Below are positions 1 through 64,000 of a DNA stretch of 64,000 nucleotides, in pieces (positions within the stretch are counted from its first letter, which is position 1; each line of letters begins with the position of its first letter). The DNA lies in contig CP145410.1 in the NCBI GenBank assembly GCA_036867785.1, positions 1,736,001-1,800,000 on the forward strand, read 5' to 3'. Below the pieces are notes generated by a model. It saw only the letters and a list, made by a program, of their open reading frames with translations, had not been told where the DNA came from and searched no databases. Both the position numbers and the translations under genes were made by a program. This DNA comes from Plasmodiophora brassicae (lineage: Eukaryota).

Positions 1-846
1 CAGGAGCGACCAGAAGTCGTCAACCGGACGGACAGGAAGACCCTCATGCGCTCGAACCTGATCGCGACAATGACCCGCTGGTATGTAACGTTGGGCGTTC
101 GAAACAGTACCGATGCATAAGTCTTTGTGCCGACGAACATGCCTGTCTGCAGGTTGCCGGGGTCTATCGGGAACGACAGGCCAAAGTCCACTAGAAAGAG
201 TGCGTCCGGGCTGTGCCGGTTCGGGCAACCGCGACAGAAATTGCCCGGCTTCACATCCCTGTCCAGCACTCAGACAATGCCTCATAGGAGTCATAAGCTC
301 TCTGGCGGGCTGACGTATCCTACCTGTGAACAAACCCGATGGAATGCAGATCATTCAAGGCGCGGAACGCGTTGTCGGCGAAGTGTAACAGATCGTCCGC
401 GCTGTAACCATTCTCTGGCGGCTTACGATAGCTAGGTCCCAGTCGCTCCATGACAATTCCTTGAGTACCGAGTTACAGATATGGTCGCCAATGACCCTGG
501 CCGATCATTACCTCGAAATCCATGTGCTTCATCATGAAAGATCTCTATGACGCGAGCTGCATATTTCGATGTTTGAAGACCTCCTCGAGAAACAACCGGT
601 AAACAGACCTACAGCAACGTCGAGACGCACCGATAATTCACCTTTCAGGATGATAAACTCGCGTTCTAATGACCCTGATGTGCACGACATTGGTTCTAGC
701 TTGACAGCGACAGCGTCTCCGTTTGTACTATCCATGGCAGACACGACTGTCGAAAATGCCCCACGTCCAATGACCTCATCGCACAGTCGCCAGCGCTCTG
801 CCAAAACGGTGCCGGGCGCTGGCCATTCCACATCGTCCTTGGGCAT
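1..846 (-). CDS. Casein kinase 1 / TTBK-like protein kinase, multi-exon, 3' end outside the window
   Basis: Minus-strand exons give IGRGAFSTV, VAVKLE, RDVKPGNF, LVDFGLS, FVGTKTYAS, then after an intron VRAHEG..VDDFWSLL, matching the CK1 subdomain pattern. Confidence 0.85.
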
Positions 847-1252
847 TCGCTTAAAATTCACCAGATATTCGCATTCGCGAAAATATCTCGAGCACTAATA
901 TGCTACCCCGGCAGGTGAACCAACTCGAATTCGGTATAAAACATGTAACAGCTGTGTGGATCCCGAACATGCAAACACGACGAAGTTGTCACACGAGAAC
1001 GGGTCTCGTGGGTGAGGTGCAGCCAAAACGAACGAGCGCGAGCTGTTTGAAGCCACCAGATCCTCTGACAATTCAAACGGCATGCTCGAGCCGCCTGCGT
1101 GAGAAGCGCGCGCGAAACCCAAATAAACTAAACTAAACCGGCATTCCCTTTGATGCCAACGGCAGTGGCAGGCTTGTCGTGTATCAAACATAAATGAAAC
1201 ATAAATATTGCACGAGGCTGTGATGCGGAGTCGGGGAGGAGGACGGGATGCC

Positions 1253-4200
1253 TCACACGCGGGTCATCCCGGCAGCTTTCGCCAGCTGTTTGCCATCGGA
1301 GATATCGATCTTGTTCTCCGCGAGGCGCTTCTCGAGAAAAGCCAGATAGGCGGTGACATGGGCGTTAGGAGACGCCGTCGCATTGCCGCCGCCGGTGACG
1401 CCGGTCGACGATTCTGGTTTCGAGAAATGCATAGTCGCCGTCTTCGTCATAGCGGTGTTCGTCTGCACTTTCACGTTGCCTTTGCCTTGCCAGATCAGCG
1501 TCGCCTTGGGGAAGTAGATCGCCGTCGTGAACGAGATCGAGCACCAGAGAATACCCAGAATGAACAGCGTCGTGTAGATCTGCGGTTGCGCCGGCACCAG
1601 CATCGAGATCAGCGGGAAGATGACACATGAAAAGATCGCCCCGTACAGCCCAAGCGTAATATGGGTCGACTCATTGAAATCGCTCTACAAACGCGTTCAG
1701 AACGGTACAGCACCGAACAGCAACCACATACCGGAGCGTGCCGAGTCTGGAATGCGACGAGCGCGCACGCGAGCAACGGAAGGAATATCGCGACGGCAAC
1801 TGGAACGGCCGTGACCGCATGGATAGGACAAGCCATGGTCTGCGTCACTAACGACCCGGACACTGTCACCTCCAGGTACGGAACGGGAGGATCGGCAACG
1901 GTAACGATCGTCAACATCAGCGCCGCCAGGATCAGTCCGATCACAACCGGGATCAGCAGCTTCTGGTTCGGCAACCTGACCACGTGGATCGATGCGCTGA
2001 AGAACACCTTCCAGATGCGGTACGCTTTGGCAGCAATCACGGACAGCAGGGCGACGATCGACAGCGTCGGGAGCCACCAGCGCAACGCACAGACCGTTGT
2101 CGATGCCGGCACCAGGTACGGGATGCACGACAGGAAGCAGGCGCACAACGACACCAGCGTGTACAGGTTGAACGCGTACGACGACGCCTTGATAATGGCA
2201 TCGTCGCGATGTCGGTACACCATGCCCAGTAGCATCAGCGCACCGACCGCACCCAGCAACGCCACCGCCCAGGCGATCGCCACAATCGTCGCATTGGCCG
2301 GCGACGTCACCGTGACGTACCTGTACGTCACGACCTTATCGAGCAGGGCTTGCCCGTCGAACTGGACTCGGCACGGAGCGGTCGCCGATCCGATCTGCTT
2401 CGTCTCCGGATCGTACTGCACGCCACCGACGTGCGTGATCCACCACTGGTCCCCGGGACGGATCTCAGAGACGGCGCTGTGCCCGGCGCGTGGCCCGCAC
2501 CCCGCGCCATACGTCATTGGCACGGCGACCCACTCCCGGGAAATGATCAGGTACACGTACGTCGACATCGGTATCGATGCATCCGTTGTGCGTCCGCCTT
2601 GGACGACGAGCACGTTCCGGCCGCTGATAGTGACGACAACGACCGTGAACTGCGTCAATGCAATTGGCATGGGCGGCAGCGCCGTCCACTGCCCGCTGTT
2701 CAGGTCGAGGACCCAGGCATCGCGCAATGCATTGCCGTTCCACTCGCCGCCGAGCACGTACCACGATCGGTCCCCAACCAGGACGCTGCGGTGACGGTTC
2801 CGCACCGGTGGCGATCCCTTGACCGGGTCGGGCAACGTCTGGAGTTGTTGCCAGGCGGCGGACGGCGGCACTTTGTTCGGCGTCCACGCGCCCGACAGGT
2901 TCAGGTACCAGACGTCGCCGAAAAACTGGTACAAGCCACGGCCGCCCATCGTATAGAACACGGGCGAGCCGACGTTGTTCGTGACCGCGCACGCTGAACC
3001 CCAACGTTGTCCAGGGCCGGCAGCATCCGGCGGTACGTTCAGCGACTGCCAGTGCAGGTACAGATCGGCGAATCCGCGCCCGTTCAGTAACAGGTTGACC
3101 TGGCCGGACACGGTCATGGTCGTCGGGTCGTTGCCGCCGTACTGCACAGCCAGCGTCGCCGACCCATCCGCCGATCTGATCGACGCCACGCACGATTCCG
3201 CCAACGCTGCCGGCCCCACGCCCGTGACGTTCATCAGCGTGGACGACGATTCCGGTGACCAGTTGTCCCCCAGCACTACGTGATCACAGAGAAGTGTCAT
3301 CAACCTCGAATGGATCAAGCATGCGCAGTTCCCTGCCGGCCAATCTGCGTACCATCGAAAGACCAGATGCGGTGGGCATCGCCGAACTGGTAGATGTAGG
3401 ATCCCCAGGCGTTGCTGACGTTGACGGCTGCGCACGTCGAGGCGGGATCCGGGGCGCGGCCGTACAGCGTCACGGGCATCATGATGTTGACGTGGGTCAG
3501 GTCGCGGGCCAGCCAGTAGTTCCCGTCCAGGGGCAACGTCAGTGCCCCAGTCGCCAGGTCGCTGATCGCCTTCGACTGGATCGTCGCGAACGATGCTGGC
3601 ACGTGCGAACACGCGTCATGACAAGGCGAAAGACCAACGCCGCCGTTCGAAGCGTCGAAAAACGCGTTCGTTCCGCCTTGGAATGTCCCGGCCAGCACCG
3701 ACTTCAGCGTCACGTAGACCGACACGTCCACCTTTTTCAACGCCGTCGCTGTAAACATGATGGATCAGAACGGAGAAACAAGTGGTTTCCTTTGGACGCC
3801 CACCCAAGACACGGGTCTTCAGTGTGCTATTCACTGCGTTCACCAACAGAGGTCAGATCACCGAGGCTGACTCGTGAATGCTCAGCAGATCAACGAACCA
3901 AAGGCAGTGGCGTAGTAGTCCGCATCAACGCCGATAATGAGAGCATTCGGGTTCGCAATGGCCATGTAGTTGTCGGCAACGGCCCCAGCGCCGCCACCAA
4001 CCCTGCGACCGCTTTTGAATTTCTGATCGCAGCACTCGTATTCCAGTTCCCATACCCGAATATAATATCGGCGTTGTCGTCGGCAAACATTCGTCCTAAG
4101 GGTGCCAGATACGGTCCGCCAATAAAATCGAACATGTACTGCTCCAGAATGATGCAGGTCGGACAAGTCTATGGAGGCAGGCACGTTACTGCCAATGTCT

Positions 4201-4834
4201 CAAATGGACATGCACACCAACCTGTCGAACGCCGAGCTTGAATCCGTTGCAGTATCCCCGAACGGGTGGCAAAGGGACTCCGCCCGCGCTGGCCACGACT
4301 TTCGTTTGCGTCACCAATCCGGCCAGTAAACCAGCAAGGTATCCGGCCTGCTCCTGACGGAACAGAATCCCTTGGGAGTTCTTCGGAATCGTATCCCCAG
4401 GAGGGACGTTGTCGACTATGGCCATGCCAATACCCGGTGTCTGCCGGGGCAGGTCAGCATTGGAGAATATGGGAGAACCATTACGAACTAACATTGAGGT
4501 ACGCAGCTGACAAAGCCTGAATCATCGGCGTGGCTGTGAAGCTGGCGAAGATGAAGAAATTGCAATCAGTGGCACCGGGCTGCACTTCCCATGGGACGAA
4601 CACATCGCCGTTAGCGTAGCGGTTCTGTTCAACTGCTTCCAGGATGACGACTTTGTACTTGAACTTGGACGGATCGTTAACCTCGTTATAGACCCGGGCC
4701 ATGCCGTCGTAAACGCCCTCCATGAACCCCCCGTCCATGATGAGATTCTGCTGGCTCACAAAGCAGACCGACACCGGAGCAGCATGGGTAACCGGCACCG
4801 CGATGGCCGTAAAGACCAGGATCCACGAGAGCAT
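1253..4834 (-). CDS. Class C-type GPCR, copy 1: signal peptide + BMP/PnrA-like solute-binding domain + kelch repeats + 7TM (multi-exon)
   Basis: Signal MLSWILVFTAIAVPVTHA; BMP motifs DGGFMEGVYDG, FRQEQAGYLAGLLAG, IIGVDAD, ALKKVDVSV; kelch motifs YVLGGEWNG..DAWVLDLNSGQW, PRAGHSAV; 7tm_3 motifs IIKASS, AKAYRIWKVF, FNES, YFPK. Confidence 0.85.
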
Positions 4835-6016
4835 CGCGGTAATGCGTCGCCGGACACTTCGTGAACTATATACGCGGGAGGACACGGTACCGACCCGGAA
4901 TTTTAACTGACCGTAGGTACCTGTGACGGCAAGTGTCTGACAGCCCATGCATTGAATTTATACTACAACCAGGCACAGCTACTTCTACATCTACGTAGAA
5001 GTAGTGATTAACCGGCTCGCTGTCATGCAATGAATGTCCTTCACGCAGATTGCAAAAGCGATGAACGACCTCGGGTCTCCTCACTACGCTCGTAGCAAGC
5101 AGCCCAGCTAGGTCGACAATCTCAAAGAAATTCGTGTTATGGTCGTCGTCGTACCTGTCGACGAATAAAGCGGAAGACCCGAACGTTTATTGGATTACTG
5201 GGTACGCATTCCCGATCGGAACCCAACGCATATGATGGATCGCCATTTGCAAAGCGGACGCGCCGCCGGTGTTCGTCCACACCTGGACATGTCATTTGCA
5301 ACGATGCGGGCAGCTTGGTCCACAGTGCGCTCGAGTGAATTATCGGGATCGGAAGTGCCCAGGTCGCCGGGTGGGTGGGTCACATCACGAAGCCGCATGC
5401 GGGGTCACTACAGAACGATCTCAGAACGAGCCTGGATTATGAATTGCGGGCACGAACGTAACTGGTCCACTGCCCCATCTTTCCACACCACTAAACCCTT
5501 GGCGTGTTCGGGCCCGTAACCGGCGGGGTTGCCCCCAATGGGGTTGATTCGGGGAGGGGTTGTGAGCCCCGAACGACTAATACAGAGATGACATGTTTGT
5601 CCCTGTACCTGCAGGGGACGGCGCACTGGGTGGCGCCCCTTAAAGGGGCTGCGACCAGACGCAAGCAGGAGGGAGAGCACGTTGGAAGACGAAGGGGCGC
5701 CTGTAAATTAGGTGACCACCTCCCACGAGGGGTGGATGCCGTCTGTAGTGTTATAGCCAGATCAACCACAGTGAGGGAGATCAAAGTCTACGAACGTATG
5801 GCGAGTTCAATGAGCCATGAGACTCGCCCCGGAGTCGCCAATCTGCGAGATCCCAGCACAAAGGTGACAGGCCGGCACTGCCCGGCCGGGAGAAGCTGAC
5901 GCTCTGGAAGCTGATCCTACGGTCCTCGGACCCGAGACCGAGGCGCCTGCTTAAAAGCGCTAAACACAGTTAACCTGAACAAAACTACAATGCCATCCAA
6001 AGCAAATCGTTCGTGT

Positions 6017-7284
6017 CCTAAAGGGAATTTGAAAATCCCGTTACCAGCGAGCTCGCCAAAGCCGGTGAGATTGCAACCATGATTGGGACGGCAATCTTAG
6101 ATCTGACACTCACATCCCAACAGGGTACCCAAGTCACCCTGCGTCGAGTGGAATGTCTAGTTTCCAGAGATGACTTGAGCGTTAACGCCGTCCTCATTGG
6201 CCGACATGAGCTCGACATTCTCGGCATCAACCCCGATGGCATTCTCGAGGACAAGTACTCCAACAGTACTGACATGATCGAACTTGTGTGTACGTACGAA
6301 CACCTACGTACTGCAACCACTGGCAAACGAAACGTTGTCGTGTGGAGACTCCAAAGAATTTGGTAAGTCAACCCGATCCTGATGATGACTGCTTTGTCGA
6401 TGATTGTAGGAGACTTCGATCAATCGGAACTCGGCAAAGCAATTGACAGCATGGCGGATCGCGCCGTTTAGGAAGGACTACCACCTGAACGAGTTACGTC
6501 TTATCGTATATGATCACCATGATGTATGGAGGGTCAAACTGCATTGGATACCGCCAGTGAAGGTAACCCCGATGAAATTGCATTTGAAGCAAGATGCTCA
6601 GCCTGTAGCATGTGGAGCTACCCTAATACCGTGTCATAACATTTGGTACCTCCGATCCCAGCTCCATCTGCTACACGTTGAGCATCTTGCAATTCTATCG
6701 GGGTTACCTTCCCTGGCGGTATCCGGTGCAGTCTGACCCTCCATACATCATGATGATCATATACGATACGACATAACTCATTCTTGTGTTCAGGTGGTAG
6801 TCCTTCCTCAACAGCGCGATCCACCATGCTGTCAATTGCTTTGTCGACTTCCGATTTATCGAAGTTCTCCTACCTCACCAATAGTTTTTGTACGAACATT
6901 GAGCAAGTCGCTCCTACATCGACAAAGTAATAGTCATCATTCGGATCGGGTTGACTTACCAAATTCTTTAGAGTCTCCACACGACAACGTTTCGTTTGCC
7001 AGTGGTTGCAGTACGTAGGTCTTCGTACGTATACACAAGTTCGATCATGTCAGTACTGTTGGAGTACTTGTCCTCGAGAATGCCATCGGGGTTGATGCCG
7101 AGAATGTCGAGCTCACGTCGGCCAATGAGGACGACGTTAACGCTCAAGCCATCTCTGGAAATTAGACATTCCACTCGACGCAGGGTGACTTGGGTACCCT
7201 GTACGATTGCCGTTCCAACTATGGTTGCAATCTCATCGGCTTTGGCGAGCCCGCTGGTAATAGGATTTCCAAATTTCCTGTAGG
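6017..7284. repeat. Inverted repeat, arms about 6017-6619 and 6660-7284, loop about 40 nt
   Basis: Arms are reverse complements at roughly 85-90% identity by eye, with indels; 7293-7386 is an extra direct copy of about 6910-7000. Confidence 0.95.
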
Positions 7285-7386
7285 TACGATTTGCTAGTCT
7301 CCTACATCGACAAATTAAAGTAGTCATCACCCGGACCGGGTTCACTTACCAAATTCTTTGGCGTCTCCACACGACGTTTCGTTGCC
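6017..7386. mobile_element. Degenerate Ty3/Gypsy-like pol fragment (protease C-terminus and linker to RT), present in both orientations
   Basis: VLIGRHELDILGI resembles the retropepsin ILGRD.L motif; DHHDVWRVKL..PP.KVTPMKLHLKQDAQPV resembles the pre-RT linker; frameshifts and stops present. Confidence 0.65.
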
Positions 7387-8294
7387 ACAACTCACGACGA
7401 CTAGACAAACAATACGAGACTACTGAGCCCAGCAAGTAAGTGTATCAATACATCGGATCGGTGGACGTTTCTGACTTTGGGCGGAGGCCGTGTTCTACTT
7501 GTGGGTATGGCCAGGTGCCGGTACTTGAGGGTGCGCGTGTCTTGACTCCTCCCTCGACCGGACACGGTCGTCGCACGCAGCAAACCCTTTGTTTGAGGTC
7601 TTCGAACTAGACCCGCCCGAGAGCTTTGGTGGATATGTCGGCGAGGTTGTCGCCAGTTCGCACGTACGAAACGCGCAAGCTTGTGCAGCTTCAAAGTGGC
7701 ATGGAATTGCGGACAAAGCTAGCCGTCTTCCTGACGACCATCCTGGAACGCATACGTATGCCACACGTGCTAGGAGAGTCGACGCAGCTGATCACAACGA
7801 TCGAGGGAATGGACGTCACACTGGACGACGTCCTATAATGTGAGCCGACGTAAACTCTACACGATGATGTGGTCATCCCGTACAATTCCTATCCGATCAC
7901 AACCGCGTTTCGCCTCCTCATCCGGAAACTTAACGAAGCTGAACTTGCAAGCCTATCCCACGCATGACTCCTTCTCAGCAATGCTCTGTCGAGCAACCGA
8001 ATTTACCGGTCATGCGAACAGATCCTCTCGTTATGAGTGGAATTACTGTCACAACGACCCACGCATAGCGGACGTGTCCAACGGCTGATACCTTCCTGGT
8101 GCTACTGTTGGGTCACGTGCTCGACCCGAACTTATTGAAGTACATCGTGTTCGCGAGCCAGCTGCTTCTTCGGCAAATTAAGGGAGCAACCACGAATAGA
8201 CGTACTTCAACTTCGCACGACCTGCAGGACGTGCGAAGTGGGTGACACAGTTGGTGGAATCGCAATCGTATACCCGCCACGACAGCTCCGCGTC

Positions 8295-11200
8295 TCAGGC
8301 GCGCTGCAGACCCGCAGACCTCGCGAGATGCGCACCATCGGAGACATCGATATTGTTCTCCGCCAGGCGTTTCTCCAGGAACGCCACGTACACCACGAGA
8401 TTATCGTAGAGCGATGTGGCCATCTTGCCGCCGCCGGTGATCTCGTTCGACGATTCACGTACAGCAATAAGTATCCCCGGCGTATGCTTCAGATCCGATT
8501 TCGTATGCAGTTTCAGGTTGCCTTTGCCTTGCCAGATCAGCGTCGCCTTGGGGAAGTAGATCGCCGTCGTAAACGAGATCGAACACCAAAGAATGCCGAG
8601 GATGAACAGCGTCGTGTAGATTTGCGGTTGCGCCGGAACGAGCATTGAGATCAGCGGGAAGACGACGAAGGAGAAGATCGCCCCGTACAACCCCAAGGTC
8701 ATATGCGTCGACTCATTGAAGGTACTCTGTACGGAAACGTCTCAGAATAAGACAATACAGAGCGTCAAAGACATCCGCGCTACCGGGGCATGCCGAGTCT
8801 GGAACGCGACGAAAGCGCAGACGAACAACGGAAGAAATATCGCGACGGCAACAGGCACGGCCGTGGCCGCATGGATAGGACATGCCACGGTCTGGGTCAC
8901 TAACGAACCGGTCACCGTCACCTCCAGGTACGGAACGGGAGGATCGGCGACGGTAACGACCGTTAACATCAACGTCGCCAGGATCAGGTCGATCGTGACC
9001 GGAAGCAATAGCTTCCGATTCGGCAGCCGAACCACTTTCATGGAGTCGGTGCAGAACACCTTCCAGATGCGGTACGCTTTGGCAGCAATCACGGACAGCA
9101 GGGCGACGATCGACAGCGTCGGGAGCCACCAGCGCAACGCACAGACCGTTGTCGATGCCGGCACCAGGTACGGGATGCACGACAGGAAGCAGGCGCACAG
9201 CGACACCAGCGTGTACAGGTTGAACGCGTACGACGACGCCTTGATAATGGCATCGTCGCGATGTCGGTACACCATGCCCAGTAGCATCAGCGCACCGACC
9301 GCACCCAGCAACGCCACCGCCCAGGCGATCGCCACAATCGTCGCATTGGCCGGCGACGTCACCGTGACGTACCTGTACGTCACGACCTTATCGAGCAGGG
9401 CTTGCCCGTCGAACTGGACTCGGCACGGAGCGGTCGCCGATCCGATCTGCTTCGTCTCCGGATCGTACTGCACGCCACCGACGTGCGTGATCCACCACTG
9501 GTCCCCGGGACGGATCTCAGAGACGGCGCTGTGCCCGGCGCGTGGCCCGCACCCCGCGCCATACGTCATTGGCACGGCGACCCACTCCCGGGAAATGATC
9601 AGGTACACGTACGTCGACATCGGTATCGATGCATCCGTTGTGCGTCCGCCTTGGACGACGAGCACGTTCCGGCCGCTGATAGTGACGACAACGACCGTGA
9701 ACTGCGTCAATGCAATTGGCATGGGCGGCAGCGCCGTCCACTGCCCGCTGTTCAGGTCGAGGACCCAGGCATCGCGCAATGCATTGCCGTTCCACTCGCC
9801 GCCGAGCACGTACCACGATCGGTCCCCAACCAGGACGCTGCGGTGACGGTTCCGCACCGGTGGCGATCCCTTGACCGGGTCGGGCAACGTCTGGAGTTGT
9901 TGCCAGGCGGCGGACGGCGGCACTTTGTTCGGCGTCCACGCGCCCGACAGGTTCAGGTACCAGATGTCGCCGAAAAACTGGTACAAGCCACGGCCGCCCA
10001 TCGTATAGAACATGGGCGCGCCGACGTTGTTCGTGACCGCGCATGCTGAACCCCAACGTTGTCCAGGGCCGGCAGCATCCGGCGGTACGTTCAGCGACTG
10101 CCAGTGCAGGTACAGGTCGGCGAATCCGCGCCCGTTCAGTAACAGGTTGACCTGGCCGGACACGGTCATGGTCGTCGGGTCGTTGCCGCCGTACTGCACA
10201 GCCAGCGTCGCCGACCCATCCGCCGACCTGGTCGACGCCACGCACGATTCCGCCAGCGCTGCCGGCCCCATGCCCGTGACGTTCATCAGCGTGGACGACG
10301 ATTCCGGTGACCAGTTGTCCCCCAGCACTATGTGATCACGGGGAGGTGTCATCAACCTCGAATGGATCAAGCGTGCGCAGTTCCCTGCCGGCCAATCTGC
10401 GTACCATCGAAAGACCAGATGCGGTGGGCATCGCCGAACTGGTAGATGTAGGATCCCCAGGCGTTGCTGACGTTGACGGCCGCGCACGTCGAGGCGGGGT
10501 CCGGGGCGCGGCCGTACAGCGTCACGGGCATCATGGCGTTGACGTGGGTCAGGTCGCGGGCCAGCCAGTAGTTCCCGTCCAGGGGCAACGTCAGTGCCCC
10601 AGTCGCCAGGTCGCTGATCGCCTTCGACTGGATCGTCGCGAACGATGCCGGCACGTGCGAGCACGCGTCATGGCAAGGCGAAAGACCAACGCCGCCGTTC
10701 GAAGCGTCGAAAAACGCGTTCGTCCCGCCTTGGAATGTCCCGGCCAGCACCGACTTCAACGTCACGTAGATCGACACGTCTACCTTCTTCAGCGCGGTCC
10801 CTGCGGTCTTTACGAATCAGTTTGGGGGCATTCTCGTGATTGTCTGTTGATACTCACCCAAGACGCGGGATTTCAAAGTGCTATTGGCTGCGTGTACCAT
10901 TCGGGAGTCAGCCACCATTTTCATTGAATGACCACGCGAACGGACCGAAGGTAGAGATGTAATAGTCGGCGTCGACTCCGACAACAAGAGCGTTCGGGTT
11001 CGCGATGGCTGTGTACTGGTCGACAAGGGCCCCAGCTTCGCCGCCCACCCTACGGTAGTTTGGGAACATGAGCGCCGACAGTACATAATACAGGGTCTTC
11101 GACCAGGGTACCCACCCGTAAATAATGTCGGCGTTGTCGTTGGCGAACATTCGCCCTAATGGTTCCAGGTACGGCCCGCCCGAGAAATCGAACATGTATT

Positions 11201-11892
11201 GCTCCAGGATGATACAGCTCGGACACGTCTAAGGATAGAGCTTATAGCCATGAGTAATAGTGCACTATCCGCCCAGGTACCTGTCGGACGCCGAGCTTGA
11301 ATCCATTGCAGTATCCGCGTACAGGAGGGACCGGGATGCCGCCGGCACTGGCCACGACTTTCGTCTGCGTCACCAATCCGGCCAGTAATCCGGCGAGGTA
11401 CCCGGCCTGCTCCTGACGAAACAAAAGTCCCTGGGCGTTTCTCGGAATCGCAGTCCCCGGAGGAACGTCGTCAACAATGACGAGGGCCACACCGGGCGTC
11501 TGTAGTTACGGTCAGGCACTAACGAATACGACGAAACCGTGTGGGCCGACGTTGGCGTATGCAGCGGATAAGGCTTGGATCAGCGGTTCCGCAATGAAGC
11601 TGGCGAAGATGAAGAAATTGCAATCGGTGACACCCGGTTGCACTTCCCAGGGGACGAACACTTCGCCGTTACCCACTCGGGTCTGTTCACCCGTGTCCAG
11701 GATGATGACTCTGTGCTTGAACCTGGACGCGTCGTTGACCTCGGCGGCGACGCGCGCCATGCCGTCCAGGACGCCTTCCATGAACCCACCATCCATGATG
11801 ACGTTCTGGTGGCTCACGAAGCACGCCGACACGGGCGCCGCTCCACTAGCGGGCGCCGCGGCGACGGCGACTACGACGACCAGGACTAGCAT
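8295..11892 (-). CDS. Class C-type GPCR, copy 2: signal peptide + BMP domain + kelch + 7TM (tandem paralogue)
   Basis: Signal MLVLVVVVAVAAAPASGA; same motifs as copy 1; central region nearly identical at offset 7052. Confidence 0.85.
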
Positions 11893-12238
11893 CGCGGGGT
11901 CGTCGTCGTCGACCAGATCTGGCGAACGGCCGCCGACCGACGCCCCCCGCCTGTTACCCGCGCATCCCCGATCCGAACTGCAGTGGCGTCGTCGTCTGTG
12001 ATGGGGCGCATCGCCCCGTGGGTCCCGCCCGCCTCCCCAATCTACAGCGCTCAGTGCGGGGCCGCTGGCCAGCCACCACGCGCCCCCCAAAAAATCACCT
12101 GACCGACCTCGATCATCATCGTCATGCCCTCGCATTGTATTATTGTATACAGTCGGAAGACGGCAGAGCGCGTTTGGCGCGTAATAACGTTACCGGGCCG
12201 ACGCCGCCGTCATGATGAATACGTAAATTATTTACCAT

Positions 12239-12239
12239 T

Positions 12240-12269
<30 letters not shown>
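12239..12269 (+). repeat. (GTC)10 microsatellite immediately before the predicted ATG at 12270
   Basis: Direct trinucleotide run in the sequence. Confidence 0.9.
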
Positions 12270-12270
<1 letters not shown>

Positions 12271-15216
12271 TGAGCAGGAGGTAAGGGGAGGGCGGTGCCC
12301 AGGGTGTGCGTGCGTGACCGGGGGATGGTGTGGCCAGGAGCGCGTCGTTCGACCAGCGGTCGTTCTTCACGGCGCTCAGGGACGTCGTGGCGGCGGCGCC
12401 CGTCGTCCGCGGCACGTTCGTCGACCTGCCGTCCGTTGACGCCGTCTTCGACGGGTCGATCTCGGCGTCCCGCATACGTGGCCCGGCGCGCGCCTACCGA
12501 CAGGTCGCCGCGCGATGCATGCGACTCGTCGGCGCCGCCATCATCCTCGTCCGGGATGACGTGAAAGGATCCGCCCAGCGCATCGGTATGCCTCGTCGTG
12601 ACGTTTCTACCGCGTTTAACGAATTGCGACAGATTTCACCGGGTCAGGCTTGAAAAGGTACCGGAAGCGTTGCTCGCCCTGTCGCCCAGCGTGACGAACC
12701 TGTCAATAGCCGCCGATTTCGGGTTGGGTTGTGGTCGGCCGTGTTCGCCGGTTCCATCCTGCCGGGGCGCAACGGTGCCGAGGCGGGCCCCACGCCGCGA
12801 ATACCAGGCGACGAGTTCGCCAAGGCCATGCAGGCCTGCTCGGTCGCCAAGGAACTCATGCACGCGTTCGACACGACGCTGTCGACCTCGGCCGTCAATG
12901 ACGACGAAAGCAGCGAGACAATGACGATCTGCGACCGACGAAGGAACGGACACGTTCAGGGCGGGAAACAAATGGTACGCTGCCTCCATCGTTGGAGTGG
13001 CCGGGCGCCTGATCCTCCATATAGGTCACTTGCCTATCATTGTGCGAATACGCGCAGACGCACGAGACGGACGTCTGCTCCCCAGGGCATCGCGTATCAC
13101 TCCAGACGATTCTCGGCGCGGAAATGCTGACACTGAGGACCGCGTCCCGTGATTCCTCCCTGTTCAGCTTCGACCGTATGGCACCGGTGATGGTGTCGTG
13201 GGTGACAGGACAATGAATTTCTGTGTCTGTGGTCAGCGCCTTTCGCCGACGTCACACGGAACGTCACGTCGGACCTGATCGACATGATCACGAATTGCAG
13301 GCTCGTCTGCTCTCCGCGCTACTTTATCCGCCTCATCCTACATCTCTGCGAGCTTCGAAGCCAGGCGCTGACGTCCCTTGAATTCAATGTCCGCCTGCAC
13401 CTTCCCAATGTGAGTACCCAAGCGGACCAGAACGCTATCCAGTAACGTGTCCGTTTCCACAGGCCCCGTCACGATCGAACGACAGATGTGCCGCCACACG
13501 GTTGCTGGTTTCAATCGTCCACGAAGGGCAGTGCCTAGTCCAGGTGAAATCCAACCTGGAATCGTTTCTCGCCGGCGGATGCGTTAACGAGCTCTCATCG
13601 AATATCAGCGTCCCTGGGCGCATGTCGGCGTACGCCGATTTCGTGAGGCAGCGCCTTGGCCACGCGGCCTGCGTTGCACTTCGAGCTGGTGACCGCGCTT
13701 TCAAATGGGACGCGCTGCTCCCTGTCCTGAAGCGGTGCCATGAAGTCGACGACGTCAGGTTCGTCGCGGAAGCCCTGTGCTACATGGGTTTCGTCGTCTC
13801 CACCGGCAAGGCGGACCATTATCGAATGACATCCGACGAGGAGCAACGCACGATTTATGATGGGCGCTTCCAGGACATCGTTCGTCTCGAGGACCTCCGA
13901 TGCTTTGTCGACTGGGTGCCACTGCTCTGCCCACTAACGGACGCCGGGCGACGAGCCATCGACAGTAACGGCGGCCGTGCCAGCGTTAATGTCTCGAAGC
14001 TCGCCGGGCTGCTGGAGCAGCACGTCAAGATCGGCGATTACAGGATAGGGCCACATCGGTACAGGAACGTGTTCCTGGCTGACGCTGCGGTTGAGATCCT
14101 GATGCTGAACCGCGTCGCGAAGAACCCAACGCACGCGACCGCCATCCTGACCGTCATGCTGAACGCGCGGGCGTTCGTCCGGGTGCCTCGGCCGGCCGGT
14201 GACGAGATCTCGCGGTTCGATTCAGGTCGAGCGCTGTATCGCCTGGCGTCCCACGAGTACAGAGGCATCATCACGCCCGCGCAATTCAAGCAGATGATTG
14301 ACCTCGCCTTCATCGGTAACGATTGTGGCTCGCTGGACGCCCGTCCGCTGATGCTGAATGCCCAGCTGGTAATGCGGAGAATGTGACCGTCCGACATCCC
14401 GATGAGAACCCGGCGATGGCCGCCACCTGCTCGGTCGACTTTCCCGCCGTTCTCGACCTGATGTACGCTCACCTGAACTGCTGCGCCGACCAGCACGCGC
14501 TCAATGATCTCGTCGAGTTCACTGGATCGGCGTTCGCGTCGCTGATGATGACGCACGTCGTCTGTGCCGACGTCCCATGCTGCGAAATGCTCGGCGATGT
14601 CCTTCTCGGCGCCGGCGTCATCGTCGATCTCAACAAGATCGTTCGTATTCGGTGTTCCTGCCCGCGGCTCGGCCGCTGACCTGTTTGCGTCAGGCGAACG
14701 ACCACCCGGCGTTCCGGGCAGGGGCAAATTACACGTATGGCCTGAAGCCGCGGCCGATGTGCGAACAGACCCAGAAACCGGCCACATCGGAATTCGTCGC
14801 CCAGATTCGTACGTATGGCCTCGCGGTCGCATACCCTCGGTCTGAAGTAGGGGGCGTTCTACAGAATCGCTATCAAGTATCGAGTCGGTCGGGACCCTGG
14901 TCAGGAGGATGCACGATTGTGTTCCGATGCGCCACTCCGGTGTGTTCGACCGGAAGGAATTCTTCCGAGCGGCCGACGCCGTGGAATTCTTTATCAAGTA
15001 GGTCCCGTCAAACCACGGTTCCGCCTCAATTGCTGCTCATACGTGCGAGTATGCAGGCACAACATTGCCAGTACGGATTCGGAAGCGGTCAAGATCGGGC
15101 AACTTCTTGAACTCACAGGGGCGATTGAACCGTTAACGCCTGGCAAGTCCTTCCATGGGAACACCAAGTTTTCATTCTCCGGGGAGTTCCCCCAGCATTG
15201 CTCGGATGGAGGATGA
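12270..15216 (+). CDS. Multi-exon protein with 3-4 tandem DEP-like domains
   Basis: ATG AGC AGG AG|GTAAG..CCAG joins to SASFDQR. DEP-like segments: HRYRNVFLADAAVEILM..HATAILTVMLNARAF..FDSGRALYRL; FTGSAFASLMM..LGDVLLGAGVI..FRAGANY; FFRAADAVEFF..EAVKIGQLLELTGAI..F. Confidence 0.65.
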
Positions 15217-15236
15217 TGTGTTAATGAACGTCTCGT

Positions 15237-15385
15237 TTCGCCCATCCGGTGATCAGCCATTGCCCGCGCGGGCACGCTGATCGGGTTACTCATCGTGCCA
15301 CCACTTCCCGGATACGTCACGGTGTCTGGTGCCGCTCAGGAAGCGTTCGTTGCCAGCCTTGGTGCGTTCAACGCCCAGTCGCTGG
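15237..15385 (+). pseudogene. Orphan fragment of the secreted-protein head domain encoded at 21946 and 22944
   Basis: tcagccattgcc..ctgatcgggttactcatcgtgccaccacttcccggatac..gttgccagccttggtgcgttcaacgcccagtcg matches about 22230-22376. Confidence 0.8.
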
Positions 15386-15441
15386 CGGACGCCCGACCGT
15401 TTCTGTATTCAAGGAACTATCGAGAATCGAACAACAGGTTC

Positions 15442-16932
15442 TTACTCGGTTCTGGGCGGCTGGTCGGCGAGTCGCGGATGGAGCGGCGCTGGGCATCCGC
15501 CCTGGTCGCCACGCTTCCGCCGACACCGCCGCCGGCGCCGCTCGCCGCCTTCGTTGCAACGGGGTTGATGAGGACGACGATGCCGATGAGGATCCGGGTC
15601 AATACGGTTTGGTAGAGAGGGGCCCTTTCTTTGTAGTGCAGGCGGCCCCCCGACTTCGAACGTCCCGCCGCGTTCGCTGCGCATGTCGCTCCCGGTAATA
15701 ACTGCCAGGTGGTCAACGCCGGCTTTCTTTCGCTCCTCGATGCGGCGCATGACGGACGTGTCTGCTTCGTTGACCGTTACACCATGCAGATCAACGTCGG
15801 AGATGTCCCGTCGTGCGTTGTTCCCTTCGTCAGCGGCCAGTGCGTTCTGCACCAGTTGCTGCTTAGTGCCCTGTCGTGCTCGCCGACCGTGCTGACGTCC
15901 TGCGACACGCCTGCGTTCGTCAGCTGTCGTCGTCGGAGCCGTTTGCAGCACAGGGTTCACGACACCGAGTTGTGTTGTAGGCGCCAATATGGGAGGTGAC
16001 TGTGACTCAGCGGGAACTTCAGCCGTCTGCGTTTGACCGGCATCGTCACAAAGCTGGACGACGATGCAGCCCGGGTTGGATTCGTGGTTGGTGACTACGA
16101 ACCCCTTCTCTTGCAGATGGTGTTTAATCTTGCGCCCCAGAACGGGTACACGACCTCTGCTGTTGTTACCGCGGCCAACGATAGCCGTCAAGAGCTTTGT
16201 TCGGGCTGCTTTGCACGTGTCGATGCGTTCCATGAGGTACTCGAGTGCTTCTGGAACGCTCAAGTCGTGGAGATCGATCTGATTCATCTTCCTCCGCGCA
16301 TTGTTGGCGTGGAAGAACGCGCTGGCGGCCAGAGCGTACTCCTGCTCTAATAAGCGTTGCTCGTTCTTGCGAGCATCGGACAGCCGTTTGGCAAGCGACC
16401 GGTCGTTAGCCATGAACGCTGCTTGGGACCGTTCGGAGAAGTCATCTCTTTGCTGGGTGTGGAATTGTGCTCGTTCGCGGTGACTCTCTGCCTCACGTCT
16501 GTACTCCTCTGGTGACACAGCGGGATCGTATGTTAGGCGAACGACGTGACGTCGTTCAGCGGTGGGGCATTGAGCAGCTTGCCCGGACGACAGATGGGGC
16601 TGTACAGCGGAGGATGGCAAATTCACAGATCGTAGGGCATCGTCGCTGTGTTGGGTGTGGAACTGTGCTCGTTCGCGGTGACTCTCTGCCTTACGTCTGT
16701 AGTCGTCTGGTGACACAGCGGGATCGTATGGTAGGCGAACGACGTGGCGCCGTTCAGCGGTCGGGCATTGCACAGCTTGACCGGACGATGGTCGCGTACT
16801 TTGAGCAGGTACTAGGGCATGCCGATGGCTATGGAGGCCGACAGGATGGGGACGCACAGCGGGCGATTGCATGTTCGCGTATTGCACGGCATCGATCGTA
16901 TAGTCGTCCATGCAGCCCAGAGAGTTACCCAT
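15442..16932 (-). CDS. DUF1771 + Smr domain endonuclease-like protein with a second degenerate Smr (intronless)
   Basis: YRREAESH..SQAAFMANDRSLAKRLS (DUF1771); IDLHDLSVPEAL..IVGRGNNS..NPGCIVV (Smr); second copy VDLHGVTVNEA..VITG; 198-bp internal tandem duplication. Confidence 0.85.
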   Translation of the reverse strand: MGNSLGCMDDYTIDAVQYANMQSPAVRPHPVGLHSHRHALVPAQSTRPSSGQAVQCPTAERRHVVRLPYDPAVSPDDYRRKAESHRERAQFHTQHSDDALRSVNLPSSAVQPHLSSGQAAQCPTAERRHVVRLTYDPAVSPEEYRREAESHRERAQFHTQQRDDFSERSQAAFMANDRSLAKRLSDARKNEQRLLEQEYALAASAFFHANNARRKMNQIDLHDLSVPEALEYLMERIDTCKAARTKLLTAIVGRGNNSRGRVPVLGRKIKHHLQEKGFVVTNHESNPGCIVVQLCDDAGQTQTAEVPAESQSPPILAPTTQLGVVNPVLQTAPTTTADERRRVAGRQHGRRARQGTKQQLVQNALAADEGNNARRDISDVDLHGVTVNEADTSVMRRIEERKKAGVDHLAVITGSDMRSERGGTFEVGGPPALQRKGPSLPNRIDPDPHRHRRPHQPRCNEGGERRRRRCRRKRGDQGGCPAPLHPRLADQPPRTE

Positions 16933-17057
16933 TGGACGCCGGCACTCACAACGTGAAAAGCGAACGGTGGGACGGCACTAAGCAATAGGCACCGAATGTT
17001 AACGTCCAACACGGGCGGCGCACTTCCAGCGTCGGAAAGAACCGTACGAAGGTACGG

Positions 17058-17288
17058 TACGGCTATGTCACGCAAAGAGCATCAACCGGTGGTTCGAAGC
17101 CCTCAAGCGACACACCGAATACCTCACTCGACTGGGCGTACTTCGGAGCCGTGCTCTGTAGACCGGACCGCCCAACTAGGCCGCGAGAGCAGGCGGTCCG
17201 GTTTACAGCACGACTCCGAAGTACGCCCAGTCGAGTGAGGTGAGGGCTTCGAACCACCGGTTGATGCTCTTCGCGTCGCATAGCCGTA
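17058..17288. repeat. About 231-nt fold-back hairpin (about 100-bp stem, one ~15-nt bulge, ~19-nt loop)
   Basis: tacggctatg..gaagccctca pairs with tgagggcttc..catagccgta; cctcactcgactgggcgtacttcggag pairs with ctccgaagtacgcccagtcgagtgagg. Confidence 0.95.
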
Positions 17289-17289
17289 G

Positions 17290-19680
17290 TTCAGAGGCCT
17301 TGGCCGCCTTGTCGCTATGCTGGCAATGCGTGCTGCGTCGACAGCGCTGTTGCCGTCTAGCGCGCAGTTCCGATTGCTGATGCGCGTATTCGTCGACCGC
17401 TTGGTCTTCACGGAGTCCGGAAGTTCGGGCCAGCCACGGGTTGCCGACGCGCGCATGTCTGGTCGCCGGTCAGCGAGCCCAGGTGCGCGTTAAAGTCGCC
17501 GATGACATCCCGGCCCTCGTTGGCCTGTTCCAGGGCGCCATTGGGTCGCCCGACCTGTTCAACGTGCTGATCGACGACCTGCCCAAGGAGCTGGTCGACA
17601 AGTTCGGCGACAAGTTCGGCGATCGCTGCCCGCAGCTGGCCAGCATGCCGATGCCGTGCCAGCTGTACGCCGACGACACGACGCTGCACGCGTTCGACGA
17701 GGAGACGGCGCAGGAGATGGCGGACCACTGCCAGGCGTACGCTGAACGCCACCAGATGCAGTGGAACGCGGCAAAGTCGATCGTGTCGCGACCGGCGGAC
17801 CGCCCCAGATCGCCCTCCTCGGTCATGGAGCGGCCGGCGATGACAATGCCCCGCGTCTTCGGCCGGTCCGCCGGTCGCGACACGATCGACTTGTCGGCAT
17901 TCCATTGCATCTGGTGGCGCTCGGCGTACGCCTGGCAATGGTCCGCCATCTCCTGCGCCATGCTCTCGTCGAACGCGTGCAGCGTCGTGTCGTCAGCGTA
18001 CAACTGACACGGCATCGGCTCGTCGGCGAGCCTCGGGCAGCGATCGCCGAACTTGTCGACCAGCTCCCTCGGCAGGTCGTCGATGAGCACGTTAAACAGG
18101 TCGGGCGACCCGATAGCACCCTGGAACAGGCCCACAAGGGCCGGAATGCGACGCGATCGCTGGCCGTCCATGGTAATGATGAAGCCGCAGTCGTCGAATA
18201 GCGCCTGGATGACGGCGACGATCACGAGCGGCACACCGCGACCGATCAGCTTGTCGTAGACGAGGCGACGGCGCGCCGAGTCGTAGGCCTTGCGCATGTC
18301 GAGCAGGATCTCGGTCAACGGGCGCTTCGCGTGGGCGTAGTACGACGTCAGCTCGTCGGCACTGTCATCGCCGGCCGCGCCATGACCGAGGAGGGCGACC
18401 TGGGCAAGACGAACCGCCTGCTGGGCGTCGTCATGAAGCAGGGGCGCCTACAGCACGCGGAGCAGCTACGCGACCGCATGGCCAGGGCGGAGTCGGCCAT
18501 GGTCGGCATCGCCAAGTCGGGCGGGTTCGCCACCAACTAACTGCCTGTCACTGGTCCGCCAGGCGCGCGCGCCTGGGTAAGGTCGCGCGCCGAGTTCGGC
18601 ATGTCGTTCTGTCGGCACACAGCCCCGTCTCTCGCCAAGTTCGACTCGCTCCAGCGGAGCATGTGCGTTCTCTTCTTCGGCGGGCGCCGCGTGCGCCGGG
18701 GCAACATTCTGGTGATGCGGTACGCTGGCATTGCGCCCGGGCAGGCACGCCAGGCCAGGATTCGCACGAGTTTCGTCGTGAAGCGGATCGAGCGTGTCGA
18801 GCAGGTCAAGGACGGTGAGCCGGTCCCGTTCCTCGCCAAGGTCACCCAGTGGGCGTTGCAGCCGCGGCCAGCAATGTCGGCACGCAGGAAGCCGTACCAA
18901 AGCCGCCTCAGTTACAGTGTAGTGATGAGGCCGGGTTGCAGCAGGTCGACGACGACGACGAGCACGACAACGGCGCAGGCATCGATCGGGACGGCGGCCG
19001 GGATGTGCGCGCCAACGATCAGGACGGCGCGCGTGACGCGCAAGCGGCCCGACCGGTCGGATCCGGTAGGGACCTGGCGGGAACGCGCCCCTGTCGATCG
19101 ACGCAGTCATCCGGCATCCTGCACCAAGGCCACCGTCAGCAAGCAAGGCAAGCCGAGGCACGTGGCGCGACATACCTGCTGGCAAGGGCGATCGCACTGG
19201 ATGTCGTCGTCAGATGCGTCGCCGCGGCGGGATCGACGTACGCGCCTGGCAATCGCGGGCTCTTAAGAACGAGTCCTGGGCGTCGTTGGGTCGACAGGCA
19301 GACATCGACCTGCCGACGATGCTGGGCAGCTTCTGGTCGAATACGCGCTCGCAGCCAGCGGATCCTGTTGTGGACTGTTACGTGAATCACCGGGCGAATG
19401 ACACGATTCATGGAAGGCGACAATGTCTCCGCAAGTTCCGCCGGATCGTGCACCCGTGTACGTGACAGAACCTGCCATCAGGCGCAAACGTATCGTTGCT
19501 CGTCGAATTCCCACAATCGATGTCGCTGCCCATACTTCATATCTGCACCGTCGACGTCGTTGCTGCACGGGAACCAGATTATCGCGACGAAGCTAGGTTC
19601 GATCGACCGACAGACGAATGCTGGATCGAATGGGATCTTTACTGGCCAGATCAGGCGAACAGGTGCCTGCGCGCGTAGTC
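17290..19680. mobile_element. Scrambled non-LTR (LINE) retrotransposon remnant with APE endonuclease and RT fragments on both strands
   Basis: Minus strand VIGDFNAHLG at about 17475-17506 (APE motif); RT motifs LLDMRKAYDS, GLFQGAIGSPDLFN and LYADD, the latter two on both strands; plus-strand post-RT continuation NRLLGV..SRAEFG with a stop at 18538. Confidence 0.9.
17506..18148. repeat. Inverted repeat of the RT core, arms about 17506-17805 and 17861-18148
   Basis: The same RT segment is encoded on + and - strands; the loop 17805-17860 also pairs with 18358-18403. Confidence 0.95.
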
Positions 19681-19699
19681 ACTGGTTGAGTCGACAATA

Positions 19700-21148
19700 T
19701 CAGAGTCCCAGCCAGAGGCGGTCATCTTTGTAGGGCGGGCGCGGGACGTTGCCAATGGGAACGTGCTGAGGCGGCTTGCGGACGAAGTACGACGTGTCGA
19801 AGGCACTGGTCAGCTGGGTCGGCTTCCATGGCGCGTCCATGCGCCCTGTGGCCAGATCGTCCCAGTCAAACCCTTGGAACCAGGCATGCGACTTGATCTG
19901 CACAAACCCTGTACATGCAGGCGCAGAAACAGTCAGCAACAAGGCGCTGTATGTAATGGACGTCCAACACGCGTACCCAATCGTTCCTGTGGGTTGTACC
20001 TCAACAGGCCTAGTACGAAGGCCTTCGCTTCAGACGACAGACTCGATGGCAGCCGGCACGGGATCGCGGCCTCGGTTGTCAGGAGCAAATTACGCAGAGT
20101 GGCATGTAGGCGCTGGCCATCGTCTGCATAGAGCTCCTCGTTGACGCGGAACGGTGTCGTGCGCGCGAACAGGTCGCAGACGAATATGCCCAGAGACCAC
20201 AGGTCGCTGGCCTGGTCATACCCATCGTAGCGCTTCAACCAGCCAACTTCCCGGAACGTGCTCCGGGTCTCTGCAAGCTGGCGACAAAATCGGCTGTCAG
20301 TGGAACTCAGAAAGCGGGGACGTGAAGCGGCGACCTCTGGCGAGACGTATTCCACGGCTCCCTGGAAGTTGTGGAACTTGTCCCCGCGCTGACACGGTCG
20401 GGAGAGCATGAAGTCGACGAGTCGTATGTACCCGTTGGCGTCCAACTCGACGCCTTCCGGTGTCAGGAGGCCGTGAAACATCCCCATCTGGTGCACGTTC
20501 TCCAGCGCCAACACCGTTGACGCAACGTAGAACCTCAGCGTGTCCTCGGAGGTCTCCGGGTATGCCGGGTGCGTCACCTGGAGCCGGTCCCACGTCAAAT
20601 CCAACATCTCGGTCGTTCGGTGTCATCGTCGCTTACGTATACGAGGTCGAACAGATTGCCGCCAGGGAGATATTCCCTGAGGAGGTACGCGTAGTCGGCG
20701 TCCTGCATCACGCAGTATGCCCTGACGACGCCGGGCGTGTCCCGCAGGGCATACAGCAGAGCGTCACGTTCCGCGAACGTGTACGCCGCTGATGCGACGT
20801 CGCCTACTTTGGCAACCTGTGGCATGGTTCCCGGAATCAATAACGGCGTTCGACCCGCTCGGATCGGCGCGGGAGTGACCTTCTTCATCGCGTAAGGGAC
20901 GTTCGTTTTCCTGTGCCTAACCAGGTAGGTGATGGATCGACCGTCGTAACCGTCGAGGTGCGCGTGTTCCACGAAGTCTTTCAATCTGCACGGCATGGGC
21001 GGGGGCGCGCTCGGCCACGTCGCCTCAGCAGTCTGCATGTATCCCCATCTTTAGAGTCGCGAAGTACTTACCAATCACGAGCTGGACTAACGAGCGCGGC
21101 CAAGCAGCCGACGACGACGATGGCCACCAACGCACCGCTCTGCAACAT
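19700..21148 (-). CDS. AGC (PKA-like) pseudokinase with probable signal peptide, multi-exon
   Basis: YAMKK, EYLPGGNLF, RFYVASTVLALE, SDLWSLGI, IKSHAWFQGFDWDDL..APWKP..DTSYF; HRD replaced by HGL and DFG by DFM; upstream exon MLQSGALVAIVVVGCLAAL joins in frame via a 59-nt GTTAGT..CAG intron. Confidence 0.8.
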
Positions 21149-21945
21149 TGTCAACAAACGCGGATACGTCCTACTCGCAATGGCCATCGCCCATCGGGCA
21201 GGGGTAGGCCGGTAGGGGACCCGCAAATAGACAAGGCCCCCTTTAAAGCGACTTGTGGGCGCTCACGGCAGATCAGGATAGCAATGTTCCAGGGCAGGTG
21301 TTGGATGCGACCAGGCAGCGACAGTTTGTTCAGACGCGAGCGCGCGTTGAGCCAAATAAGAAACGAATCCGTGTTCTGGACACCCAACAACCACATCCCA
21401 ACCTGACCATCGTGGCCACGCTTCTCCAGTGGCATCTCTGTCGATCCCATTCAGAGAAGGACAGCACCGCGGTACTTCTTTATTACTGTTTACCTGCATT
21501 CGTTTAACGGTACAAGGATTTCTGGTTCATGCCCCATCACGAAGCAATGCCTGGGGATACTATAATCGTCCAGAACCAACGACGGCGTGTACACAGCTAT
21601 ACGAGAAGTATCCAGGGCGCAACCAACTCTGCATTGCAATTCCAGGCGCGGATCGCGAAGGTCCTCCGACAGGTTGGGGTTTGCCAAGACGGGAATCGAT
21701 CTACGGCACCAACGTTGTGCGTGTCCTGGGACGACCTCACAGACGCAACTTGATGCTCCACCCGGAACGAGGAGAGTAATGTGATCTGATCGGAGACGAC
21801 TGATAAAGATTCATTCGCCAATGTCTCTGTGTCGCTACTGCTCGGATCGCCGTACCTGGGCGAATCAACCAAGTACGCAGGGTGACGACGCGGGAATCTG
21901 AACGTCGCGCGCTTCCATTCGCAAGAACGCTCCGGGCGTGTGCTG

Positions 21946-22713
21946 ATGCGCCTGTTCTTGCTGATCGTTGCTATTGCTGCCTCATGTGCTGTGGGCAACC
22001 CAGGCCGGTGCCCGCTGGATGGCACCCCGTGCCTGTACACGGTGGCGGATTTGCAATCGTCACCGCTGGGCGTGCCCTGGAATACGACGTTCTACCTCGG
22101 GTCCAGACCATACAATGTGTCGCAGATGCAGGGCATTCTGCAGACGCCCAGTATCGGAGGCGACCGCCTGCAGGCGCTAGCGCAGCAGGAGATCACCACG
22201 TTGCTGAACGTGTACCGCGGCGCAGACTGCTCGCCCATTCGGTCAGCCATTGCCAGCGCGGACGCGTTGATCGGGTCGCTCGTCGTACCACCACTTCCCG
22301 GGTACAGTACGCTGACGTCTGGAGCCGCTCTAGAAGCGGTCGTTGCCAGCCTTCGTGCGTTCAACGCCCAGTCGCCGTGCACGAACGCCTCCACAGTACT
22401 GTCACCTAAGCGGACCCCAGCACCAACAACGCAAACGATGGCACCCACTCCTGCACCGACACCACCGCCAACACCCGCACCGACACCAGCACCTACACCA
22501 CAGCCGACGCTTGCACCCACTCCTCGACCGACTCCTGCGCCTACACCCCAACCAACACCCGCGCCTACGCCACCACGAATCCCTGCACCAAAGACATTAG
22601 CCACCCCCAGTCTACATCCAGCACCGACACCCCATCCGACTCCAGCGCCTACCAGCTCCCTGCTATGCCGCATCTTTGGCCGGGCATGGTGCCTACGAAT
22701 TGCCCGTCCTTAA
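21946..22713 (+). CDS. Secreted protein: Cys-flanked head domain + short Pro/Thr stalk
   Basis: Signal [17 protein letters not shown]; head [39 protein letters not shown] repeats. Confidence 0.8.
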
Positions 22714-22943
22714 CGGTAAATACAGCGGCCAAGTGCATGCATTACTCGCTAGTCCAAGGGCAATTCCCAGCGTCGAATATCAGTCTTGTAGGATACCGTG
22801 CTTGTACGCGTCACCCATGGTATCGCAGGCACGATCGCAGCGCCACGCCCGTTCTAAAATCTTCTGCCAGTGGCAGATTCGCCCTAATGGGCACTGGGAT
22901 GTCGCGTGCCCCCGCCACTCGGCAACAGTGCCGTGCGCCCCTA

Positions 22944-25925
22944 ATGGCGATGTGGTGGATCCTTCTCGCCATTGGCGGGGCAGCCGGGTGCCCCCTGAGT
23001 AACTACGCGTGCTTGCGCACGGTCGCATACCTTCAATCGCCATCGGCGACCTGGCCGGTGCCGTCGAGCGCGACGTTCTACCTCGGGTCCAGGAAGTACA
23101 ATGTATCGCAGATGCAGACGATCATGCGATCGTCGGCTATAGGCGGCGACGAGTTGCAGGCGATGGCGCAGCAGGAGATTGCCGCGTTGATCAACGTGTA
23201 CAACGGGGCGCCCGCTACATCCGTCGGATCAACGGTCGCCAGTGCGGACTCGCTGATCGGGTCGCTCATCGTGCCACCACTTCCTGGATACAGTACGCTG
23301 TCTGGCGTCGCTGTTGAAAACGTCACTACCAGCCTGAACGCGTTCAACACCATGTCTTCCGCATGTACATTACCACCTACGCCGGCCCCTACTCCAGCAC
23401 CAACGCCCGCACCTACGCCGGCGCCTACACCAGCACCAACCCCAGCACCAACACCGGCGCCCACACCCGCACCAACTCCCGCCCCTACGCCACAGCCTAC
23501 TCCAGCCCCTACTCCGGCACCGACACCGGCGCCAACTCCAGCACCCACACCAGCACCAACTCCAGCACCGACACCAGCACCAACCCCAGCACCAACACCG
23601 GCGCCCACACCCGCACCAACTCCCGCCCCTACGCCAGCACCCACACCGGCACCAACTCCAGCACCCACTCCAGCACCGACACCGGCACCCACACCAGCAC
23701 CCACTCCAGCACCCACACCGGCACCAACACCAGCACCGACACCGGCACCCACACCGGAACCAACGCCAGCACCAACTCCAGCACCGACACCAGCACCTAC
23801 TCCAGCACCGACACCGGAACCCACGCCAGCACCGACACCAGCACCTACTCCAGCACCAACACCGGAACCCACACCAGCGCCGACTCCAGCACCAACTCCA
23901 GCACCGACACCGGCACCAACACCAGCACCGACACCGGCACCCACACCGGAACCAACGCCAGCACCAACTCCATCACCGACACCAGCACCTACTCCAGCAC
24001 CGACACCGGAACCCACGCCAGCGCCGACACCGGAACCCACACCAGCACCGACACCAGCACCCACACCAGCACCGACACCGGCACCAACGCCATCACCAAC
24101 TCCAGCACCGACACCGGCACCGACACCGGCGCCAACTCCAGCACCCACACCAGCACCAACTCCAGCACCGACACCAGCTCCAACCCCAGCACCAACACCG
24201 GCGCCCACACCCGCACCAACTCCCGCCCCTACGCCAGCACCCACACCAGCACCAACTCCAGCACCCACTCCAGCACCGACACCGGCACCCACACCAGCAC
24301 CCACTCCAGAACCAACTCCAGCACCCACACCGGTACCTACACCGGCACCCACACCAGAACCAACGCCGGCACCCACACCGGCACCCACACCAGCACCAAC
24401 GCCGGCACCCACACCGGAACCAACGCCAGCACCGACACCAGCACCTACTCCAGCACCGACACCGGAACCCACACCAGCACCGACACCAGCACCAACTCCG
24501 GCACCGACACCGGCACCAACGCCAGCACCAACTCCAGCACCGACACCGGCACCGACACCAGCACCAACCCCAGCACCAACTCCAGCACCGACACCGGCGC
24601 CAACTCCAGCGCCGACACCAGCACCAACCCCAGCACCGACGCCGGCACCAACTCCAGCACCGACACCGGCACCAACTCCAGCACCGACACCGGCACCAAC
24701 CCCAGCACCGACTCCAGCACCAACTCCAGCGCCGACACCGGAACCCACACCAGCACCGACACCAGCACCAACTCCGGCACCGACACCGGCACCAACGCCA
24801 GCACCAACCCCAGCACCGACACCGGCACCGACACCAGCACCGACCCCAGCACCAACACCAGCGCCAACTCCAGCACCCACACCGGCACCAACCCCAGCAC
24901 CGACACCGGCACCAACTCCAGCGCCGACACCGGAACTCACACCAGCACCGACTCCAGCACCGACACCGGCACCAACGCCAGCACCAACTCAAGCACCGAC
25001 ACCGGCACCGACACCAGCACCGACCCCAGCACCAACACCAGCGCCAACTCCAGCACCCACACCGGCACCAACCCCAGCACCGACACCGGCACCAACTCCA
25101 GCGCCGACACCGGAACTCACACCAGCACCGACTCCAGCACCGACACCGGCACCAACGCCAGCACCAACTCAAGCACCAACTCCAGCGCCAACACCGGAAC
25201 CCACACCAGCACCGACTCCAGCACCAGCACCGACACCAGAACCGACGCCTCCTCTGACCTCAACGGTAACGTCAACCGCACGAGCACCAACGTCGACGAC
25301 AATAACCCCGACACCAACGCCATCACCAACGCCTGCATCAACTCCCTCAACCGCTCCTGCTTCGACGATTGCATCTCCGTCCCCATTCACAGCGTCCACG
25401 TCGCCGAGGTCAACTTCACATCGAACGCCGACGACGACAAACAGGGTCGGATTCCTAACCGACCCCAACGGTAGCCGAACCACAGCCAGAGTGCACACTC
25501 TGCGACGAACGACGTCACGCTGGCTGCCGCCCACGCCAGCGGCAGCGCCTGTCCAGGCACCCACGCCCGTGTATGCACCGACACCCGCTCGCGCGCCAAC
25601 ACCAGCGCAGGCACCCACGCCCGCGCATGCACCGACACCCCCTCCAGCGCCAACACCAGCGCAGGCACCCACGCCCGCGCAAGCACCGACACCCGCTCCA
25701 GCGCCAACACCAGCGCAGGCACCCACGCCCGCGCAAGCACCGACACCTGCTCGAGCGCCAACACCAGCGCAGGCACCCACGCCCGTGCAGGCTCCCACGC
25801 CGCAGCGGGCACCTACACCCGCACCGACCGCCTCGGCACCAACGCCAACGTCGAGCTCCACGCCGCCATCGGCCTGGACAGCGATCCTGCTCGGCACCGC
25901 CGTTCCCATCATGTTCTTCCTATAA
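22944..25925 (+). CDS. Mucin-like surface protein: signal peptide + same head domain + long (PTPA)n stalk + hydrophobic C-terminus (putative GPI signal)
   Basis: Signal [15 protein letters not shown]; paralogous head; ends [18 protein letters not shown]. Confidence 0.85.
23374..25250 (+). repeat. 12-bp coding minisatellite (about 155 units, PTPA/PTPE) with higher-order 180-bp duplications; a second 18-bp array (APTPAQ) lies at about 25545-25830
   Basis: Period visible directly; rare ELT and TQA variants recur 180 bp apart. Confidence 0.95.
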
Positions 25926-25993
25926 AGACAACGTTACGGGGTGGTCCACACAGCGGGTTGCACCGGGTGCCGGCGGGGGGCGCGTTGCGATCG

Positions 25994-28900
25994 ATGACGA
26001 CGGACGCGGGTCTGTCCGTTCGGGACCTTCGCGACGGCCTGCAGCGGCGCCTGGAGCGATCCGGCCTGCTGGACCGATTACGGGCACAGCTGCGGGCGCA
26101 CCTGGTCGCCGAGATCCGCACCGCGTGTGCCGGCGCGGCGCCACGCACCTGCGCCGCACCGTCCGGAACGGCGCGCGCCCTGAACGTCGTCGTCGCCGAG
26201 TTCCTGGCCCGCCACGAACACGACTACGCCCGGTCCGTCTTCCTGTCGGAATCCGGCACCGACCCGGACGCGTTCGCCGCCGACGAGCTCGAGCGCCTGC
26301 TGTCGCTGCCGCCGAAGACGATCGTCGACACCGACGACCACTCCATCCTGGAGCACATCGTCCAGCGTATCGTCCTGTACGACGATGCCAATCAGCGATG
26401 CTCTGCGATCCGCGCGCGTAACAATGACGAACAGGAAATCCGACCTGAGGACGTGCTCGGTGCAGACGGAAGGGCGCGGCGACGACACGATCGAGCAGCG
26501 CCTGCGCGAGCTGAACGACAAGTCAGCGATCGGAACGCGTCCAGACGAGCGTCGCGCTAACGGGACGGTATCGGGATAGGTTCGCACAGGCGCGGGACGG
26601 CCACGACGACAGGACGTTCGACGAGCGGCTGTGGGCCCGCATCCGCGAGGTCGAATCAGCCGCCGACCAACGCATCAAACAGGTCGACAACGGGCCGGGA
26701 CACCGGCGACACCACCCGGCCTGACCTGTTCGACAGGAGGTGGAGCGGATTCGTGCCACAGAACTAGCGGCGGTGCGCCTGGCGGAAAGCGAGCGGTACC
26801 GCGATGAGCTGAACAGCGCCCGCGATGGGTTCGAACGCAGGTACCAAGGTGGGGCAGGGTCCGACGTGAGGGAAGGTGTGTGCGCTGACCGCGGGCAGAA
26901 CGCCTGGCGAGTCTGCGCGCCCGGGAGCAGGAGCAGGAGCAGAAACTCAGGGAGCGACAGCAGATCATGGAGGCGCAGGAGTACCAGCGACGACAGCAGC
27001 TCCTCGCCGAGATCGAGGCCGTCCGCCTACGGTTAACGGCGTATCATCCGTCGGACGACGACAACAGCAACTCACCGACGATGACAGGGAAGTGGATCTG
27101 CAGCGGTCGATCGAACTGGATCGTCGCGCGTTGCAGATCGAGCGGGAGCGTCTGACGGATCAGCTGAAGGACGCCGAGCGGCGCGCCGACCTGATGGAGC
27201 GCGAGTTCAAGCAGCGCGACCACCAGCTGGAGACACGTGCCGCTGAGGTCCGGGGGCGTTCTGGTCCGTTTCGGGGGGCAGTGACGATGACAGAAGCGCG
27301 CCTAGTACGGGAGAAGTTTCGAAGCGATGCACGCGGATGATCGGACGCGCCTCGAAACGGCTCTGATGCAATGCGCTGAACAGAGGCGCATTGCTGATGC
27401 ACAGGTCGACGCGTTCCAGGAATGCCGAGAGAAACTCGCCCAAGCAGAGGCGGCCCTTCGGCAAGTCGACGCCGACCGTGTCGCGTTTGCCGACACGAAG
27501 GGTAGTACCGCTGACAGCCCAGAGTCGCTCCTGTGTCGATCTAACGGCCACGTCAGAGAACATGTCGCAGTTGAAGGACAGGATTGGTCACCTCGAGGGA
27601 GAAGTCAGGACACGCGATGAGCAGATCCTGGTAAAGGGGCCCATGCAACAGGTTAACTTGGCGTTCTGACCGGTCGGATTAGGCGTTGAAACGGGAGATC
27701 GGGGAGCGCGACGGGAGGATTACAGCGCTAGACGAAGAGCGGCGCACGTTGGCGTCGAAAGTGGCGTTGGCTGGGAAGGAGCGCGCTGCAATCGAGGCGC
27801 GTTCTGCGTCAGTTGAGACGGGCTGGAGACATCGTTACGAGGAATTGCAGGCGCAAGTGAGGAGCCTGGCGGAAGAGCTGGAATGGAGGATCGAGGACGG
27901 GGAGCAGGCGCGGCGTGACCTGGAGGAGGAACAGCTGCGTTGCAAGGCGCTGGAACGGGACGTTGATGAGCTGACGGCCGACCTGCAACGTACTCGGGTA
28001 CAAACGGTGCGCCAGGTGCCAGTCCCGAAGATTACGCCGCTTAGTTGTTCAACGCGCCTGGAATTGGCACGTGAACGCCTGGAACACACTCTGTTCGAAG
28101 GCCGGCAGTATCGACCGGCACCCGTCGAATTGGGATCAGGCGGTGAGGAGTCACACCCGGAACTAATGCACACGCGCGCACCGGTACCGACTACCCCAGC
28201 TATTGATTCGGTCGTCAATCGCCTTCCCAGCGCAGCAACGCCAAGGCGTGACAACAAGGCGGAGACTCAGGCGACGACGCCGACGGTGATACCGGCTGCC
28301 GCATCCCCAGCGATTGTCGCACAAGCACGAGAAACAGTACCTGAAGAATCCCGTCAGACAACCACGACGCGAAACGAGCCTGCAATGGCGTCTTCATCGA
28401 TGCCAGAGGAGACACAGCCCGCAGAACGTGTCGACGACAAGGCTGTTGACGATGTGGAGAAAGTGCCTGTCAAACCGGAGCTCAAATCGGCAGCGAACGA
28501 TGCAGATGACGAACCCGTCACAAAGGAAGGCACAACAGACCTAGAAGTGCTAGCTGCGATGACGGGTGTCGTCGAACAGGCGTCGGCACCTGCACGTTGG
28601 CCGGACATGACTAACGACGTCGATATCGCGATCCAGCAACAGCAGGAAGAGGTCGTTGACGAGCAGAAGCGGGAAGCGGAACGGCGTCGACAGGAGATGA
28701 TCGAGAAGCAACGGGAGGAGAGGGTGCTTCGAGCGGCACAGCAGCGGCGCGAGCGCGACGAACGCGATCGTCAGATGCGGGCGGCGTCGGCGCCGGCTCG
28801 ACGACAGCAACCACAACGACAGCAACCACAACGACCGTCAGCGTCAGCATCTGTAAACCTGGCGCCGCCAGAGAGACGGAAGCTGGCGGTTGCAGAGCAG

Positions 28901-29092
28901 GATGCCGCTGGCACTGAGCAGAAGATCGACACGGAACCGGACGACCCACTCGAAGAGTACAAGAGGCGCGTCATGGAACGGATGCGACAGCAGCAGGGTG
29001 CCGATCAGCACCAATCGCAGACGCTTCCACTGCCGCCTGAATCTGACGATGAGCTCGCCTTCTCCGGTCCAGACGAACACGACGAACCTTAG
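25994..29092 (+). CDS. OFD1: OFD1-like centriolar LisH/coiled-coil protein, multi-exon
   Basis: LERSGLLDRLRAQLRAHLVAEI followed by LisH ALNVVVAEFLARHEHDYARSVFLSE, then long coiled coil; ends in DPLEEYKRRVM. Confidence 0.7.
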
Positions 29093-29236
29093 CGTACGCG
29101 ATACGTCCAGCACGACGTCGTTGGCTTCGTCTAAAACGTCGAACCGACAGTGGAGCTTGTTCGGTATATTGAATAGGGTCGTAACAAAGGATGCAATTAT
29201 TATGTATCGACGGAGCTGTCAGCGAACGACTGCTTA

Positions 29237-30048
29237 TCATCTGTCAACCGGGACGTCAGTACCACACAACGAAAATGTCGATAAGGTGGCAGCGGGCGTA
29301 CCCTTCTTTTGTATGGAGCGGTTCAGTCTGACGAGTGCGCTCTCAACTTGGCGTTTCTGCTTGATAATCAATTTTCTCTGCGGCGACGTCAGGGGCGCAG
29401 ATTTGACAATCAATCCCTCTCATGCGAAACCCAGACCCTGGTTTTCGAGTCGACAGACATGTTCGGATAGACAGGCGTGTACGCGAACGTGTGCACAGGC
29501 GGAAGATCAGGCAGGCAGGGCGGTATATTCGGCAATGCAATATCATGAGGCAATTCCTCACGTTCCTCGATGCCGACCCGGTTGCACAGGATAACATCTC
29601 GGGGCTGGGGCGTCGGCAACATATCTAATCGGGCGATGAGACACGATGGCGCACAAGAAGCGGTGAAACGCGATACCGTAAACAAACGGGACATCGTGCG
29701 ACGACTTCTTGTACTCCAGCAGTCGCTCGGGCGGCATGCCAAGATCGCTGACCGCGTTCACGATATCCCAGGCATTCGTGTGCGTTCTCCTCGCCAGACT
29801 GGACAAATGGGCGGCGTCATGCGAACGAGACACAACGGGGAGGTGGCTCCGGGCCGGTCGGCCTACTGTGCATTGGATCGGGCGTTGACCGCGATCTCGG
29901 CGATGTACCGGGCGGCGATCTCGCTCAGCGTGTCCAGCGACGACTGGTGCGTCCGCATGTACCCGACGTCGATGGCCAGCTCGGCGCACGCCACGCGCAG
30001 CGCCGCCAGCATCACCTGCGACACCGACGCCGCCGACTCCGACGGCAT
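29237..30048 (-). CDS. TAF8: TFIID subunit TAF8-like (bromodomain-associated histone fold + C-terminal domain)
   Basis: SSLDTLSEIAARYIAEIA..LARRTHTNAWDI; IPPCLPDLPPVHTFAYTPVY; KQKRQVESALVRL. Confidence 0.8.
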
Positions 30049-30157
30049 TGCGCCCGGCTGCCCCAATTGCCCAAATGGGGCGCAGTGGACAGCTGCGCCG
30101 GCAGTCCCCACAGGCCACACTAGCCTCATCGTAATTGCCAGACATGGTGGTTCATTG

Positions 30158-30791
30158 CTACAGGTGCAACGTCGAGCGTCGCGGTCTGACGATAGGGATC
30201 GCGGGCTGATAGTCGAGGCGGAACCTGGTGGTTTGGATGCCGATGACGCGCCGGACGGTGAAGTACCCGACGACGAGCTCGAAGAGGAGGAACGCGAGCT
30301 GGATCCCGCCTGCGATCGAGTCGAGTGGCCAGCGCGGCGTCTGGAGGACGCAGGATGCGGCGACCAGGAACAGTTGCGGGAATATGGTCAGGAAGAAGAA
30401 CGCGGCAAGGTGCTGGACGCGTTCCCTGAGGTTCCCGGCGTAACCTAGAAGCAGGCGGCCGATCTCGACTACCGCCCAGACGGAGAACAGAAGCGGCATC
30501 AAGTAATACCCGAGGGCACCAGGCCCGATCGCCATCATCTGAAATGGTCAGTCACCTGCGGGACGCGACACGTCTACCAGCAGGACCCACCTTATACCGA
30601 ATGCCCAAGATGGCGATGAAGGCGTGTAACGCCGAGTAGAAGGCGTTGTAGTACAGAGCCATTTGCAAGGCCAGAGACGACGCCACCTGTCGCTCCCGGA
30701 CGAGCTGTTTCGGGACATGACGGGACGGGACCGCATACCCTGGGAACGCACCGCCAGGTGACACGAGCTCTTCAGGTCTGGTTATCGCCAT
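30158..30791 (-). CDS. TMEM17: Ciliary transition-zone membrane protein, TMEM17/TMEM216 family
   Basis: SSLALQMALYYNAFY; VEIGRLLLGYAGNLRERV..FLTIFPQ. Confidence 0.85.
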
Positions 30792-30935
30792 CTCCAACAC
30801 GTACTGACAACCGGTCACTGCTCCGGGGGTCGCGCGTTCCAATCGGGGCCTGGACATGTTTCATACCTGGCATGGGGTTCCGATGGCTTCGCTCTGGCAA
30901 CCAGAAGCGCGTGAATCGGCCGAGGACTGGAACGT

Positions 30936-31337
30936 ATGCCGCTGAACGAGACGCGAACGTCGCCGGCTTCATCAGCGGCGCTATTCGCCACTGTATGGAA
31001 GCGCCCTAAACATGTGCGGGCACCAGCTGCTGGTGTTTCTACCTCGACACGGCCATCAAAGACGCAGAACAGGAAACGTGTCACCGTGGGTATCAGTGGC
31101 CCCATCTTGCCCAATAACATCAGGCGTATCGTCGGGGAGCTCCTGTCTGCCCACAGTATCGGCCTTCATTGCACCAAGGTGGTAAGCACGACCGTCGGAC
31201 GCGAGTACTTCGTGGCCCAGGTGGAGCTCTCCGTCCCGCCATCGATTTCCAGCGCCGATCTGGCAAAGATCATGACCGCGGTCCAGGACAAGTTTGGCTT
31301 CTGTGCCGGCAACATCTGCTCAGCCAATGGGCAATAA
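30936..31337 (+). CDS. Small protein with a C-terminal ACT-like domain
   Basis: VTVGISGP..IRRIVGELLSAHSIGL..FVAQVELSVP..DLAKIMTAVQDKFG fits the beta-alpha-beta-beta-alpha-beta ACT pattern. Confidence 0.4.
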   Translation: MPLNETRTSPASSAALFATVWKRPKHVRAPAAGVSTSTRPSKTQNRKRVTVGISGPILPNNIRRIVGELLSAHSIGLHCTKVVSTTVGREYFVAQVELSVPPSISSADLAKIMTAVQDKFGFCAGNICSANGQ

Positions 31338-31651
31338 ACCGGCCGCAATTGATAGTGCCAATATCGTTGTTGTCTGAAAGAGGAAACGGTCGCGTATCTA
31401 AGACTAGCGGATCGATGGCCTATTTCATAGAGGACGATACTCGGATTGCCCTTAATGCTTCTTGATCTATGGATCAGCGCTGATCTAGGTGTTAGTGCCG
31501 GTTTTAAACCTGCCATCAGGGGAGGTGCTGACTGCGACAGCTGCGCTGCAGAGCAGCAGGTGGTACAGTGCAGACAGAAGACCAGTGGAGCGCGATGGAA
31601 ACTTCCGCGCGTTCGCCATTCCACGGAGTTGCAGCTGGCTGGCTGCTGCCG

Positions 31652-32941
31652 ATGGGATCCCGGGCGCTCGCCGAACGCATCGCCCGCACCGTCGTCCGCG
31701 CCTTCTACGACGATGTAGGGCGCGCACGCGCTAAAGCGTCGACCTTTATCACGTGCTGACTCCGGTTGACTTCCAGGTCCACGTCGTTGTTTTCGATGCG
31801 TTACTCGTCGAGAAAGAGCAGCCGTGCGTACGCCCGCCTCGGCGCATCAGCGTCTTCGTGTATCCTTATTCTGTACTGCAGCGCGAAGGACACTGACATT
31901 GCCGAGCATATCCGTTTACCGCCGAAACTGGTGCGTACGACTTTGCAGAAGCTGAAACGGGACGGGCTCGTGTTCGAGCGATCGCAGAAGCAGGCGGCCG
32001 GCGCCAAGAAATCGTCCGTATTCCTATGGGGGTTCGATCACGACAAGTTCCCTCGCGTGTTTCGGTATCGAATGTGTACGAATTCCCGTACTTGACATTC
32101 TGGGTCGATATGCTCATACCAAGCCTCAGTGATGATGCGACGAGCAGCGACTGAGAAGTTGCGATCGGCGATCGAGGAAGAGCGTTTCACGTGCCCAAAC
32201 GAATCGTGTTACATGCATGAGCGTGGGCTGACGACGATGGAGGCCATGCAGGTGCGAAAGCAGATCGGAGCGACCGAGTTCGCCTGCGAGATCTGCTCGG
32301 CGCCGTTGGTGAAGATGCGGTCCCCGGCGGCGTCGTCTGATATCGGCACCACCGCCGAGGATATCAAGGCGCGCCTGAATCGGCAGATGATGCAGCTGGA
32401 GGCGATGGTCACGAACCTTCTGCAGGTCATGTATCAGGAGAAGCAGGATGCGGCGGCCGCCAGGCCTGATGCGAAGGAACCTGTGCGCCCTGGGACATCT
32501 GCGCTGGCCGGAACCGAGACGATCAGCGTCAAGCTGGAGGAGTCGGGCGCACCCGGTTTACTACCGACTCCAGTGGCGTCACGAGCGGCAAGCGTGGCCC
32601 TACCTTGGGAGGCCTCAGCGTCGTCAGCCGTTGCGGACGGAGACGATGCTGTTGAACCGCCAACGTCAGGGCTGGCGCCTGCTCGGTACGAAGAAATCCT
32701 GCGTCAGCAGGAAGCGGATCTGGAGGAGGAGAAGAGGCAGCTGCAGCAGCAACAGGCGAGTGTGCCACCCGAGGAGCGTGATGAAGCGTTGTCATCGGTG
32801 GTCACAGTCACTGTCCAAGGCGTCGTCATGCCGCTGGACACGATCACGGAAGAGCATTTCGCGGCGATGACCGATGACGAGTACAGGCGGTACGAGGAGA
32901 TCGTCCAGAAGGAGGGCGACTACCACGACGAGTTCGGCTGA
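31652..32941 (+). CDS. GTF2E1: Transcription initiation factor IIE alpha subunit
   Basis: RTVVRAFYDD; DIAEHIRLPPKLVRTTLQKLKRDGL; zinc ribbon FTCPNESC..FACEICSAPL; C-terminal VTVQGV..MTDDEY. Confidence 0.9.
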
Positions 32942-32965
32942 CTACACTGTATGTTGCTGCAGATC

Positions 32966-34054
32966 TTAGGCTGTAATCTCAATGTCGTCGTCGTTGTCTT
33001 CGCCTTTGCCGGAGGCGGACGCCGCGTGGCGACCTTTGCTCTTGGCGTCGAAGTACGCCACCGTCTCCAGGACGTCGTCCATGAAATCGCCCGACGGTAG
33101 CGACTTGAACTCCATCGCCGCTTTGATCGCCTCCTTGAACACCTGGGCACGTGGTTCAACTGCTGGCGGTGCGTCTGTTACAGAACTGGGCTTACGGTGA
33201 CCACGTTCGTGCCATCGGACGCTGAACAGAAGAAGAACGGCAACTGCAGTGCTACGTGAGCCAGACGAGTGTGAACGCGCTGACGTGGACGAACCTTTCG
33301 TTTCGTTGCGAACGCGAACGTTTTCTCTGTCACCTTGTAGTCCGCTGGTGAAGAACGGTTCATAATCTGGAGTCCATGCGTCCTGTTGACATGGTCCTAC
33401 AGTCTATCTTGTTGGCGACGACGATGACAGGGATCTTCGGACGGTACTGCCGCAGCTCCTTGTACCAGGCGTTCATGTTCTGGTACGTTACCTTACGCGT
33501 GACGTCGAACGCCTGAAACGCATATCGGTAAGGCCAGGCCAAGGTAATGACGGTGATGACGTACAAGAATGCAGGCATGCGCTCGATAATAATACGACGG
33601 GTGCATCGAGGTGAACCTCTCCTGTCCGGCAGTGTCCCAGAAATCTGAGGGGCATAGTCAGATATTGGATTAAGGCGCAACCGACGGCTGTCTACCTATA
33701 GAGACGGGTTTGCCATCGATCTCTGTGTTGTGCCGGAACACTGTCAGCGCATACGTTGACAGCTGTTGAGGTTCGCTGTACCGTCATCGAGGTCAGTGTT
33801 AAGTGGTAAACCCGGGCAACAGGCCTTACTAGTTATCCATCAGGTAACGCTCTACAAGTCTGCCGACGGGAGTCAGTGCGACGATGACGATGGGACGGAA
33901 CTGCCCTACTTTGTCTTGCCAACAGCCGAGTCGCCCAGGAGGATGATCTTCAGTTCTGCGACGAACCGTCAGCATCTGGGTAACCGGATAAAGGCCCTGT
34001 CTGGGTCGAACCAGCTTCCATCGTCGTGTCTGCCGTCGCCTTCTCGGCCGACAT
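32966..34054 (-). CDS. RABL2: Rab-like 2 GTPase (ciliary), many short exons
   Basis: KIILLGDSAVGKTK, QLSTYALT, FWDTAGQERFTSMHPSYYYRAHAC, FDVTRKVTYQN, VANKID, SASDGTNVV. Confidence 0.92.
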
Positions 34055-34139
34055 CGTCACCGGCGTTCACCTCTGCTGTCGACTATGCAAGCAGTCAGTC
34101 AGTCAGCCAGCCATAGCACAGAGGTCGACAAACGACAGT

Positions 34140-35060
34140 TTAGAAGATGAACGGAATGATGCACCACCATTTCTTTGGGGTCTCCTTCGGGAAATGCTGT
34201 TCGTACCAGCGTTTGTTGTCTTGAGCGACGACGCCGAGTTCGATGAGGACAAAGGCAGCGATGCAGGCGGCGTTCACCATGCCCTCGAGGCAACCCAGAT
34301 GGATGACCGTCATGGCGAGGTATATTTCCACTTCGAAGAAGTAGTGCGGGCAGGCTAGGACACGAAACCATGGCGCCCTGGGCAGCTTGTAGGACGCAGA
34401 TTGGCCGGCGCCGCGTAACGATGCCAGCACCGCATGGCACCGATTCTGGTTGTACGACGCGTGCAGGAAAATGACGATGGCGGCAAGATGCCGAGGCTGA
34501 ACCTGGTCTAGCAAACCCGGTACCCAATGCGCTTGACGCTGCGATTGCCCTGCGAGGGAATGGAGATTCGATGCAATAAGCGTCAGGGGCGCAAACGCAT
34601 AGAACAGGAACCCGAGCAGATAGTGTGCCACATGCATACGAGCGGCAGACCGAGAAGCGGATACCCAGGACAGGCATTCGATGAGTCGACGAGCGGCCTG
34701 AATCTGCATTAGAACCAGACACAGAATTGCATCTAAGGGGGCACCGCATTCCGATGCACGTCGCTGGGTTTGCAAAATGAGGGGCCAGGAATTCGGACGA
34801 GCGCTCGTGACTAGAACAATCAGGGAGGCAACCCAGACCGTCGCGAACACGTAGAAGTGTGTGAAGTACCGCTTCGGAACGGTGGCCTTGCGGACTAGAA
34901 CGTCAACGGACCATGACGAAAACGTGTCCTCGTTCGCGCCGAGCGTCTTCCCGTATCGGTACGCTGCCTCGGCGATTCTCGACGGGATGGCGCGCGCCAG
35001 CAGCACGACGGCGGCGGAACCGAGGAAGAACGCTCGTCCGGCGAGGCTGAGGAAGTGCAT
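34140..35060 (-). CDS. SRD5A3: Polyprenol reductase (SRD5A3/DFG10 family)
   Basis: YGKT, VPKRYFTHFY, RRLIEC, MHVAHYLLG, QNRCHAVLASLR, ACPHYFFE, IIPFIF. Confidence 0.9.
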   Translation of the reverse strand: MHFLSLAGRAFFLGSAAVVLLARAIPSRIAEAAYRYGKTLGANEDTFSSWSVDVLVRKATVPKRYFTHFYVFATVWVASLIVLVTSARPNSWPLILQTQRRASECGAPLDAILCLVLMQIQAARRLIECLSWVSASRSAARMHVAHYLLGFLFYAFAPLTLIASNLHSLAGQSQRQAHWVPGLLDQVQPRHLAAIVIFLHASYNQNRCHAVLASLRGAGQSASYKLPRAPWFRVLACPHYFFEVEIYLAMTVIHLGCLEGMVNAACIAAFVLIELGVVAQDNKRWYEQHFPKETPKKWWCIIPFIF

Positions 35061-35221
35061 GGCGCCGCGCACGGGGAAATGGTTAATGCGCGACTTGCGT
35101 CGACAGTAACTCCGCAACTGTAGACAACGACTGTTGAGGACCCGCGTTGGCCGAGTGGACACGGGAAGGACGGGAACCGCTGTCAAGCGCCATTTGAATT
35201 TTGGGGGTGTTGTCGTTGGGG

Positions 35222-36775
35222 ATGGCGCGTGGGGTTGGCGAGTCGGACGCGCGGTCGGTCAGCAATGTCAGCCTGAAGCAGGCGGACCCGGATGTGTATG
35301 CGATCCTGCAGAACGAGAAGCGTCGTCAGTATGAGGGGCTGGAGCTGATCGCGTCCGAGAATTTCACGTCGCAGGCGGTGATGGAGGCGGTCGGGTCGGC
35401 GTTCACGAATAAGTACTCGGAGGGTCTGCCCGGCGCCAGATACTGTGCGACATGATCCGAATTCGCGTCCTATGTGCTTCCTGACAGTGTTGGGTTAGAC
35501 GGCGGCAATGAATTCATTGATCAGCTCGAGACGCTGACGCAGCAGCGCGCCCTGAAGGCGTTCAACCTGAATCCCGAGGAATGGGGCGTGAACGTGCAAT
35601 CGTATTCGGGCTCGACGGCCAACTTTTCGGCGTTCACTGCCCTTCTGGAACCCAACGACCGGTATTGATTTACATCTTGTGTACGCTTTGCTCCCTGACT
35701 TACACGATCTCCTCAGGTTCATGGGCCTCGACCTTCCGTCGGGCGGGCATCTATCGCATGGATTCTACCGTGGGCACCGAAAGATCAACTGCTCCTCGGT
35801 TTACTTCTCGTCGTTGCCGTACAAGGTTGACGCTGCGACTGGCCTGATTGACTACGATGGCGTCGCCGAGCTTGCCGCGCTGTTCGCCCCAAAGCTGATC
35901 GTGGCTGGTGCCAGTGCGTATCCGCGCGAATGGGATTACGGGCGTATGCGCGCCATTGCCGACACGAACAAAGCGCTGCTGCTGACCGACATGGCGCATT
36001 ACAGCGGTCTGGTCGCGGCCGGCGTTGTGGATTCGCCGTTCACCCACTCGCACGTCGTCACGACCACAACGCACAAGAGTCTACGTGGCCCTCGCGCTGC
36101 CCTGATCTTCTTCCGCAAGGACAAAGAGCTGAACCTGGAGCGTCGCATCAACTCGGCCGTCTTCCCCGGATGCCAGGGCGGTCCTCACAACCACGCCATT
36201 GCAGGCGTCTGCGTCCAGCTCGCGGAGGTGGCGACCCCCGGTTTCAAGACGTACGCCATGCAGGTCGTCAAGAACGCCCGAAGCCTGGCAGCGATGCTCA
36301 TCAAGTACGGGTACACGATCGTGACGGGCGGCACCGACAACCACCTGCTTCTCTGGGATGTCCGCCCGTTGGGCCTGACTGGCAACAAAGTCGAGCTTCT
36401 CTGCGACAAGATCGGGATCACGCTGAACAAGAACAGGTGTAGTAGAGCGTCTCTTACCGTGTTGCGCTGACGTCTGACAACATCTACAGCGTGTTTGGCG
36501 ATGCGTCGGCGATGTCTCCAGGTGGTGTCCGCATAGGAACGCCGGCGCTGACGTCCCGTGGCATGGTCGAGTCTGACTTTGACAAGATTGCCAGCTTCCT
36601 CGACCGTGCCGTCAAACTGTGCCTGGAGATCCAGGCAGACGCCGGTACCAAGGCACTGGCAGACTTCAAAGCCGGCATCGAGAAGAACCGCAAGGTCATC
36701 GACGCGATGCACGATGAAGTCAAGGCCTTCGCGCGCTCCTTCCCCATGAAGGGTTTCAGCACCGATGACCTTTAG
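35222..36775 (+). CDS. SHMT: Serine hydroxymethyltransferase
   Basis: [26 protein letters not shown] (spliced), [34 protein letters not shown]. Confidence 0.97.
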
Positions 36776-36877
36776 GCCGCGCACCATCAGTGGCACATCT
36801 TTCGATACACATGATATCCTCAGGTAGACGGAGGCGCTCGTTCTACAGAATGGCGTGTCTGAACAATGTAGACTGTT

Positions 36878-39800
36878 TTACTCTGCCGTTGCTGCCGCCG
36901 CCTTTGCGGCTTTCCTCGACTTCTTACTGAGCTCTGGTTCCCGATAGATGGTCTGCCCTTTGGCCAGACGGTCACACACGATCTTCATGTGCTTCCTGAG
37001 TCGTTTCGTGTCGCCAGGGATGGTCATCTCGCTGGACAGCTGGGTCCCCGACTTCTTATCGTCTTTCGCCAGCGTCGTCATGAGGAGATAGGCCAGCGAT
37101 GCGTCCAACCTCTCCTCCCATCCCTGATCCATGCCGTCGTCGACCCGACTTGTCAGGTACGCTTGCAGGCTGGTCGCATTGTTCTCATCCATCCCATACG
37201 CGGAGCTGATCAGGGCGCACAGCAACGACATGACGCTGCCAATATCGTTCGCCAGGCGATCGACATCACCCTGCAGCGCCCTTGTCGCATCACCACGCTC
37301 CAACATGCTCTGCAACGACTCGCGCAGCAACAGGTCTAAGTTGGCCAACGGCGCTGGTGTCGTATCCTTGAACCGGGCCAGCAACCGCTTCTGGATGGCG
37401 CGAATCTGCTTCGACAGGTTCTCCATCACCTGTGCGTTCACCCGAATATCAAGCCGGCCTTGAAGATGCCGATCGACGACATTCCACAGGTCGTCGACCG
37501 GTAGCGGCCCATCACAAGTCAGGCGAAGCGGACCCGCCGACGCTGATGCCGATTGCTTCCAGAATCGAGTCAGTTACGAGAGCCACTTGGGGGAAAGATT
37601 CCAGACCTGGACTTCACCGGCCTGGTTCCAGTACGTGTTCAACCTCGATATCAACTCCAGCGTCAGCAGATTCAGCCCAGCGAGTTCACTGGACTGCACG
37701 CGATACCGTCCTGAACTTCGTGCTGAGCAACCGCTGTCGACGTTTGGGCAACCGCGTCCCGACCTGCGTTCTTCGACAAGACGATGCTGCAGTCGAGGCC
37801 TCGGCAGTGGTACTTCACCGACAGAATGTTCGGGACCTCGCCCTGATGCACGCCCGGGAACAGGTCACGAAGCGACGACGGCGCCGGACGATTCGTGTCG
37901 ATCGTCACCTGGTCAAACGCGTTCTCTGAATACGCGTTCTGCGTGCGGCGACGAGCAACGTACGAAGAACTGTGTGCTCCGAACCGGTGCCACGACGTTG
38001 CCGATCATCGCGAATGGTAACGGGACCGTGACGGTGGAGACCCTGGGCTGATCATCGACGGTCAGGAACGACGCCATGACCTGCACCCGTCGATTCAGCA
38101 GACGATGTCCGTCACGTCACATTCGTCATACCCGAACGGCTGCGTTGGGCGGTAGCCGCGATCGACTGGCGTAGATGCGAATCGGGACAACGGACGATGA
38201 TCCGCCAGTCGGTGCTGACGGTTCTGTTAGTACGCCCACTGGGTGGTGATACGGTCGTTCCGGTACCGAAATTGTGGATCACGAAGATGTTCCGTTCGGC
38301 GATGAATCCAGGACCGGCGTCAACGGCGATCTGCAACGTCCGAATCGGGTAGCTGCCTTGGTAGGCGATCTTCAGCTCCAGCGTGCACGAAATGGGGACC
38401 CCTTGCCCATCCACCGCAATGTCACTCGAGGCGCCAGGCGGTGCCACCGCCGACCGATGCACGTCGCAGTGGCGTGGCGGGTCGCACGACAATTTCACGT
38501 GATCGGTTGGGTCCATCGCCAGCTGGCCTGAACAAGACCAACGTCAGCCGGTCGACGAACAAACCAGACGAGGGCGCGCCTCAACTGATCTGAGCATGAC
38601 GAATGAACTTTTGCAGGGAACGATACTCGGCGGCGATGGCGGCGTAGTCGACGTCCTTGCCTTCGGTCACCGGCTTCGACGTTGCCGGCGGGTCCTGTGC
38701 GACAAACGCTTAGTCGTGAGTCGTCTGGCGGGTGCCACTGCTGTCGGGGTACTGTGCCCAGGTAGCAGATCTGGATTTCGCCGCTCTGGAACAGGACGAC
38801 GATGAGGCCGGAAATGCCCGCGAACGTCGCAACCGCGACGGCGATGGGGACGTCCTTCGTCTTGGCCGCCCAGATCAGCTCCGACCCACGGAACACGCTC
38901 AGCGACTTCGCGTGCGTCCCGATGATCAGGTTGTGCTTCGACCCAACTTCCCAACACGCGTCAGCCTCCTGGATGGCAGGACCCTCGCCAGACGTACATG
39001 TTGCAGCGCCGTTGCTGGTCGGGTACGTGCACGCGCATGATGGGTTGGCGTCGAGGATCTTCTGCAGCGCCAGTTGCCCCTGGGGTTTCAGCGCGAACAG
39101 CGAGCGCTCGCCAAGGACGACGATGTCGGACTGGGATGCGGCGATCGATTCAGTGAAGCGCGCGGTGAGGATCTGGACGGCGTGCTGGCCCAGGTTCATC
39201 GACCAGCTCTTCTGCAACGCTCTCGGCCCCGGTCCCGCCATGGCGGCGCCGCTCGATGACCCCAACGCTTGGTACCTGCGTTATCGTTACGGTTTGCAGA
39301 AGCGGGCGCCCGACCGGGGATGGCGTACGTGTAGCACTGGCACTCCATCTGCGAGTCGACGCAGATGAACGAGTCGGTCCTGGAGACGTACGCGAGTGGG
39401 CCCGGGATCAGAATATCGGGGATCGTGCACACGAACGCGACCGCATCCTGCTGGAACATGGACCAGCGCCCGTCCATCGACTGAACGCAGATCGAATCTT
39501 TATCTGTTCGATGGTGAACCAGGCCGGTCCGCAGGGCGCCCACCGCGAGGCATACCGTATCCACCAAACTGGCCAAACACGAGGCTGTGTGCAGGAGCCT
39601 CCAGCTGATGCTCGTACTGGATGACAAAGTCAAAGTACCGGGCATTGGCGCCCATCCCCCCAACCGGGGTCAGCTCATACACGGCCAGACTTCGCGGGTG
39701 CAACAGACAGACGCCGATGTCGTTCTTGTTGCTGCAGAGGGAACTCAGCAGGAGGGAGCGATACAACGCGACCGCATTGCGCGTTACGCGAGGAACCGGC

Positions 39801-40056
39801 CGCATTCGACCTGAAGAACGGGTTTGCCGATATTCTTCTCGACGATGAGGTCCTCGATTCGATATTCGCGCTGGCTGGGGAAGTACACGCGAACGACGCC
39901 GTCGAATCCGCCGACGATGATCTTGTCGGCCGGGGGCACCTGGTTGTCGACGTTGCCGACACAGAGCGCGCGACGCCCGCATCGGAGGGTTGCATCCGGG
40001 TCGGCACCGTTGTCGACAGGCGCTGACCACCATTCGCGCGCCTGGAATAATGACAT
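36878..40056 (-). CDS. BBS9: BBSome subunit BBS9/PTHB1, multi-exon
   Basis: MSLFQAREWW, LCVGNVDN, ICVQSMDG, LIPGPLAY, QIRAIQKRLLARFKDTTPAPL, QGWEE, VCDRLAKG. Confidence 0.93.
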
Positions 40057-40445
40057 CACTCGCCCCGGCGAGATTCTGATGACCGATCTGTCGATCACCC
40101 GTCTCTGTAACGATTCGATGTGGCCGCAGAGCGGCGCGGCCTATCGTCCCCAGCCGCATAAGAAGCGTCTGTAGCGTTCCTGGCAATTAATGCCCAGATG
40201 CCCGCTCGGGGCTTGCCGCCATCGAGTGTAGTTGGTGACGTGTCCCGCTATTAATAGGTACGGACTGCTGGCGTGTCCCGCACATAAGTAAAAGGGCTGC
40301 CCGCTGCTGGCGTGTCTCGCTATTAATAGTCTGACGCCACCCGATCGGGCAAAGTTGCTGCGGGCTGCGGCCTGCTGCGGCCATGCCAAGGCCCAGACCG
40401 ATATCGAACCTGCAGTACGAACATCGAGGAGGCTCCTGATCCGAC

Positions 40446-41128
40446 ATGTCCTACTACCCGCATGCGACGCGCACAGTGCTAGTGCTGCTCGTGATCCTGG
40501 CCCTTGTCACCGGACACTGCCATGCTGTGTGGCTTCATGTGGGCAACGACTTTGCTCAAGGTTTTAATGTTCCCGGCGATCGTGCCGCCAGGCACTGCTA
40601 TGCTCTTCACGGTCACGCCCGTGTTGATCCCGCACGCGGCCAATTTGTCTGGCATTATCCCGTCTCGCACCGGGTCAGTTTCGCAATTCAGGAGTTGGAA
40701 ATGCTCGTGGGCTTCATGGACACTGTCGACGAGGTATTGCATTACCTGTCTTTGACAGATATAATTTACTTAAGTTGTGAGCGCGCCCCCAGAATGACGT
40801 CGAGAGTGCCGGCATGTGGGCGGTGGAATCGCTGCGCCCGGACGAGCCTGGCCAGATTCACCAGCTCCTGGCGGCCGCCAAAGATCTGAAGATGTATGCG
40901 CTCATCGTTGCAATCGGAATATATGTACCGCTGCCGGCGACGGGGCAACCTGTCCTATCACTCGGTCGCGGTATCGTTGATAGTCGGCACGTCGGACCGA
41001 CACTGGAGACAATTACAGACAACTGGATCCAGCTACCATTAACATCACGTCGCGCGGTCACTTGTACGTGGTCTGGTATCGATGATGTCGTATCCCGTTG
41101 GCAGCAGGCAAGCGACGCCAGCGCATGA
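40446..41128 (+). CDS. Secreted Skp1/BTB-like protein, paralogue A (no RING; ankyrin-like remnant downstream to about 41345)
   Basis: Signal VLVLLVILALVTGHCHA; ELEMLVGFM; QIHQLLAAAKDLKMYALI; downstream LPVLRLLVKLRADVAI. Confidence 0.55.
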
Positions 41129-41387
41129 CCGAAGTGTCGGCCTGATTGACCCGATACCTGATCTTTCGCGCGCAGTTCCCACGATTTTGAATACAGCACG
41201 ATCAACAAGGCTTCCCGTGCAGAACGCAGCAGCCATCCGCGTCTGTGATGGACTGCCGGTCTTGAGATTGCTCGTCAAGCTCAGAGCGGACGTCGCGATC
41301 CTACAGACGACGTCAGTTCCAGCCTGTTTATGCGGCTCCTTGATGGGCGGCGCCAACGATGACAGTCACAAGGCATGGAGACCTTTT

Positions 41388-41536
41388 CGCATTCGACCTG
41401 AAGAACGGGGGTGCCGATATCCTTCTCGTCGAGGTCCTCGTTTCTAGATTCGCGCTGGCTGGGCAAATATACGCGAACGACGCCGTCGAATCCGCCGACG
41501 ATGATCTTGTCGGCCGGGGGCATCTGGCTGTCGACG
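41388..41536 (-). pseudogene. BBS9: Duplicated fragment of BBS9 exon 1
   Basis: PPADKIIVGGFDGVVRVYLPSQRE..VLQVEC, near-copy of about 39801-39951. Confidence 0.9.
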
Positions 41537-41741
41537 AGGACCCTCAAACTCCTGTGGCCTGCTGTCGTGTCCCGCTAATAATAATAACCTGGGGCGTAGT
41601 GCGTGGTACCACGGTAGGTACGCCGTACGCGGCGCTGAAGGCCGCACCACAGCCCACATGTTTGCTGCGGCCTGCGGCCATGCCAGGGCCAAACCGATAT
41701 CGAACCTGCAGTACGAACATCGAGGAAGTTCCTGATCGCAA

Positions 41742-43075
41742 ATGTCCATCTACCTGCATGCCTGCGCCCGTATCAAGCCTACGACGTGCCCAACTGCAGT
41801 GCTGCTCGTGATCCTGGCCCTTGTCACCGGACATGGCCATGCTGTGAAGCTTATAGCCAACGACGGTGGTGAAATTGTGGTTGATGGCCGCATCGCCGCC
41901 ATACACTGCCGAGCACTTTGGGGTACGAACGCTATTGATGAGCGGCGTGTCGTGGTTCGTCGATACCCCGCTGAGCGCCACGTCGACTTGGCGTACGATG
42001 AATTGGTTCTACTGGTGGACTTCATGACCAATTACGGTAAGATATTTCGGTACCTGTAATTGACAGACGCCGCATACGTGAGTTGCTTGTGACCACAGTC
42101 CAATACGTCAATGATGCCTGCCGCTGGGCCGAGAGGCAGCTGCGCCCACGATCGAACGAATCTGTCCTGATTTACCGGCTCCTGTCGGCCGCATGGCACC
42201 TGCAGATGTATACGCTCATCGTTGGAATCGGAATATCTGTGCCCCTGCCAAGGACGGGACCGCCGCCGAGGACGGGACAACCTGTCCTGCCACAACTCGA
42301 TGTCTTTGTGGCTCTGAGGGCCGACCCAACTCTGGAGAGAGTAACCCAAGCGTTTACAGTCCACGACGACAATCTGCAGCAAAGCACCGAGCCTTTCCTG
42401 TAACTCCCTGCGCCGCACGCTTGTACACATCGTGTCATCTCACAGCGTCTGCAGGTGCCATGTGTGCCGCCAGACGTACGACAGGAATGGCGAGTTGCAC
42501 TTCCGACGGATGAAGGCTTGTCGTCACATCTTCCACCGCCAAACTTGTGTTCCCGATGCAAAGTTGACGGACAGTAACAAATGTCCAGTAGAATGTTGCT
42601 ATCAAGTGGTCCGTATACCGCCCGCCGACGTACTCGACCTACCCACGTTGGGCTATGGCATACTCTTCATTCTGCCGTCTGTCGACATCGTTGATGTTGT
42701 ACGCAGCTGGCAGGAGGTGGCGGACTGGTCGCAGACGCGCAGCAGACGACGCCCACTTCGAAGTCGGTGATGGATGCCCCCCGTGGCCTGATTGCCCGAT
42801 ATTGTACTTCTTCCCAGTTCTCGCGGTTCTGAATACAACACCATCGACCGACGTTTACCTGTCAACGACGGCTACACCGTCGAGGTCATGATCATGTTGC
42901 TGCGGAATGCTCTGACCACGTCGATCTACTGAGCACGAAACCATATGGGAAGTCGCCGATCTGCATGTGGCCGCCTGGCAACGACACCTACGACCGGTAT
43001 CATCCGTCATCACGTTCAGGTTGCTGGATGCCCCGGGCATCGATGTCAGGGAGACGATGTCCTCGGTTTCGTAGT
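41742..43075 (+). CDS. Secreted Skp1/BTB-like + RING-like + ankyrin protein, paralogue B (3' part possibly degenerate)
   Basis: Signal AVLLVILALVTGHGHA; VKLIANDGGEIVVDGRIA; IYRLLSAAWHLQMYTLI; CHVC..CRHIFHRQTC..KCPVEC; LHVAAW..RLLDAPGIDV at about 42960-43047. Confidence 0.6.
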
Positions 43076-43318
43076 ACTCGGACGCGGAATCCCACATCGT
43101 ACGACGCTTTTGTCATCGTTTGATGGCGTGCTGCTTAGCTTGGAAACGGCCAAAGTGGCCACGTAGGAACGTGCGACACCGGCAGGGAGCATAGTAATCG
43201 TCGCCGGCTGTGCTCGGTGACCTGAGGACCGATGCGACACCGGTGATCTGTTCGCCAGGTCTTCCCGTCGCCGAACGCCAGATGACCAGTATGCACCCAC
43301 GACATTCATTAAAGTTGA

Positions 43319-45740
43319 CTAATGAAGCCAGCGTGCCACACAAACGGCGACAGTTACAGCCAGCAACACGTCAAGGAGCATGATGGCGCGCGGGCGACGA
43401 ACCAACGGCAGCGCTTGGGACACCATCGTACGGAGGATCGTCGCGATGAGTATGAACACGAACAGTGCCGGTGGGTCCCTCGCAACCATGAGCGTCTTGT
43501 CAGCTGGGGCGCAGTCGTCGGCACTGTGCCTCGTTCGGTTTCCCGCGCCCGGTTCAGTTCGACGTAGGCCCCGTTTGGTCAGTGATGGTTCCGAAGGCGC
43601 GATGTCGGCATTGGGTTGTACGATGCCTGCGACCCGTCGTGGAGCTGGGTCGAGGGCGGAATTTGTCATTGGCGAATTCGCGAATGCGAACCGGGACTTT
43701 GAAGCGGGTTTCAGGGCAGTCGAACCGTTAAACGGTGGGATCGTTAATGAGGAGATGCTCGTCATGCCGTTCTTGTGGATCCTAACCTCTCGTGTCAGGG
43801 TTGGGCGCCGAACAACACTGGCCATGGTGAACGTCGACGCAACATCGTGTCTGGGCGACGGCTCTGGGACAGTAACGGGTTGCAGGAGGAGACTGGATGC
43901 GTTCGGCGCCGGACGGTCTCCACAAACAGCACGATAAGTCGGACTGGCGCCGGGCCGCCGTCTCAGCGTCCCAATGCAGGGCGTGTCGATTTCGGGAGAC
44001 TTGATTGAGGAGCGAACATGGGTGGAATCGTCAATTGGAGCGGGGCCTACAGGCACTGAAGATGCTGGCGGCAATGCCATTGATGATAGTCCTGAAGTTG
44101 GTGGTGGGGATGGCAGCGGTGCTGGCAGTGGTGCTGGTGCCGATGTTGTTGGGGCTGCTTTGGTCCGTGTCGGTGCTGGTTCTGGCGTTGGTGATGATGA
44201 TGACGATGATGACGATGTTGAGCCTGACCAGCATGAGGACGAGGACGAACCGCAGGAGGCTGAGCTGGAACGGGATGAGCAGGAGACGGATGACGCAGAC
44301 CGTATGCAATCCATTTCTGGCTTTTCCAACACGATAGTAGACGTCTTGGGATGGACAGCAGCATTGCTGATGCTTATCCTTGTCGCCGACGCGACGTTCG
44401 CCTCGTCGTTGGCCGACTCTCCCGAACGTGGTCCTAAAGGCGTCGATGAAGCCACAGTCTTAACCGATGTGTCGTCTGTGCTGAGGGCAACGCTTCGTGG
44501 TGCCGGCGAGCGCAACGTGAATCGCTTTAGCGCGTCTCGGAACGCTTCGTCTGCAGCCGTACTAGTGCTGTTGCCTGTTGCCGTATTCTTGATCATCATG
44601 CGGTCACGCCCAGCCGGGACGTCCATTTCAGCTGGTTTCGGCCTCGGTTTCGGGTCCCTGCTGAATCCGACCCGCAACGTTCCCGTCGGCGCCTGCACCG
44701 CGGCAGCCTTCGCGTCGAACAGATCAGGTGGTCGGAGTACTGTCCGCCCAGCTGCGCCTTCCAACTTGTTCCCCCGCCTCATCGTTGCAGAAGCAGCGGA
44801 CACATCCACTTTGAAACGTTCGTCCAGTGATCTATCGATAACTGGTGCCGAGGAGTACCGGGTTGCAAGAGATCTCGTATGGTGCTGCAGGCGGTCAAGC
44901 AGCGCCTTCGTCTCGGGTGGCAATTCCGTACACGTCTTCTGAGCCGCTCGCCTGGCCACATCTCTGTCTAAGCGTAACGCGCGAGCTGCCTGGTCTCGCT
45001 CATTCTCACCGCGCATGACTGCTATAAGGCACGCGCCTTCACTCCAAGCGTTTAGATAGCGACCCTTTCGAAACGACCAAGACTTGATTGTCTTCCTTGC
45101 TTCCGCGTGTAAGTCGTGGTTCACGTCCAGGACTCGTGATCGACGCGTGCGGCTCCTGCCGTCCGGTACCGCCACAATCGAGTATCGCGGTCGTTGACAG
45201 AGGTCGCCAACTAGGCGGTCGCAACGACGTCGTGCAATTGCGCGAAAGACCACGACTTTGCATATTCTTGAGACACCGCGCCATAAGAGCAGTCGGATCG
45301 AGAGCCGGAGATGTGTGATCAGGGACAGGTGATTCTCGGGTACGTCCTCATATGCCTGCATCCCGCTTCCATGGGCAAAAGTCGATGGTATACGACACTG
45401 TCACATCGGGAACGTTGCCGAAGATGTTCCGAAGGTGTTGGGGTTCCTTTGACGAGCACCGGCACCATAACGGGTTCGACGTTCGCCTGGTCATAAGGGT
45501 CAAGGGAAGGAACGGAGCATACCTGGCAATGGAAATCAGTACCAATCGGAAAAGTAGATCGTCTGCTGCTTACCGCCTCGTCACTCATCCGGCGAGCCGA
45601 TTCTCTCTCAACTTTGCAACCACTTGTCGACCAGGCCAACATCGGCAGCTTGCGACGGCAGCGGGATCGTATTTGCGATAACCATATCGTCAAGGTCTTC
45701 GAGAGAGATGGGGATACGGCTAGAAGGCGGGCGATCACTG
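43319..45740 (-). CDS. Unknown Ser/Pro-rich low-complexity protein; exon structure uncertain
   Basis: 680-aa open frame with poly-Ser and a hydrophobic C-terminal stretch; no recognisable domain. Confidence 0.45.
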
Positions 45741-46425
45741 GATAGTGAGGCAGCTAGCACCGTTGAATCGAGCACACGTCTATATCATCATCAATGGGGG
45801 TGAGCTCAAGGCCTACAGCCATGGCTGCGCATAGCACAGAGGTACTCTGCTCCTGCATCTCTGTCGTCGTTAGGAGACGCGTGCCACCGCCCAAGATATC
45901 TACGATGGCGGCGATCAAGGCGATGGGGCGCAGCTTCTCGGTGCCGACGCTGGTTCCCCGTCATCCGACGCGTTCCCAGGACAGGATCCGGCTGTCGAGG
46001 AGGCAGATGGCCAGTGGTCATGCACCGAAATCGCCACGATCGCGACCGCCAGGCCTGACGTTAATGCGGCTGCCGTCGCTTCGTCACGATGTCTGCTGCG
46101 GGTACTGCCTGCACCATGATCGGGCACCGCTCAAGCTCGTGCGAATGAGGCACAGCCCGTCCAGTAGCCACTTCAGCGACGTCCAGCCAGCAGCGGTCAC
46201 TATTCTGCCCAGAGTCATACGACGCCGACCGGTCCCAGCCGTCCATCGGAAGCCATCACAGGCCCCCAGGGATTCCAGCGATGACGCAGTGCTCACGAAC
46301 GGAACCACGTCTCGTCGTCGGCTGGCCTTACCGGCTTGGCCGTGAGCCAAGTAAATCAACGTACAGCTGGATGTGATGTGGAAACTGTGTGGGGTGACAG
46401 TGAACAATTGCTAGTGAGTAACCGC

Positions 46426-48192
46426 CTAGAGTTCTTCCTTGTCTTCGTCATCGTCGCCACTCGGCTCTTCCTCGTCCTCGGCGCCATCATCAGACAGCGA
46501 TGAGACCGCCTTCTTCCGGTCGGCCGACAGGGTCGTCGACTTGTCAGCAATGAACTTGGCGATCGCGGCAACGGAACGCTCGCCTTGGTAGGTGAGCGGG
46601 TTCGACTTCTTGCCGGCTGGGAAGAAGAAAATCGTCGGGAAACCTTGTATCTCCAACGGAATGTCATTCTGCGTCCCGTCGACTTGAGCAATGACAACGG
46701 ATTTGTCGTCGGCAAACATGTCGGCAAGCGTCTTGTACTTGGGGGCAAGCTGCTGGCAGTGGCCGCACCACGGCGCGTAGAACTCAAGCAGAACGTCCTT
46801 GCTGTCGTCGAGAACGATCTCGTCGTAGTTCTTGCCGACAATCTTCGTCAGGGGGCCAGAGTTGTCCTCGGGGACCTCTTCGGACTTGACGAAAGGCGCA
46901 ACGTCGCCATCAAGGACCTTTTGCGCCCACGACGACAGGTCGCCCGCGGCGAACGACGAATCCTCCGGGTACAAGTACTTCTTCTTGTTAGCCTGATCGT
47001 CGATGACGACGCCCGGCCACTTGTCCGACAGGCCCATGTTCTCGGCGTGACGCGCGTAGTCGACAGCGTCAAGCCAGACCCAGCTGAGCTTGCCCTTGGA
47101 CTCCTTAGCCGCCTCCTTCAGGACGGCGATGTGGTCGTCGCGACCCGACTTGTCCAGGAACGCCCAGACAAGAGGTAGGCCGCGATCAACATAGGCTGCG
47201 AGGCGAGCAATCAGAACAAACATCGTCTCATGCACGACCATCCACGGCACCCTACATTTGTAATTCTCTGGGGAGATTTCCGCAACGAGCGGGAACGACT
47301 CTGCCTTGATGAACTCCTCCAGGGAGGACTTGTCGAACGCGTTCCCAGTGTAGCGGACAGGTGACTCGGCGAAGGGAAGGAATATCAGGAAGACAGGAGC
47401 CTCGGCCTTCGCCGATTCAGCGTCAACTTCACCGACGACCTTGTAGGGCGCGACAGCAAAGCTGACGTCGGCGCGCAGCTTTTCGGCAACTTTGTCAACG
47501 ACCGCACGGTGCTTGCTGTCCTTCTTCAGGAACGCAACCGCCTTGATACCCACATCCTTTGTGAACTTCGCCACATCCTCAGCCGAGGCGAGGTCGACAA
47601 CAGCGGGACCGGAGAAGCGCTTGACGTATCCCGCAATGGCTGTCACGGCAGGGACCAACGTCATTGGGCGGACAGCATCATTACGTTTGCAGGTCACGTT
47701 ACCGTCTGCTTTGCGACCACCATCGTACTCCCTGGCGACGCCATCCGAGAACCATTTCAGGGTTGGGTACCCTTGGACCTTGTAGCGTTCGCAAACTTCC
47801 TTCTCCTCTGTGCAGTCGACCTCTACAACGCGAATAATGAGTACGTTCGAACACACCGCGACTATCGCGGATCCATACTGGCGAGCTTGGCGCCAACTTT
47901 GTCCTTCTTCAGATGCGTCGCCGCCTTCTCGTACTCCGGCGCGAGCGCCTTGCTATACAATCAACAGCGCATCACGTCGGGGCGGCGCCCACATCGACCG
48001 AGAGACGACCCCCACCGACCAGTGTCCGCACCAGGGCGCGTAGAACTCGACGAGCACGTTCTTGTGGTCCTTCAGCGCGTCGTCGAACGACGACGTCGTC
48101 AGTACCAGGACATCGCCGTCAGCCTCCTTGGCGAGCACCGCGCACGCCAGCACCGCCGCAACGCCCAGCCAGGCCACGACGCGCAACGCCAT
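46426..48192 (-). CDS. PDI: Protein disulfide isomerase (a-b-b'-a')
   Basis: Signal peptide, two [10 protein letters not shown] sites, GYPTL and GFPTI, C-terminal KEEL. Confidence 0.96.
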
Positions 48193-48420
48193 CCACCCGA
48201 CGCCGCCGCCCCAAAAACGCAAATGAAATATTGCCGCCCGGCGGCGCCGACGGCACGTGCGACTGCGAGGGTGGACGTGGCCAACAACGGCGCTGTTGCA
48301 CATTGCCAAACGGCGGGTTGACTCTCGGCAAAACGCCGCCGCCTCTCGCGGACCGCCTTTGCCAACGGCCACGCGGACTGTGCGAAGACAGGCGCAGCTG
48401 GGAACATCGCCGCCGGGTCG

Positions 48421-49669
48421 ATGAATGATGTCGGCATCGTCGGCGCGTTGTAGTACGGTGGCGTTTGGCATACGGCTATGGAGCGGGGAATATATTCACG
48501 GTTGCGCAGTGGCACGCTGCTGACGTGGGGGCTGACGGCGGTCGGGGCGGCCGGCATCCTTGTCATACCGGCGTCGACGTCGCCGGCCCGGCAACGCTGT
48601 ATTCTCGATGCGTCTTTCGGGTGAGGGTGCCGCGTGACCGTCCCCGGTCGACGCTAACCCTGTCTGGTCAGGTTCGCGGCTGGTATCATGACAGCGGCGT
48701 CGTTCTGGTCGCTGCTGCACCCGGCCATGGAATTGGCGCAGGCCACCGGCGCCTTCGTGTCGTGCCCCTACGTCCCCGTATCCATCGGGTTCATTCTCGG
48801 GGCCGCGTTTGTGCATTTGGCGGACTGGGCACTGAAGGAGTACCGATTTGACGGGATGGCGCCGTCGTCGTCGTCGTCGCCGGACGACGACAAGATCGCC
48901 AAGGCCAAGTCGCAGACGCAATGGCGTCGCACTGTGCTCATGTACTGTGGTAGTCCGCTATTGATACGTGATGCACCGTGAGTTCGCTTACCGATTGCGA
49001 TGCGGTGATCAGCGTGATCGCCATCACGGCCCACAACGTAAGTCGTATACACCGTCGTCCTGTGCTGAAACGACGTCACTGACGGGCCTCGCAAACAGAT
49101 ACCAGAAGGGCTGGCCGTTGGCGTTGCGTTTGCGACGATGCCGCTAGGTCGCGCGCGATCGCTCGCCATTGCGATCGGCCTTCAGAACATGCCCGAGGGC
49201 CTGGCGGTTTCGCTACCGCTGTACAGGGCCGGCGCGTCCGCCTGGAAGGTCCCGATACGGAACGCTCTGCGCGTACGCCCGTATCTGAGCGTTCGATGGC
49301 CAGGCGTTCTTTATTGGCCAGCTGTCCGGCATGGTTGAACCGGTGGGCGGGTTCCTCGGCGCGTACGCCGTCACGCTGTTCGAACCGATGCTGCCATGGG
49401 CGATGGCGTTTGCCGCTGGTAACGTTGCGTCGAACACCACCCGCGGGCCGTCCCTGTGGCTGACGTTGTCGTTTCGACTAGGTGCAATGATATTCGTTGT
49501 GTACGGCATTGGCGCACGGTACCGCGTCTGGGCCACGTTGCTGACTCGTGCGCCTGGCAGGTTCGACGACATTGTCCCTGAATGCTCGGCCGAAGGGAAC
49601 ACGCGCCTGGCATCATGGTTCGGCATCGGCGGGTTTGTGCTCATGACGGTCATGGATGTCATGTTTTAA
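48421..49669 (+). CDS. SLC39A11: ZIP-family zinc transporter (ZIP11/ZupT-like), multi-exon
   Basis: [70 protein letters not shown]. Confidence 0.9.
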
Positions 49670-49883
49670 CGCGACGTTGACTCATTATACACCTACCCTT
49701 TCAATCGGTAAGCCCCGCCTCCAGTGTCGCCGACACGGTGCACGGCGATGAGTGTTCCGCTTCGGATCACCGTCAGATCATACGGTACCGGTGGGAGGGT
49801 TCCCATGGCGGCGCTGATCGGAAGAGGATCGCTCGCGTACGGCTTCGTGTTGCCATTAAAATCTAACCGTCGTATCGTCCACG

Positions 49884-51649
49884 ATGGCCGGGGTGTCGAT
49901 ACGCGGCGTCATCTGCATCGTGTCGGCGGTGGTGACGGCCGTCGGCACGCTCGCCTTCATCGCCCACCGTCACCAGCGTCCGATTCGGTCGGTCATGCAC
50001 CGTCTCTGCAGCGAGTCGACCTCGCTGATACCCGCACCGGCGTTAGGTCCCTGTGGCCATTGTTCCTGTCGATCACCATGCCGCTCATTACCATCAGCAT
50101 GGGCGTTCTGGGCGTCGACTACCTGCCCTGCGCCAGGCAGGCCGTCCTCGACCAGGTCGTCACCGACGTCTCCTTCGTCGTCGTCTGCGTCTTCGCGTTC
50201 GTCATCTACCGTACGGCACACCTTCGTTGCCCTCGTCTATGGTTCGTTAACGCCCGACCAGGGACACGTCGTCAGACGCAGGACAAGGTTGAGTACGGCG
50301 GGAGCGGGTCGCCGAAACCATCTGTGAACCGTCCCGAGAACGTTCGCCGCTCGATCGGGAACATCCCCGAGCGCTCGTCCGAGTCGCGAAGCACGACGGC
50401 GAAGGACGCAGACGGCGCCGTGATCATGAACGCGCGCGAGTTCGCGAACGTGGCGGAAGGCGCCCAGATCGCTAAGCGGATCAAGACGAAAGCCGTCAGC
50501 CGTCGTGGCGGAATCGTCGTCAAGCGCAACACACGCCCTCGGCCGGTATCCGCTGCAGAAATCGTCGTCGTCGCTGTCGCGTCGCTCGTCATGGCGGCGC
50601 CGGCGATAACGAGCATCGTCCTGTCGGCGATCGGCGGTTCGACATCCTGTGGGACGAACGTGATCCGGGTGGTCGGCGTCGCACGTACAGGACTGGCCGT
50701 CCTGCTCGGCGGTGTCACGATCGCCGTCCTGCAGAGCAAGAAGCAGGTCAAGTCAGGCATCATGCAGTACATGGTGGGCGTGTGGGCGGCCACGGTCGCC
50801 ACCCTGATCGAGCAGGTCGTGTTCGTCGCGTTGCCGAACGTCCCCGCGGCCGTCCAGGCCCTGGTCCCGTACTTCACGCTGAACGTCGCGATTGTCGGGT
50901 ACTTTGTGTTCCTCCAGCTCTGGAAGCATCGGTCGGTTCCATCGTCGCGCCTTTGGGAGGTCGTGGTTGACTGGTGGCTCGACAGGTACATTGAAGTGCA
51001 GATGAGGGCGTTCCGGGCGGCACAGGACAATGGGGGTGCGGACCAGTTCGCGTCGTTCCTGAGGACGGACAGCGGGTTCGAGGCGTTCCGCCAGCACCTG
51101 ATCGATGAGTTCAGCGTCGAGAACCTGCTGTTCTACAAGCGGGTGGAGGAGTACAACGCGTTCGTGATGCAGTGCTCGCTGGAGGCGGGCAAGGATGTGA
51201 CGCCGGGCGAGGTCCTGCGCCAGGGGCCGGTCCTCGAGATGGCGTCGATGCTCTACTACGATTTCCTGCATCCGGAGGCGCCCCTGGCCATAAACTTGTC
51301 GTCGCCGTTGCGCGCCAAGTACAGCAAGATCTTCAGCCCCGTCGTGTACAGCGACGAGGGCATCGACTTCGACCACCTGGTCATCGAGTCCAACCTGTTC
51401 GACCCGGCGCGCGACAGCATCATCAAGCTGATGATGACGGACTCGTTCTTCCGGTTCAAGCGGACCGAGCGCGGCCAGCGCGCCTGGGTGGAATTCATGG
51501 CGCCCAAGAGCCGCATGTCGCGTCTGTCCAAGCACCTGACCACGAACCTGTCGTCGACGCTGCACCGTCTCCAGACGCGACGCGGCACGTCCCAAGATCG
51601 GGCCGGCGAGGCACACACGCCCACCGGCGGCGCCGGCAACGCGGTCTGA
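49884..51649 (+). CDS. 7TM-RGS protein
   Basis: Seven hydrophobic segments, the first followed by HRHQRPIRS; RGS box GFEAFRQHLIDEFSVENLLFY..FLHPEAPLAINLS..LFDPA..LMMTDSFFRF. Confidence 0.85.
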
Positions 51650-51689
51650 CGTTTCGTTCAATGAAGTCAACCGCTGGGTCAGCCGGCGG

Positions 51690-52492
51690 ATGTCACGTGA
51701 CCAAGATTTCAGCGAATGCCTTGACCCGCAGGCGGACCCATCGCACGTCGGCAGAAGCATGACGCTGCCCAGGAGGCCTGTCGCGAAACTCGTAGGCACC
51801 ATGTGGCCTTGGGCGGGCGCCTGAATCTGATCGAGGGCAGGGCCCCGCGCCGACTAGTCCCCAGGTGCGCACGCTGGTCGATGGGAACCAGGCCGATTTC
51901 GAGGAGATCGCGCAGCGTGTCACGTCGGAGCTCGAAAGCTGTGTGCCGCCTGCCGACAAGGACGTCGTCGTACGCACCGTCCTCTATCGTCTCGGCAAGC
52001 GCTTCTCGGAGTGCAACGACCGCATTATACAGGTCACGATGGTGGCTAGGTGCGGACCAGGGCCAGGCAGTGCTGACGGCCATCTGGTATAGATATGCAG
52101 CCAGAGCAACGAAGCGGCGCTGGAGGAGCCGCCGAAGAAGAAAGCGTGCCGGACGACAGGGTCGAACGTCGAACCGATGAAGAAGTGGTTCCTGGAGCAT
52201 CTGAACTACCCTTACCCGACGAACGAGGAGAAGGCCGTTATGGCGAAAGAGAGCGGGCAATCCGTGCGACAGGTCAGCAACTGGTACGTCAGCGACTCCC
52301 GATGGGTGCGCTCTGTGCTCAGCAATGCGCGGCAGGTTCATCAACATCCGCATGCGCGTCTGGACGCCCCTCGTCAAGAGCTATGGCATTGTCCTCGTGG
52401 AAAACGGCGGCCCCTTCGCACGGGAGCGCCACGTCCTCCCAGACGACGCCGTCCAGGAAATCCTGGGCCACTTCAAGCGCAACGAACCATAG
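51690..52492 (+). CDS. TALE-class homeodomain transcription factor (start uncertain)
   Basis: MKKWFLEHLNYPYPTNEEK..QVSNW, then after an intron FINIRMRVW. Confidence 0.85.
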
Positions 52493-52749
52493 CACCAACC
52501 AGGAGCCGTTCTGAAGGTGGGGACTTGAGGGCGGAACGTTCCCCGTGGGCGGATGCAAAACGTGAGCTAAAACAGTTGCACAAATGTACATGTTTTTTTG
52601 GTCTGCGAACGGTTGCGCACGGAGTCCGTGACGGAGTCCGTGGCCGATCGTGCCAAACGTCGTAGTGGCTGCGCCCTACCTGGAAGCTGATACCTCCGCG
52701 GAGGTCTCTCCCCCTCTCTCGGCAGGCGGCGCTCTAGTCCAGACTTATA

Positions 52750-54108
52750 ATGGCGGACGCGAACTCTGCGCGTCGTCGCCGTGCGGAGGCTGACCCGCCG
52801 TCGACGTCGTCGAAGCGGGCGCGTGGGCCCGCGGAGCCGCTCCGCCACGGGTTCAAGCTGAACGAAGACGACCTGAAATGCGTTGTGTGTCTCGAGTTCC
52901 CGGTGGGGACCATCGTCCAGTGTGCAAACGGGCACCTGCTGTGCACGGATTGCCATGAGCGCGTTGTGGAAGCATACCAGTGCGTGTGCCCGACGTGCCG
53001 CGTTAAGCTGTCCCGGGACCGCCCGTCCAGGAACCGATTCGCTGAATCCGTCCTCGCCACCGTCATCGTCCCGTGTGGCAACGCCGGCTGCCAGGAGCGC
53101 CTCGCGTTCGCCAAGGTGCATGAACACCAGTCGGACCTGTGCCCGTACCGCATGTCGACCTGCAAGTTCGCACCGCTCGGGTGCGACTGGCGCGACCACG
53201 ACCACAAGCTCAAGGCCCATCAACGCGAATGCACCATGCGACACAAATCCGTCAAGTCGATCCTGAAGAAGGTCGTCGAACGTGACAACAACATCAAGGC
53301 CGAAGAGATCCGGCAACGCGAACGATTCCAGGCGCAGATCAAGGTTGCCGAGTTGCTGAACAGCCGGTGCCGCGACATCTGCATTCGTGAGGTCGTCATC
53401 GAACGCGACGAGATCTGCGACATCGTCTGCAGCAAACCGTTCCGCGTGTTTGGCGTCACCATGTCCCTCGAGCTCGTCATCGACGAACCCGCGGTGCTGT
53501 CGTCACCGCCACCCGCAGTACCTCCACCTCCAGCAATATCGTCTGCTGACGGGGCGGAGGCTCCCGTAGAGCCACCTCCCGTTGTCGAAGCGTCGTCTTC
53601 GTCGGATTCGGGTCAGCAGCGCCCCGCGGATAAGTCCTCCGTCGGTCTGGTGCTGACGCAGCGCTCCCGACGCGTCAAGCGCATGCGCATGTCGGTCTTC
53701 CTGATGAAGGGCCCCGATTCCGAGATGACGTTCGCGCCCGTGGTCCAGAACGTGCACTTCACGCGCAGCAAGCGGAACAGCGAGAAGTTCCCGTTGCCGC
53801 TGACGGCGCAAGCCGCTCGCGACCTGTTCGAGATGGGGTCGTTGACGCTCAGGATCGGCATGGTCGACCGGCGCCGAGGCCTGTCAAGGTCGTTCTCGAG
53901 CGAAGGCGCCGACGCGCGTGACGACGGCGGCGATTCGATGACGAGCTCGTCGTCGGATGACGACGGGTTAATGAGCGACGACGGCGACGAAGGCGGCCCG
54001 GATCAGTACTACTCGTCCAGTGAGCCGGACAGCGAGGATCTCGACTGCCTGCACTTCATGGAAGAAGACGACGATAACCACTACAATGGATCCGGATCCG
54101 AGTACTGA
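52750..54108 (+). CDS. RING + TRAF/SIAH-type zinc-finger protein (CYHR1/ZFTRAF1-like)
   Basis: CVVCLEFP..QCANGHLLC..CPTCR..RNRFAE; CKFAPLGCDW..HQREC; acidic tail. Confidence 0.85.
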   Translation: MADANSARRRRAEADPPSTSSKRARGPAEPLRHGFKLNEDDLKCVVCLEFPVGTIVQCANGHLLCTDCHERVVEAYQCVCPTCRVKLSRDRPSRNRFAESVLATVIVPCGNAGCQERLAFAKVHEHQSDLCPYRMSTCKFAPLGCDWRDHDHKLKAHQRECTMRHKSVKSILKKVVERDNNIKAEEIRQRERFQAQIKVAELLNSRCRDICIREVVIERDEICDIVCSKPFRVFGVTMSLELVIDEPAVLSSPPPAVPPPPAISSADGAEAPVEPPPVVEASSSSDSGQQRPADKSSVGLVLTQRSRRVKRMRMSVFLMKGPDSEMTFAPVVQNVHFTRSKRNSEKFPLPLTAQAARDLFEMGSLTLRIGMVDRRRGLSRSFSSEGADARDDGGDSMTSSSSDDDGLMSDDGDEGGPDQYYSSSEPDSEDLDCLHFMEEDDDNHYNGSGSEY

Positions 54109-54158
54109 CGTATGCAGAAATATAAAATTGCACAGGAACGAAACGTGCCCTATGTTGT

Positions 54159-55094
54159 TTATCGCTGGGAGAGTCTGGATGCGACTAGGCGACGGGATTC
54201 GAGAGCAGGTGCTGCCGAACACGGTCGGTCCTGGCCAGATGTGCTGCTGTTGCCGCTATGAGCAATTACCCGCGCTGAGCTGGCTGTATGAGGGCGAACC
54301 GGCACTGCTACTGGGGTACCCGCGACTCGCAGGACGCTCGTTGGCGGCGACTGCCCTGGTTTGGAGGACGGCTGCTCGTGTAACTTGATTTCAGGCAGGT
54401 CGGTCTTTGATACGGACCTGACACACGTTTCGATGGCGGACCGCATCGTCCATCGCTTGGAGAAGACGTCGCAGAAGGCACGTAGTCGGGACAGGGCGGC
54501 GCGTGCCGATAGACCTGCCAGGCACCGCATGAGAAGGGCGGCAGCAGCCAGGTCCCATCCATCGTCAGTGGGGCAGCGAAGCAACAACGCGTGGTGCTCG
54601 TTCTTGATTATATCGTGAATGCTGTCCACCAGCGTTCTCTTGTCTGAAACACGGTACGGTATCTGCCTGATTGGCAAGCGACGCCCATCTGGGCTCGCTA
54701 CGGACGCCATTCTCGACGACCTGAAATCAGCAATCGCTCCGATATGTGCTAGATTAATGGATCGGCGAAGAGGCGTGCCGGCCTGGTGCAGTGAACAGGA
54801 CAGGGCAACTCGATCCGGGATCACCCAGAACAGTTCATGGTCTATCCGGAGCATCGTCAAGATCGCTGGCGCCTCTTTCGTCAACGCAGGGATTCGCGCC
54901 AGCGTCATTACATCGACAGAGGCGCCGGAGCAGGGCTTCCCATCTTTTGCCTGCGATTGGTTTGTCTTCCGAGCAACGGGATCAAGCGGAATAACATAAA
55001 GCGGAGGACCTGCTTCCGAAAAGGGTGGCGAGGATAAGCTTGAAGCAACAAGGTGGACCTGTTGCCATGCACGGTGCTGTCGCCGCGATGCCAT
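54159..55094 (-). CDS. Dual-specificity phosphatase-like protein with a degenerate active site
   Basis: FWVIPDRVAL..IGAIADF..LLLRCPTDDGWDLAAAALLM..LSARAALSRLR follows the DSP layout but lacks CX5R. Confidence 0.55.
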   Translation of the reverse strand: MASRRQHRAWQQVHLVASSLSSPPFSEAGPPLYVIPLDPVARKTNQSQAKDGKPCSGASVDVMTLARIPALTKEAPAILTMLRIDHELFWVIPDRVALSCSLHQAGTPLRRSINLAHIGAIADFRSSRMASVASPDGRRLPIRQIPYRVSDKRTLVDSIHDIIKNEHHALLLRCPTDDGWDLAAAALLMRCLAGLSARAALSRLRAFCDVFSKRWTMRSAIETCVRSVSKTDLPEIKLHEQPSSKPGQSPPTSVLRVAGTPVAVPVRPHTASSARVIAHSGNSSTSGQDRPCSAAPALESRRLVASRLSQR

Positions 55095-55300
55095 TATGTC
55101 AGTAACTGCTGAGTGCTGAGGCACACGCACGCCCAGCAGTGATGTCACGGCTGCCCTTCAACAGCGATCCGGTGCCTCTTCCAGGATCTGAAACTAAGCG
55201 CTCCAGCGGGCGCCCGCGTCCGATTGTTTAGGACCGCATGATAACATAAGGCTAGGTTCGGCATTGATTTGTTGAATCTTTCATGGGTCCTTGCTTAGTT

Positions 55301-56188
55301 TCACAGGGATTTTCGAAACTGCTGCCTGAGCGCGCGCCGGTCCTGTTCATCAATGTGGCCGAACTCCTCCATGGCGCGACGAACCGGTTGGGATGCTTTG
55401 ATGTAGACGTCCTCGATATCCTCCCGAAGGTGGCACACATTGTCGTAAGGCTCCATGGTGTCGCTCCAAGGGCCTTTCCACCGGACCCGATACAGAACCT
55501 GCCCGTTGTCGTCCAGTTCCGCACCGACAAGGGTATCCACCGTGTACGTCTTGCTAGTTGACGTCTTGGCCGGCGTCTTCGCGGACGCACCTTTGGTGCT
55601 CTTTTTCGCGGACGACGACGCGGATGACATCGACAGCTTCGCTGGACGCCCCCGGCGCTTTGTTGGCGAATGTATGACAACGTCGTCGGATGACGGGTTC
55701 GGCGGAGAAGGTAGAACGGGTGTGGCGGAAGCTCCAACAAGCGTCTCGACAATGATAGGTTTCGACACGAGCGGGGTTGGACGCTCCACTATAGTCGGTT
55801 TACGAAGCGGCGTAGCGGAAGGCGTCTTCGCCGGCATTGTCTTCGACGGCAACCCACCTGCGGGTGTTGCCAGCCTGGCAGTGGGTTCGCGGCGGCGCTT
55901 CCTTTGTGGGACATGCCACTGGTTCTCAAGGAGACCAGCAATGGCTGACTGGGACGACGACGGTTTTACCGTCACGGACGGTGGGCCTGGCGAAGGACCA
56001 CGCTCGAGGTATTTTTTAGCAGAGTGATGGCGGTCCAGCTCAAGAATAAGGTCGACCAGATCCCTGGTCTTATCCTCGGCGGCGGCCAGCTTTCATGGTT
56101 GCACCATCAGAAACGCTGACGTAAACGTGAGTCCCGAGAATCGCACTACCTTGAATGCTAGTTGCCCCACTTCCCGCCAGGCGTCCAT
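55301..56188 (-). CDS. AT-hook + C-terminal chromodomain protein
   Basis: KRRGRPAK; YTVDTLVG..LYRVRWKGPWSDTMEPYDNV; 5' exon MDAWREVGQLAFK|gtag..aag|LAAAEDK. Confidence 0.8.
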
Positions 56189-56499
56189 TGTGCGACGACG
56201 GTGGCGACAACGCCGCGACCACCACCGATGCGATTTGGCCCCGCGCGCCAATTCGGCACAATGCCGCGACGGCGATAATTAGATACAGACTCCCCACACT
56301 TGGAAGTTGGCGGAACAGGAGTGCACGGCGCACGTGTTCATGATCGCATAATCGCAGGTGACGCTGGTCGGCAACGGCAAGCTGTTGTTGCTCTGCGTCA
56401 GAGTGGTGATCTGCTGACCTGGGCGGCAAGATCGTTCGGAGATCTCGCCACGTCACCCTGCGTGCATGCAAGATGCCAGCGAGGTTGAAACCCTTCAAA

Positions 56500-57722
56500 G
56501 GGCGCCTTATAATGTCACCCGGGTGCAGCGGCCAGCCCCCCGGTCACCCGCCCGCCACCCTAGTAACGACCTGGCCGACAGCCATACCCACCACCTTCAG
56601 TCCCATATAGAACGGATGCATAATAACGACCTGGCCGACAACCATATGAAACGGACGGTATGCGACGTTTGGTGTAATATGAAACGGACAGTGTTGCGGA
56701 TTTCAGTGCCATATGAAAACGGACGATATTGCGAATTTCGGTGTCATATGAAACGAACGACGTTGCGGAATTCACTCTAATAAGAAACGGATATTGCAAA
56801 TTTCGGTGTCATATGAAACGCACCATGGATTTTCGAGCAGGCCAACGTAGCTGGTCCGGTCGGACGCACGCCAAATAGGGAAGATTGGTGCGGAAGCACA
56901 TAGCACGACAGACAGGTGACACCAGTCAGTCCGAGCAGCATTTGACGTAGCATCAGTTCAAGCGACAGGGCATGACGTACGTACCAGTCCGAGCAGCGGT
57001 GTGTGACGCATCACCAGTGCCTGCAGGTGATGTCACGCGTCATGTCGACCAACGTCGACGACTACGTGACACGTGCAAGTGACCGGTGTGTGTCCAGTCA
57101 TAATTCCCGCGCAGCATTTTCGGTGTCGTCACTCGTCACGTCTGCACACCGCGGCGGGGAAAAGACGCCGTCAGTCGTCAGATGGAGTGCAACGATAGAG
57201 ACAGCGTATGGAGGCGACAAGCGGACGAGGACTCGGAAGACTCGCGTCCTCATCTAGCAGTGACGATGATATTGATGAAGTTGTCACGGCCGGCTTGACG
57301 CTCAGCGAGCAAGTGCTCAACCCGCGGCCAAAGGTGGCAGCCAAGCGCGGATGGGGTGGCGCTCGACCTGGACGGGCGCCGAACGAAAACCACAGGCGAC
57401 TGTTGTATGCCCAGCTACTCTTTGATGATTACTGGGGCCCTGATCCGGTTTATGATGCCAATCGTTTTTCGACGGACGTTCCGAATGCCGAAGGCGCTTT
57501 TCGATGAGATTCACGAACGCGTGACCCGGTTCGACGAATACTTCCTGAAGAAAAATGATGCTCTTGGGGTAAGGACTGTTCTGTTCTACCTGTCGGTTGC
57601 GTTTATAACCGAATCTTCCTTAGGTTCCAGGGTTTACGTCCTTGCAGAAAGTCGTCTGTGCGGTGCGCATGCTCACTCCAGGTGATTCAGCACATGAGCT
57701 GGACGACAAATTCAGGTTCAGC
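56500..57722 (+). mobile_element. Truncated PIF/Harbinger-type DNA transposon: putative left end + frameshifted transposase 5' part (57208-57722)
   Basis: LFDDYWGPDPVY, frameshift, FRRTFRMPKALFDEI..DEYFLKKNDALG, intron, GFTSLQKVVCAVRML..ELDD; this is the Plant_tran-type N-terminus and the DDE core is missing. Confidence 0.85.
56604..56824 (+). repeat. Tandem 32-35-bp repeats with core (C/A)ATATGAAACG(G)AC, probable transposon subterminal repeats
   Basis: Core at about 56643, 56676, 56710, 56745, 56778 and 56810 (variant at 56604); 17-bp direct repeat taacgacctggccgaca at 56564 and 56624. Confidence 0.85.
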
Positions 57723-58136
57723 ACGGTGTCATGCAGCTGGAGAACCGTGTGGCATAGGCGCTCGACCGTGTCCTTCAGCGAGAAGACGTCCACGGTCAGT
57801 CGGGCCGCCACCTCCGGCTGAGCGTCTCGCAGCATGCTGTCCGGGATCGCGGTGATGTTCACTCTGAGAAACTCGACCAGGATCTCCCCTGACCATCCCA
57901 CGATGAGTCGTGCTTGCGATGAGCTCGGCTTACCGAGGTCAACTCTGAGGGGATGGTCAGAGGAGATCCTGGTCGAGTGTCTCAAGGTGAACATCACCGC
58001 GATCCCGGACAGCATGCTGCGAGACGCTCAGCCGGAGGAGGCGGCCCGACTGACCGTGGACGTCTTCTCACTGAAGGACACGGTCGAGCGCCTATGCCAC
58101 ACGGTTCTCCAGCTGCATGACACCGTGCTGTACCTG
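57713..58136. repeat. Inverted repeat, 187-bp arms (57713-57899 and 57950-58136), 50-nt loop
   Basis: Near-perfect reverse complement with a few substitutions. Confidence 0.97.
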
Positions 58137-58141
58137 CAGCG

Positions 58142-59020
58142 AGAGAACCGCCAACAGGCCCTCGCAATGGCTCAAATGCAGAGCGAGATCCTAGAGGTGC
58201 TGATCGATGTCTGACAGGCCTACTGCAGCGGCGCAATCGACCCACGATATCCCCGCTTCTTATGGCATGATGCGTCCTCGTTCGGGAGCGTGAGACGTTT
58301 CATGGTACGTGCAAGCAGAAGACAGACTACTACGCGCTCGCGTTCGACGACAACCGGCGCTTGGTTGCAATTTGGCGCGATGGCCGGAGAATCTCCTCTC
58401 TCCACTGGAATGTGGGAGGGCGTCGCCACCTGAAAAGCGGGCCCAGATGCCGTTTTCAGCAGCGCGTCAGCGTATCTGAATCGAACGTTCGATACGCTGG
58501 CTGACAGATACGAACACTTTGCTTCGGTTTCGTCTAGCCTGGGCGACCTCGATGGTCACGTGCATCGACGAACCAGGTCCCACTCTCTGTCGTCGATGCA
58601 CGTGACCACCGAGGTCGCCCAGGCTAGGCGAAACCGACGCAAGGTGTTCGTATCTGTCAGCCAGCGTATCGAACATTCGGTTCAGATACGCTGACGCGCT
58701 GCTGGAAACGGCATCTGGGCCCGCTTTTCAGGTGGCGACGCCCTCCCACATTCCAATGGAGAAAGGAGATTCCGGCCATCGCGCCAAACTGCAACCAACA
58801 AGCGCCGGTTGTCGTCGAACGCGAGCACGTTGTAGTCTGTCGTCTGCCTGCACGTACCATGAAACGTCTCACGCTCCCGAACGAGGACGCATCATGCCAT
58901 AAGAAGCGGGGATATCGTGAGTCGATTGCGCCGCTGCAGTAGGCCTGTCAGACATCGATCAGCACCTCTAGGATCTCGCTCTGCATTTGAGCCATTGCGA
59001 GGGCCTGTTGGCGGTTCTCT
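58142..59020. repeat. Inverted repeat, about 430-bp arms (58142-58571 and 58590-59020), 18-nt loop
   Basis: Near-perfect reverse complement; about 15 substitutions and 2 small indels counted by eye. Confidence 0.97.
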
Positions 59021-59068
59021 GTGTGGTGTCGACCAGCTGCGTGTCGGACATCCGCGGACCGTCGGGCG

Positions 59069-61037
59069 ATGGACCGCGACTGGGACGACATGACCGATGC
59101 CGAATGGGAAGCGTACGAGGAGCGCGTGTACCAGGAGCAGTTGGAGGAGATCAAGCAGACCGTCCGGGTCACACTGCCGTGTCCGTCTACATGGACGTGC
59201 ATGCCCAATTGCGGGTGGACGCTGACGCGCGAGCCGTCTTAGGGGTTGCGCGACAGATCGGCGTCATGCTGGGCGTGATGTTCTGCAAATGGGGCACCGG
59301 TGCCATCGGGCATGGGACATCAGCACCCCGTACTGCAAAGCGCTGTGCTGACACTGGCGCAGGTTCCACGCGCCTCCCATTCCGAACATTGGCCAGGAAG
59401 CCAAGCGATATTACATCAGCGAGCGCGTCCGCAGGACGCTTCAGGCCCGCGACCTTATCTTCGTCGGCGAACGCGTCGGCCTTGCGGCACTTGACTGACG
59501 GGCGGATTCTGAATACAAACTCAGCCGGTACGTACGTTCGCGTGCGATCTCGAATATCTCGCGCGCATGATGGACCGGGAGATCGCGAAGCGGTTGACCG
59601 AGGTGCCGCTGTCCTGGCAGTGGCCAGCAGGGCAGCTTGCATTCCGCTTGCACTTGCGATTCTGTCGCCTCCAAGCGATCCCCGATGTGGACCGCTTGAT
59701 GTTATCTGTCCAGCCTAACGACATCGCCCAGGCGGATTTCTCGTTGAACGCCATCGATCGCATCGACGGCGCGCTTGCGTCGTTCGCGATGGTTCGCGAC
59801 CTGAACCTGTCGAAGAACCTGCTGACGACGCTGTCGCTGACCGCGTTGCCGAACCTGACACACCTGAACCTCAGCCACAACGTCATCGACACTGTTATCA
59901 ACGTCGACCTCCCGCGCCTCGTGGACTTGGATCTCAGCGGGAACCGCCTAACGGACGATGGGTTCGATACGCTCGCTCGAGGCGCACCTCGTCTTGAAAC
60001 GCTGGATCTGACCTGCAACATGGTCACGACGTTGGACGGCATTCGAACGTTATCACGACTGGCAACGCTGCTGGCTTCCCGTAATCGAATCAGTGATCTG
60101 GGGCCGTGCGCGTCCCTGCCCCAGTTAAAGGTGCTGGTCGTCGCGGAGAACCAGATCGGATCGCTGGATACGACCAGGAAAGCGCTGGCGCTCCTGAAAC
60201 CAATGCAACGGGTCAGCCTGTGGGGGAACCCGATCGCCGAGGACCCGTTCTACAAGCTGACGATCCTTGATGCCGCTGCGCCTGATCTCCTCGACGAACA
60301 GGCCATTCGCCCGTACGTTCGTGCGCAACTTGCCGACCTGAAGAACAAGGAATTAGGTTAGCTGATGAACTATTCATCGAAAGGTTCTACTAACCGAGTT
60401 GTGACACAGTGGACAACCTTCTCGTGGCCATTACCGACGAATGTCAGTTACTCTCGTTCGTATCGTATGCGTACCTGACGAGGAACGAAACGCAGATCGA
60501 GCAAGGATCGAGAGCGAGGAAGCACTGGCCCAGGAGTACATTGACGAGTTACGTGCGGCGCAGGTGCAGGCGGAACAGCGATACATCGACTACCGGAACG
60601 AGATGAACCAGGAGCTTCGTGAAACGATCACGTTCCTGCAAATGGCGCGGGGCAAGCCCAGTTGGCTGTTGACACAGGAAGGCCTGCTGGAATGGAAATC
60701 GAAGCTTGATGCCCTGCAAGTCGAACGCGAGACCGCCGTACAACGAACTCGTGCAGAGGCGACGAAGCAGGCCGTAGAGGCGCGGAAGAAACTCGTCCAG
60801 AGCCAGACCATGACGAAGAAGCTCTACGCCATCTCCATGACGAAACCGCAGATCTGGCGAGCCATGAAGGCTCGCGAGCTTGAACTCATCCAGCGAGAAG
60901 AAGCTGCAGGGTTACGCACGGTAACAACGACACGTGGCAATGGTGTCCAGCAGGATCACCCGCTCCCGAGGCCAGGTGCGGACGCACTTCACGACGCGGT
61001 GCGTGACGTTGTTGGTAGGGCCCGCCGCACTGACTAG
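59069..61037 (+). CDS. SDS22-like leucine-rich-repeat + coiled-coil protein, multi-exon, 3' end uncertain
   Basis: LNLSKN, LNLSHN, LDLSGN, LDLTCN, LLASRN, LWGNPI..YKLTIL (LRRcap). Confidence 0.8.
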
Positions 61038-61733
61038 GTTACCGTCGGCAATGTGTGTGACTAAGCCCGGCCCCCTCCCCTCTCCCCTGGCGATCTGGGT
61101 ACCGCCTCAGCACCAGTCCAGCGTATTATGAACGTCAGCTATTAATTGGTCAATTCGTATTGCTCCAGTACTGGGACTATTCAGGGTGACCTGCGATCTG
61201 GCGGCCATTTCGGCTTGCATCCCTTTCGAGTGCGTGCCATCTCTCCTATACCGGTCGGTGCCGAGGATGCGAACGGCATCGGGCAATGATGCTCTAGATG
61301 ATTCTCTCCTGCGGGGATCCACGAACTCGAGGAAACGGACGCCAGGCTAGACGTCATATACCACCTGACCTCATCGACGTGTGGTTTAACACGATGCGAA
61401 AGAGCGAACCCATTCTCGATATGTGGGTCGGGTTCACACTAATCGCAACAACCAACAGGGCTTCTGAAGAAGCGTCATCGCCGACGACCATGTATGCACC
61501 TTGGCGGCGCGGTGCCATCCACCTGCTTTCCAATCGTTTGGTGAACGGTGGCTGTATGTGCACTCGTCGCCTGTATCAGAAGCATGAGTCTCATCCTGTT
61601 AGCTATGGACGTTCATCGTAGAATCCATCATGTGACACTCGAAACAGGTAGAAACAAAGTAGGCCAGCTACTTACGCTGTTGTAGTGAGTACTGCCAGAA
61701 ACGCTTCATTCGTTTATTCATTAGCGTCAACGA

Positions 61734-64000
61734 TCAGAATGAGCAGAAGCTACCTGCCAGGTCTGTCGCCCTGGTGATCATCTCGGCTTGGGTGCGCTTT
61801 GAGTAGGTGCCATCGGTTCGCGTCCGGTATCCGAGGATGCGGACAGTATTGGGCACGACGCGGTAGAAGATCCTTTCGTTGCCAATGCGAACGCGATACA
61901 CGCGAGGGTTCTGTGTGTGCCAGACCGATTTCGGATGCATCGATAGCAGGCTGTCGAGCGTTCGAAATCGAGTCTCTTTGGAGACAAGTTCCTTGATGTG
62001 CTCATCCAAGGCGTCACAATGTACGACAACGCTCAGCAGCGGCGAAGAAGAGGCATCGGAAAGAGTGGGTGTGGGCAGGAGCTCTGGTTTGCGTTGTTTC
62101 GGGCAACTGTTCTGCCGTCGTTTAGCACGTTTAGACGTCAACGGAAGCGCAATAGCGCTAACGTGCAGGTCGACATCGTGCCTCATCGAGGAACCGCCTA
62201 CCTCCGGTCGAGAAGACGACGTCGACGGTAACACCGAGGTGCACTGCGCCACGATCTTTGCTTCGATCCAACTGCTAAGGCCGGGTAGTCTTGGCATGCG
62301 CTTATGCTGAAGCAGACGATGGAAGTCGTACAGAACACCGCACATCTCGGCATGAGGGAGCATCTCACGGCCCCACACGTTTGTGTCATTGCAAGCGATC
62401 ACAAATAGTGTCGCGCTGACGTCGCTCATCAGTTCAGCAACGTTTCGCAGGTTTCCGTTCGAGTCGAGAACGAGGGCGACCCGGGCAGCCAGCAACGAGT
62501 AAGCAGCTGGGCAGCGCGGTAAGCGCGTCACGGCCAGCAAGGCGTCATCAACGGACGTTGATAAGGTCGATGAGCTGCTGACCGCGTTCAGGAACGCGAT
62601 TTGTCCGGCGAACATTGGGGCAAAGTCTCTGGCATCCAAACGCGTTACTTTGCCGACCTTATCAGAGCGGCGTAACGAGAGCTGCGCCACGAAGTTCATG
62701 AGGCGACGCCAGATCTCAAATGCTGCAGGAATGCGTGCGATGGCATTGGAAATGGCCTTTTTCAGGTAGCGATCACGGCGAGCGAACAACAAAGCGATTA
62801 ACCGAATGCACTCCAGACGAGCATCGTCATTCGTCCCCTTTTTCAGTTCCTCCAGGATACGGTCAACGCGAGCGCAGGAAACAGGTTCACTGATTTTGGT
62901 TTGCAAGGCTGTCATCCACCAGTTGGGGCCCATTTGGGTAACCTCGACCAGGTCCAATAGCAGCAGAATGGCGCGTCGCAATGCGTCTGGGAAGGGCCGT
63001 TCAAAGAATCGGCCAAAATTCTGCAAGAGGCTCACGTGACAACCGGACAGGAGGATTGGCAGCACATCGTTGACCGAGTCAAATGGTGCCGTGAACAAAT
63101 TGGCCTCAACTGAGGTCCAGTTACGTGCCTCCCGGAAGTCAGCAGTTCCAAGAAATGCCAAGACCATGATCGGGTTGGACCATTTGATGTCTGGGTGAAT
63201 GACCACTTTGCTCAGGTGGCCCACGTCGAATGTCGTGGAATCATCAGGTTGGACCATCGTGCAGAACTTTCGCAAGATAACCACCCGATCATCGTCATGG
63301 TCGTCGTAATCGGCAGACAGCGCTCTCTGGCAGATGTAGCGTAACGACGAATTTGTCGACGGTCGGGAGAGCAAATCGTGTACACCATCATCAGTCTCTA
63401 AGTTCAGGCCAAGGTCCTGGAAGACCAGTTCAGGCATCATCTGGCGAATATCGAAAACATTCCGCCAGAGTGACCTTGTATCTTGAAGTGACCAGTTGGC
63501 AAATGAAACAGACCGGAATACTGATGCGGGTGATAGAGCCACCGCCTTCGCCATACCATGTACAATGTAATCATCACGGTCCGTGGACACCATTAGGACG
63601 CTCTCGTTCGCCGCCATGCAAGGGACAGCCTGCGCTGACAGTTTCTGCTGCTCTCGTGCATACGCATTGTCAACTGTCTGCGCAAGACGAGCAAATGCAG
63701 AAGGGTTCCCATACAGAAGCGATTGTGTGACGGCGTGTGCGAATTCAATATGGATCCGCATGGAGGATATCCCGGGCGTCCATATTGCGTGTGTCGCTTT
63801 GTCGAGGTGGATGATGGCATCAAGGTACTGCCTACGGGCGCTTGCAATGAACCACAGTGTCAGAGGGTGGCTTGGTCGACATTTTGCGGATTCAAACATG
63901 TCGACGATTGGCTGAAGTTCCCATCGCAAGTTCTCGAGCTGCGACAACGATGTGAGAAAGCTGCCTTCCAAAGCGGTACCACAGACCACGTTTCTCAATC
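61734..64000 (-). CDS. Large intronless helical protein (5' end outside the window) with a C-terminal RelE/ParE-like domain
   Basis: Uninterrupted frame of at least 754 aa; C-terminus VVVHCDALDEHIKEL..RVYRVRIGNERIFYRVVPNTVRILGYRTRTDGTY. Confidence 0.7.
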   Translation of the reverse strand, partial: LRNVVCGTALEGSFLTSLSQLENLRWELQPIVDMFESAKCRPSHPLTLWFIASARRQYLDAIIHLDKATHAIWTPGISSMRIHIEFAHAVTQSLLYGNPSAFARLAQTVDNAYAREQQKLSAQAVPCMAANESVLMVSTDRDDYIVHGMAKAVALSPASVFRSVSFANWSLQDTRSLWRNVFDIRQMMPELVFQDLGLNLETDDGVHDLLSRPSTNSSLRYICQRALSADYDDHDDDRVVILRKFCTMVQPDDSTTFDVGHLSKVVIHPDIKWSNPIMVLAFLGTADFREARNWTSVEANLFTAPFDSVNDVLPILLSGCHVSLLQNFGRFFERPFPDALRRAILLLLDLVEVTQMGPNWWMTALQTKISEPVSCARVDRILEELKKGTNDDARLECIRLIALLFARRDRYLKKAISNAIARIPAAFEIWRRLMNFVAQLSLRRSDKVGKVTRLDARDFAPMFAGQIAFLNAVSSSSTLSTSVDDALLAVTRLPRCPAAYSLLAARVALVLDSNGNLRNVAELMSDVSATLFVIACNDTNVWGREMLPHAEMCGVLYDFHRLLQHKRMPRLPGLSSWIEAKIVAQCTSVLPSTSSSRPEVGGSSMRHDVDLHVSAIALPLTSKRAKRRQNSCPKQRKPELLPTPTLSDASSSPLLSVVVHCDALDEHIKELVSKETRFRTLDSLLSMHPKSVWHTQNPRVYRVRIGNERIFYRVVPNTVRILGYRTRTDGTYSKRTQAEMITRATDLAGSFCSF

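What the first reader, a model, noticed from the sequence alone, without database searches (positions are those of the whole stretch)
6017..59020. All three transposon remnants carry short-loop fold-backs: candidate hairpin-RNA anti-TE system
Seen: five long inverted repeats with 18-55 nt loops at 6017-7284, 17058-17288, 17506-18148, 57713-58136 and 58142-59020. All lie in or adjoin the three TE remnants (Gypsy, LINE, Harbinger), and I saw none in the roughly 27 host genes. The arms carry substitutions and indels, which argues against amplification or assembly chimeras. Two sit directly upstream of a host gene start (126 bp from the Smr ATG, 48 bp from the LRR ATG). Established: transcribed inverted repeats of TE sequence make Dicer substrates that silence cognate elements in trans (maize Mu killer). 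Inference: this genome repeatedly makes or retains such loci for unrelated TE classes, possibly transcribed divergently from host promoters, as a dispersed TE memory.
Basis: partly seen in the sequence, partly recalled or inferred. Interest (0 to 1): 0.85.

Follow-up and report, generated by a model that had tools for sequence, protein, structure and literature searches.

The report
Fold-back palindromes in clubroot-pathogen transposon relics
Five real hairpin-forming inverted duplications sit in dead transposon fragments of what appears to be the clubroot pathogen Plasmodiophora brassicae; they look like accidents of DNA copying that could feed the organism's unusual RNA-silencing pathway, but that role is not shown.

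Summary
The five inverted repeats are real, at the stated coordinates and far beyond chance (189-1351 bits against at most 46 in 10 controls). An independent short-read DNA contig bridges the centre of the largest one without a difference, so at least that one is not an assembly artefact. The genome is Plasmodiophora brassicae or a close relative.

The transposon labels need correcting. The arms of 57713-59020 come from a Crypton-like element, not the neighbouring Harbinger-like remnant.

The origins differ:
- 57713-59020 is an exact permuted inverted dimer, A'|ABC|C'B'.
- 17058-17288 extends a native terminal hairpin of a multicopy element.
- The arms of 17506-18148 come from two LINE copies that diverged under selection (22 synonymous to 11 non-synonymous differences).

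The other arms decay neutrally and look single-copy.

A 2026 paper reports that P. brassicae has Argonautes and a Drosha-like nuclease but no Dicer or RdRP, that a palindromic region yields 21-nt RNAs, and that siRNA precursors are unexplained. Hairpin RNA from these loci is therefore plausible, but I could not test it. A selected "TE memory" is not supported.

Verdict: new member of a known kind, moderate interest.

The parts
6001..7295 (.). P1: palindrome of an internal gag/protease-to-early-RT fragment of an LTR-type retroelement. The left arm is sense on + and the right arm is sense on -. The centre lies at about 6583-6687.
   Evidence: 1310 bits. tblastn of P0001 places 6022-6550(+) at aa 332-505 and 7345-6735(-) at aa 310-502. 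X9 DNA contig 6322-6803 has 0 differences. Arm differences are 3 synonymous to 19 non-synonymous. No Pfam hit, so the 'Gypsy' label is unverified.
7299..7387 (-). A third, partial copy of part of P1's right arm. It is a direct repeat of 6911-7001 and an inverted repeat of 6321-6395. It is unexplained.
   Evidence: 86% and 86.7% identity, pair I10.
17058..17288 (.). P2: palindrome with a 19-nt loop at 17171-17189. The left part, 17058-17155, is unique to this locus. It looks like a snap-back extension of a native terminal stem-loop.
   Evidence: 189 bits. Contigs from other genomic copies diverge at 17154/17156 (loose ends in X9 DNA and X15 RNA).
17156..17505 (-). Multicopy element that ends at 17156 in a stem-loop of about 17 bp (17156-17208). 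It carries a weak LINE-endonuclease-like motif on the minus strand near 17420-17506.
   Evidence: Summed word depth in bin 17142-17608 is 803.5 against 256.5 (X4) and 583 against 90 (X9). tblastn of P0007 aa 169-197 gives E = 0.087. No Pfam hit.
17506..17805 (+). P3 left arm: LINE reverse-transcriptase fragment, sense on +.
   Evidence: RVT_1 E = 3e-09, profile positions 113-191. It differs from the right arm by 22 synonymous and 11 non-synonymous changes.
17806..17860 (-). P3 'loop'. By my reading it is native RT sequence that continues the right arm on the minus strand.
   Evidence: The minus-strand ORF 17470-18447 reads through it. A 47-nt inverted copy lies at 18358-18404 (94%; pair I12). 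The reading as RT is my inference from recalled RT motifs.
17861..18351 (-). P3 right arm (17861-18148) and its continuation: LINE reverse transcriptase, sense on -.
   Evidence: RVT_1 E = 1.7e-13, profile positions 57-192. tblastn of P0007 aa 615-761. RNA contigs X17 17869-18157 and X15 18048-19000.
18358..18404 (+). Inverted 47-nt copy of the P3 loop. It resembles the small duplication at a twin-priming-type junction.
   Evidence: pair I12 (94% complementary).
57200..57712 (+). Harbinger/PIF-like transposase N-terminal remnant, cut off at 57712. It has no fold-back of its own.
   Evidence: Atlas neighbours include 'Nuclease HARBI1 family protein' (0.91) and a Plant_tran cluster (0.88). No Pfam hit and no homologue. 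This is a lead only.
57713..58136 (.). P4 = A' (57713-57899), a 50-nt loop, then A (57950-58136). The arms encode aa 425-496 of a Crypton-like protein. A and the loop are the original; A' is the copy.
   Evidence: 582 bits. tblastn of P0002 places 57882-58205(+) at aa 412-519 and 57940-57713(-) at aa 425-496. Arm differences are 6 synonymous to 13 non-synonymous.
58137..58141 (+). Five single-copy bases inside the continuous coding sequence that joins A to B. They are the only part of unit ABC without an inverted copy.
   Evidence: Sequence read. P0002 is collinear across them.
58142..59020 (.). P5 = BC (58142-58571), an 18-nt loop, then C'B' (58590-59020). B encodes aa 497-541 and C encodes aa 242-284 of the Crypton-like protein.
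   Evidence: 1351 bits. tblastn. Arm differences are 3 synonymous to 4 non-synonymous.
15442..16932 (-). Host Smr-domain gene. Its mRNA contig reaches 17087, inside P2's left arm.
   Evidence: Pfam Smr E = 6.6e-15. X17 RNA contig 15548-17087.

Best explanation
These are genuine, mostly old, apparently single-copy inverted structures made from internal pieces of several unrelated transposon lineages. The lineages are an LTR-type gag/protease fragment, LINE reverse transcriptase, a multicopy element with a terminal stem-loop, and a Crypton-like recombinase element. The genome is compact and is that of Plasmodiophora brassicae or a near relative.

They are by-products of how free ends of transposon DNA get copied and joined. 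They are not products of one dedicated system.

**Self-copies (inferred).** A free 3' end snaps back on its own strand and is extended.
- P2 extends a native terminal hairpin.
- P4 and P5 together have the exact layout A'|ABC|C'B'. This is the layout expected if a hairpin-capped (closed linear) fragment ABC were nicked once, unfolded and integrated. It is equally expected if a second fold-back stopped at the foot of the first hairpin.
- P1 is a simple symmetric fold-back.

**Juxtaposed copies.** P3 joins two diverged LINE copies in opposite orientation at nearly the same RT coordinate, probably through a twin-priming-like template switch.

**Why they persist (inferred).** They lie in the little DNA of this gene-dense genome that is not under constraint. 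Since formation, the arms of P1, P4 and P5 have differed as neutral sequence would.

**Likely consequence (inferred, not shown).** Any transcript that crosses one would fold into a long hairpin. In an organism without RdRP or Dicer, such a hairpin is a ready substrate for the Drosha-like nuclease PbDRL and the two AGOs. These loci probably contribute some 21-nt siRNAs, as an incidental rather than a selected function.
For: **Real and non-random**
- 189-1351 bits against at most 46.4 in 10 controls.
- Independent DNA: X9 contig 6322-6803 with 0 differences.

**Organism**
- P0001 is named PBRA_008995 [Plasmodiophora brassicae].
- Introns are 47-77 nt and GC is about 0.6.

**P4 and P5**
- P0002 (699 aa) is collinear across the P4/P5 border (aa 412-519 at 57882-58205, 84% identity).
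- Unit ABC is therefore contiguous. A' plus C'B' make exactly one inverted copy, lacking only 5 nt.
- The loops of P4 and P5 carry native coding sequence that continues one arm.

**P2**
- Contigs from other copies end at 17154/17156, the foot of the inner stem. Summed word depth there is 3-6 times that of neighbouring genes.

**Neutral decay**
- Synonymous to non-synonymous differences are 3:19 in P1, 6:13 in P4 and 3:4 in P5. The simulation gave P = 0.97, 0.19 and 0.45.

**P3**
- 22 synonymous to 11 non-synonymous differences, with 21 of 33 at third codon positions. None of 5000 simulations reached 22 synonymous.
- A 47-nt inverted copy of the loop lies at 18358-18404.

**Hairpin potential**
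- 86-96% of bases are paired, with 2-7 helices of 21 bp or more per palindrome.

**RNA**
- Contigs cover P3's right arm (X17 17869-18157, 0 differences) and position 17849 in its loop (depth 3.5). X15 covers 18048-19000.

**Literature**
- PMC13547706: AGO1 and AGO2, PbDRL, no Dicer or RdRP, a palindromic region giving 21-nt RNAs, and transposons as the second largest class of sRNA loci.
Against: - No small-RNA reads were available, and no RNA contig was shown to bridge both arms of any palindrome. The RNA consequence is therefore inference.
- P4 and P5 were not checked against independent reads.
- The snap-back model does not explain the third partial copy at 7299-7387. It also does not explain why P1's arm identity varies from 38% to 100% per 50 columns.
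- P2's native-hairpin reading rests on two loose ends and on summed word depth. The tool warns that this depth is no copy number.
- Finding five such structures at all three transposon-bearing loci of one 64-kb window is a high density for pure accident. Selective retention is not excluded.
- The Crypton-like and Harbinger-like labels rest on language-model neighbours and motifs read by eye. Pfam and PDB gave no hits.
Confidence: 0.6

Rival explanations
1. The genome makes or preferentially retains inverted duplications of transposon fragments as heritable hairpin-RNA genes. Their siRNAs silence cognate elements in trans, as a selected and dispersed 'TE memory'.
For: - All 12 long inverted pairs lie in transposon-derived DNA, at each of the three transposon-bearing loci.
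- At least four unrelated transposon lineages are involved.
- The organism lacks RdRP, so hairpins are one of the few routes to dsRNA. A palindromic locus gives 21-nt RNAs, and the origin of precursors is an open question (PMC13547706).
- In T. brucei all 7 large inverted repeats gave siRNAs (PMC3447711, passages read).
- In a genome this compact, relics that persist may be the useful ones.
Against: - The arms of P1, P4 and P5 differ as neutral sequence would. P1's inner arms and P3 are down to 80-83% identity.
- Summed word depth over P1 and P3 is near that of single-copy genes, and the nearest cognates found are 61-84% identical as protein. Perfect 21-nt targets in trans are therefore not in evidence.
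- Origins are heterogeneous. P3 is two juxtaposed LINE copies.
- The Harbinger-like remnant and the high-copy repeat at 5838-5950 carry no fold-back.
- No transcript spanning both arms was shown.
Confidence: 0.15
2. Cis-acting structures. P2 lies in the Smr gene's 5' region and P5 lies 48 nt upstream of an ATG. They might act as DNA or 5'-UTR RNA hairpins that modulate the neighbouring host genes.
For: - The Smr mRNA contig (X17, 15548-17087) reaches 30 nt into P2's left arm.
- P5 ends at 59020 and an ATG lies at 59069.
Against: - Only two of the five lie next to gene starts.
- Contigs cannot show a transcript start.
- No relatives were available to test conservation.
- P1 lies past a gene's 3' end. 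An X17 RNA contig begins at 7428 with library-adapter sequence before it.
Confidence: 0.07
3. All five arose from independent insertions of transposon copies in opposite orientation (random nesting).
For: P3's arms carry a purifying-selection signature (22 synonymous to 11 non-synonymous; 0 of 5000 simulations reached this). They therefore come from two different LINE copies.
Against: - In P1, P4 and P5 both arms stop at the same internal coordinate of the element, and the arm differences look neutral.
- A' plus C'B' make exactly one inverted copy of ABC.
- P2's left part exists only at this locus.
- Two independent insertions would not share internal break points.
Confidence: 0.05
4. Assembly or amplification chimeras, such as fold-back long reads or products of multiple-displacement amplification.
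For: Short-loop palindromes are the typical shape of such artefacts. P4 and P5 were not checked against independent reads.
Against: - Arms differ by 6-20%, with many substitutions.
- A short-read contig from another study bridges P1's centre with 0 differences.
- Both DNA runs cover P3's loop and P2's edge.
- 20 runs from 8 studies hold at least half of the sampled words of 8600-18500.
Confidence: 0.03
5. They are mobile fold-back elements or MITE-like non-autonomous transposons.
For: Long terminal inverted repeats with a short middle are the anatomy of Foldback-type elements.
Against: - The arms are internal coding fragments of other transposons.
- Summed word depth over P1 and P3 is near that of single-copy genes.
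- I saw no target-site duplication at the P4/P5 borders.
- The 33-nt core of P2 occurs once in the window and not at all in the metagenome contig collection.
Confidence: 0.03

Closest known systems
[quoted passage not shown] 2G legend; abstract, sections 2.1, 2.2 and 4.5 and the Discussion read)
   Same: It is probably the same organism. It is a long palindromic locus that folds into a hairpin and yields 21-nt RNAs through a Drosha-like nuclease and AGOs, without RdRP. The paper's ShortStack fold size of 1000 nt would accommodate P2-P5.
   Different: I could not see whether that region is transposon-derived, or whether any of the five loci here is among the paper's 234 miRNA loci or its siRNA loci. 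The supplementary tables are closed.
Long inverted repeats that give siRNAs in Trypanosoma brucei (PMC3447711; passages read)
   Same: A protist in which large genomic inverted repeats (422 bp to 10 kb) are siRNA sources alongside retroposons. All 7 gave small RNAs.
   Different: Those arms are 99-100% identical, and the authors suspect selection. Here the arms are 80-94% identical and appear to decay neutrally. Those repeats are not described as transposon fragments in the passages I read.
Mu killer of maize, hpRNA loci of Drosophila, and palindromic siRNA loci of the RdRP-less yeast Saccharomyces castellii (recalled, not read here)
   Same: An inverted duplication of a transposon or gene fragment is transcribed into a long hairpin. 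The hairpin is diced into siRNAs that act in trans.
   Different: In those cases the hairpin transcript, the small RNAs and the silencing effect were all shown. None of the three is shown here, and no close target copies are in evidence.
Snap-back (fold-back) inverted duplications and palindromes formed at broken DNA ends, as described in yeast and Tetrahymena (recalled); scan note e1-558053 on a single-copy palindrome in Cyanidioschyzon merolae
   Same: The arms are symmetric. The loop is native sequence continuing one arm. One arm runs on into its parent sequence and the other stops abruptly. Identity falls towards the centre.
   Different: Here there are five in 64 kb, all in transposon relics. 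One pair has the exact permuted-dimer layout A'|ABC|C'B', for which I know no description.
Twin priming of LINE-1 (recalled, not read here)
   Same: In P3 an inverted RT segment (profile 215 to 57) abuts sequence in the other orientation. A 47-nt duplication sits at the junction (18358-18404 against 17804-17850).
   Different: I could not confirm that the plus-strand sequence right of 18352 is LINE. The palindrome's left arm belongs to a second, diverged LINE copy.

Membership tests
Hairpin-RNA (inverted-repeat) endo-siRNA locus, Mu killer type | A long inverted repeat with a short loop that can give dsRNA helices of 21 bp or more | tested here: met
   86-96% of bases are paired, the longest uninterrupted helix is 30-178 bp, and each palindrome has 2-7 helices of 21 bp or more, on either strand.
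Hairpin-RNA (inverted-repeat) endo-siRNA locus, Mu killer type | One transcript that runs through both arms | tested here: inconclusive
   RNA contigs cover P3's right arm (X17 17869-18157) and position 17849 in the loop at depth 3.5. No listed record bridges both arms. The bin over P1's centre has no RNA depth in either run. Contigs cannot show strand or ends.
Hairpin-RNA (inverted-repeat) endo-siRNA locus, Mu killer type | Small RNAs of the organism's size class (21 nt) from the arms, from one genomic strand, with the loop depleted | not testable with these tools
   No small-RNA run was available. No listed holder is on record as RNA, and six are guessed to be RNA. The supplementary tables of PMC13547706 are closed.
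Hairpin-RNA (inverted-repeat) endo-siRNA locus, Mu killer type | RNAi machinery in the organism | not tested
   Taken from the literature only: PbAGO1, PbAGO2 and PbDRL are present, and Dicer and RdRP are absent (PMC13547706). The whole genome was not available.
Hairpin-RNA (inverted-repeat) endo-siRNA locus, Mu killer type | Cognate target copies that share near-perfect 21-mers with the arms | tested here: inconclusive
   Summed word depth over P1's centre and P3 is 0.8-1.6 times that of neighbouring genes (the tool warns that this depth is no copy number). The nearest proteins are 61% (P0001) and 84% (P0002) identical. No DNA of other copies was seen.
Snap-back (fold-back) inverted duplication | Both arms stop at the same internal coordinate of the parent sequence | tested here: met
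   P1's arms end at aa 505 and 502 of P0001. P4 turns at about aa 412-425 and P5 at about aa 281-284 of P0002. In P3 the two arms end at RVT_1 positions 191 and 192.
Snap-back (fold-back) inverted duplication | The arms were identical at birth, so later differences should look neutral | tested here: met
   Met for P1 (3 synonymous to 19 non-synonymous), P4 (6:13) and P5 (3:4). Not met for P3 (22:11; 0 of 5000 simulations reached this). P2 has no known reading frame and was not tested.
Snap-back (fold-back) inverted duplication | The loop is native sequence continuing one arm, and that arm runs on into parent sequence while the other arm ends abruptly | tested here: met
   P4 and P5. P3. P2. 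Not resolved for P1, where both arms end together.
Foldback or MITE-type mobile element | Several dispersed copies with target-site duplications and non-coding arms | tested here: not met
   Summed word depth over P1 and P3 is near that of single-copy genes. The arms are coding fragments. The P2 core occurs once in the window and not at all in the metagenome contigs. I saw no target-site duplication.
Crypton-type tyrosine-recombinase transposon (source of the P4/P5 arms) | A tyrosine-recombinase catalytic domain, often with a GCR1_C-type DNA-binding domain | tested here: inconclusive
   The Atlas neighbours of P0002 carry NDC10_II (77% and 55% of members), GCR1_C (56% and 71%), Phage_integrase (13-36%), DUF3435 and DUF3504, at scores of 0.92-0.98. 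Pfam and PDB gave no hit. H-x-x-R and Y motifs were read by eye only.
Harbinger/PIF transposon (left flank of P4) | A DDE_Tnp_4 or Plant_tran transposase | tested here: inconclusive
   Only an N-terminal fragment is present. The Atlas gives 'Nuclease HARBI1 family' at 0.91 and a Plant_tran cluster at 0.88. No Pfam hit and no homologue.
LINE twin-priming inversion (P3 locus) | An inverted 5' segment abutting a non-inverted 3' segment of the same element, with a small duplication or deletion at the junction | tested here: inconclusive
   The inverted RT segment and the 47-nt junction duplication are present. The non-inverted 3' segment right of 18352 could not be confirmed as LINE.

The most novel reading that the evidence does not exclude
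P. brassicae has AGOs but no RdRP and no Dicer. In this reading it routinely converts loose transposon DNA (cDNA, excised or broken copies) into hairpin-capped fragments. These integrate as palindromes and then serve as heritable, RdRP-independent dsRNA genes. That would be an acquisition step for transposon immunity, analogous in logic to piRNA-cluster capture. The exact A'|ABC|C'B' layout of P4 and P5 would be the footprint of the hairpin-capped intermediate. It would also answer the published open question of where this organism's siRNA precursors come from.
Probability: 0.1. Interest if true: 0.8.

Novelty: new member of a known kind. Interest (0 to 1): 0.45.

Why it matters
A 2026 study found that P. 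brassicae, a major crop pathogen and a little-studied rhizarian, runs RNAi with two Argonautes and a Drosha-like enzyme but without Dicer or RdRP. The authors state that the origin of its siRNA precursors is unclear.

Transposon-derived palindromes like these five are concrete candidate precursors. They can be checked at once against small-RNA libraries that already exist.

Separately, the exact permuted inverted dimer at 57713-59020 and the extended native hairpin at 17058-17288 are unusually clean footprints of how palindromes arise from free DNA ends.

If the loci prove silent, they remain ordinary repair and retrotransposition scars in junk DNA.

Tried and rejected
- **Whole genome.** None is held, so I could run no genome-wide inverted-repeat enrichment test and no search for AGO or Drosha genes.
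- **RNA runs.** No listed holder is on record as RNA. Two runs guessed to be RNA proved to be RNA by their spliced joints. They are contigs and cannot show small RNAs, strand or transcript ends.
- **Parts without RNA cover.** The bin over P1's centre (6401-6867) has no RNA depth in X15 or X17. This is no evidence either way.
- **Pfam.** No hit for the arm ORFs of P1, P4 and P5, for P0001 or P0002, or for ORFs of the 17124-17992, 18213-19209 and 5408-5899 regions.
- **PDB.** The sequence search with P0002 gave 0 hits at E up to 1.
- **Longer homologues.** The search with the Harbinger-like ORF found none. The search with the RT ORF found only two distant hits of 29-30% identity.
- **Other copies of P2.** The 33-nt core of P2 was not found in metagenome contigs.
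- **Other RNA genes.** Rfam at gathering thresholds gave 0 matches in the window, and there are no tRNA genes.
- **My first model for P4 and P5, rejected.** I supposed that the two ends of one break each folded back and were then joined. P0002 is collinear across the border, so the border is not a repair junction.
- **My first reading of L4, rejected.** I read L4 as Harbinger coding sequence. The arms match the Crypton-like P0002.
- **An orientation rule, dropped.** I considered that the sense strand always runs into the centre. P4 runs the other way.
- **First codon comparison for P4, discarded.** It used a wrong frame and was redone.

Full report
**Observation**

The repeat finder reported 12 inverted pairs of 40 nt or more, and all 12 lie in three loci. 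Self-blastn merges them into five palindromes:
- P1, 6017-7284
- P2, 17058-17288
- P3, 17506-18148, 82.8% identity over 661 columns
- P4, 57713-58136, 91.1% identity
- P5, 58142-59020, 94.2% identity

A more sensitive local scan scored these five at 189-1351 bits. The remaining 9 of 14 local hits reached at most 46.4 bits. Ten Markov-chain controls gave 1-9 hits each, with maxima of 33.7-46.4 bits. The structures are therefore far beyond chance, and no comparable one lies in the genes.

The arms differ by substitutions and gaps:

| Palindrome | Mismatches | Gap columns |
|---|---|---|
| P1 | 49 | 91 |
| P2 | 5 | 20 |
| P3 | 39 | 16 |
| P4 | 15 | 3 |
| P5 | 21 | 6 |

In P4 and P5 identity falls steadily towards the centre. 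In P1 and P3 it is uneven, and the innermost bin is low (0.57 and 0.54). As RNA, each palindrome would pair 86-96% of its bases and hold 2-7 uninterrupted helices of 21 bp or more.

**Not an artefact**

Of the 24 runs listed, 20 runs from 8 studies hold at least half of the sampled words of 8600-18500. I laid two DNA and two RNA runs on 5000-19000.
- A 482-nt contig of X9, from a different study than the possible source, covers 6322-6803 with no difference. It bridges P1's centre.
- X4 and X9 contigs cross P2's left border (12283-17104).
- Both DNA runs cover position 17849 in P3's loop.
- P4 and P5 were outside the stretch laid and remain unchecked.

X15 and X17 are RNA. They carry 47-77-nt GT..AG or CT..AC joints that the DNA runs lack.

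**Organism**

The best relative of P1's arm ORF is 'hypothetical protein PBRA_008995 [Plasmodiophora brassicae]' (61% identity). GC is near 0.6, introns are very short and some run labels read 'plant metagenome'. I therefore take the genome to be P. brassicae or a close relative. No whole genome was held.

**What the arms are**

*P1.* tblastn of P0001 places 6022-6550(+) at aa 332-505 and 7345-6735(-) at aa 310-502. Read by eye, P0001 has a CCHC knuckle and a protease-like stretch, but it has no Pfam hit. An LTR-type gag/protease-to-RT fragment is likely. 'Gypsy' is unverified.

*P3.* Both arms are RVT_1. The left arm is sense on + (profile positions 113-191) and the right arm is sense on - (profile positions 57-192).

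*P4 and P5.* An exhaustive HMMER search with the ORF that spans their border found P0002 (699 aa, 84% identity, E = 4.8e-49; 5 hits in all at E up to 0.001). Its Atlas neighbours carry NDC10_II, GCR1_C, Phage_integrase, DUF3435 and DUF3504 (scores 0.92-0.98). From memory, that set of domains belongs to Crypton-type tyrosine-recombinase transposons. Pfam and PDB gave nothing.

*The Harbinger-like piece.* It lies at about 57200-57712, left of P4 (Atlas 'Nuclease HARBI1 family' at 0.91; no Pfam hit and no homologue). It has no fold-back of its own.

**Anatomy and origin of P4 and P5**

P0002 maps as follows:

| Window | Strand | P0002 residues |
|---|---|---|
| 57940-57713 | - | 425-496 |
| 57882-58205 | + | 412-519 |
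| 58207-58275 | +, after a frameshift | 519-541 |
| 58458-58619 | + | 242-295 |
| 58706-58584 | - | 241-281 |
| 58955-58887 | - | 519-541 |
| 59019-58957 | - | 499-519 |

The protein is collinear across the 5 nt that separate P4 from P5. The middle unit ABC (57950-58571) is therefore one contiguous fragment, and the whole reads A' | A B C | C' B'.

A' and C'B' together make exactly one inverted copy of ABC, lacking only 58137-58141. Both loops carry native coding sequence that continues the middle unit.

I inferred two mechanisms that give this layout:
- A fragment with both ends closed as hairpins was nicked once, unfolded, made double-stranded and integrated.
- A second fold-back synthesis stopped at the foot of the first hairpin.

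My earlier idea, two folded-back break ends joined together, is refuted by the collinearity.

**Origin of P2**

Summed word depth in bin 17142-17608 is 3.1 times (X4) and 6.5 times (X9) that of neighbouring genes. Contigs from elsewhere in the genome match rightwards from 17154/17156 but carry other sequence to the left (loose ends in X9 and X15). That point is the foot of an inner stem of about 17 bp around the 19-nt loop.

I infer that a multicopy element ends there in a native stem-loop. At this locus its 3' end snapped back and was extended by about 100 nt (17058-17155). The tool warns that this depth is no copy number, so this remains an inference.

**Test of self-copy against two copies**

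I compared the arms codon by codon in the transposon's reading frame. As a control I placed the same substitution types at random positions, 5000 times.

| Palindrome | Synonymous | Non-synonymous | Simulation P |
|---|---|---|---|
| P1 | 3 | 19 | 0.97 |
| P4 | 6 | 13 | 0.19 |
| P5 | 3 | 4 | 0.45 |
| P3 | 22 | 11 | 0 of 5000 reached 22 (mean 9.5) |

P1, P4 and P5 fit arms that were identical at birth and have decayed without constraint.

In P3, 21 of 33 differences lie at third codon positions. Its arms diverged while the reverse transcriptase was under selection, so they come from two different LINE copies.

P3's 55-nt loop reads on as RT on the minus strand (my reading from recalled RT motifs). 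A 47-nt inverted copy of it lies at 18358-18404 (94%). This resembles the junction of a twin-priming inversion. I could not confirm that the plus-strand DNA right of 18352 is LINE.

The five structures therefore do not share one origin.

**RNA**

- X17 has a 289-nt contig on 17869-18157 (P3's right arm, 0 differences, depth 11.9) and depth 3.5 at 17849 in the loop.
- X15 has a contig on 18048-19000.
- The Smr mRNA contig (X17) runs from 15548 to 17087, 30 nt into P2.
- No listed record bridges two arms. Contigs cannot show strand or ends.
- No small-RNA data could be reached.

**Literature**

*PMC13547706* (abstract, sections 2.1, 2.2 and 4.5 and the Discussion read). According to this paper:
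- 90% of P. brassicae small RNAs are 21 nt. They are phased and start with C.
- Small-RNA loci are mainly intergenic, followed by transposons.
- There are two AGOs and a Drosha-like PbDRL, but no Dicer and no RdRP.
- miRNA prediction allowed folds of 1000 nt.

Its supplementary tables, which may list these very loci, are closed.

*PMC3447711* (passages read). All 7 large inverted repeats of T. brucei give siRNAs, and their arms are 99-100% identical.

*bioRxiv 10.1101/2024.04.03.587992* (passages read). [quoted passage not shown] None of my six search terms turned up a passage on palindromes.

*Searches.* surfaced no paper describing transposon-derived palindromes in this organism.

**Verdict**

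The most likely account is that these are scars of snap-back copying, hairpin-capped fragments and LINE template switching. They are tolerated in the little unconstrained DNA of a gene-dense genome. Their transcripts would incidentally supply hairpin dsRNA to an RdRP-less RNAi pathway.

Three results argue against a selected 'TE memory', though none excludes it:
- the neutral pattern of differences between the arms;
- the mixed origins;
- the lack of evident close targets (summed word depth near that of single-copy genes; cognate proteins 61-84% identical).

The density, five structures at all three transposon-bearing loci of 64 kb, remains notable.

Noticed in passing
window 1293-4774 and 8335-11832: A 3.5-kb direct segmental duplication (87% identity over 3527 columns) flanks P1. 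Each copy holds a Kelch-repeat plus 7tm_3 receptor gene.
   Followed up: partly
window 5838-5950: A short high-copy repeat lies about 60 nt left of P1. Contig word depth at 5883 is 2302.6 (X4) and 4482.4 (X9), against about 256 and 90 over neighbouring genes. Many loose ends fall at 5795-5956. ORFs of 5408-5899 gave no Pfam hit, and there is no tRNA or Rfam match.
   Followed up: partly
all five palindromes: Each folds more stably as minus-strand RNA than as plus-strand RNA, by 22.6, 6.9, 37.1, 3.2 and 13.2 kcal/mol, with more G:U pairs. In P3 the transitions split 17 to 4. This could be a regional strand bias of mutation. It was not tested against flanking DNA.
   Followed up: partly
window 15548-17087: The Smr gene's mRNA contig (X17) extends 155 nt upstream of the ATG and 30 nt into P2's left arm. 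The gene's transcription start or 5' UTR may therefore lie inside the palindrome. Contigs cannot show a true start.
   Followed up: no
window 17157-17192: Run X9 has a contig that joins 17192 back to 17157 with 10 other letters between. This suggests a variant or another copy with a rearranged hairpin core of the multicopy element.
   Followed up: no
window 22441-25822: A 1086-aa ORF (22665-25925) is built largely of about 78 copies of a 24-nt unit (proline/threonine-type codons). GC skew reaches -0.43 and AT skew +0.63. No Pfam hit.
   Followed up: no
window 56642-56827: A tandem repeat with periods of 34 and 69 nt (2.7-5.5 copies) lies about 400 nt left of the Harbinger-like remnant.
   Followed up: no
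window 57570-57623: The apparent frameshift in the Harbinger-like ORF looks by eye like a 54-nt GT..AG intron rather than a mutation.
   Followed up: no
window 7428: An X17 RNA contig of the minus-strand receptor gene begins at 7428, with library-adapter sequence before it. This may mark the transcript's 3' end, about 130 nt right of P1. Read-through would then transcribe P1 on the minus strand.
   Followed up: no

Follow-up and report, generated by a model that had tools for sequence, protein, structure and literature searches.

The window analysed here, 64,000 nucleotides of the Plasmodiophora brassicae genome, contains a piece of reverse-transcriptase (RT) coding sequence in antisense orientation lying within a sense RT copy, and the locus raises the questions of how such an arrangement was put together and whether the hairpin that it forms has a role. 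The first-pass annotation of this DNA had reported an antisense RT piece within a sense LINE RT copy, and this is confirmed by inverted-repeat detection, BLASTN, Pfam RVT_1 matches and the YADD motif. The three RT pieces follow one another in the order sense (A-left), antisense (B) and sense (A-right); their positions are given in Table 1. On balance we think it probable that the locus is a dead mosaic of pieces of non-LTR (LINE) retrotransposons that belong to two or more lineages, separated while these were still active, put together by non-homologous joins, with B most likely a cDNA from another lineage. LINE pieces that are inverted, truncated or nested are familiar, and this locus is an ordinary kind of rearranged LINE, most likely transposon debris.

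Table 1. Pieces and pairings of the LINE mosaic; positions are those of the window.
Feature	Position	Strand	Description
Antisense endonuclease fragment	17436..17507	-	Reads ..VIGDFNAHLGSLTGDQ..; LINE apurinic-type endonuclease domain; adjoins the 5′ end of A-left
A-left	17506..17803	+	Sense RT fragment, IPALVGLFQG .. YADD .. SRPADR; 5′-truncated
B	17804..18357	-	Antisense RT fragment, 554 nt, 184 codons, no stop; truncated at both ends
A-right	18358..18861 (end approximate)	+	Sense RT continuation (GTVIAGRAMTEEGDLG..) into the C-terminal part
Main hairpin	17506..18148		A-left pairs with B positions 210-495, over ~290 positions; 55-nt loop at 17806-17860
Second, alternative pairing	17804..18404		3′-terminal 47 nt of B (17804-17850) against the first 47 nt of A-right (18358-18404); 3 mismatches

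Judged by their translations, A-left, B and A-right are LINE reverse-transcriptase pieces. RVT_1 is matched by B with an E-value of 8.4e-14 and by A-left with one of 1.5e-9, and the YADD catalytic motif is present in the translations of both. The translation of B runs from DELTSYY through LDMRKAYD and YADD to MTEEGDLG, and its best PDB matches are LINE-1 ORF2p (1.4e-6) and the R2 RT (3.9e-6). Unlike LINE-1, this is an element of a protist, and the best of 4,093 matches in a full HMMER search shares only 48% identity with it. The antisense RT fragment had been described as ~557 bp long; the assignment stands, with the length corrected to 554 nt. A-left carries a private in-frame tandem duplication of 12 nt (DKFGDKFGD), the extra unit of which, near 17597-17608, is absent from another copy seen in run contigs, among the matches listed. 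A-right has an in-frame stop in its translation at 18538-18540 and differs from another copy in the run contigs by two indels (4 nt at 18539 and 7 nt at 18568). tblastn matches of relatives reach 18861 in A-right and diverged copies in the run contigs match to about 18916; homology to relatives ends at about 18861-18916, and the insertion has no defined 3′ end. No poly(A) was seen by eye in 18860-19400, comparison of the junction flanks with 18800-19500 for a target-site duplication yielded one 8-mer and no longer direct repeat, and Rfam and tRNA scans of the window gave no matches.

A third breakpoint, at 17505-17507, lies where the antisense endonuclease fragment meets A-left, and 2 nt (CA) can be assigned there to either side. 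Neither this breakpoint with its fragment (17436-17507) nor the twin-priming geometry of B and A-right, described below, was part of the first-pass annotation. When distant full-length LINE proteins were used in tblastn searches, 17530-17435 was matched by amino acids 140-171 of P0007 (50% identity, E 4e-6), which fall within the Exo_endo_phos_2 match of that protein (amino acids 109-211), and the same site was also matched by P0003, P0006, P0009, P0011 and P0013. Exo_endo_phos_2 is matched in all five of the full-length relatives scanned, above its cut-off in one, and four of the five pass the Exo_endo_phos cut-off. The endonuclease part at the locus amounts to 24-32 antisense residues only, and the fragment and the flanking frames have no Pfam match. 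A locus elsewhere, in runs X4, X15 and X16, has 17436-17507 alone in common with this one, and both of its flanks are unlike.

By alignment, the RT pieces form a ~300-bp inverted repeat, 87-90% complementary, that spans the RT catalytic core. The pairs detected are 17601-17805 with 17861-18065 (205 nt, 87% complementary), 17506-17610 with 18044-18148 (105 nt, 90%) and 17804-17850 with 18358-18404 (47 nt, 94%). BLASTN aligns A-left to the reverse complement of B with 255 of 298 columns identical, the 12-nt gap included, and A-right to B with 44 of 47 identical; overall, the A and B arms are 89% identical (11% diverged). The longest perfect runs in the main stem are 34, 30, 29 and 21 nt, and 34 of the 265 21-mers are common to both arms. 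The + strand RNA folds at −697.5 kcal/mol, whereas shuffled versions average −430.9 (z −27.9; none of 20 shuffles as good) and the − strand RNA at −729.6 kcal/mol. The − strand is the strand of both neighbouring genes, a Smr-domain gene and a protein-kinase gene, and on it 17 of the 33 mismatches turn into G:U pairs. The window has four other loci with long palindromes, whose arms are 80-98% alike, and a hairpin is found at 17059-17288. Protease-like and Harbinger-like fragments were suspected in the palindromes at 6.0-7.4 kb and 57.3-59.0 kb, but Pfam gave no support (0 of 8 frames with a significant family).

The differences between the arms are mostly silent. A first estimate by eye, of about 20 synonymous and about 7 replaced codons, is close to the counted values of 21 and 9, and dN/dS over 110 codons is 0.153, not near 1. 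By codon position the differences number 6, 8 and 22, an excess at third positions (22/36, P 0.0001), and the two wrong frames give synonymous/replacement counts of 6/27 and 2/27. Neutral simulations produced a mean of 9.0 synonymous codons. Because dN/dS is 0.15 and none of the 20,000 simulations reached the observed synonymous count, the proposal that the arms diverged under coding constraint, as functional elements, before they were joined is supported. Third-position G+C is 88-95% in all of the pieces and does not separate A-right from B. Where A-right and B overlap, 3 of 45 positions differ (1 synonymous, 2 replacement; Fisher p 0.44), which fits either variant of the origin considered below and agrees with later decay as well as with separate lineages.

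As aligned, neither B junction unites homologous sequence. In element coordinates, A position ~497 meets B position 554 at junction 1 (17803/4), with the arm ends only 57 nt apart, and B position 1 meets A position 508 at junction 2 (18357/8); the outer end of B (554) and the start of A-right (508) overlap by 47 nt. A has lost 11-13 nt at the break, a stretch coding P-K-T-R, so that the earlier figure of about three codons was a fair one. Microhomologies of ~3 nt had been claimed at the junctions, and this holds in part: at 17804-17805, the one B junction open to this comparison, there is an ambiguous CC, assignable to either side, and the maximum is 2 nt. The further proposal, that B was inserted at the homologous site under the guidance of homology, is not supported by these joins, and homologous annealing would give sense, not antisense, orientation. 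B merely covers the break region, as by our estimate a piece of 554 nt taken at random from an element of about 5 kb would do by chance about one time in nine (~1/9).

Under the mosaic reading, a top-strand 3′ end at the break that ends A-left would have primed reverse transcription in a LINE RNA of the other lineage at about element position 554. Synthesis would have proceeded to position 1, and the cDNA end would then have been ligated to the right-hand sense piece by end joining. We infer this cDNA origin and order of events from the form of the joins: microhomology does not exceed 2 nt, A is short of 11-13 nt and a target-site duplication was not found, which is the pattern of end joining or internal priming, and B, which has neither end of the element, is not a canonical 3′-anchored insertion. 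Two variants can be envisaged. In variant (a), A-left and A-right would be one resident 5′-truncated copy that broke, lost the 11-13 nt and captured B, and the event can be likened to an endonuclease-independent or internally primed insertion; the one-in-nine chance that B covers the break site counts against it. In variant (b), B and A-right would have been made together from one RNA by twin priming, beside an older fragment, A-left. Against this variant, A-left must end within ~11 nt of the start of A-right, a coincidence of roughly 1/100 or less, which would be eased if a deletion at the hairpin tip had trimmed the centre afterwards. In either variant the inverted repeat would be a by-product of retrotransposition or repair and would not be homology-guided. 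Target-primed reverse transcription is not demonstrated, because poly(A), a target-site duplication and a defined 3′ end are all lacking. B might also have originated at the DNA level, as a copy of another genomic member of the family.

Endonuclease-independent and internally primed LINE insertions at DNA breaks are known from L1. The locus is like an insertion of the endonuclease-independent kind in having a piece truncated at both ends, no target-site duplication, a small target deletion and 0-2 nt of microhomology, and unlike it in that the target is a copy of the same family, that the piece happens to cover the homologous region and that the piece is presumed to be cDNA. Twin-primed LINE-1 inversions (PMC2837659) are alike in that the upstream piece is inverted, the downstream piece next to it is in sense orientation and their ends lie close together in element coordinates, here as the 47-nt overlap, and dual priming, as proposed in the available portion of that paper, would permit two different RNAs. 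Unlike these inversions, the locus has an extra sense piece, A-left, before the inverted piece and almost in register with A-right; neither a target-site duplication nor poly(A) was found in the regions searched, and what adjoins on the left is a further LINE piece in place of unique target DNA. Here, too, the inverted piece differs from the sense one at 3 of 45-47 positions.

A fairly unlikely alternative is an origin at the DNA level, in which two family members would have inserted independently, tail to tail, in an intergenic region, and the hairpin tip would then have been trimmed by a roughly symmetric deletion, placing the end of A-left (~497) beside the end of B (554). Revision of palindromes of this centre-break type is a known mechanism. 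Such a history would account for arms of different lineages and, without coincidence, for the 57-nt closeness of the arm ends at junction 1, and it would have occurred in a genome that tolerates many long palindromes (four other loci in the window). It leaves unexplained, however, why the sense start of A-right (508) lies right at the 5′ end of B, for which twin priming or an extra event is needed; tblastn with LINE relatives detected nothing left of the deleted 3′ halves, and more events are required than for capture.

That one LINE copy was duplicated as a palindrome by local fold-back and its arms then diverged, as for the other palindromes of the window, is very improbable, in agreement with the first-pass annotation. 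Long palindromes with arms 80-98% alike are frequent in the window and would favour it, but the concentration of synonymous differences described above is unlike what is seen in three of these palindromes used as controls, which have no third-position excess (6/7/3, 10/9/11 and 11/14/12 differences by codon position). Compared with A-left, uninterrupted copies in contigs from other sequencing runs, among the matches listed, show 7 differences in 199 positions and 1 in 105, and B shows 22 in 204. The other copies are thus closer to A-left than B is, so that A-left and B are not each other's closest relatives and did not arise as sisters by a simple local fold-back. The sense-antisense-sense order, moreover, is no plain palindrome, and to save this explanation one arm would have to have undergone gene conversion afterwards. 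Within the 64-kb window no further copy of the family was found, and two word-index protein searches for family members gave 0 matches; a metagenome scan gave 31 loci, all 25-33% identical, with ORFs that match only the B region of the window.

Both B junctions are real and the locus is single-copy. In run X4, which is independent and comes from a different study, contigs with 0 differences extend across 17478-17898 and 18128-19064 and bridge both junctions, where the depth is 180-263, compared with 256 in the flank, as expected of a single copy. Junction 1 is bridged in two and junction 2 in three of the four runs compared; a joint skipping B (an empty site) was seen in none of these four, and such an allele is not thereby absent. 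Sampled words of the hairpin are present at 0.81-0.97 in 14 runs. The junction at 17505/6 is less secure, as the cover in X4 extends only 28 nt to one of its sides and so falls short of the 31-nt rule. Although repeats, inverted ones included, are a well-known cause of misassembly and De Bruijn contigs break at 17869-17898 and 18128-18157, a chimeric join of repeat copies is scarcely credible when X4 reproduces both junctions, junction 2 is bridged in two additional runs and junction 1 in one, and the arms differ by 11% and are therefore no fold-back read artefact.

If both arms were read into a single transcript, it would form long dsRNA, from which the RNase III of the host could cut siRNAs against both lineages, and the hairpin may in this way have a silencing role. 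The RNAi of P. brassicae, in the available portion of a 2026 study (PMC13547706), is described as having Argonautes and a Drosha-like RNase III that cuts long dsRNA, with no Dicer and no RdRP; phased 21-nt siRNAs are abundant, with intergenic regions as their main source and transposable elements as the next, and the origin of the siRNA precursors is stated to 'remain unclear'. Mu killer of maize is a partial inverted duplication of MuDR giving hairpin RNA, for which siRNAs and heritable silencing are demonstrated (PMC3440606, in the portion available). The present locus is like it in being a natural inverted duplication of transposon coding sequence with a possible hairpin RNA by read-through from a neighbouring gene, and unlike it in that the arms come from two diverged lineages, 87-90% paired, and that the hairpin is known from DNA sequence. 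In Trypanosoma brucei, seven of seven long inverted repeats (422-10,011 bp) yield siRNAs, beside retroposon-derived siRNAs (PMC3447711); those repeats are 99-100% identical and, in the available portion of that report, are not described as retroposon fragments, whereas the arms here are LINE pieces that have diverged by 11%.

That the hairpin is a maintained, functional siRNA precursor directed against the LINE family, kept by selection in an RNAi system without RdRP, is doubtful. Such a precursor would be expected to have features that are found here, among them a long stem with four perfect runs of at least 21 nt and common 21-mers, and the G:U pairing on the strand of both neighbouring genes and the rank of transposable elements among the sources of 21-nt siRNAs point the same way. 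Contigs identical or nearly identical to the window come from runs guessed to be RNA (17740-17873, 17869-18157 in X18, 18038-18392 in X15, 18048-19064 in X16). They cover each of the B junctions and carry no strand information, but no single contig passes through both arms; the gap in X16 cover at 17583-18017 carries no weight either way. The arms, moreover, are paired less perfectly than the siRNA-producing repeats of T. brucei, and the presence of the hairpin words in 14 runs, which also favours a maintained locus, is expected of any fixed neutral locus in a largely clonal organism.

The locus provides a clean, read-supported case of a transposon hairpin with arms from lineages that diverged under selection, and arms of different lineages separate capture or inversion during retrotransposition from fold-back duplication. 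The question of the dsRNA precursor in P. brassicae (PMC13547706) gives it a second, modest value. In this plasmodiophorid, hairpin loci derived from transposons, such as this one, could supply the long dsRNA whose source is missing and from which transposon-directed 21-nt siRNAs are made, a suggestion that we regard as unlikely to be correct; four further long palindromes are present in the window. If it is true, a locus whose two arms stem from different LINE lineages could act against a wider range of copies.

The region from 17436 to 18861 consists of four LINE pieces joined in a mosaic, with the orientation changing from each piece to the next. Sense reverse-transcriptase (RT) pieces A-left and A-right flank an antisense RT piece, B; A-left and B form the arms of a hairpin. 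The best tblastn match of the endonuclease fragment (50% identity, E 4e-6) is to amino acids 140-171 of P0007, one of the distant full-length LINE proteins used as queries, and falls within that protein's own Exo_endo_phos_2 match. A-right has an in-frame stop at 18538. A repeat search returns three pairs of arm segments, of 205, 105 and 47 nt, which are 87%, 90% and 94% complementary, respectively. The closest solved structures to the mosaic's RT are LINE-1 ORF2p and the R2 RT, and its nearest named relative is from Plasmodiophora brassicae (48% identity); the same species supplies the nearest named relative, at 87% identity, of a protein disulfide-isomerase gene carried by the window. On this basis the source of the window is probably P. 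brassicae or a species close to it. No further copies of this LINE family are present within the 64-kb window; a P. brassicae pangenome study assigns 11-14% of the genome to transposable elements and ranks LINEs as a minor class (bioRxiv 10.64898/2026.10.14.759018).

Pieces of the LINE mosaic and neighbouring genes (window positions)
Feature	Position	Strand	Basis
Endonuclease-domain fragment, short (..VIGDFNAHLGS..)	17436-17507	minus	tblastn; six distant full-length LINE proteins match
A-left, RT: IPALVGLFQG to YADD to SRPADR	17506-17803	plus	RVT_1 match
B, RT, 554 nt, 184 open codons: DELTSYY to LDMRKAYD to YADD to MTEEGDLG	17804-18357	minus	RVT_1 match
A-right, GTVIAGRAMTEEGDLG and RT C-terminal part	18358 to ~18861	plus	translation, tblastn
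Smr-domain gene	15442-16977	minus	
Kinase gene	from 19933	minus	

Of the 24 sequencing runs listed, 20 contain the stretch wholly or partly, in 8 studies, and in 14 half or more of the sampled words are present. The contigs of four runs (X4, X15, X16 and X18) were compared with the window. X4, a run whose study is not flagged as a possible source, has contigs with 0 differences over 17478-17898 and 18128-19064; these bridge both B junctions and confirm the antisense RT piece within a sense RT that the first-pass annotation had noticed. Contig depth in X4 is 180-263 at the mosaic and 256 in unique flank, and this equality indicates a single-copy structure. Junction 1 (A-left to B) is bridged in two of the four runs (X4 and X18) and junction 2 (B to A-right) in three (X4, X15 and X16); the junction at 17505/6 is less secure, because only 28 nt lie on one side of it in X4.

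Over 110 aligned codons, A-left and B show 22.2 synonymous and 13.8 replacement differences by the Nei-Gojobori method (dS 0.369, dN 0.057, dN/dS 0.153). The 36 differences in 330 nt are distributed 6/8/22 over codon positions 1/2/3 and correspond to 21 synonymous and 9 replacement codons. When the same base changes were put at random sites 20,000 times as a neutral simulation, synonymous codons averaged 9.0 with a maximum of 20, and none of the 20,000 trials reached the observed 21; the two wrong reading frames give 6/27 and 2/27 (synonymous/replacement codons). Three other palindromes of the window, used as a control, have codon-position differences of 6/7/3, 10/9/11 and 11/14/12, without third-position excess. 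The replacement differences are grouped in two patches (PQLASMP versus PRLADEP and DEETAQ versus DESMAQ), as expected of old lineage differences. Among the matches listed, two uninterrupted copies elsewhere are closer to A-left than B is. The contig of the first runs straight from position ~542 to ~290 (element coordinates, counted along the LINE from B's 5' end), with 7 differences from A-left in 199 positions; the second spans A-left's 5' truncation point, with 1 difference in 105 positions and one inserted base. Between A-left and B, the same stretch holds 22 differences in 204 positions, and the two arms are therefore not each other's sisters, so that the refuting condition set by the first-pass annotation does not hold. 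The proposal of two separate source lineages for the arms, which diverged as functional elements, is thus supported by the codon counts, by a dN/dS far from 1, and by the closer copies elsewhere.

Element homology of A-left stops at 17802 (..GGACCG) and the reverse complement of B begins at 17804 (CCCAG..); the CC at 17804-17805 is assignable to either piece, and base 17803 matches neither. A-right takes up the element 11-13 nt past the end of A-left, the stretch coding P-K-T-R being absent, and the endonuclease fragment and A-left have 2 nt in common at 17505-17507. A search for a target-site duplication at the mosaic found none, and no poly(A) was found there. In element coordinates, A position ~497 is followed by B position 554 at junction 1, and B position 1 by A position 508 at junction 2, so that no homologous sequence lies side by side at either. 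Homology as the guide of the antisense insertion, as the first-pass annotation had it, is not supported: the junctions lack homology, and annealing of homologous strands would restore the sense orientation.

We are inclined, with some reserve, to regard B as cDNA whose synthesis was primed by the 3' end at A-left, a mechanism common to two variants. In variant (a), A-left and A-right would be a single resident 5'-truncated copy that broke, lost the 11-13 nt, and then captured a doubly truncated piece of the other lineage (B); we estimate the chance of B covering the break region at ~1 in 9, for 554 nt of a ~5-kb element, a length taken from relatives (ORFs of 1,022-1,280 aa, contigs of 5-6 kb). 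In variant (b), twin priming would have produced B and A-right together. Twin priming, as outlined in PMC2837659, gives an inverted upstream piece and then a sense downstream piece with a near-contiguous inversion point, and B/A-right fits exactly, with a 47-nt overlap; a separate reason, perhaps hairpin-tip trimming, would be needed for A-left's end nearby. Of the 3 differences in the 45-nt B/A-right overlap, 1 is synonymous and 2 are replacements; by our rough likelihood these lean slightly towards variant (b), but a comparison with the remainder of the arm by Fisher's test gives p 0.44. An origin at the DNA level, in which two copies lay tail to tail and lost the centre by deletion, seems to us unlikely. 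Fold-back, or artefact, deserves very little credence as an origin, and the 11% difference between the arms rules out a fold-back read artefact.

Five long palindromic loci lie in the 64 kb, four besides the LINE hairpin. Directly upstream of the mosaic is a near-perfect hairpin at 17059-17288 (stem ~100 bp, -198.1 kcal/mol, z -21.7), without an Rfam match and with one copy only in the window. The 36 nt at its apex (17157-17192) occur in high copy number between many different flanks. Summed contig depth at this apex is 5,668 versus ~256 in X4, and 1,019-5,534 versus 6-28 in putative RNA runs; the hairpin could be a hairpin/MITE family member, or a palindromic small-RNA locus as described for P. 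brassicae. A nested complex palindrome of ~1.3 kb (6017-7387) has arms (6120-6402 and 6917-7202) that match at 95%, encloses a second palindrome (6406-6873) that matches at 80%, and sits between two near-identical genes; its ORFs have no Pfam family and its arm differences (6/7/3) no codon-position bias. On either side of it, ~7 kb apart, are paralogous minus-strand ORFs (1609-3615, 668 aa; 8742-10667, 641 aa) of identical architecture, Kelch repeats then a 7tm_3 family-C GPCR domain. Two further palindromes adjoin each other (57713-58136, 424 nt, 91%; 58142-59020, 879 nt, 94%), with arm differences even over codon positions and no significant Pfam match. Just downstream of the LINE remnant, the segment 18940-19250 is multi-copy (summed depth 450-930 versus ~260), with loose ends at ~18939 and 19250; its copies vary in tandem structure (joints step back by 40-47 nt within 18978-19024, and 57 nt are skipped at 19117-19175), and tblastn with distant relatives found no homology to LINE proteins. 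A 149-nt direct repeat (16442-16590 and 16640-16788, 90% identical, spacing 198 nt) lies within the ORF with the Smr/DUF1771 domain, in its N-terminal part, and translates as a repeated peptide block.

RNA from either strand of the LINE hairpin is predicted to form a stem of ~290 bp with perfect runs of 34, 30, 29 and 21 nt, at -697.5 kcal/mol (z -27.9) for the plus strand and -729.6 kcal/mol (z -33.7) for the minus strand. The C/T differences between the arms (17506-18404) are directional: 13 sites have C in A and T in B, against 2 with T in A and C in B. Decay of B from C to T might account for this, as might a lineage difference in codon usage. Because of this directionality, 17 of the 33 stem mismatches turn into G:U pairs in minus-strand RNA, versus only 5 such pairs in the plus-strand transcript. 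Both neighbouring genes are on that same minus strand. Contigs of runs guessed to be RNA cover each junction separately, without strand information, and give only hints of a transcript.

PMC13547706 describes for P. brassicae phased 21-nt small RNAs, small-RNA loci that are chiefly intergenic with transposable elements next, and miRNAs arising from a palindromic region; it lists two Argonautes and a Drosha-like enzyme cutting long dsRNA, without Dicer or RdRP, and states that the generation of siRNA precursors remains unclear. Given these features as reported (21-nt, Drosha-like, no RdRP), the LINE hairpin is plausible as a candidate siRNA precursor, by analogy with Mu killer, a transposon hairpin presented as a small-RNA precursor (PMC3440606), and with the long inverted repeats of T. 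brucei, a parallel drawn from PMC3447711. The locus is a fresh example of an already known kind of rearranged LINE, and its modest extra interest lies in the RdRP-less RNAi of its host organism.

What the first reader, a model, noticed from the sequence alone, without database searches (positions are those of the whole stretch)
57713..59020. Two back-to-back near-perfect hairpins made from one continuous coding relic
Seen: a plus-strand relic (about 57900-58590: RACDELGLPRSTLRGWSEEILVECLKVNITAIP.., then a coiled-coil) whose first part is mirrored on its left and whose second part is mirrored on its right. The two stems are only 5 nt apart, so nearly the whole relic becomes double-stranded. Two adjoining, non-overlapping inversions look more like a directed or selected process than one accident (inference). 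The peptide tentatively recalls the region downstream of the tyrosine recombinase in Crypton-like elements; this is unverified. The structure ends 48 bp before the LRR gene ATG.
Basis: partly seen in the sequence, partly recalled or inferred. Interest (0 to 1): 0.72.

Follow-up and report, generated by a model that had tools for sequence, protein, structure and literature searches.

The report
Double hairpin making anti-transposon small RNAs
In the clubroot parasite, scrambled pieces of a recently mobile transposon were folded back twice into two long hairpins that coincide with a published source of 21-base silencing RNAs, and similar hairpins underlie nearly all such RNA sources checked, which suggests where this organism gets double-stranded RNA without the usual enzyme.

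Summary
Structure confirmed: stems of 187 and 430 bp, about 96% matched, 5 nt apart. The relic is a three-block mosaic, not one continuous reading frame. Its donor is a 6.76-kb Crypton-like element (tyrosine recombinase plus RecQ-like helicase) with two 99.97% identical copies; the organism is Plasmodiophora brassicae. The locus maps onto published small-RNA loci (PMC13547706): phased 21-nt locus PHAS21-18 spans both hairpins, and Pb-miR008 is the first 21 nt of the outer arm, plus strand, perfectly antisense to the recombinase mRNA. Hairpins are common here (28 in 600 kb). With final offsets, 23 of 24 published phased loci tested lie on them; a fixed-offset test gave 5 of 11 before one drifted offset was refitted. 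The one miss is a transposon with a hairpin derivative elsewhere. The paper finds no RdRP and calls the dsRNA source unknown; fold-backs are a strong candidate. Silencing of the donor is not shown: its spliced mRNA is present. The 5-nt gap fits one double fold-back event; no selection was detected. The scan noted such hairpins before on other DNA of this genome; the tally against published loci is added here.

The parts
56643..56826 (+). Tandem ~34-nt repeats resembling the donor element's left subterminal repeats (about 70%); probably the relic end of a diverged relative
57146..57715 (+). PIF/Harbinger-type transposase relic, cut off by the hairpin; similarity to other copies begins near 57107
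   Evidence: copies at 90-93%; a sister copy hits Pfam Plant_tran PF04827 at E 8.6e-6; the window's own ORF had no Pfam hit
57713..57715 (+). 3-nt microhomology shared by the Harbinger relic and the start of arm A'
   Evidence: 3 of 4 copies examined continue past it
57713..57899 (-). Outer arm A' (inverted copy of A)
57900..57949 (+). Loop 1 (50 nt), start of donor block P1
57950..58136 (+). Inner arm A
58137..58141 (+). 5-nt single-copy spacer x; continuous with A and B in the donor
   Evidence: loose ends of X1 and X11
58142..58571 (+). Inner arm B, containing both mosaic junctions
58572..58589 (+). Loop 2 (18 nt), at a native 5-bp inverted repeat of the donor (element 2198-2226)
58590..59020 (-). 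Outer arm B' (inverted copy of B, junctions included)
57900..58257 (+). Donor block P1: recombinase C-terminal exon (element 2671-3024, 91%)
58258..58456 (+). Donor block P2: 5' end of the RecQ-like gene (antisense) and first right-end repeat (element 5343-5607, with small deletions)
58457..58595 (+). Donor block P3: recombinase exon up to the catalytic H-x-x-R motif (element 2089-2226, 91%)
58590..58610 (+). Pb-miR008 (published 21-nt RNA); precursor maps to 58542-58620; perfect complement of recombinase codons 273-279
   Evidence: Table S8 of PMC13547706
57710..59113 (.). Published phased 21-nt locus PHAS21-18 (P 1.7e-6), mapped by the miR008 anchor
   Evidence: Table S6
59069..59498 (+). 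Spliced 104-aa ORF of no known family; introns 59181-59242 (GT-AG) and 59310-59362 (GC-AG)
   Evidence: exon 1 alone had no Pfam hit above cut-off
59567..60361 (+). Leucine-rich-repeat ORF

Best explanation
A Mu-killer-like hairpin-RNA locus. Origin (inferred): an older copy of the recombinase/RecQ element gave a rearranged fragment (blocks P1-P2-P3). In one repair or replication event both ends folded back, one at a native 5-bp inverted repeat, and the product was joined to a Harbinger relic through 3 nt of microhomology. The order A'-loop-A-x-B-loop-B' is what results when a hairpin-capped dumbbell is opened at x and copied once round, or when fold-back synthesis stalls at the base of the first stem. 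Action: a plus-strand transcript folds into two long stems (transcript partly shown; promoter unknown). The Drosha-like RNase III cuts them into phased 21-nt RNAs (RNAs published for this interval; the enzyme's role here is inferred). Argonaute-loaded RNAs match both genes of the intact copies (sequence shown) and probably dampen but do not abolish their expression (inferred, about 0.5). Such fold-backs are probably the main dsRNA source in this RdRP-less organism (about 0.7).
For: PHAS21-18 maps to 57710-59113; its left edge is 3 nt from the start of arm A' and 93% of it is hairpin. Pb-miR008 has 4 perfect genomic matches: this arm, two donor copies (antisense) and the loop of the C20 derivative; only here is it in a long duplex. 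Of 1288 plus-strand 21-mers, 112 match the element's minus strand and 120 its plus strand perfectly. A second fold-back of the same element (C20:468047-469211) maps to PHAS21-180 at 468045-469266, and the phased locus on the C12 donor covers element 1464-2242, close to the stretch the two hairpins share with it. 13 of 13 phased loci in 374 kb of anchored blocks lie on hairpins covering 3.6% of the bases; random mean 0.88, maximum 6 in 20000 trials. Further loci: 4 of 5 on C2 with a fixed offset and 6 of 6 on C3 after refitting. Stems equally diverged, 7/187 against 15/428, p = 1.0. RNA contig X17 covers 58720-59130 without differences. The paper reports two AGOs, a Drosha-like enzyme that makes 21-nt products from long dsRNA, and no Dicer or RdRP.
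Against: The donor is not silent: X15 holds a recombinase contig with a spliced junction, X15 and X17 hold RecQ contigs, and the two intact copies are 99.97% identical, so it moved after the hairpin arose. No sign of selection on pairing: G-U-compatible mismatches 5 plus against 11 minus (p 0.21); inner against outer arm changes 14 against 6 (p 0.12). The fixed-offset test scored only 5 of 11, and its one C3 hit was a mismatch of loci. 7 of 24 hairpins overlap no published phased or miRNA locus. Raw small-RNA reads were not available, so abundance, strand ratio and register were not seen. The published tables come from another isolate's assembly, linked by anchors.
Confidence: 0.72

Rival explanations
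1. By-product: a neutral break-repair scar that is transcribed and diced by chance, with no effect on the donor element.
For: Hairpins are common (28 in 600 kb); no pairing selection detected; donor mRNA present; donor copies recent.
Against: The RNAs are perfectly complementary to both donor genes; AGOs are slicer-type and bind most small-RNA species; two independent hairpins target this element; the locus is shared with an isolate differing at 18 of 1610 nt next door.
Confidence: 0.35
2. Directed or selected process: a dedicated pathway makes fold-backs at transposons, or selection keeps those covering most of a transposon.
For: 20 of 50 hairpin tiles against 133 of 1150 other tiles have a homologue elsewhere in the held DNA (odds ratio 5.1, p 6e-7). 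Three transposon families examined each have fold-back derivatives. Two derivatives of this element break 4 nt apart. No isolate difference in 224 nt of arm-resolved contigs (p 0.08).
Against: Transposons break more often, which gives the same enrichment. The 5-bp repeat at loop 2 is one of 384 such sites in the element. One accident explains the 5-nt gap. No selection signal.
Confidence: 0.15
3. The small RNAs assigned here come from elsewhere (C20 hairpin, or convergent transcription of the donor's two genes) and only cross-map; this locus is silent.
For: Cross-mapping does appear to occur: PHAS21-20 lies in six identical transposon copies and PHAS21-53 on the donor. The donor genes are convergent.
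Against: PHAS21-18 covers block P1, which the C20 hairpin lacks and the donor's phased locus does not reach. At C20 the miR008 site is in the loop. The relic is only 86-96% identical to the donor.
Confidence: 0.07
4. Two successive, independent inversions that happen to abut.
For: Another back-to-back pair, 16 nt apart and of different topology, exists at C3:518047-518982.
Against: Equal arm divergence; both outer arms stop at the same 5-nt spacer (crude chance about 1%); the other 11 non-overlapping same-block neighbour gaps under 4 kb are 149 nt or more.
Confidence: 0.15
5. Assembly or amplification chimera.
For: Fold-backs are typical amplification artefacts (general knowledge).
Against: 22 substitutions and 2 indels between arms, on both arms; present in runs of other studies; small RNAs mapped to the same structure in another assembly.
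Confidence: 0.01

Closest known systems
Maize Mu killer and the Ac 'killer' alleles (bioRxiv 10.1101/2020.01.07.897926, passages read; PMC3440606, listing abstract only)
   Same: Natural inverted duplication of part of a DNA transposon that yields 21-nt-class small RNAs matching the intact element.
   Different: Two stems from a three-block mosaic of internal pieces rather than one terminal inverted duplication; target is a tyrosine-recombinase element; host lacks Dicer and RdRP; heritable trans-silencing not shown and the donor is still expressed.
P. brassicae miRNA and phasiRNA loci (PMC13547706; abstract, sections 2.2, 2.3, 2.4, 3 and 4.5, spreadsheet parts 1-5 of 34, keyword search of the Word supplement)
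   Same: This locus is PHAS21-18 and Pb-miR008 of that paper.
   Different: The paper gives coordinates only, shows one palindromic miRNA region, does not use the word 'inverted' in the main text, and leaves the siRNA precursor source open. It does not name this locus's origin or donor in what I read.
CryptonS elements of oomycetes and a diatom (PMC3212892, passages read), for the donor
   Same: Cre-like tyrosine recombinase with a conserved C-terminal region; named relatives are Aphanomyces proteins; TATGG occurs near both ends.
   Different: Ends are imperfect inverted repeats with TATGG internal and inverted, not 5-6-bp direct repeats; carries a convergent RecQ-like helicase ('helicase' does not occur in that paper); subterminal tandem repeats.
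Fold-back inversions, dog-bone (ODIRA) intermediates and circularly permuted insertions (recalled, no call; search found 0 papers)
   Same: Short-loop fold-back at a small inverted repeat, microhomology junction, both copies ending at one opening point.
   Different: About 700 bp, transposon-derived and inserted ectopically rather than amplifying in place.
Drosophila hpRNAs and Chlamydomonas long-hairpin small-RNA loci (recalled, not tested; one search gave listings only)
   Same: Genome-encoded long stems as the dsRNA source without RdRP.
   Different: Here the stems examined are largely transposon debris, estimated at about a thousand.

Membership tests
Killer-type inverted-duplication locus | Inverted duplication of partial transposon sequence | tested here: met
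Killer-type inverted-duplication locus | Transcribed through both arms from a nearby promoter | tested here: inconclusive
   X17 contig covers 301 nt of B' and runs into the next gene; no contig shows both arms; contigs give no strand or start
Killer-type inverted-duplication locus | Produces 21-24-nt small RNAs from the duplicated region | tested here: met
   Published PHAS21-18 and Pb-miR008 mapped here; raw reads not seen
Killer-type inverted-duplication locus | Heritable silencing of the active element in trans | not testable with these tools
   Spliced donor mRNA is present in X15, so any silencing is incomplete
Tyrosine recombinase (donor protein P0001) | Catalytic R-K-H-R-(H/W)-Y residues and Cre-like fold | tested here: met
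   R167 and K196 invariant, W310 and Y321 in 90% or more of 55 sequences, H283 and R286 in the majority consensus; profile hits Cre at E 3.8e-9; model pLDDT 82.6 hits Cre first; 17 of 55 members hit PF00589, P0001 itself does not
Crypton / CryptonS (donor) | Recombinase without reverse transcriptase | tested here: met
   6 of the element's ORFs scanned; only helicase domains found; smaller ORFs not scanned
Crypton / CryptonS (donor) | No TIRs; 4-6-bp terminal direct repeats (TATGG in CryptonS) | tested here: not met
   Two-copy alignment gives imperfect inverted ends, no direct repeat, no target duplication; filed as Crypton-like only
Crypton / CryptonS (donor) | Phylogenetic placement among CryptonS recombinases | not tested
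   No reference CryptonS sequences were held
Canonical miRNA gene | One dominant miRNA/miRNA* duplex from a short precursor | tested here: inconclusive
   The 79-nt precursor folds but is the tip of a 430-bp stem inside a phased locus; better read as a hairpin siRNA

The most novel reading that the evidence does not exclude
P. brassicae has replaced RdRP with a genome-encoded library of about a thousand fold-back relics, made preferentially at broken transposons by a biased snap-back repair route and kept because each silences its parent family: a heritable transposon memory, of which this locus is a one-step, two-stem entry against a new recombinase-plus-RecQ element.
Probability: 0.2. Interest if true: 0.88.

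Novelty: new variant of a known kind. Interest (0 to 1): 0.68.

Why it matters
The 2026 description of RNAi in this organism states that the source of dsRNA for its siRNAs is unknown because RdRP is missing. This locus ties a fold-back, a published phased locus, a published 21-nt RNA and a recently mobile target together, and 23 of 24 phased loci tested follow the same rule. The open question can now be settled by re-mapping existing reads. It also implies that many annotated 'miRNAs' here are tips of transposon hairpins, so their predicted gene targets need caution. The donor, with ends now defined by two copies, is a candidate new type of tyrosine-recombinase transposon.

Tried and rejected
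Run search: no RNA holder listed on record; X15 and X17 are guessed RNA, accepted because they show spliced joints. Contig depth was not used to rank genes, and lack of RNA cover over 58572-58719 in X17 is not used as evidence. No empty-site allele in the 2 DNA runs laid. Anchor Pb-miR137 found no match, so block C9 was left out of the overlap test; C4 (no miRNA in range) and C7 (no mapping found) were also left out: 3 of 6 random blocks. The fixed C3 offset failed because of about 5.4 kb of drift; it was refitted on one hairpin and confirmed by reading miR046 and miR048 in the printed sequence. Pfam did not name the relic ORFs or P0001. The word-indexed protein search found only P0001. Three predicted targets of miR008 in Table S9 share one score and energy (125, -47.25) and may be the three recombinase copies, but my perfect-duplex energy was -42.7 and gene ids could not be mapped; not used. 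The second back-to-back pair (C3) is not of the dumbbell type. No terminal motif of the element within 55-60 kb of the window. Searches for a prior report of nuclear fold-backs as the dsRNA source, or of a Crypton with RecQ; nothing found beyond PMC13547706 (PMC6823432 passages concern mitochondrial palindromes). The library lacks most subscription papers. Whether the 104-aa ORF is a separate gene or an upstream ORF of the LRR gene was not resolved.

Full report
1. Observation. The structure is as described. Arms 57713-57899 and 57950-58136 match at 180 of 187 positions around a 50-nt loop. Arms 58142-58571 and 58590-59020 match at 413 positions with 15 mismatches and two small indels around an 18-nt loop. 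Five bases separate the stems. The order is A'-loop-A-x-B-loop-B'. Against the donor, both arms carry their own changes (A: 5 inner, 1 outer, 1 three-way; B: 9 inner, 5 outer) besides 7 and 31 shared ones, so it is an aged genomic feature. DNA runs X1 and X11 hold separate contigs for both arms of hairpin 2 and a loose end running from B through x into A. Their contigs enter the right flank from 30 nt inside the arm, one short of the tool's bridging standard; X17 crosses that junction with 301 and 110 nt. X11 differs at 18 of 1610 nt in the neighbouring gene, so the locus predates that split.

2. Donor. The core matches an element at C12:802186-808945 (6760 nt) and C1:1475950-1482359, 99.97% identical over 6163 nt, plus a truncated copy on C20. 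Its plus-strand gene gives P0001 (699 aa), which the database names as a Plasmodiophora brassicae protein. 308 relatives were found at E up to 0.001. An alignment of 55 keeps R167 and K196 invariant and W310 and Y321 nearly so, its profile hits Cre at E 3.8e-9, and the predicted fold hits Cre first. The minus-strand gene is RecQ-like (single exons, below the whole-protein cut-offs). The ends are imperfect inverted repeats without direct repeats or target duplication, so the CryptonS terminal test of PMC3212892 is not met; I call it Crypton-like.

3. The relic is a mosaic of element positions 2671-3024 (recombinase C-terminal exon), 5343-5607 (antisense RecQ start and a right-end repeat) and 2089-2226 (exon up to the catalytic motif). 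B' copies both junctions, so the mosaic came first. Loop 2 sits on a native 5-bp inverted repeat, one of 384 in the element. The left flank is a Harbinger-type relic cut at a 3-nt microhomology. Both loops border the one missing stretch (2227-2670), both outer arms stop at x, and the stems are equally diverged. This is what one event gives: a hairpin-capped dumbbell opened at x, or fold-back synthesis that stalls at the base of the first stem. I cannot separate these two. No directed process is needed for the 5-nt gap.

4. Small RNAs. PMC13547706 reports 21-nt phased small RNAs, two AGOs and a Drosha-like RNase III in this species, no Dicer or RdRP, and states that the dsRNA source is unknown. 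Its Table S8 lists Pb-miR008, identical to window 58590-58610 on the plus strand. The 21-mer has four perfect matches in the genome: here, antisense on both intact copies, and in the loop of the C20 derivative; the inner arm differs by one base. Its 79-nt precursor maps to 58542-58620 and folds. With that anchor, PHAS21-18 (Table S6) maps to 57710-59113, that is, both hairpins. Of 1288 plus-strand 21-mers of the locus, 232 match the element perfectly, 112 on its minus and 120 on its plus strand. The C20 fold-back maps to PHAS21-180 within 2 nt at one edge, and the phased locus on the C12 donor covers element 1464-2242, about the stretch covered by the two hairpins (anchors; a difference in tandem-repeat number could shift the C12 figure). 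That looks like cross-mapping without spread, as expected without RdRP (inference).

5. Generality. Six 100-kb blocks chosen without regard to content held 28 hairpins (arm 50 nt or more, loop up to 1 kb), 12 with arms of 150 nt or more; some are TIR elements. That scales to about 900-1200 per genome. Three blocks and the window region were anchored by small-RNA sequences, after offsets had first been fitted by eye; three blocks could not be anchored and were dropped. In these 374 kb, 13 of 13 phased loci lie on hairpins covering 3.6% of bases (random mean 0.88, maximum 6 in 20000); four of them carry the anchors, and the other 9 of 9 hold. Conversely 14 of 24 hairpins overlap a phased locus and 17 of 24 a phased or miRNA locus. 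Phased loci were called by phasing score, not by structure. A test with offsets fixed in advance gave 5 of 11 (expected 0.48; 4 of 20000 random sets reached 5): 4 of 5 on C2 and 1 of 6 on C3, the latter a wrong pairing. The C3 offset had drifted; refitted on one hairpin and confirmed by two miRNA sequences, it gave 6 of 6, of which five are independent of the fit and two of those contain miRNA precursors. The C2 miss lies in a transposon with six identical copies and a fold-back derivative on C16. In all 23 of 24, out of 435 published loci.

6. Against the functional reading. X15 holds recombinase sequence with a spliced junction and both RNA-like runs hold RecQ contigs; the intact copies are nearly identical, so the element stayed mobile. 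Mismatches show no bias that preserves pairing. The lack of isolate differences in 224 nt of arm-resolved contigs is not significant. The promoter is unknown. The ATG next to the hairpin starts a spliced 104-aa ORF, not the LRR frame. Raw small-RNA reads were not available.

7. Comparison and verdict. [quoted passage not shown] It differs in its two-stem mosaic build, its target and its host pathway. Earlier notes of this scan proposed the hairpin-dsRNA idea on other DNA of this genome, one with a published small-RNA match, and described the recombinase-RecQ pair without confirmed ends; I read them after forming my reading. Added here are the identification of this locus with published loci, the tally against phased loci, and the element's ends. 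My paper searches found no report of either point. I read 5 of 34 parts of the spreadsheet supplement (Tables S1-S8 complete, S9 in part) and only searched the Word supplement. New variant of a known kind; interest 0.68.

Noticed in passing
G000 C12:802166-802185 and C1:1482360-1482379: The same 20-nt motif flanks both intact element copies, at opposite ends and in opposite orientation, and occurs nowhere else. It begins with the element's terminal tetranucleotide; it may be a carried spacer or a sign of inversion between the element's ends. A C6 relic has the left end without it.
   Followed up: partly
G000 C20:468047-469211: Second fold-back derivative of the same element (464-bp arms, 98%), breaking 4 nt from this relic's loop-2 breakpoint; maps to PHAS21-180.
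   Followed up: yes
window 17506-18148: Hairpin that contains published locus PHAS21-17; an earlier scan note calls it LINE-derived.
   Followed up: partly
window 6001-7387 and 17058-17288: Older hairpins (75-81% matched) with no published phased or miRNA locus; the first has homologues on C4 and C15 that match on both strands.
   Followed up: partly
G000 C3:518047-518982 (L152): Another back-to-back hairpin pair, 16 nt apart, from a multi-copy retrotransposon-like family; equals PHAS21-261; different topology.
   Followed up: yes
G000 C3:404313-404746 (L062): Pb-miR045, one of the three northern-validated miRNAs, comes from a 217-bp-arm fold-back.
   Followed up: partly
L029, L031, L036, L053, L054: Harbinger and Crypton-like relic loci elsewhere carry fold-backs of 100-230-bp arms within 1.5 kb.
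   Followed up: no
G000 C14:202765-203981: A 531-bp-arm hairpin with both-strand homologues on C4 and C9, so some hairpins are themselves multi-copy.
   Followed up: no
window 59069-59498: Small spliced ORF with an acidic N-terminus, a hydrophobic stretch and a GC-AG intron; X11 has 11 of its 18 differences within 59090-59567.
   Followed up: partly
window 1293-4783 / 8335-11841 and 23374-25873: A 3.5-kb direct duplication (87%) and a long tandem array.
   Followed up: no
L021:2-3840: Left of the C12 element, a retrotransposon pol frame on the minus strand abuts a chromodomain-like frame on the plus strand, which suggests another inversion (by eye).
   Followed up: no
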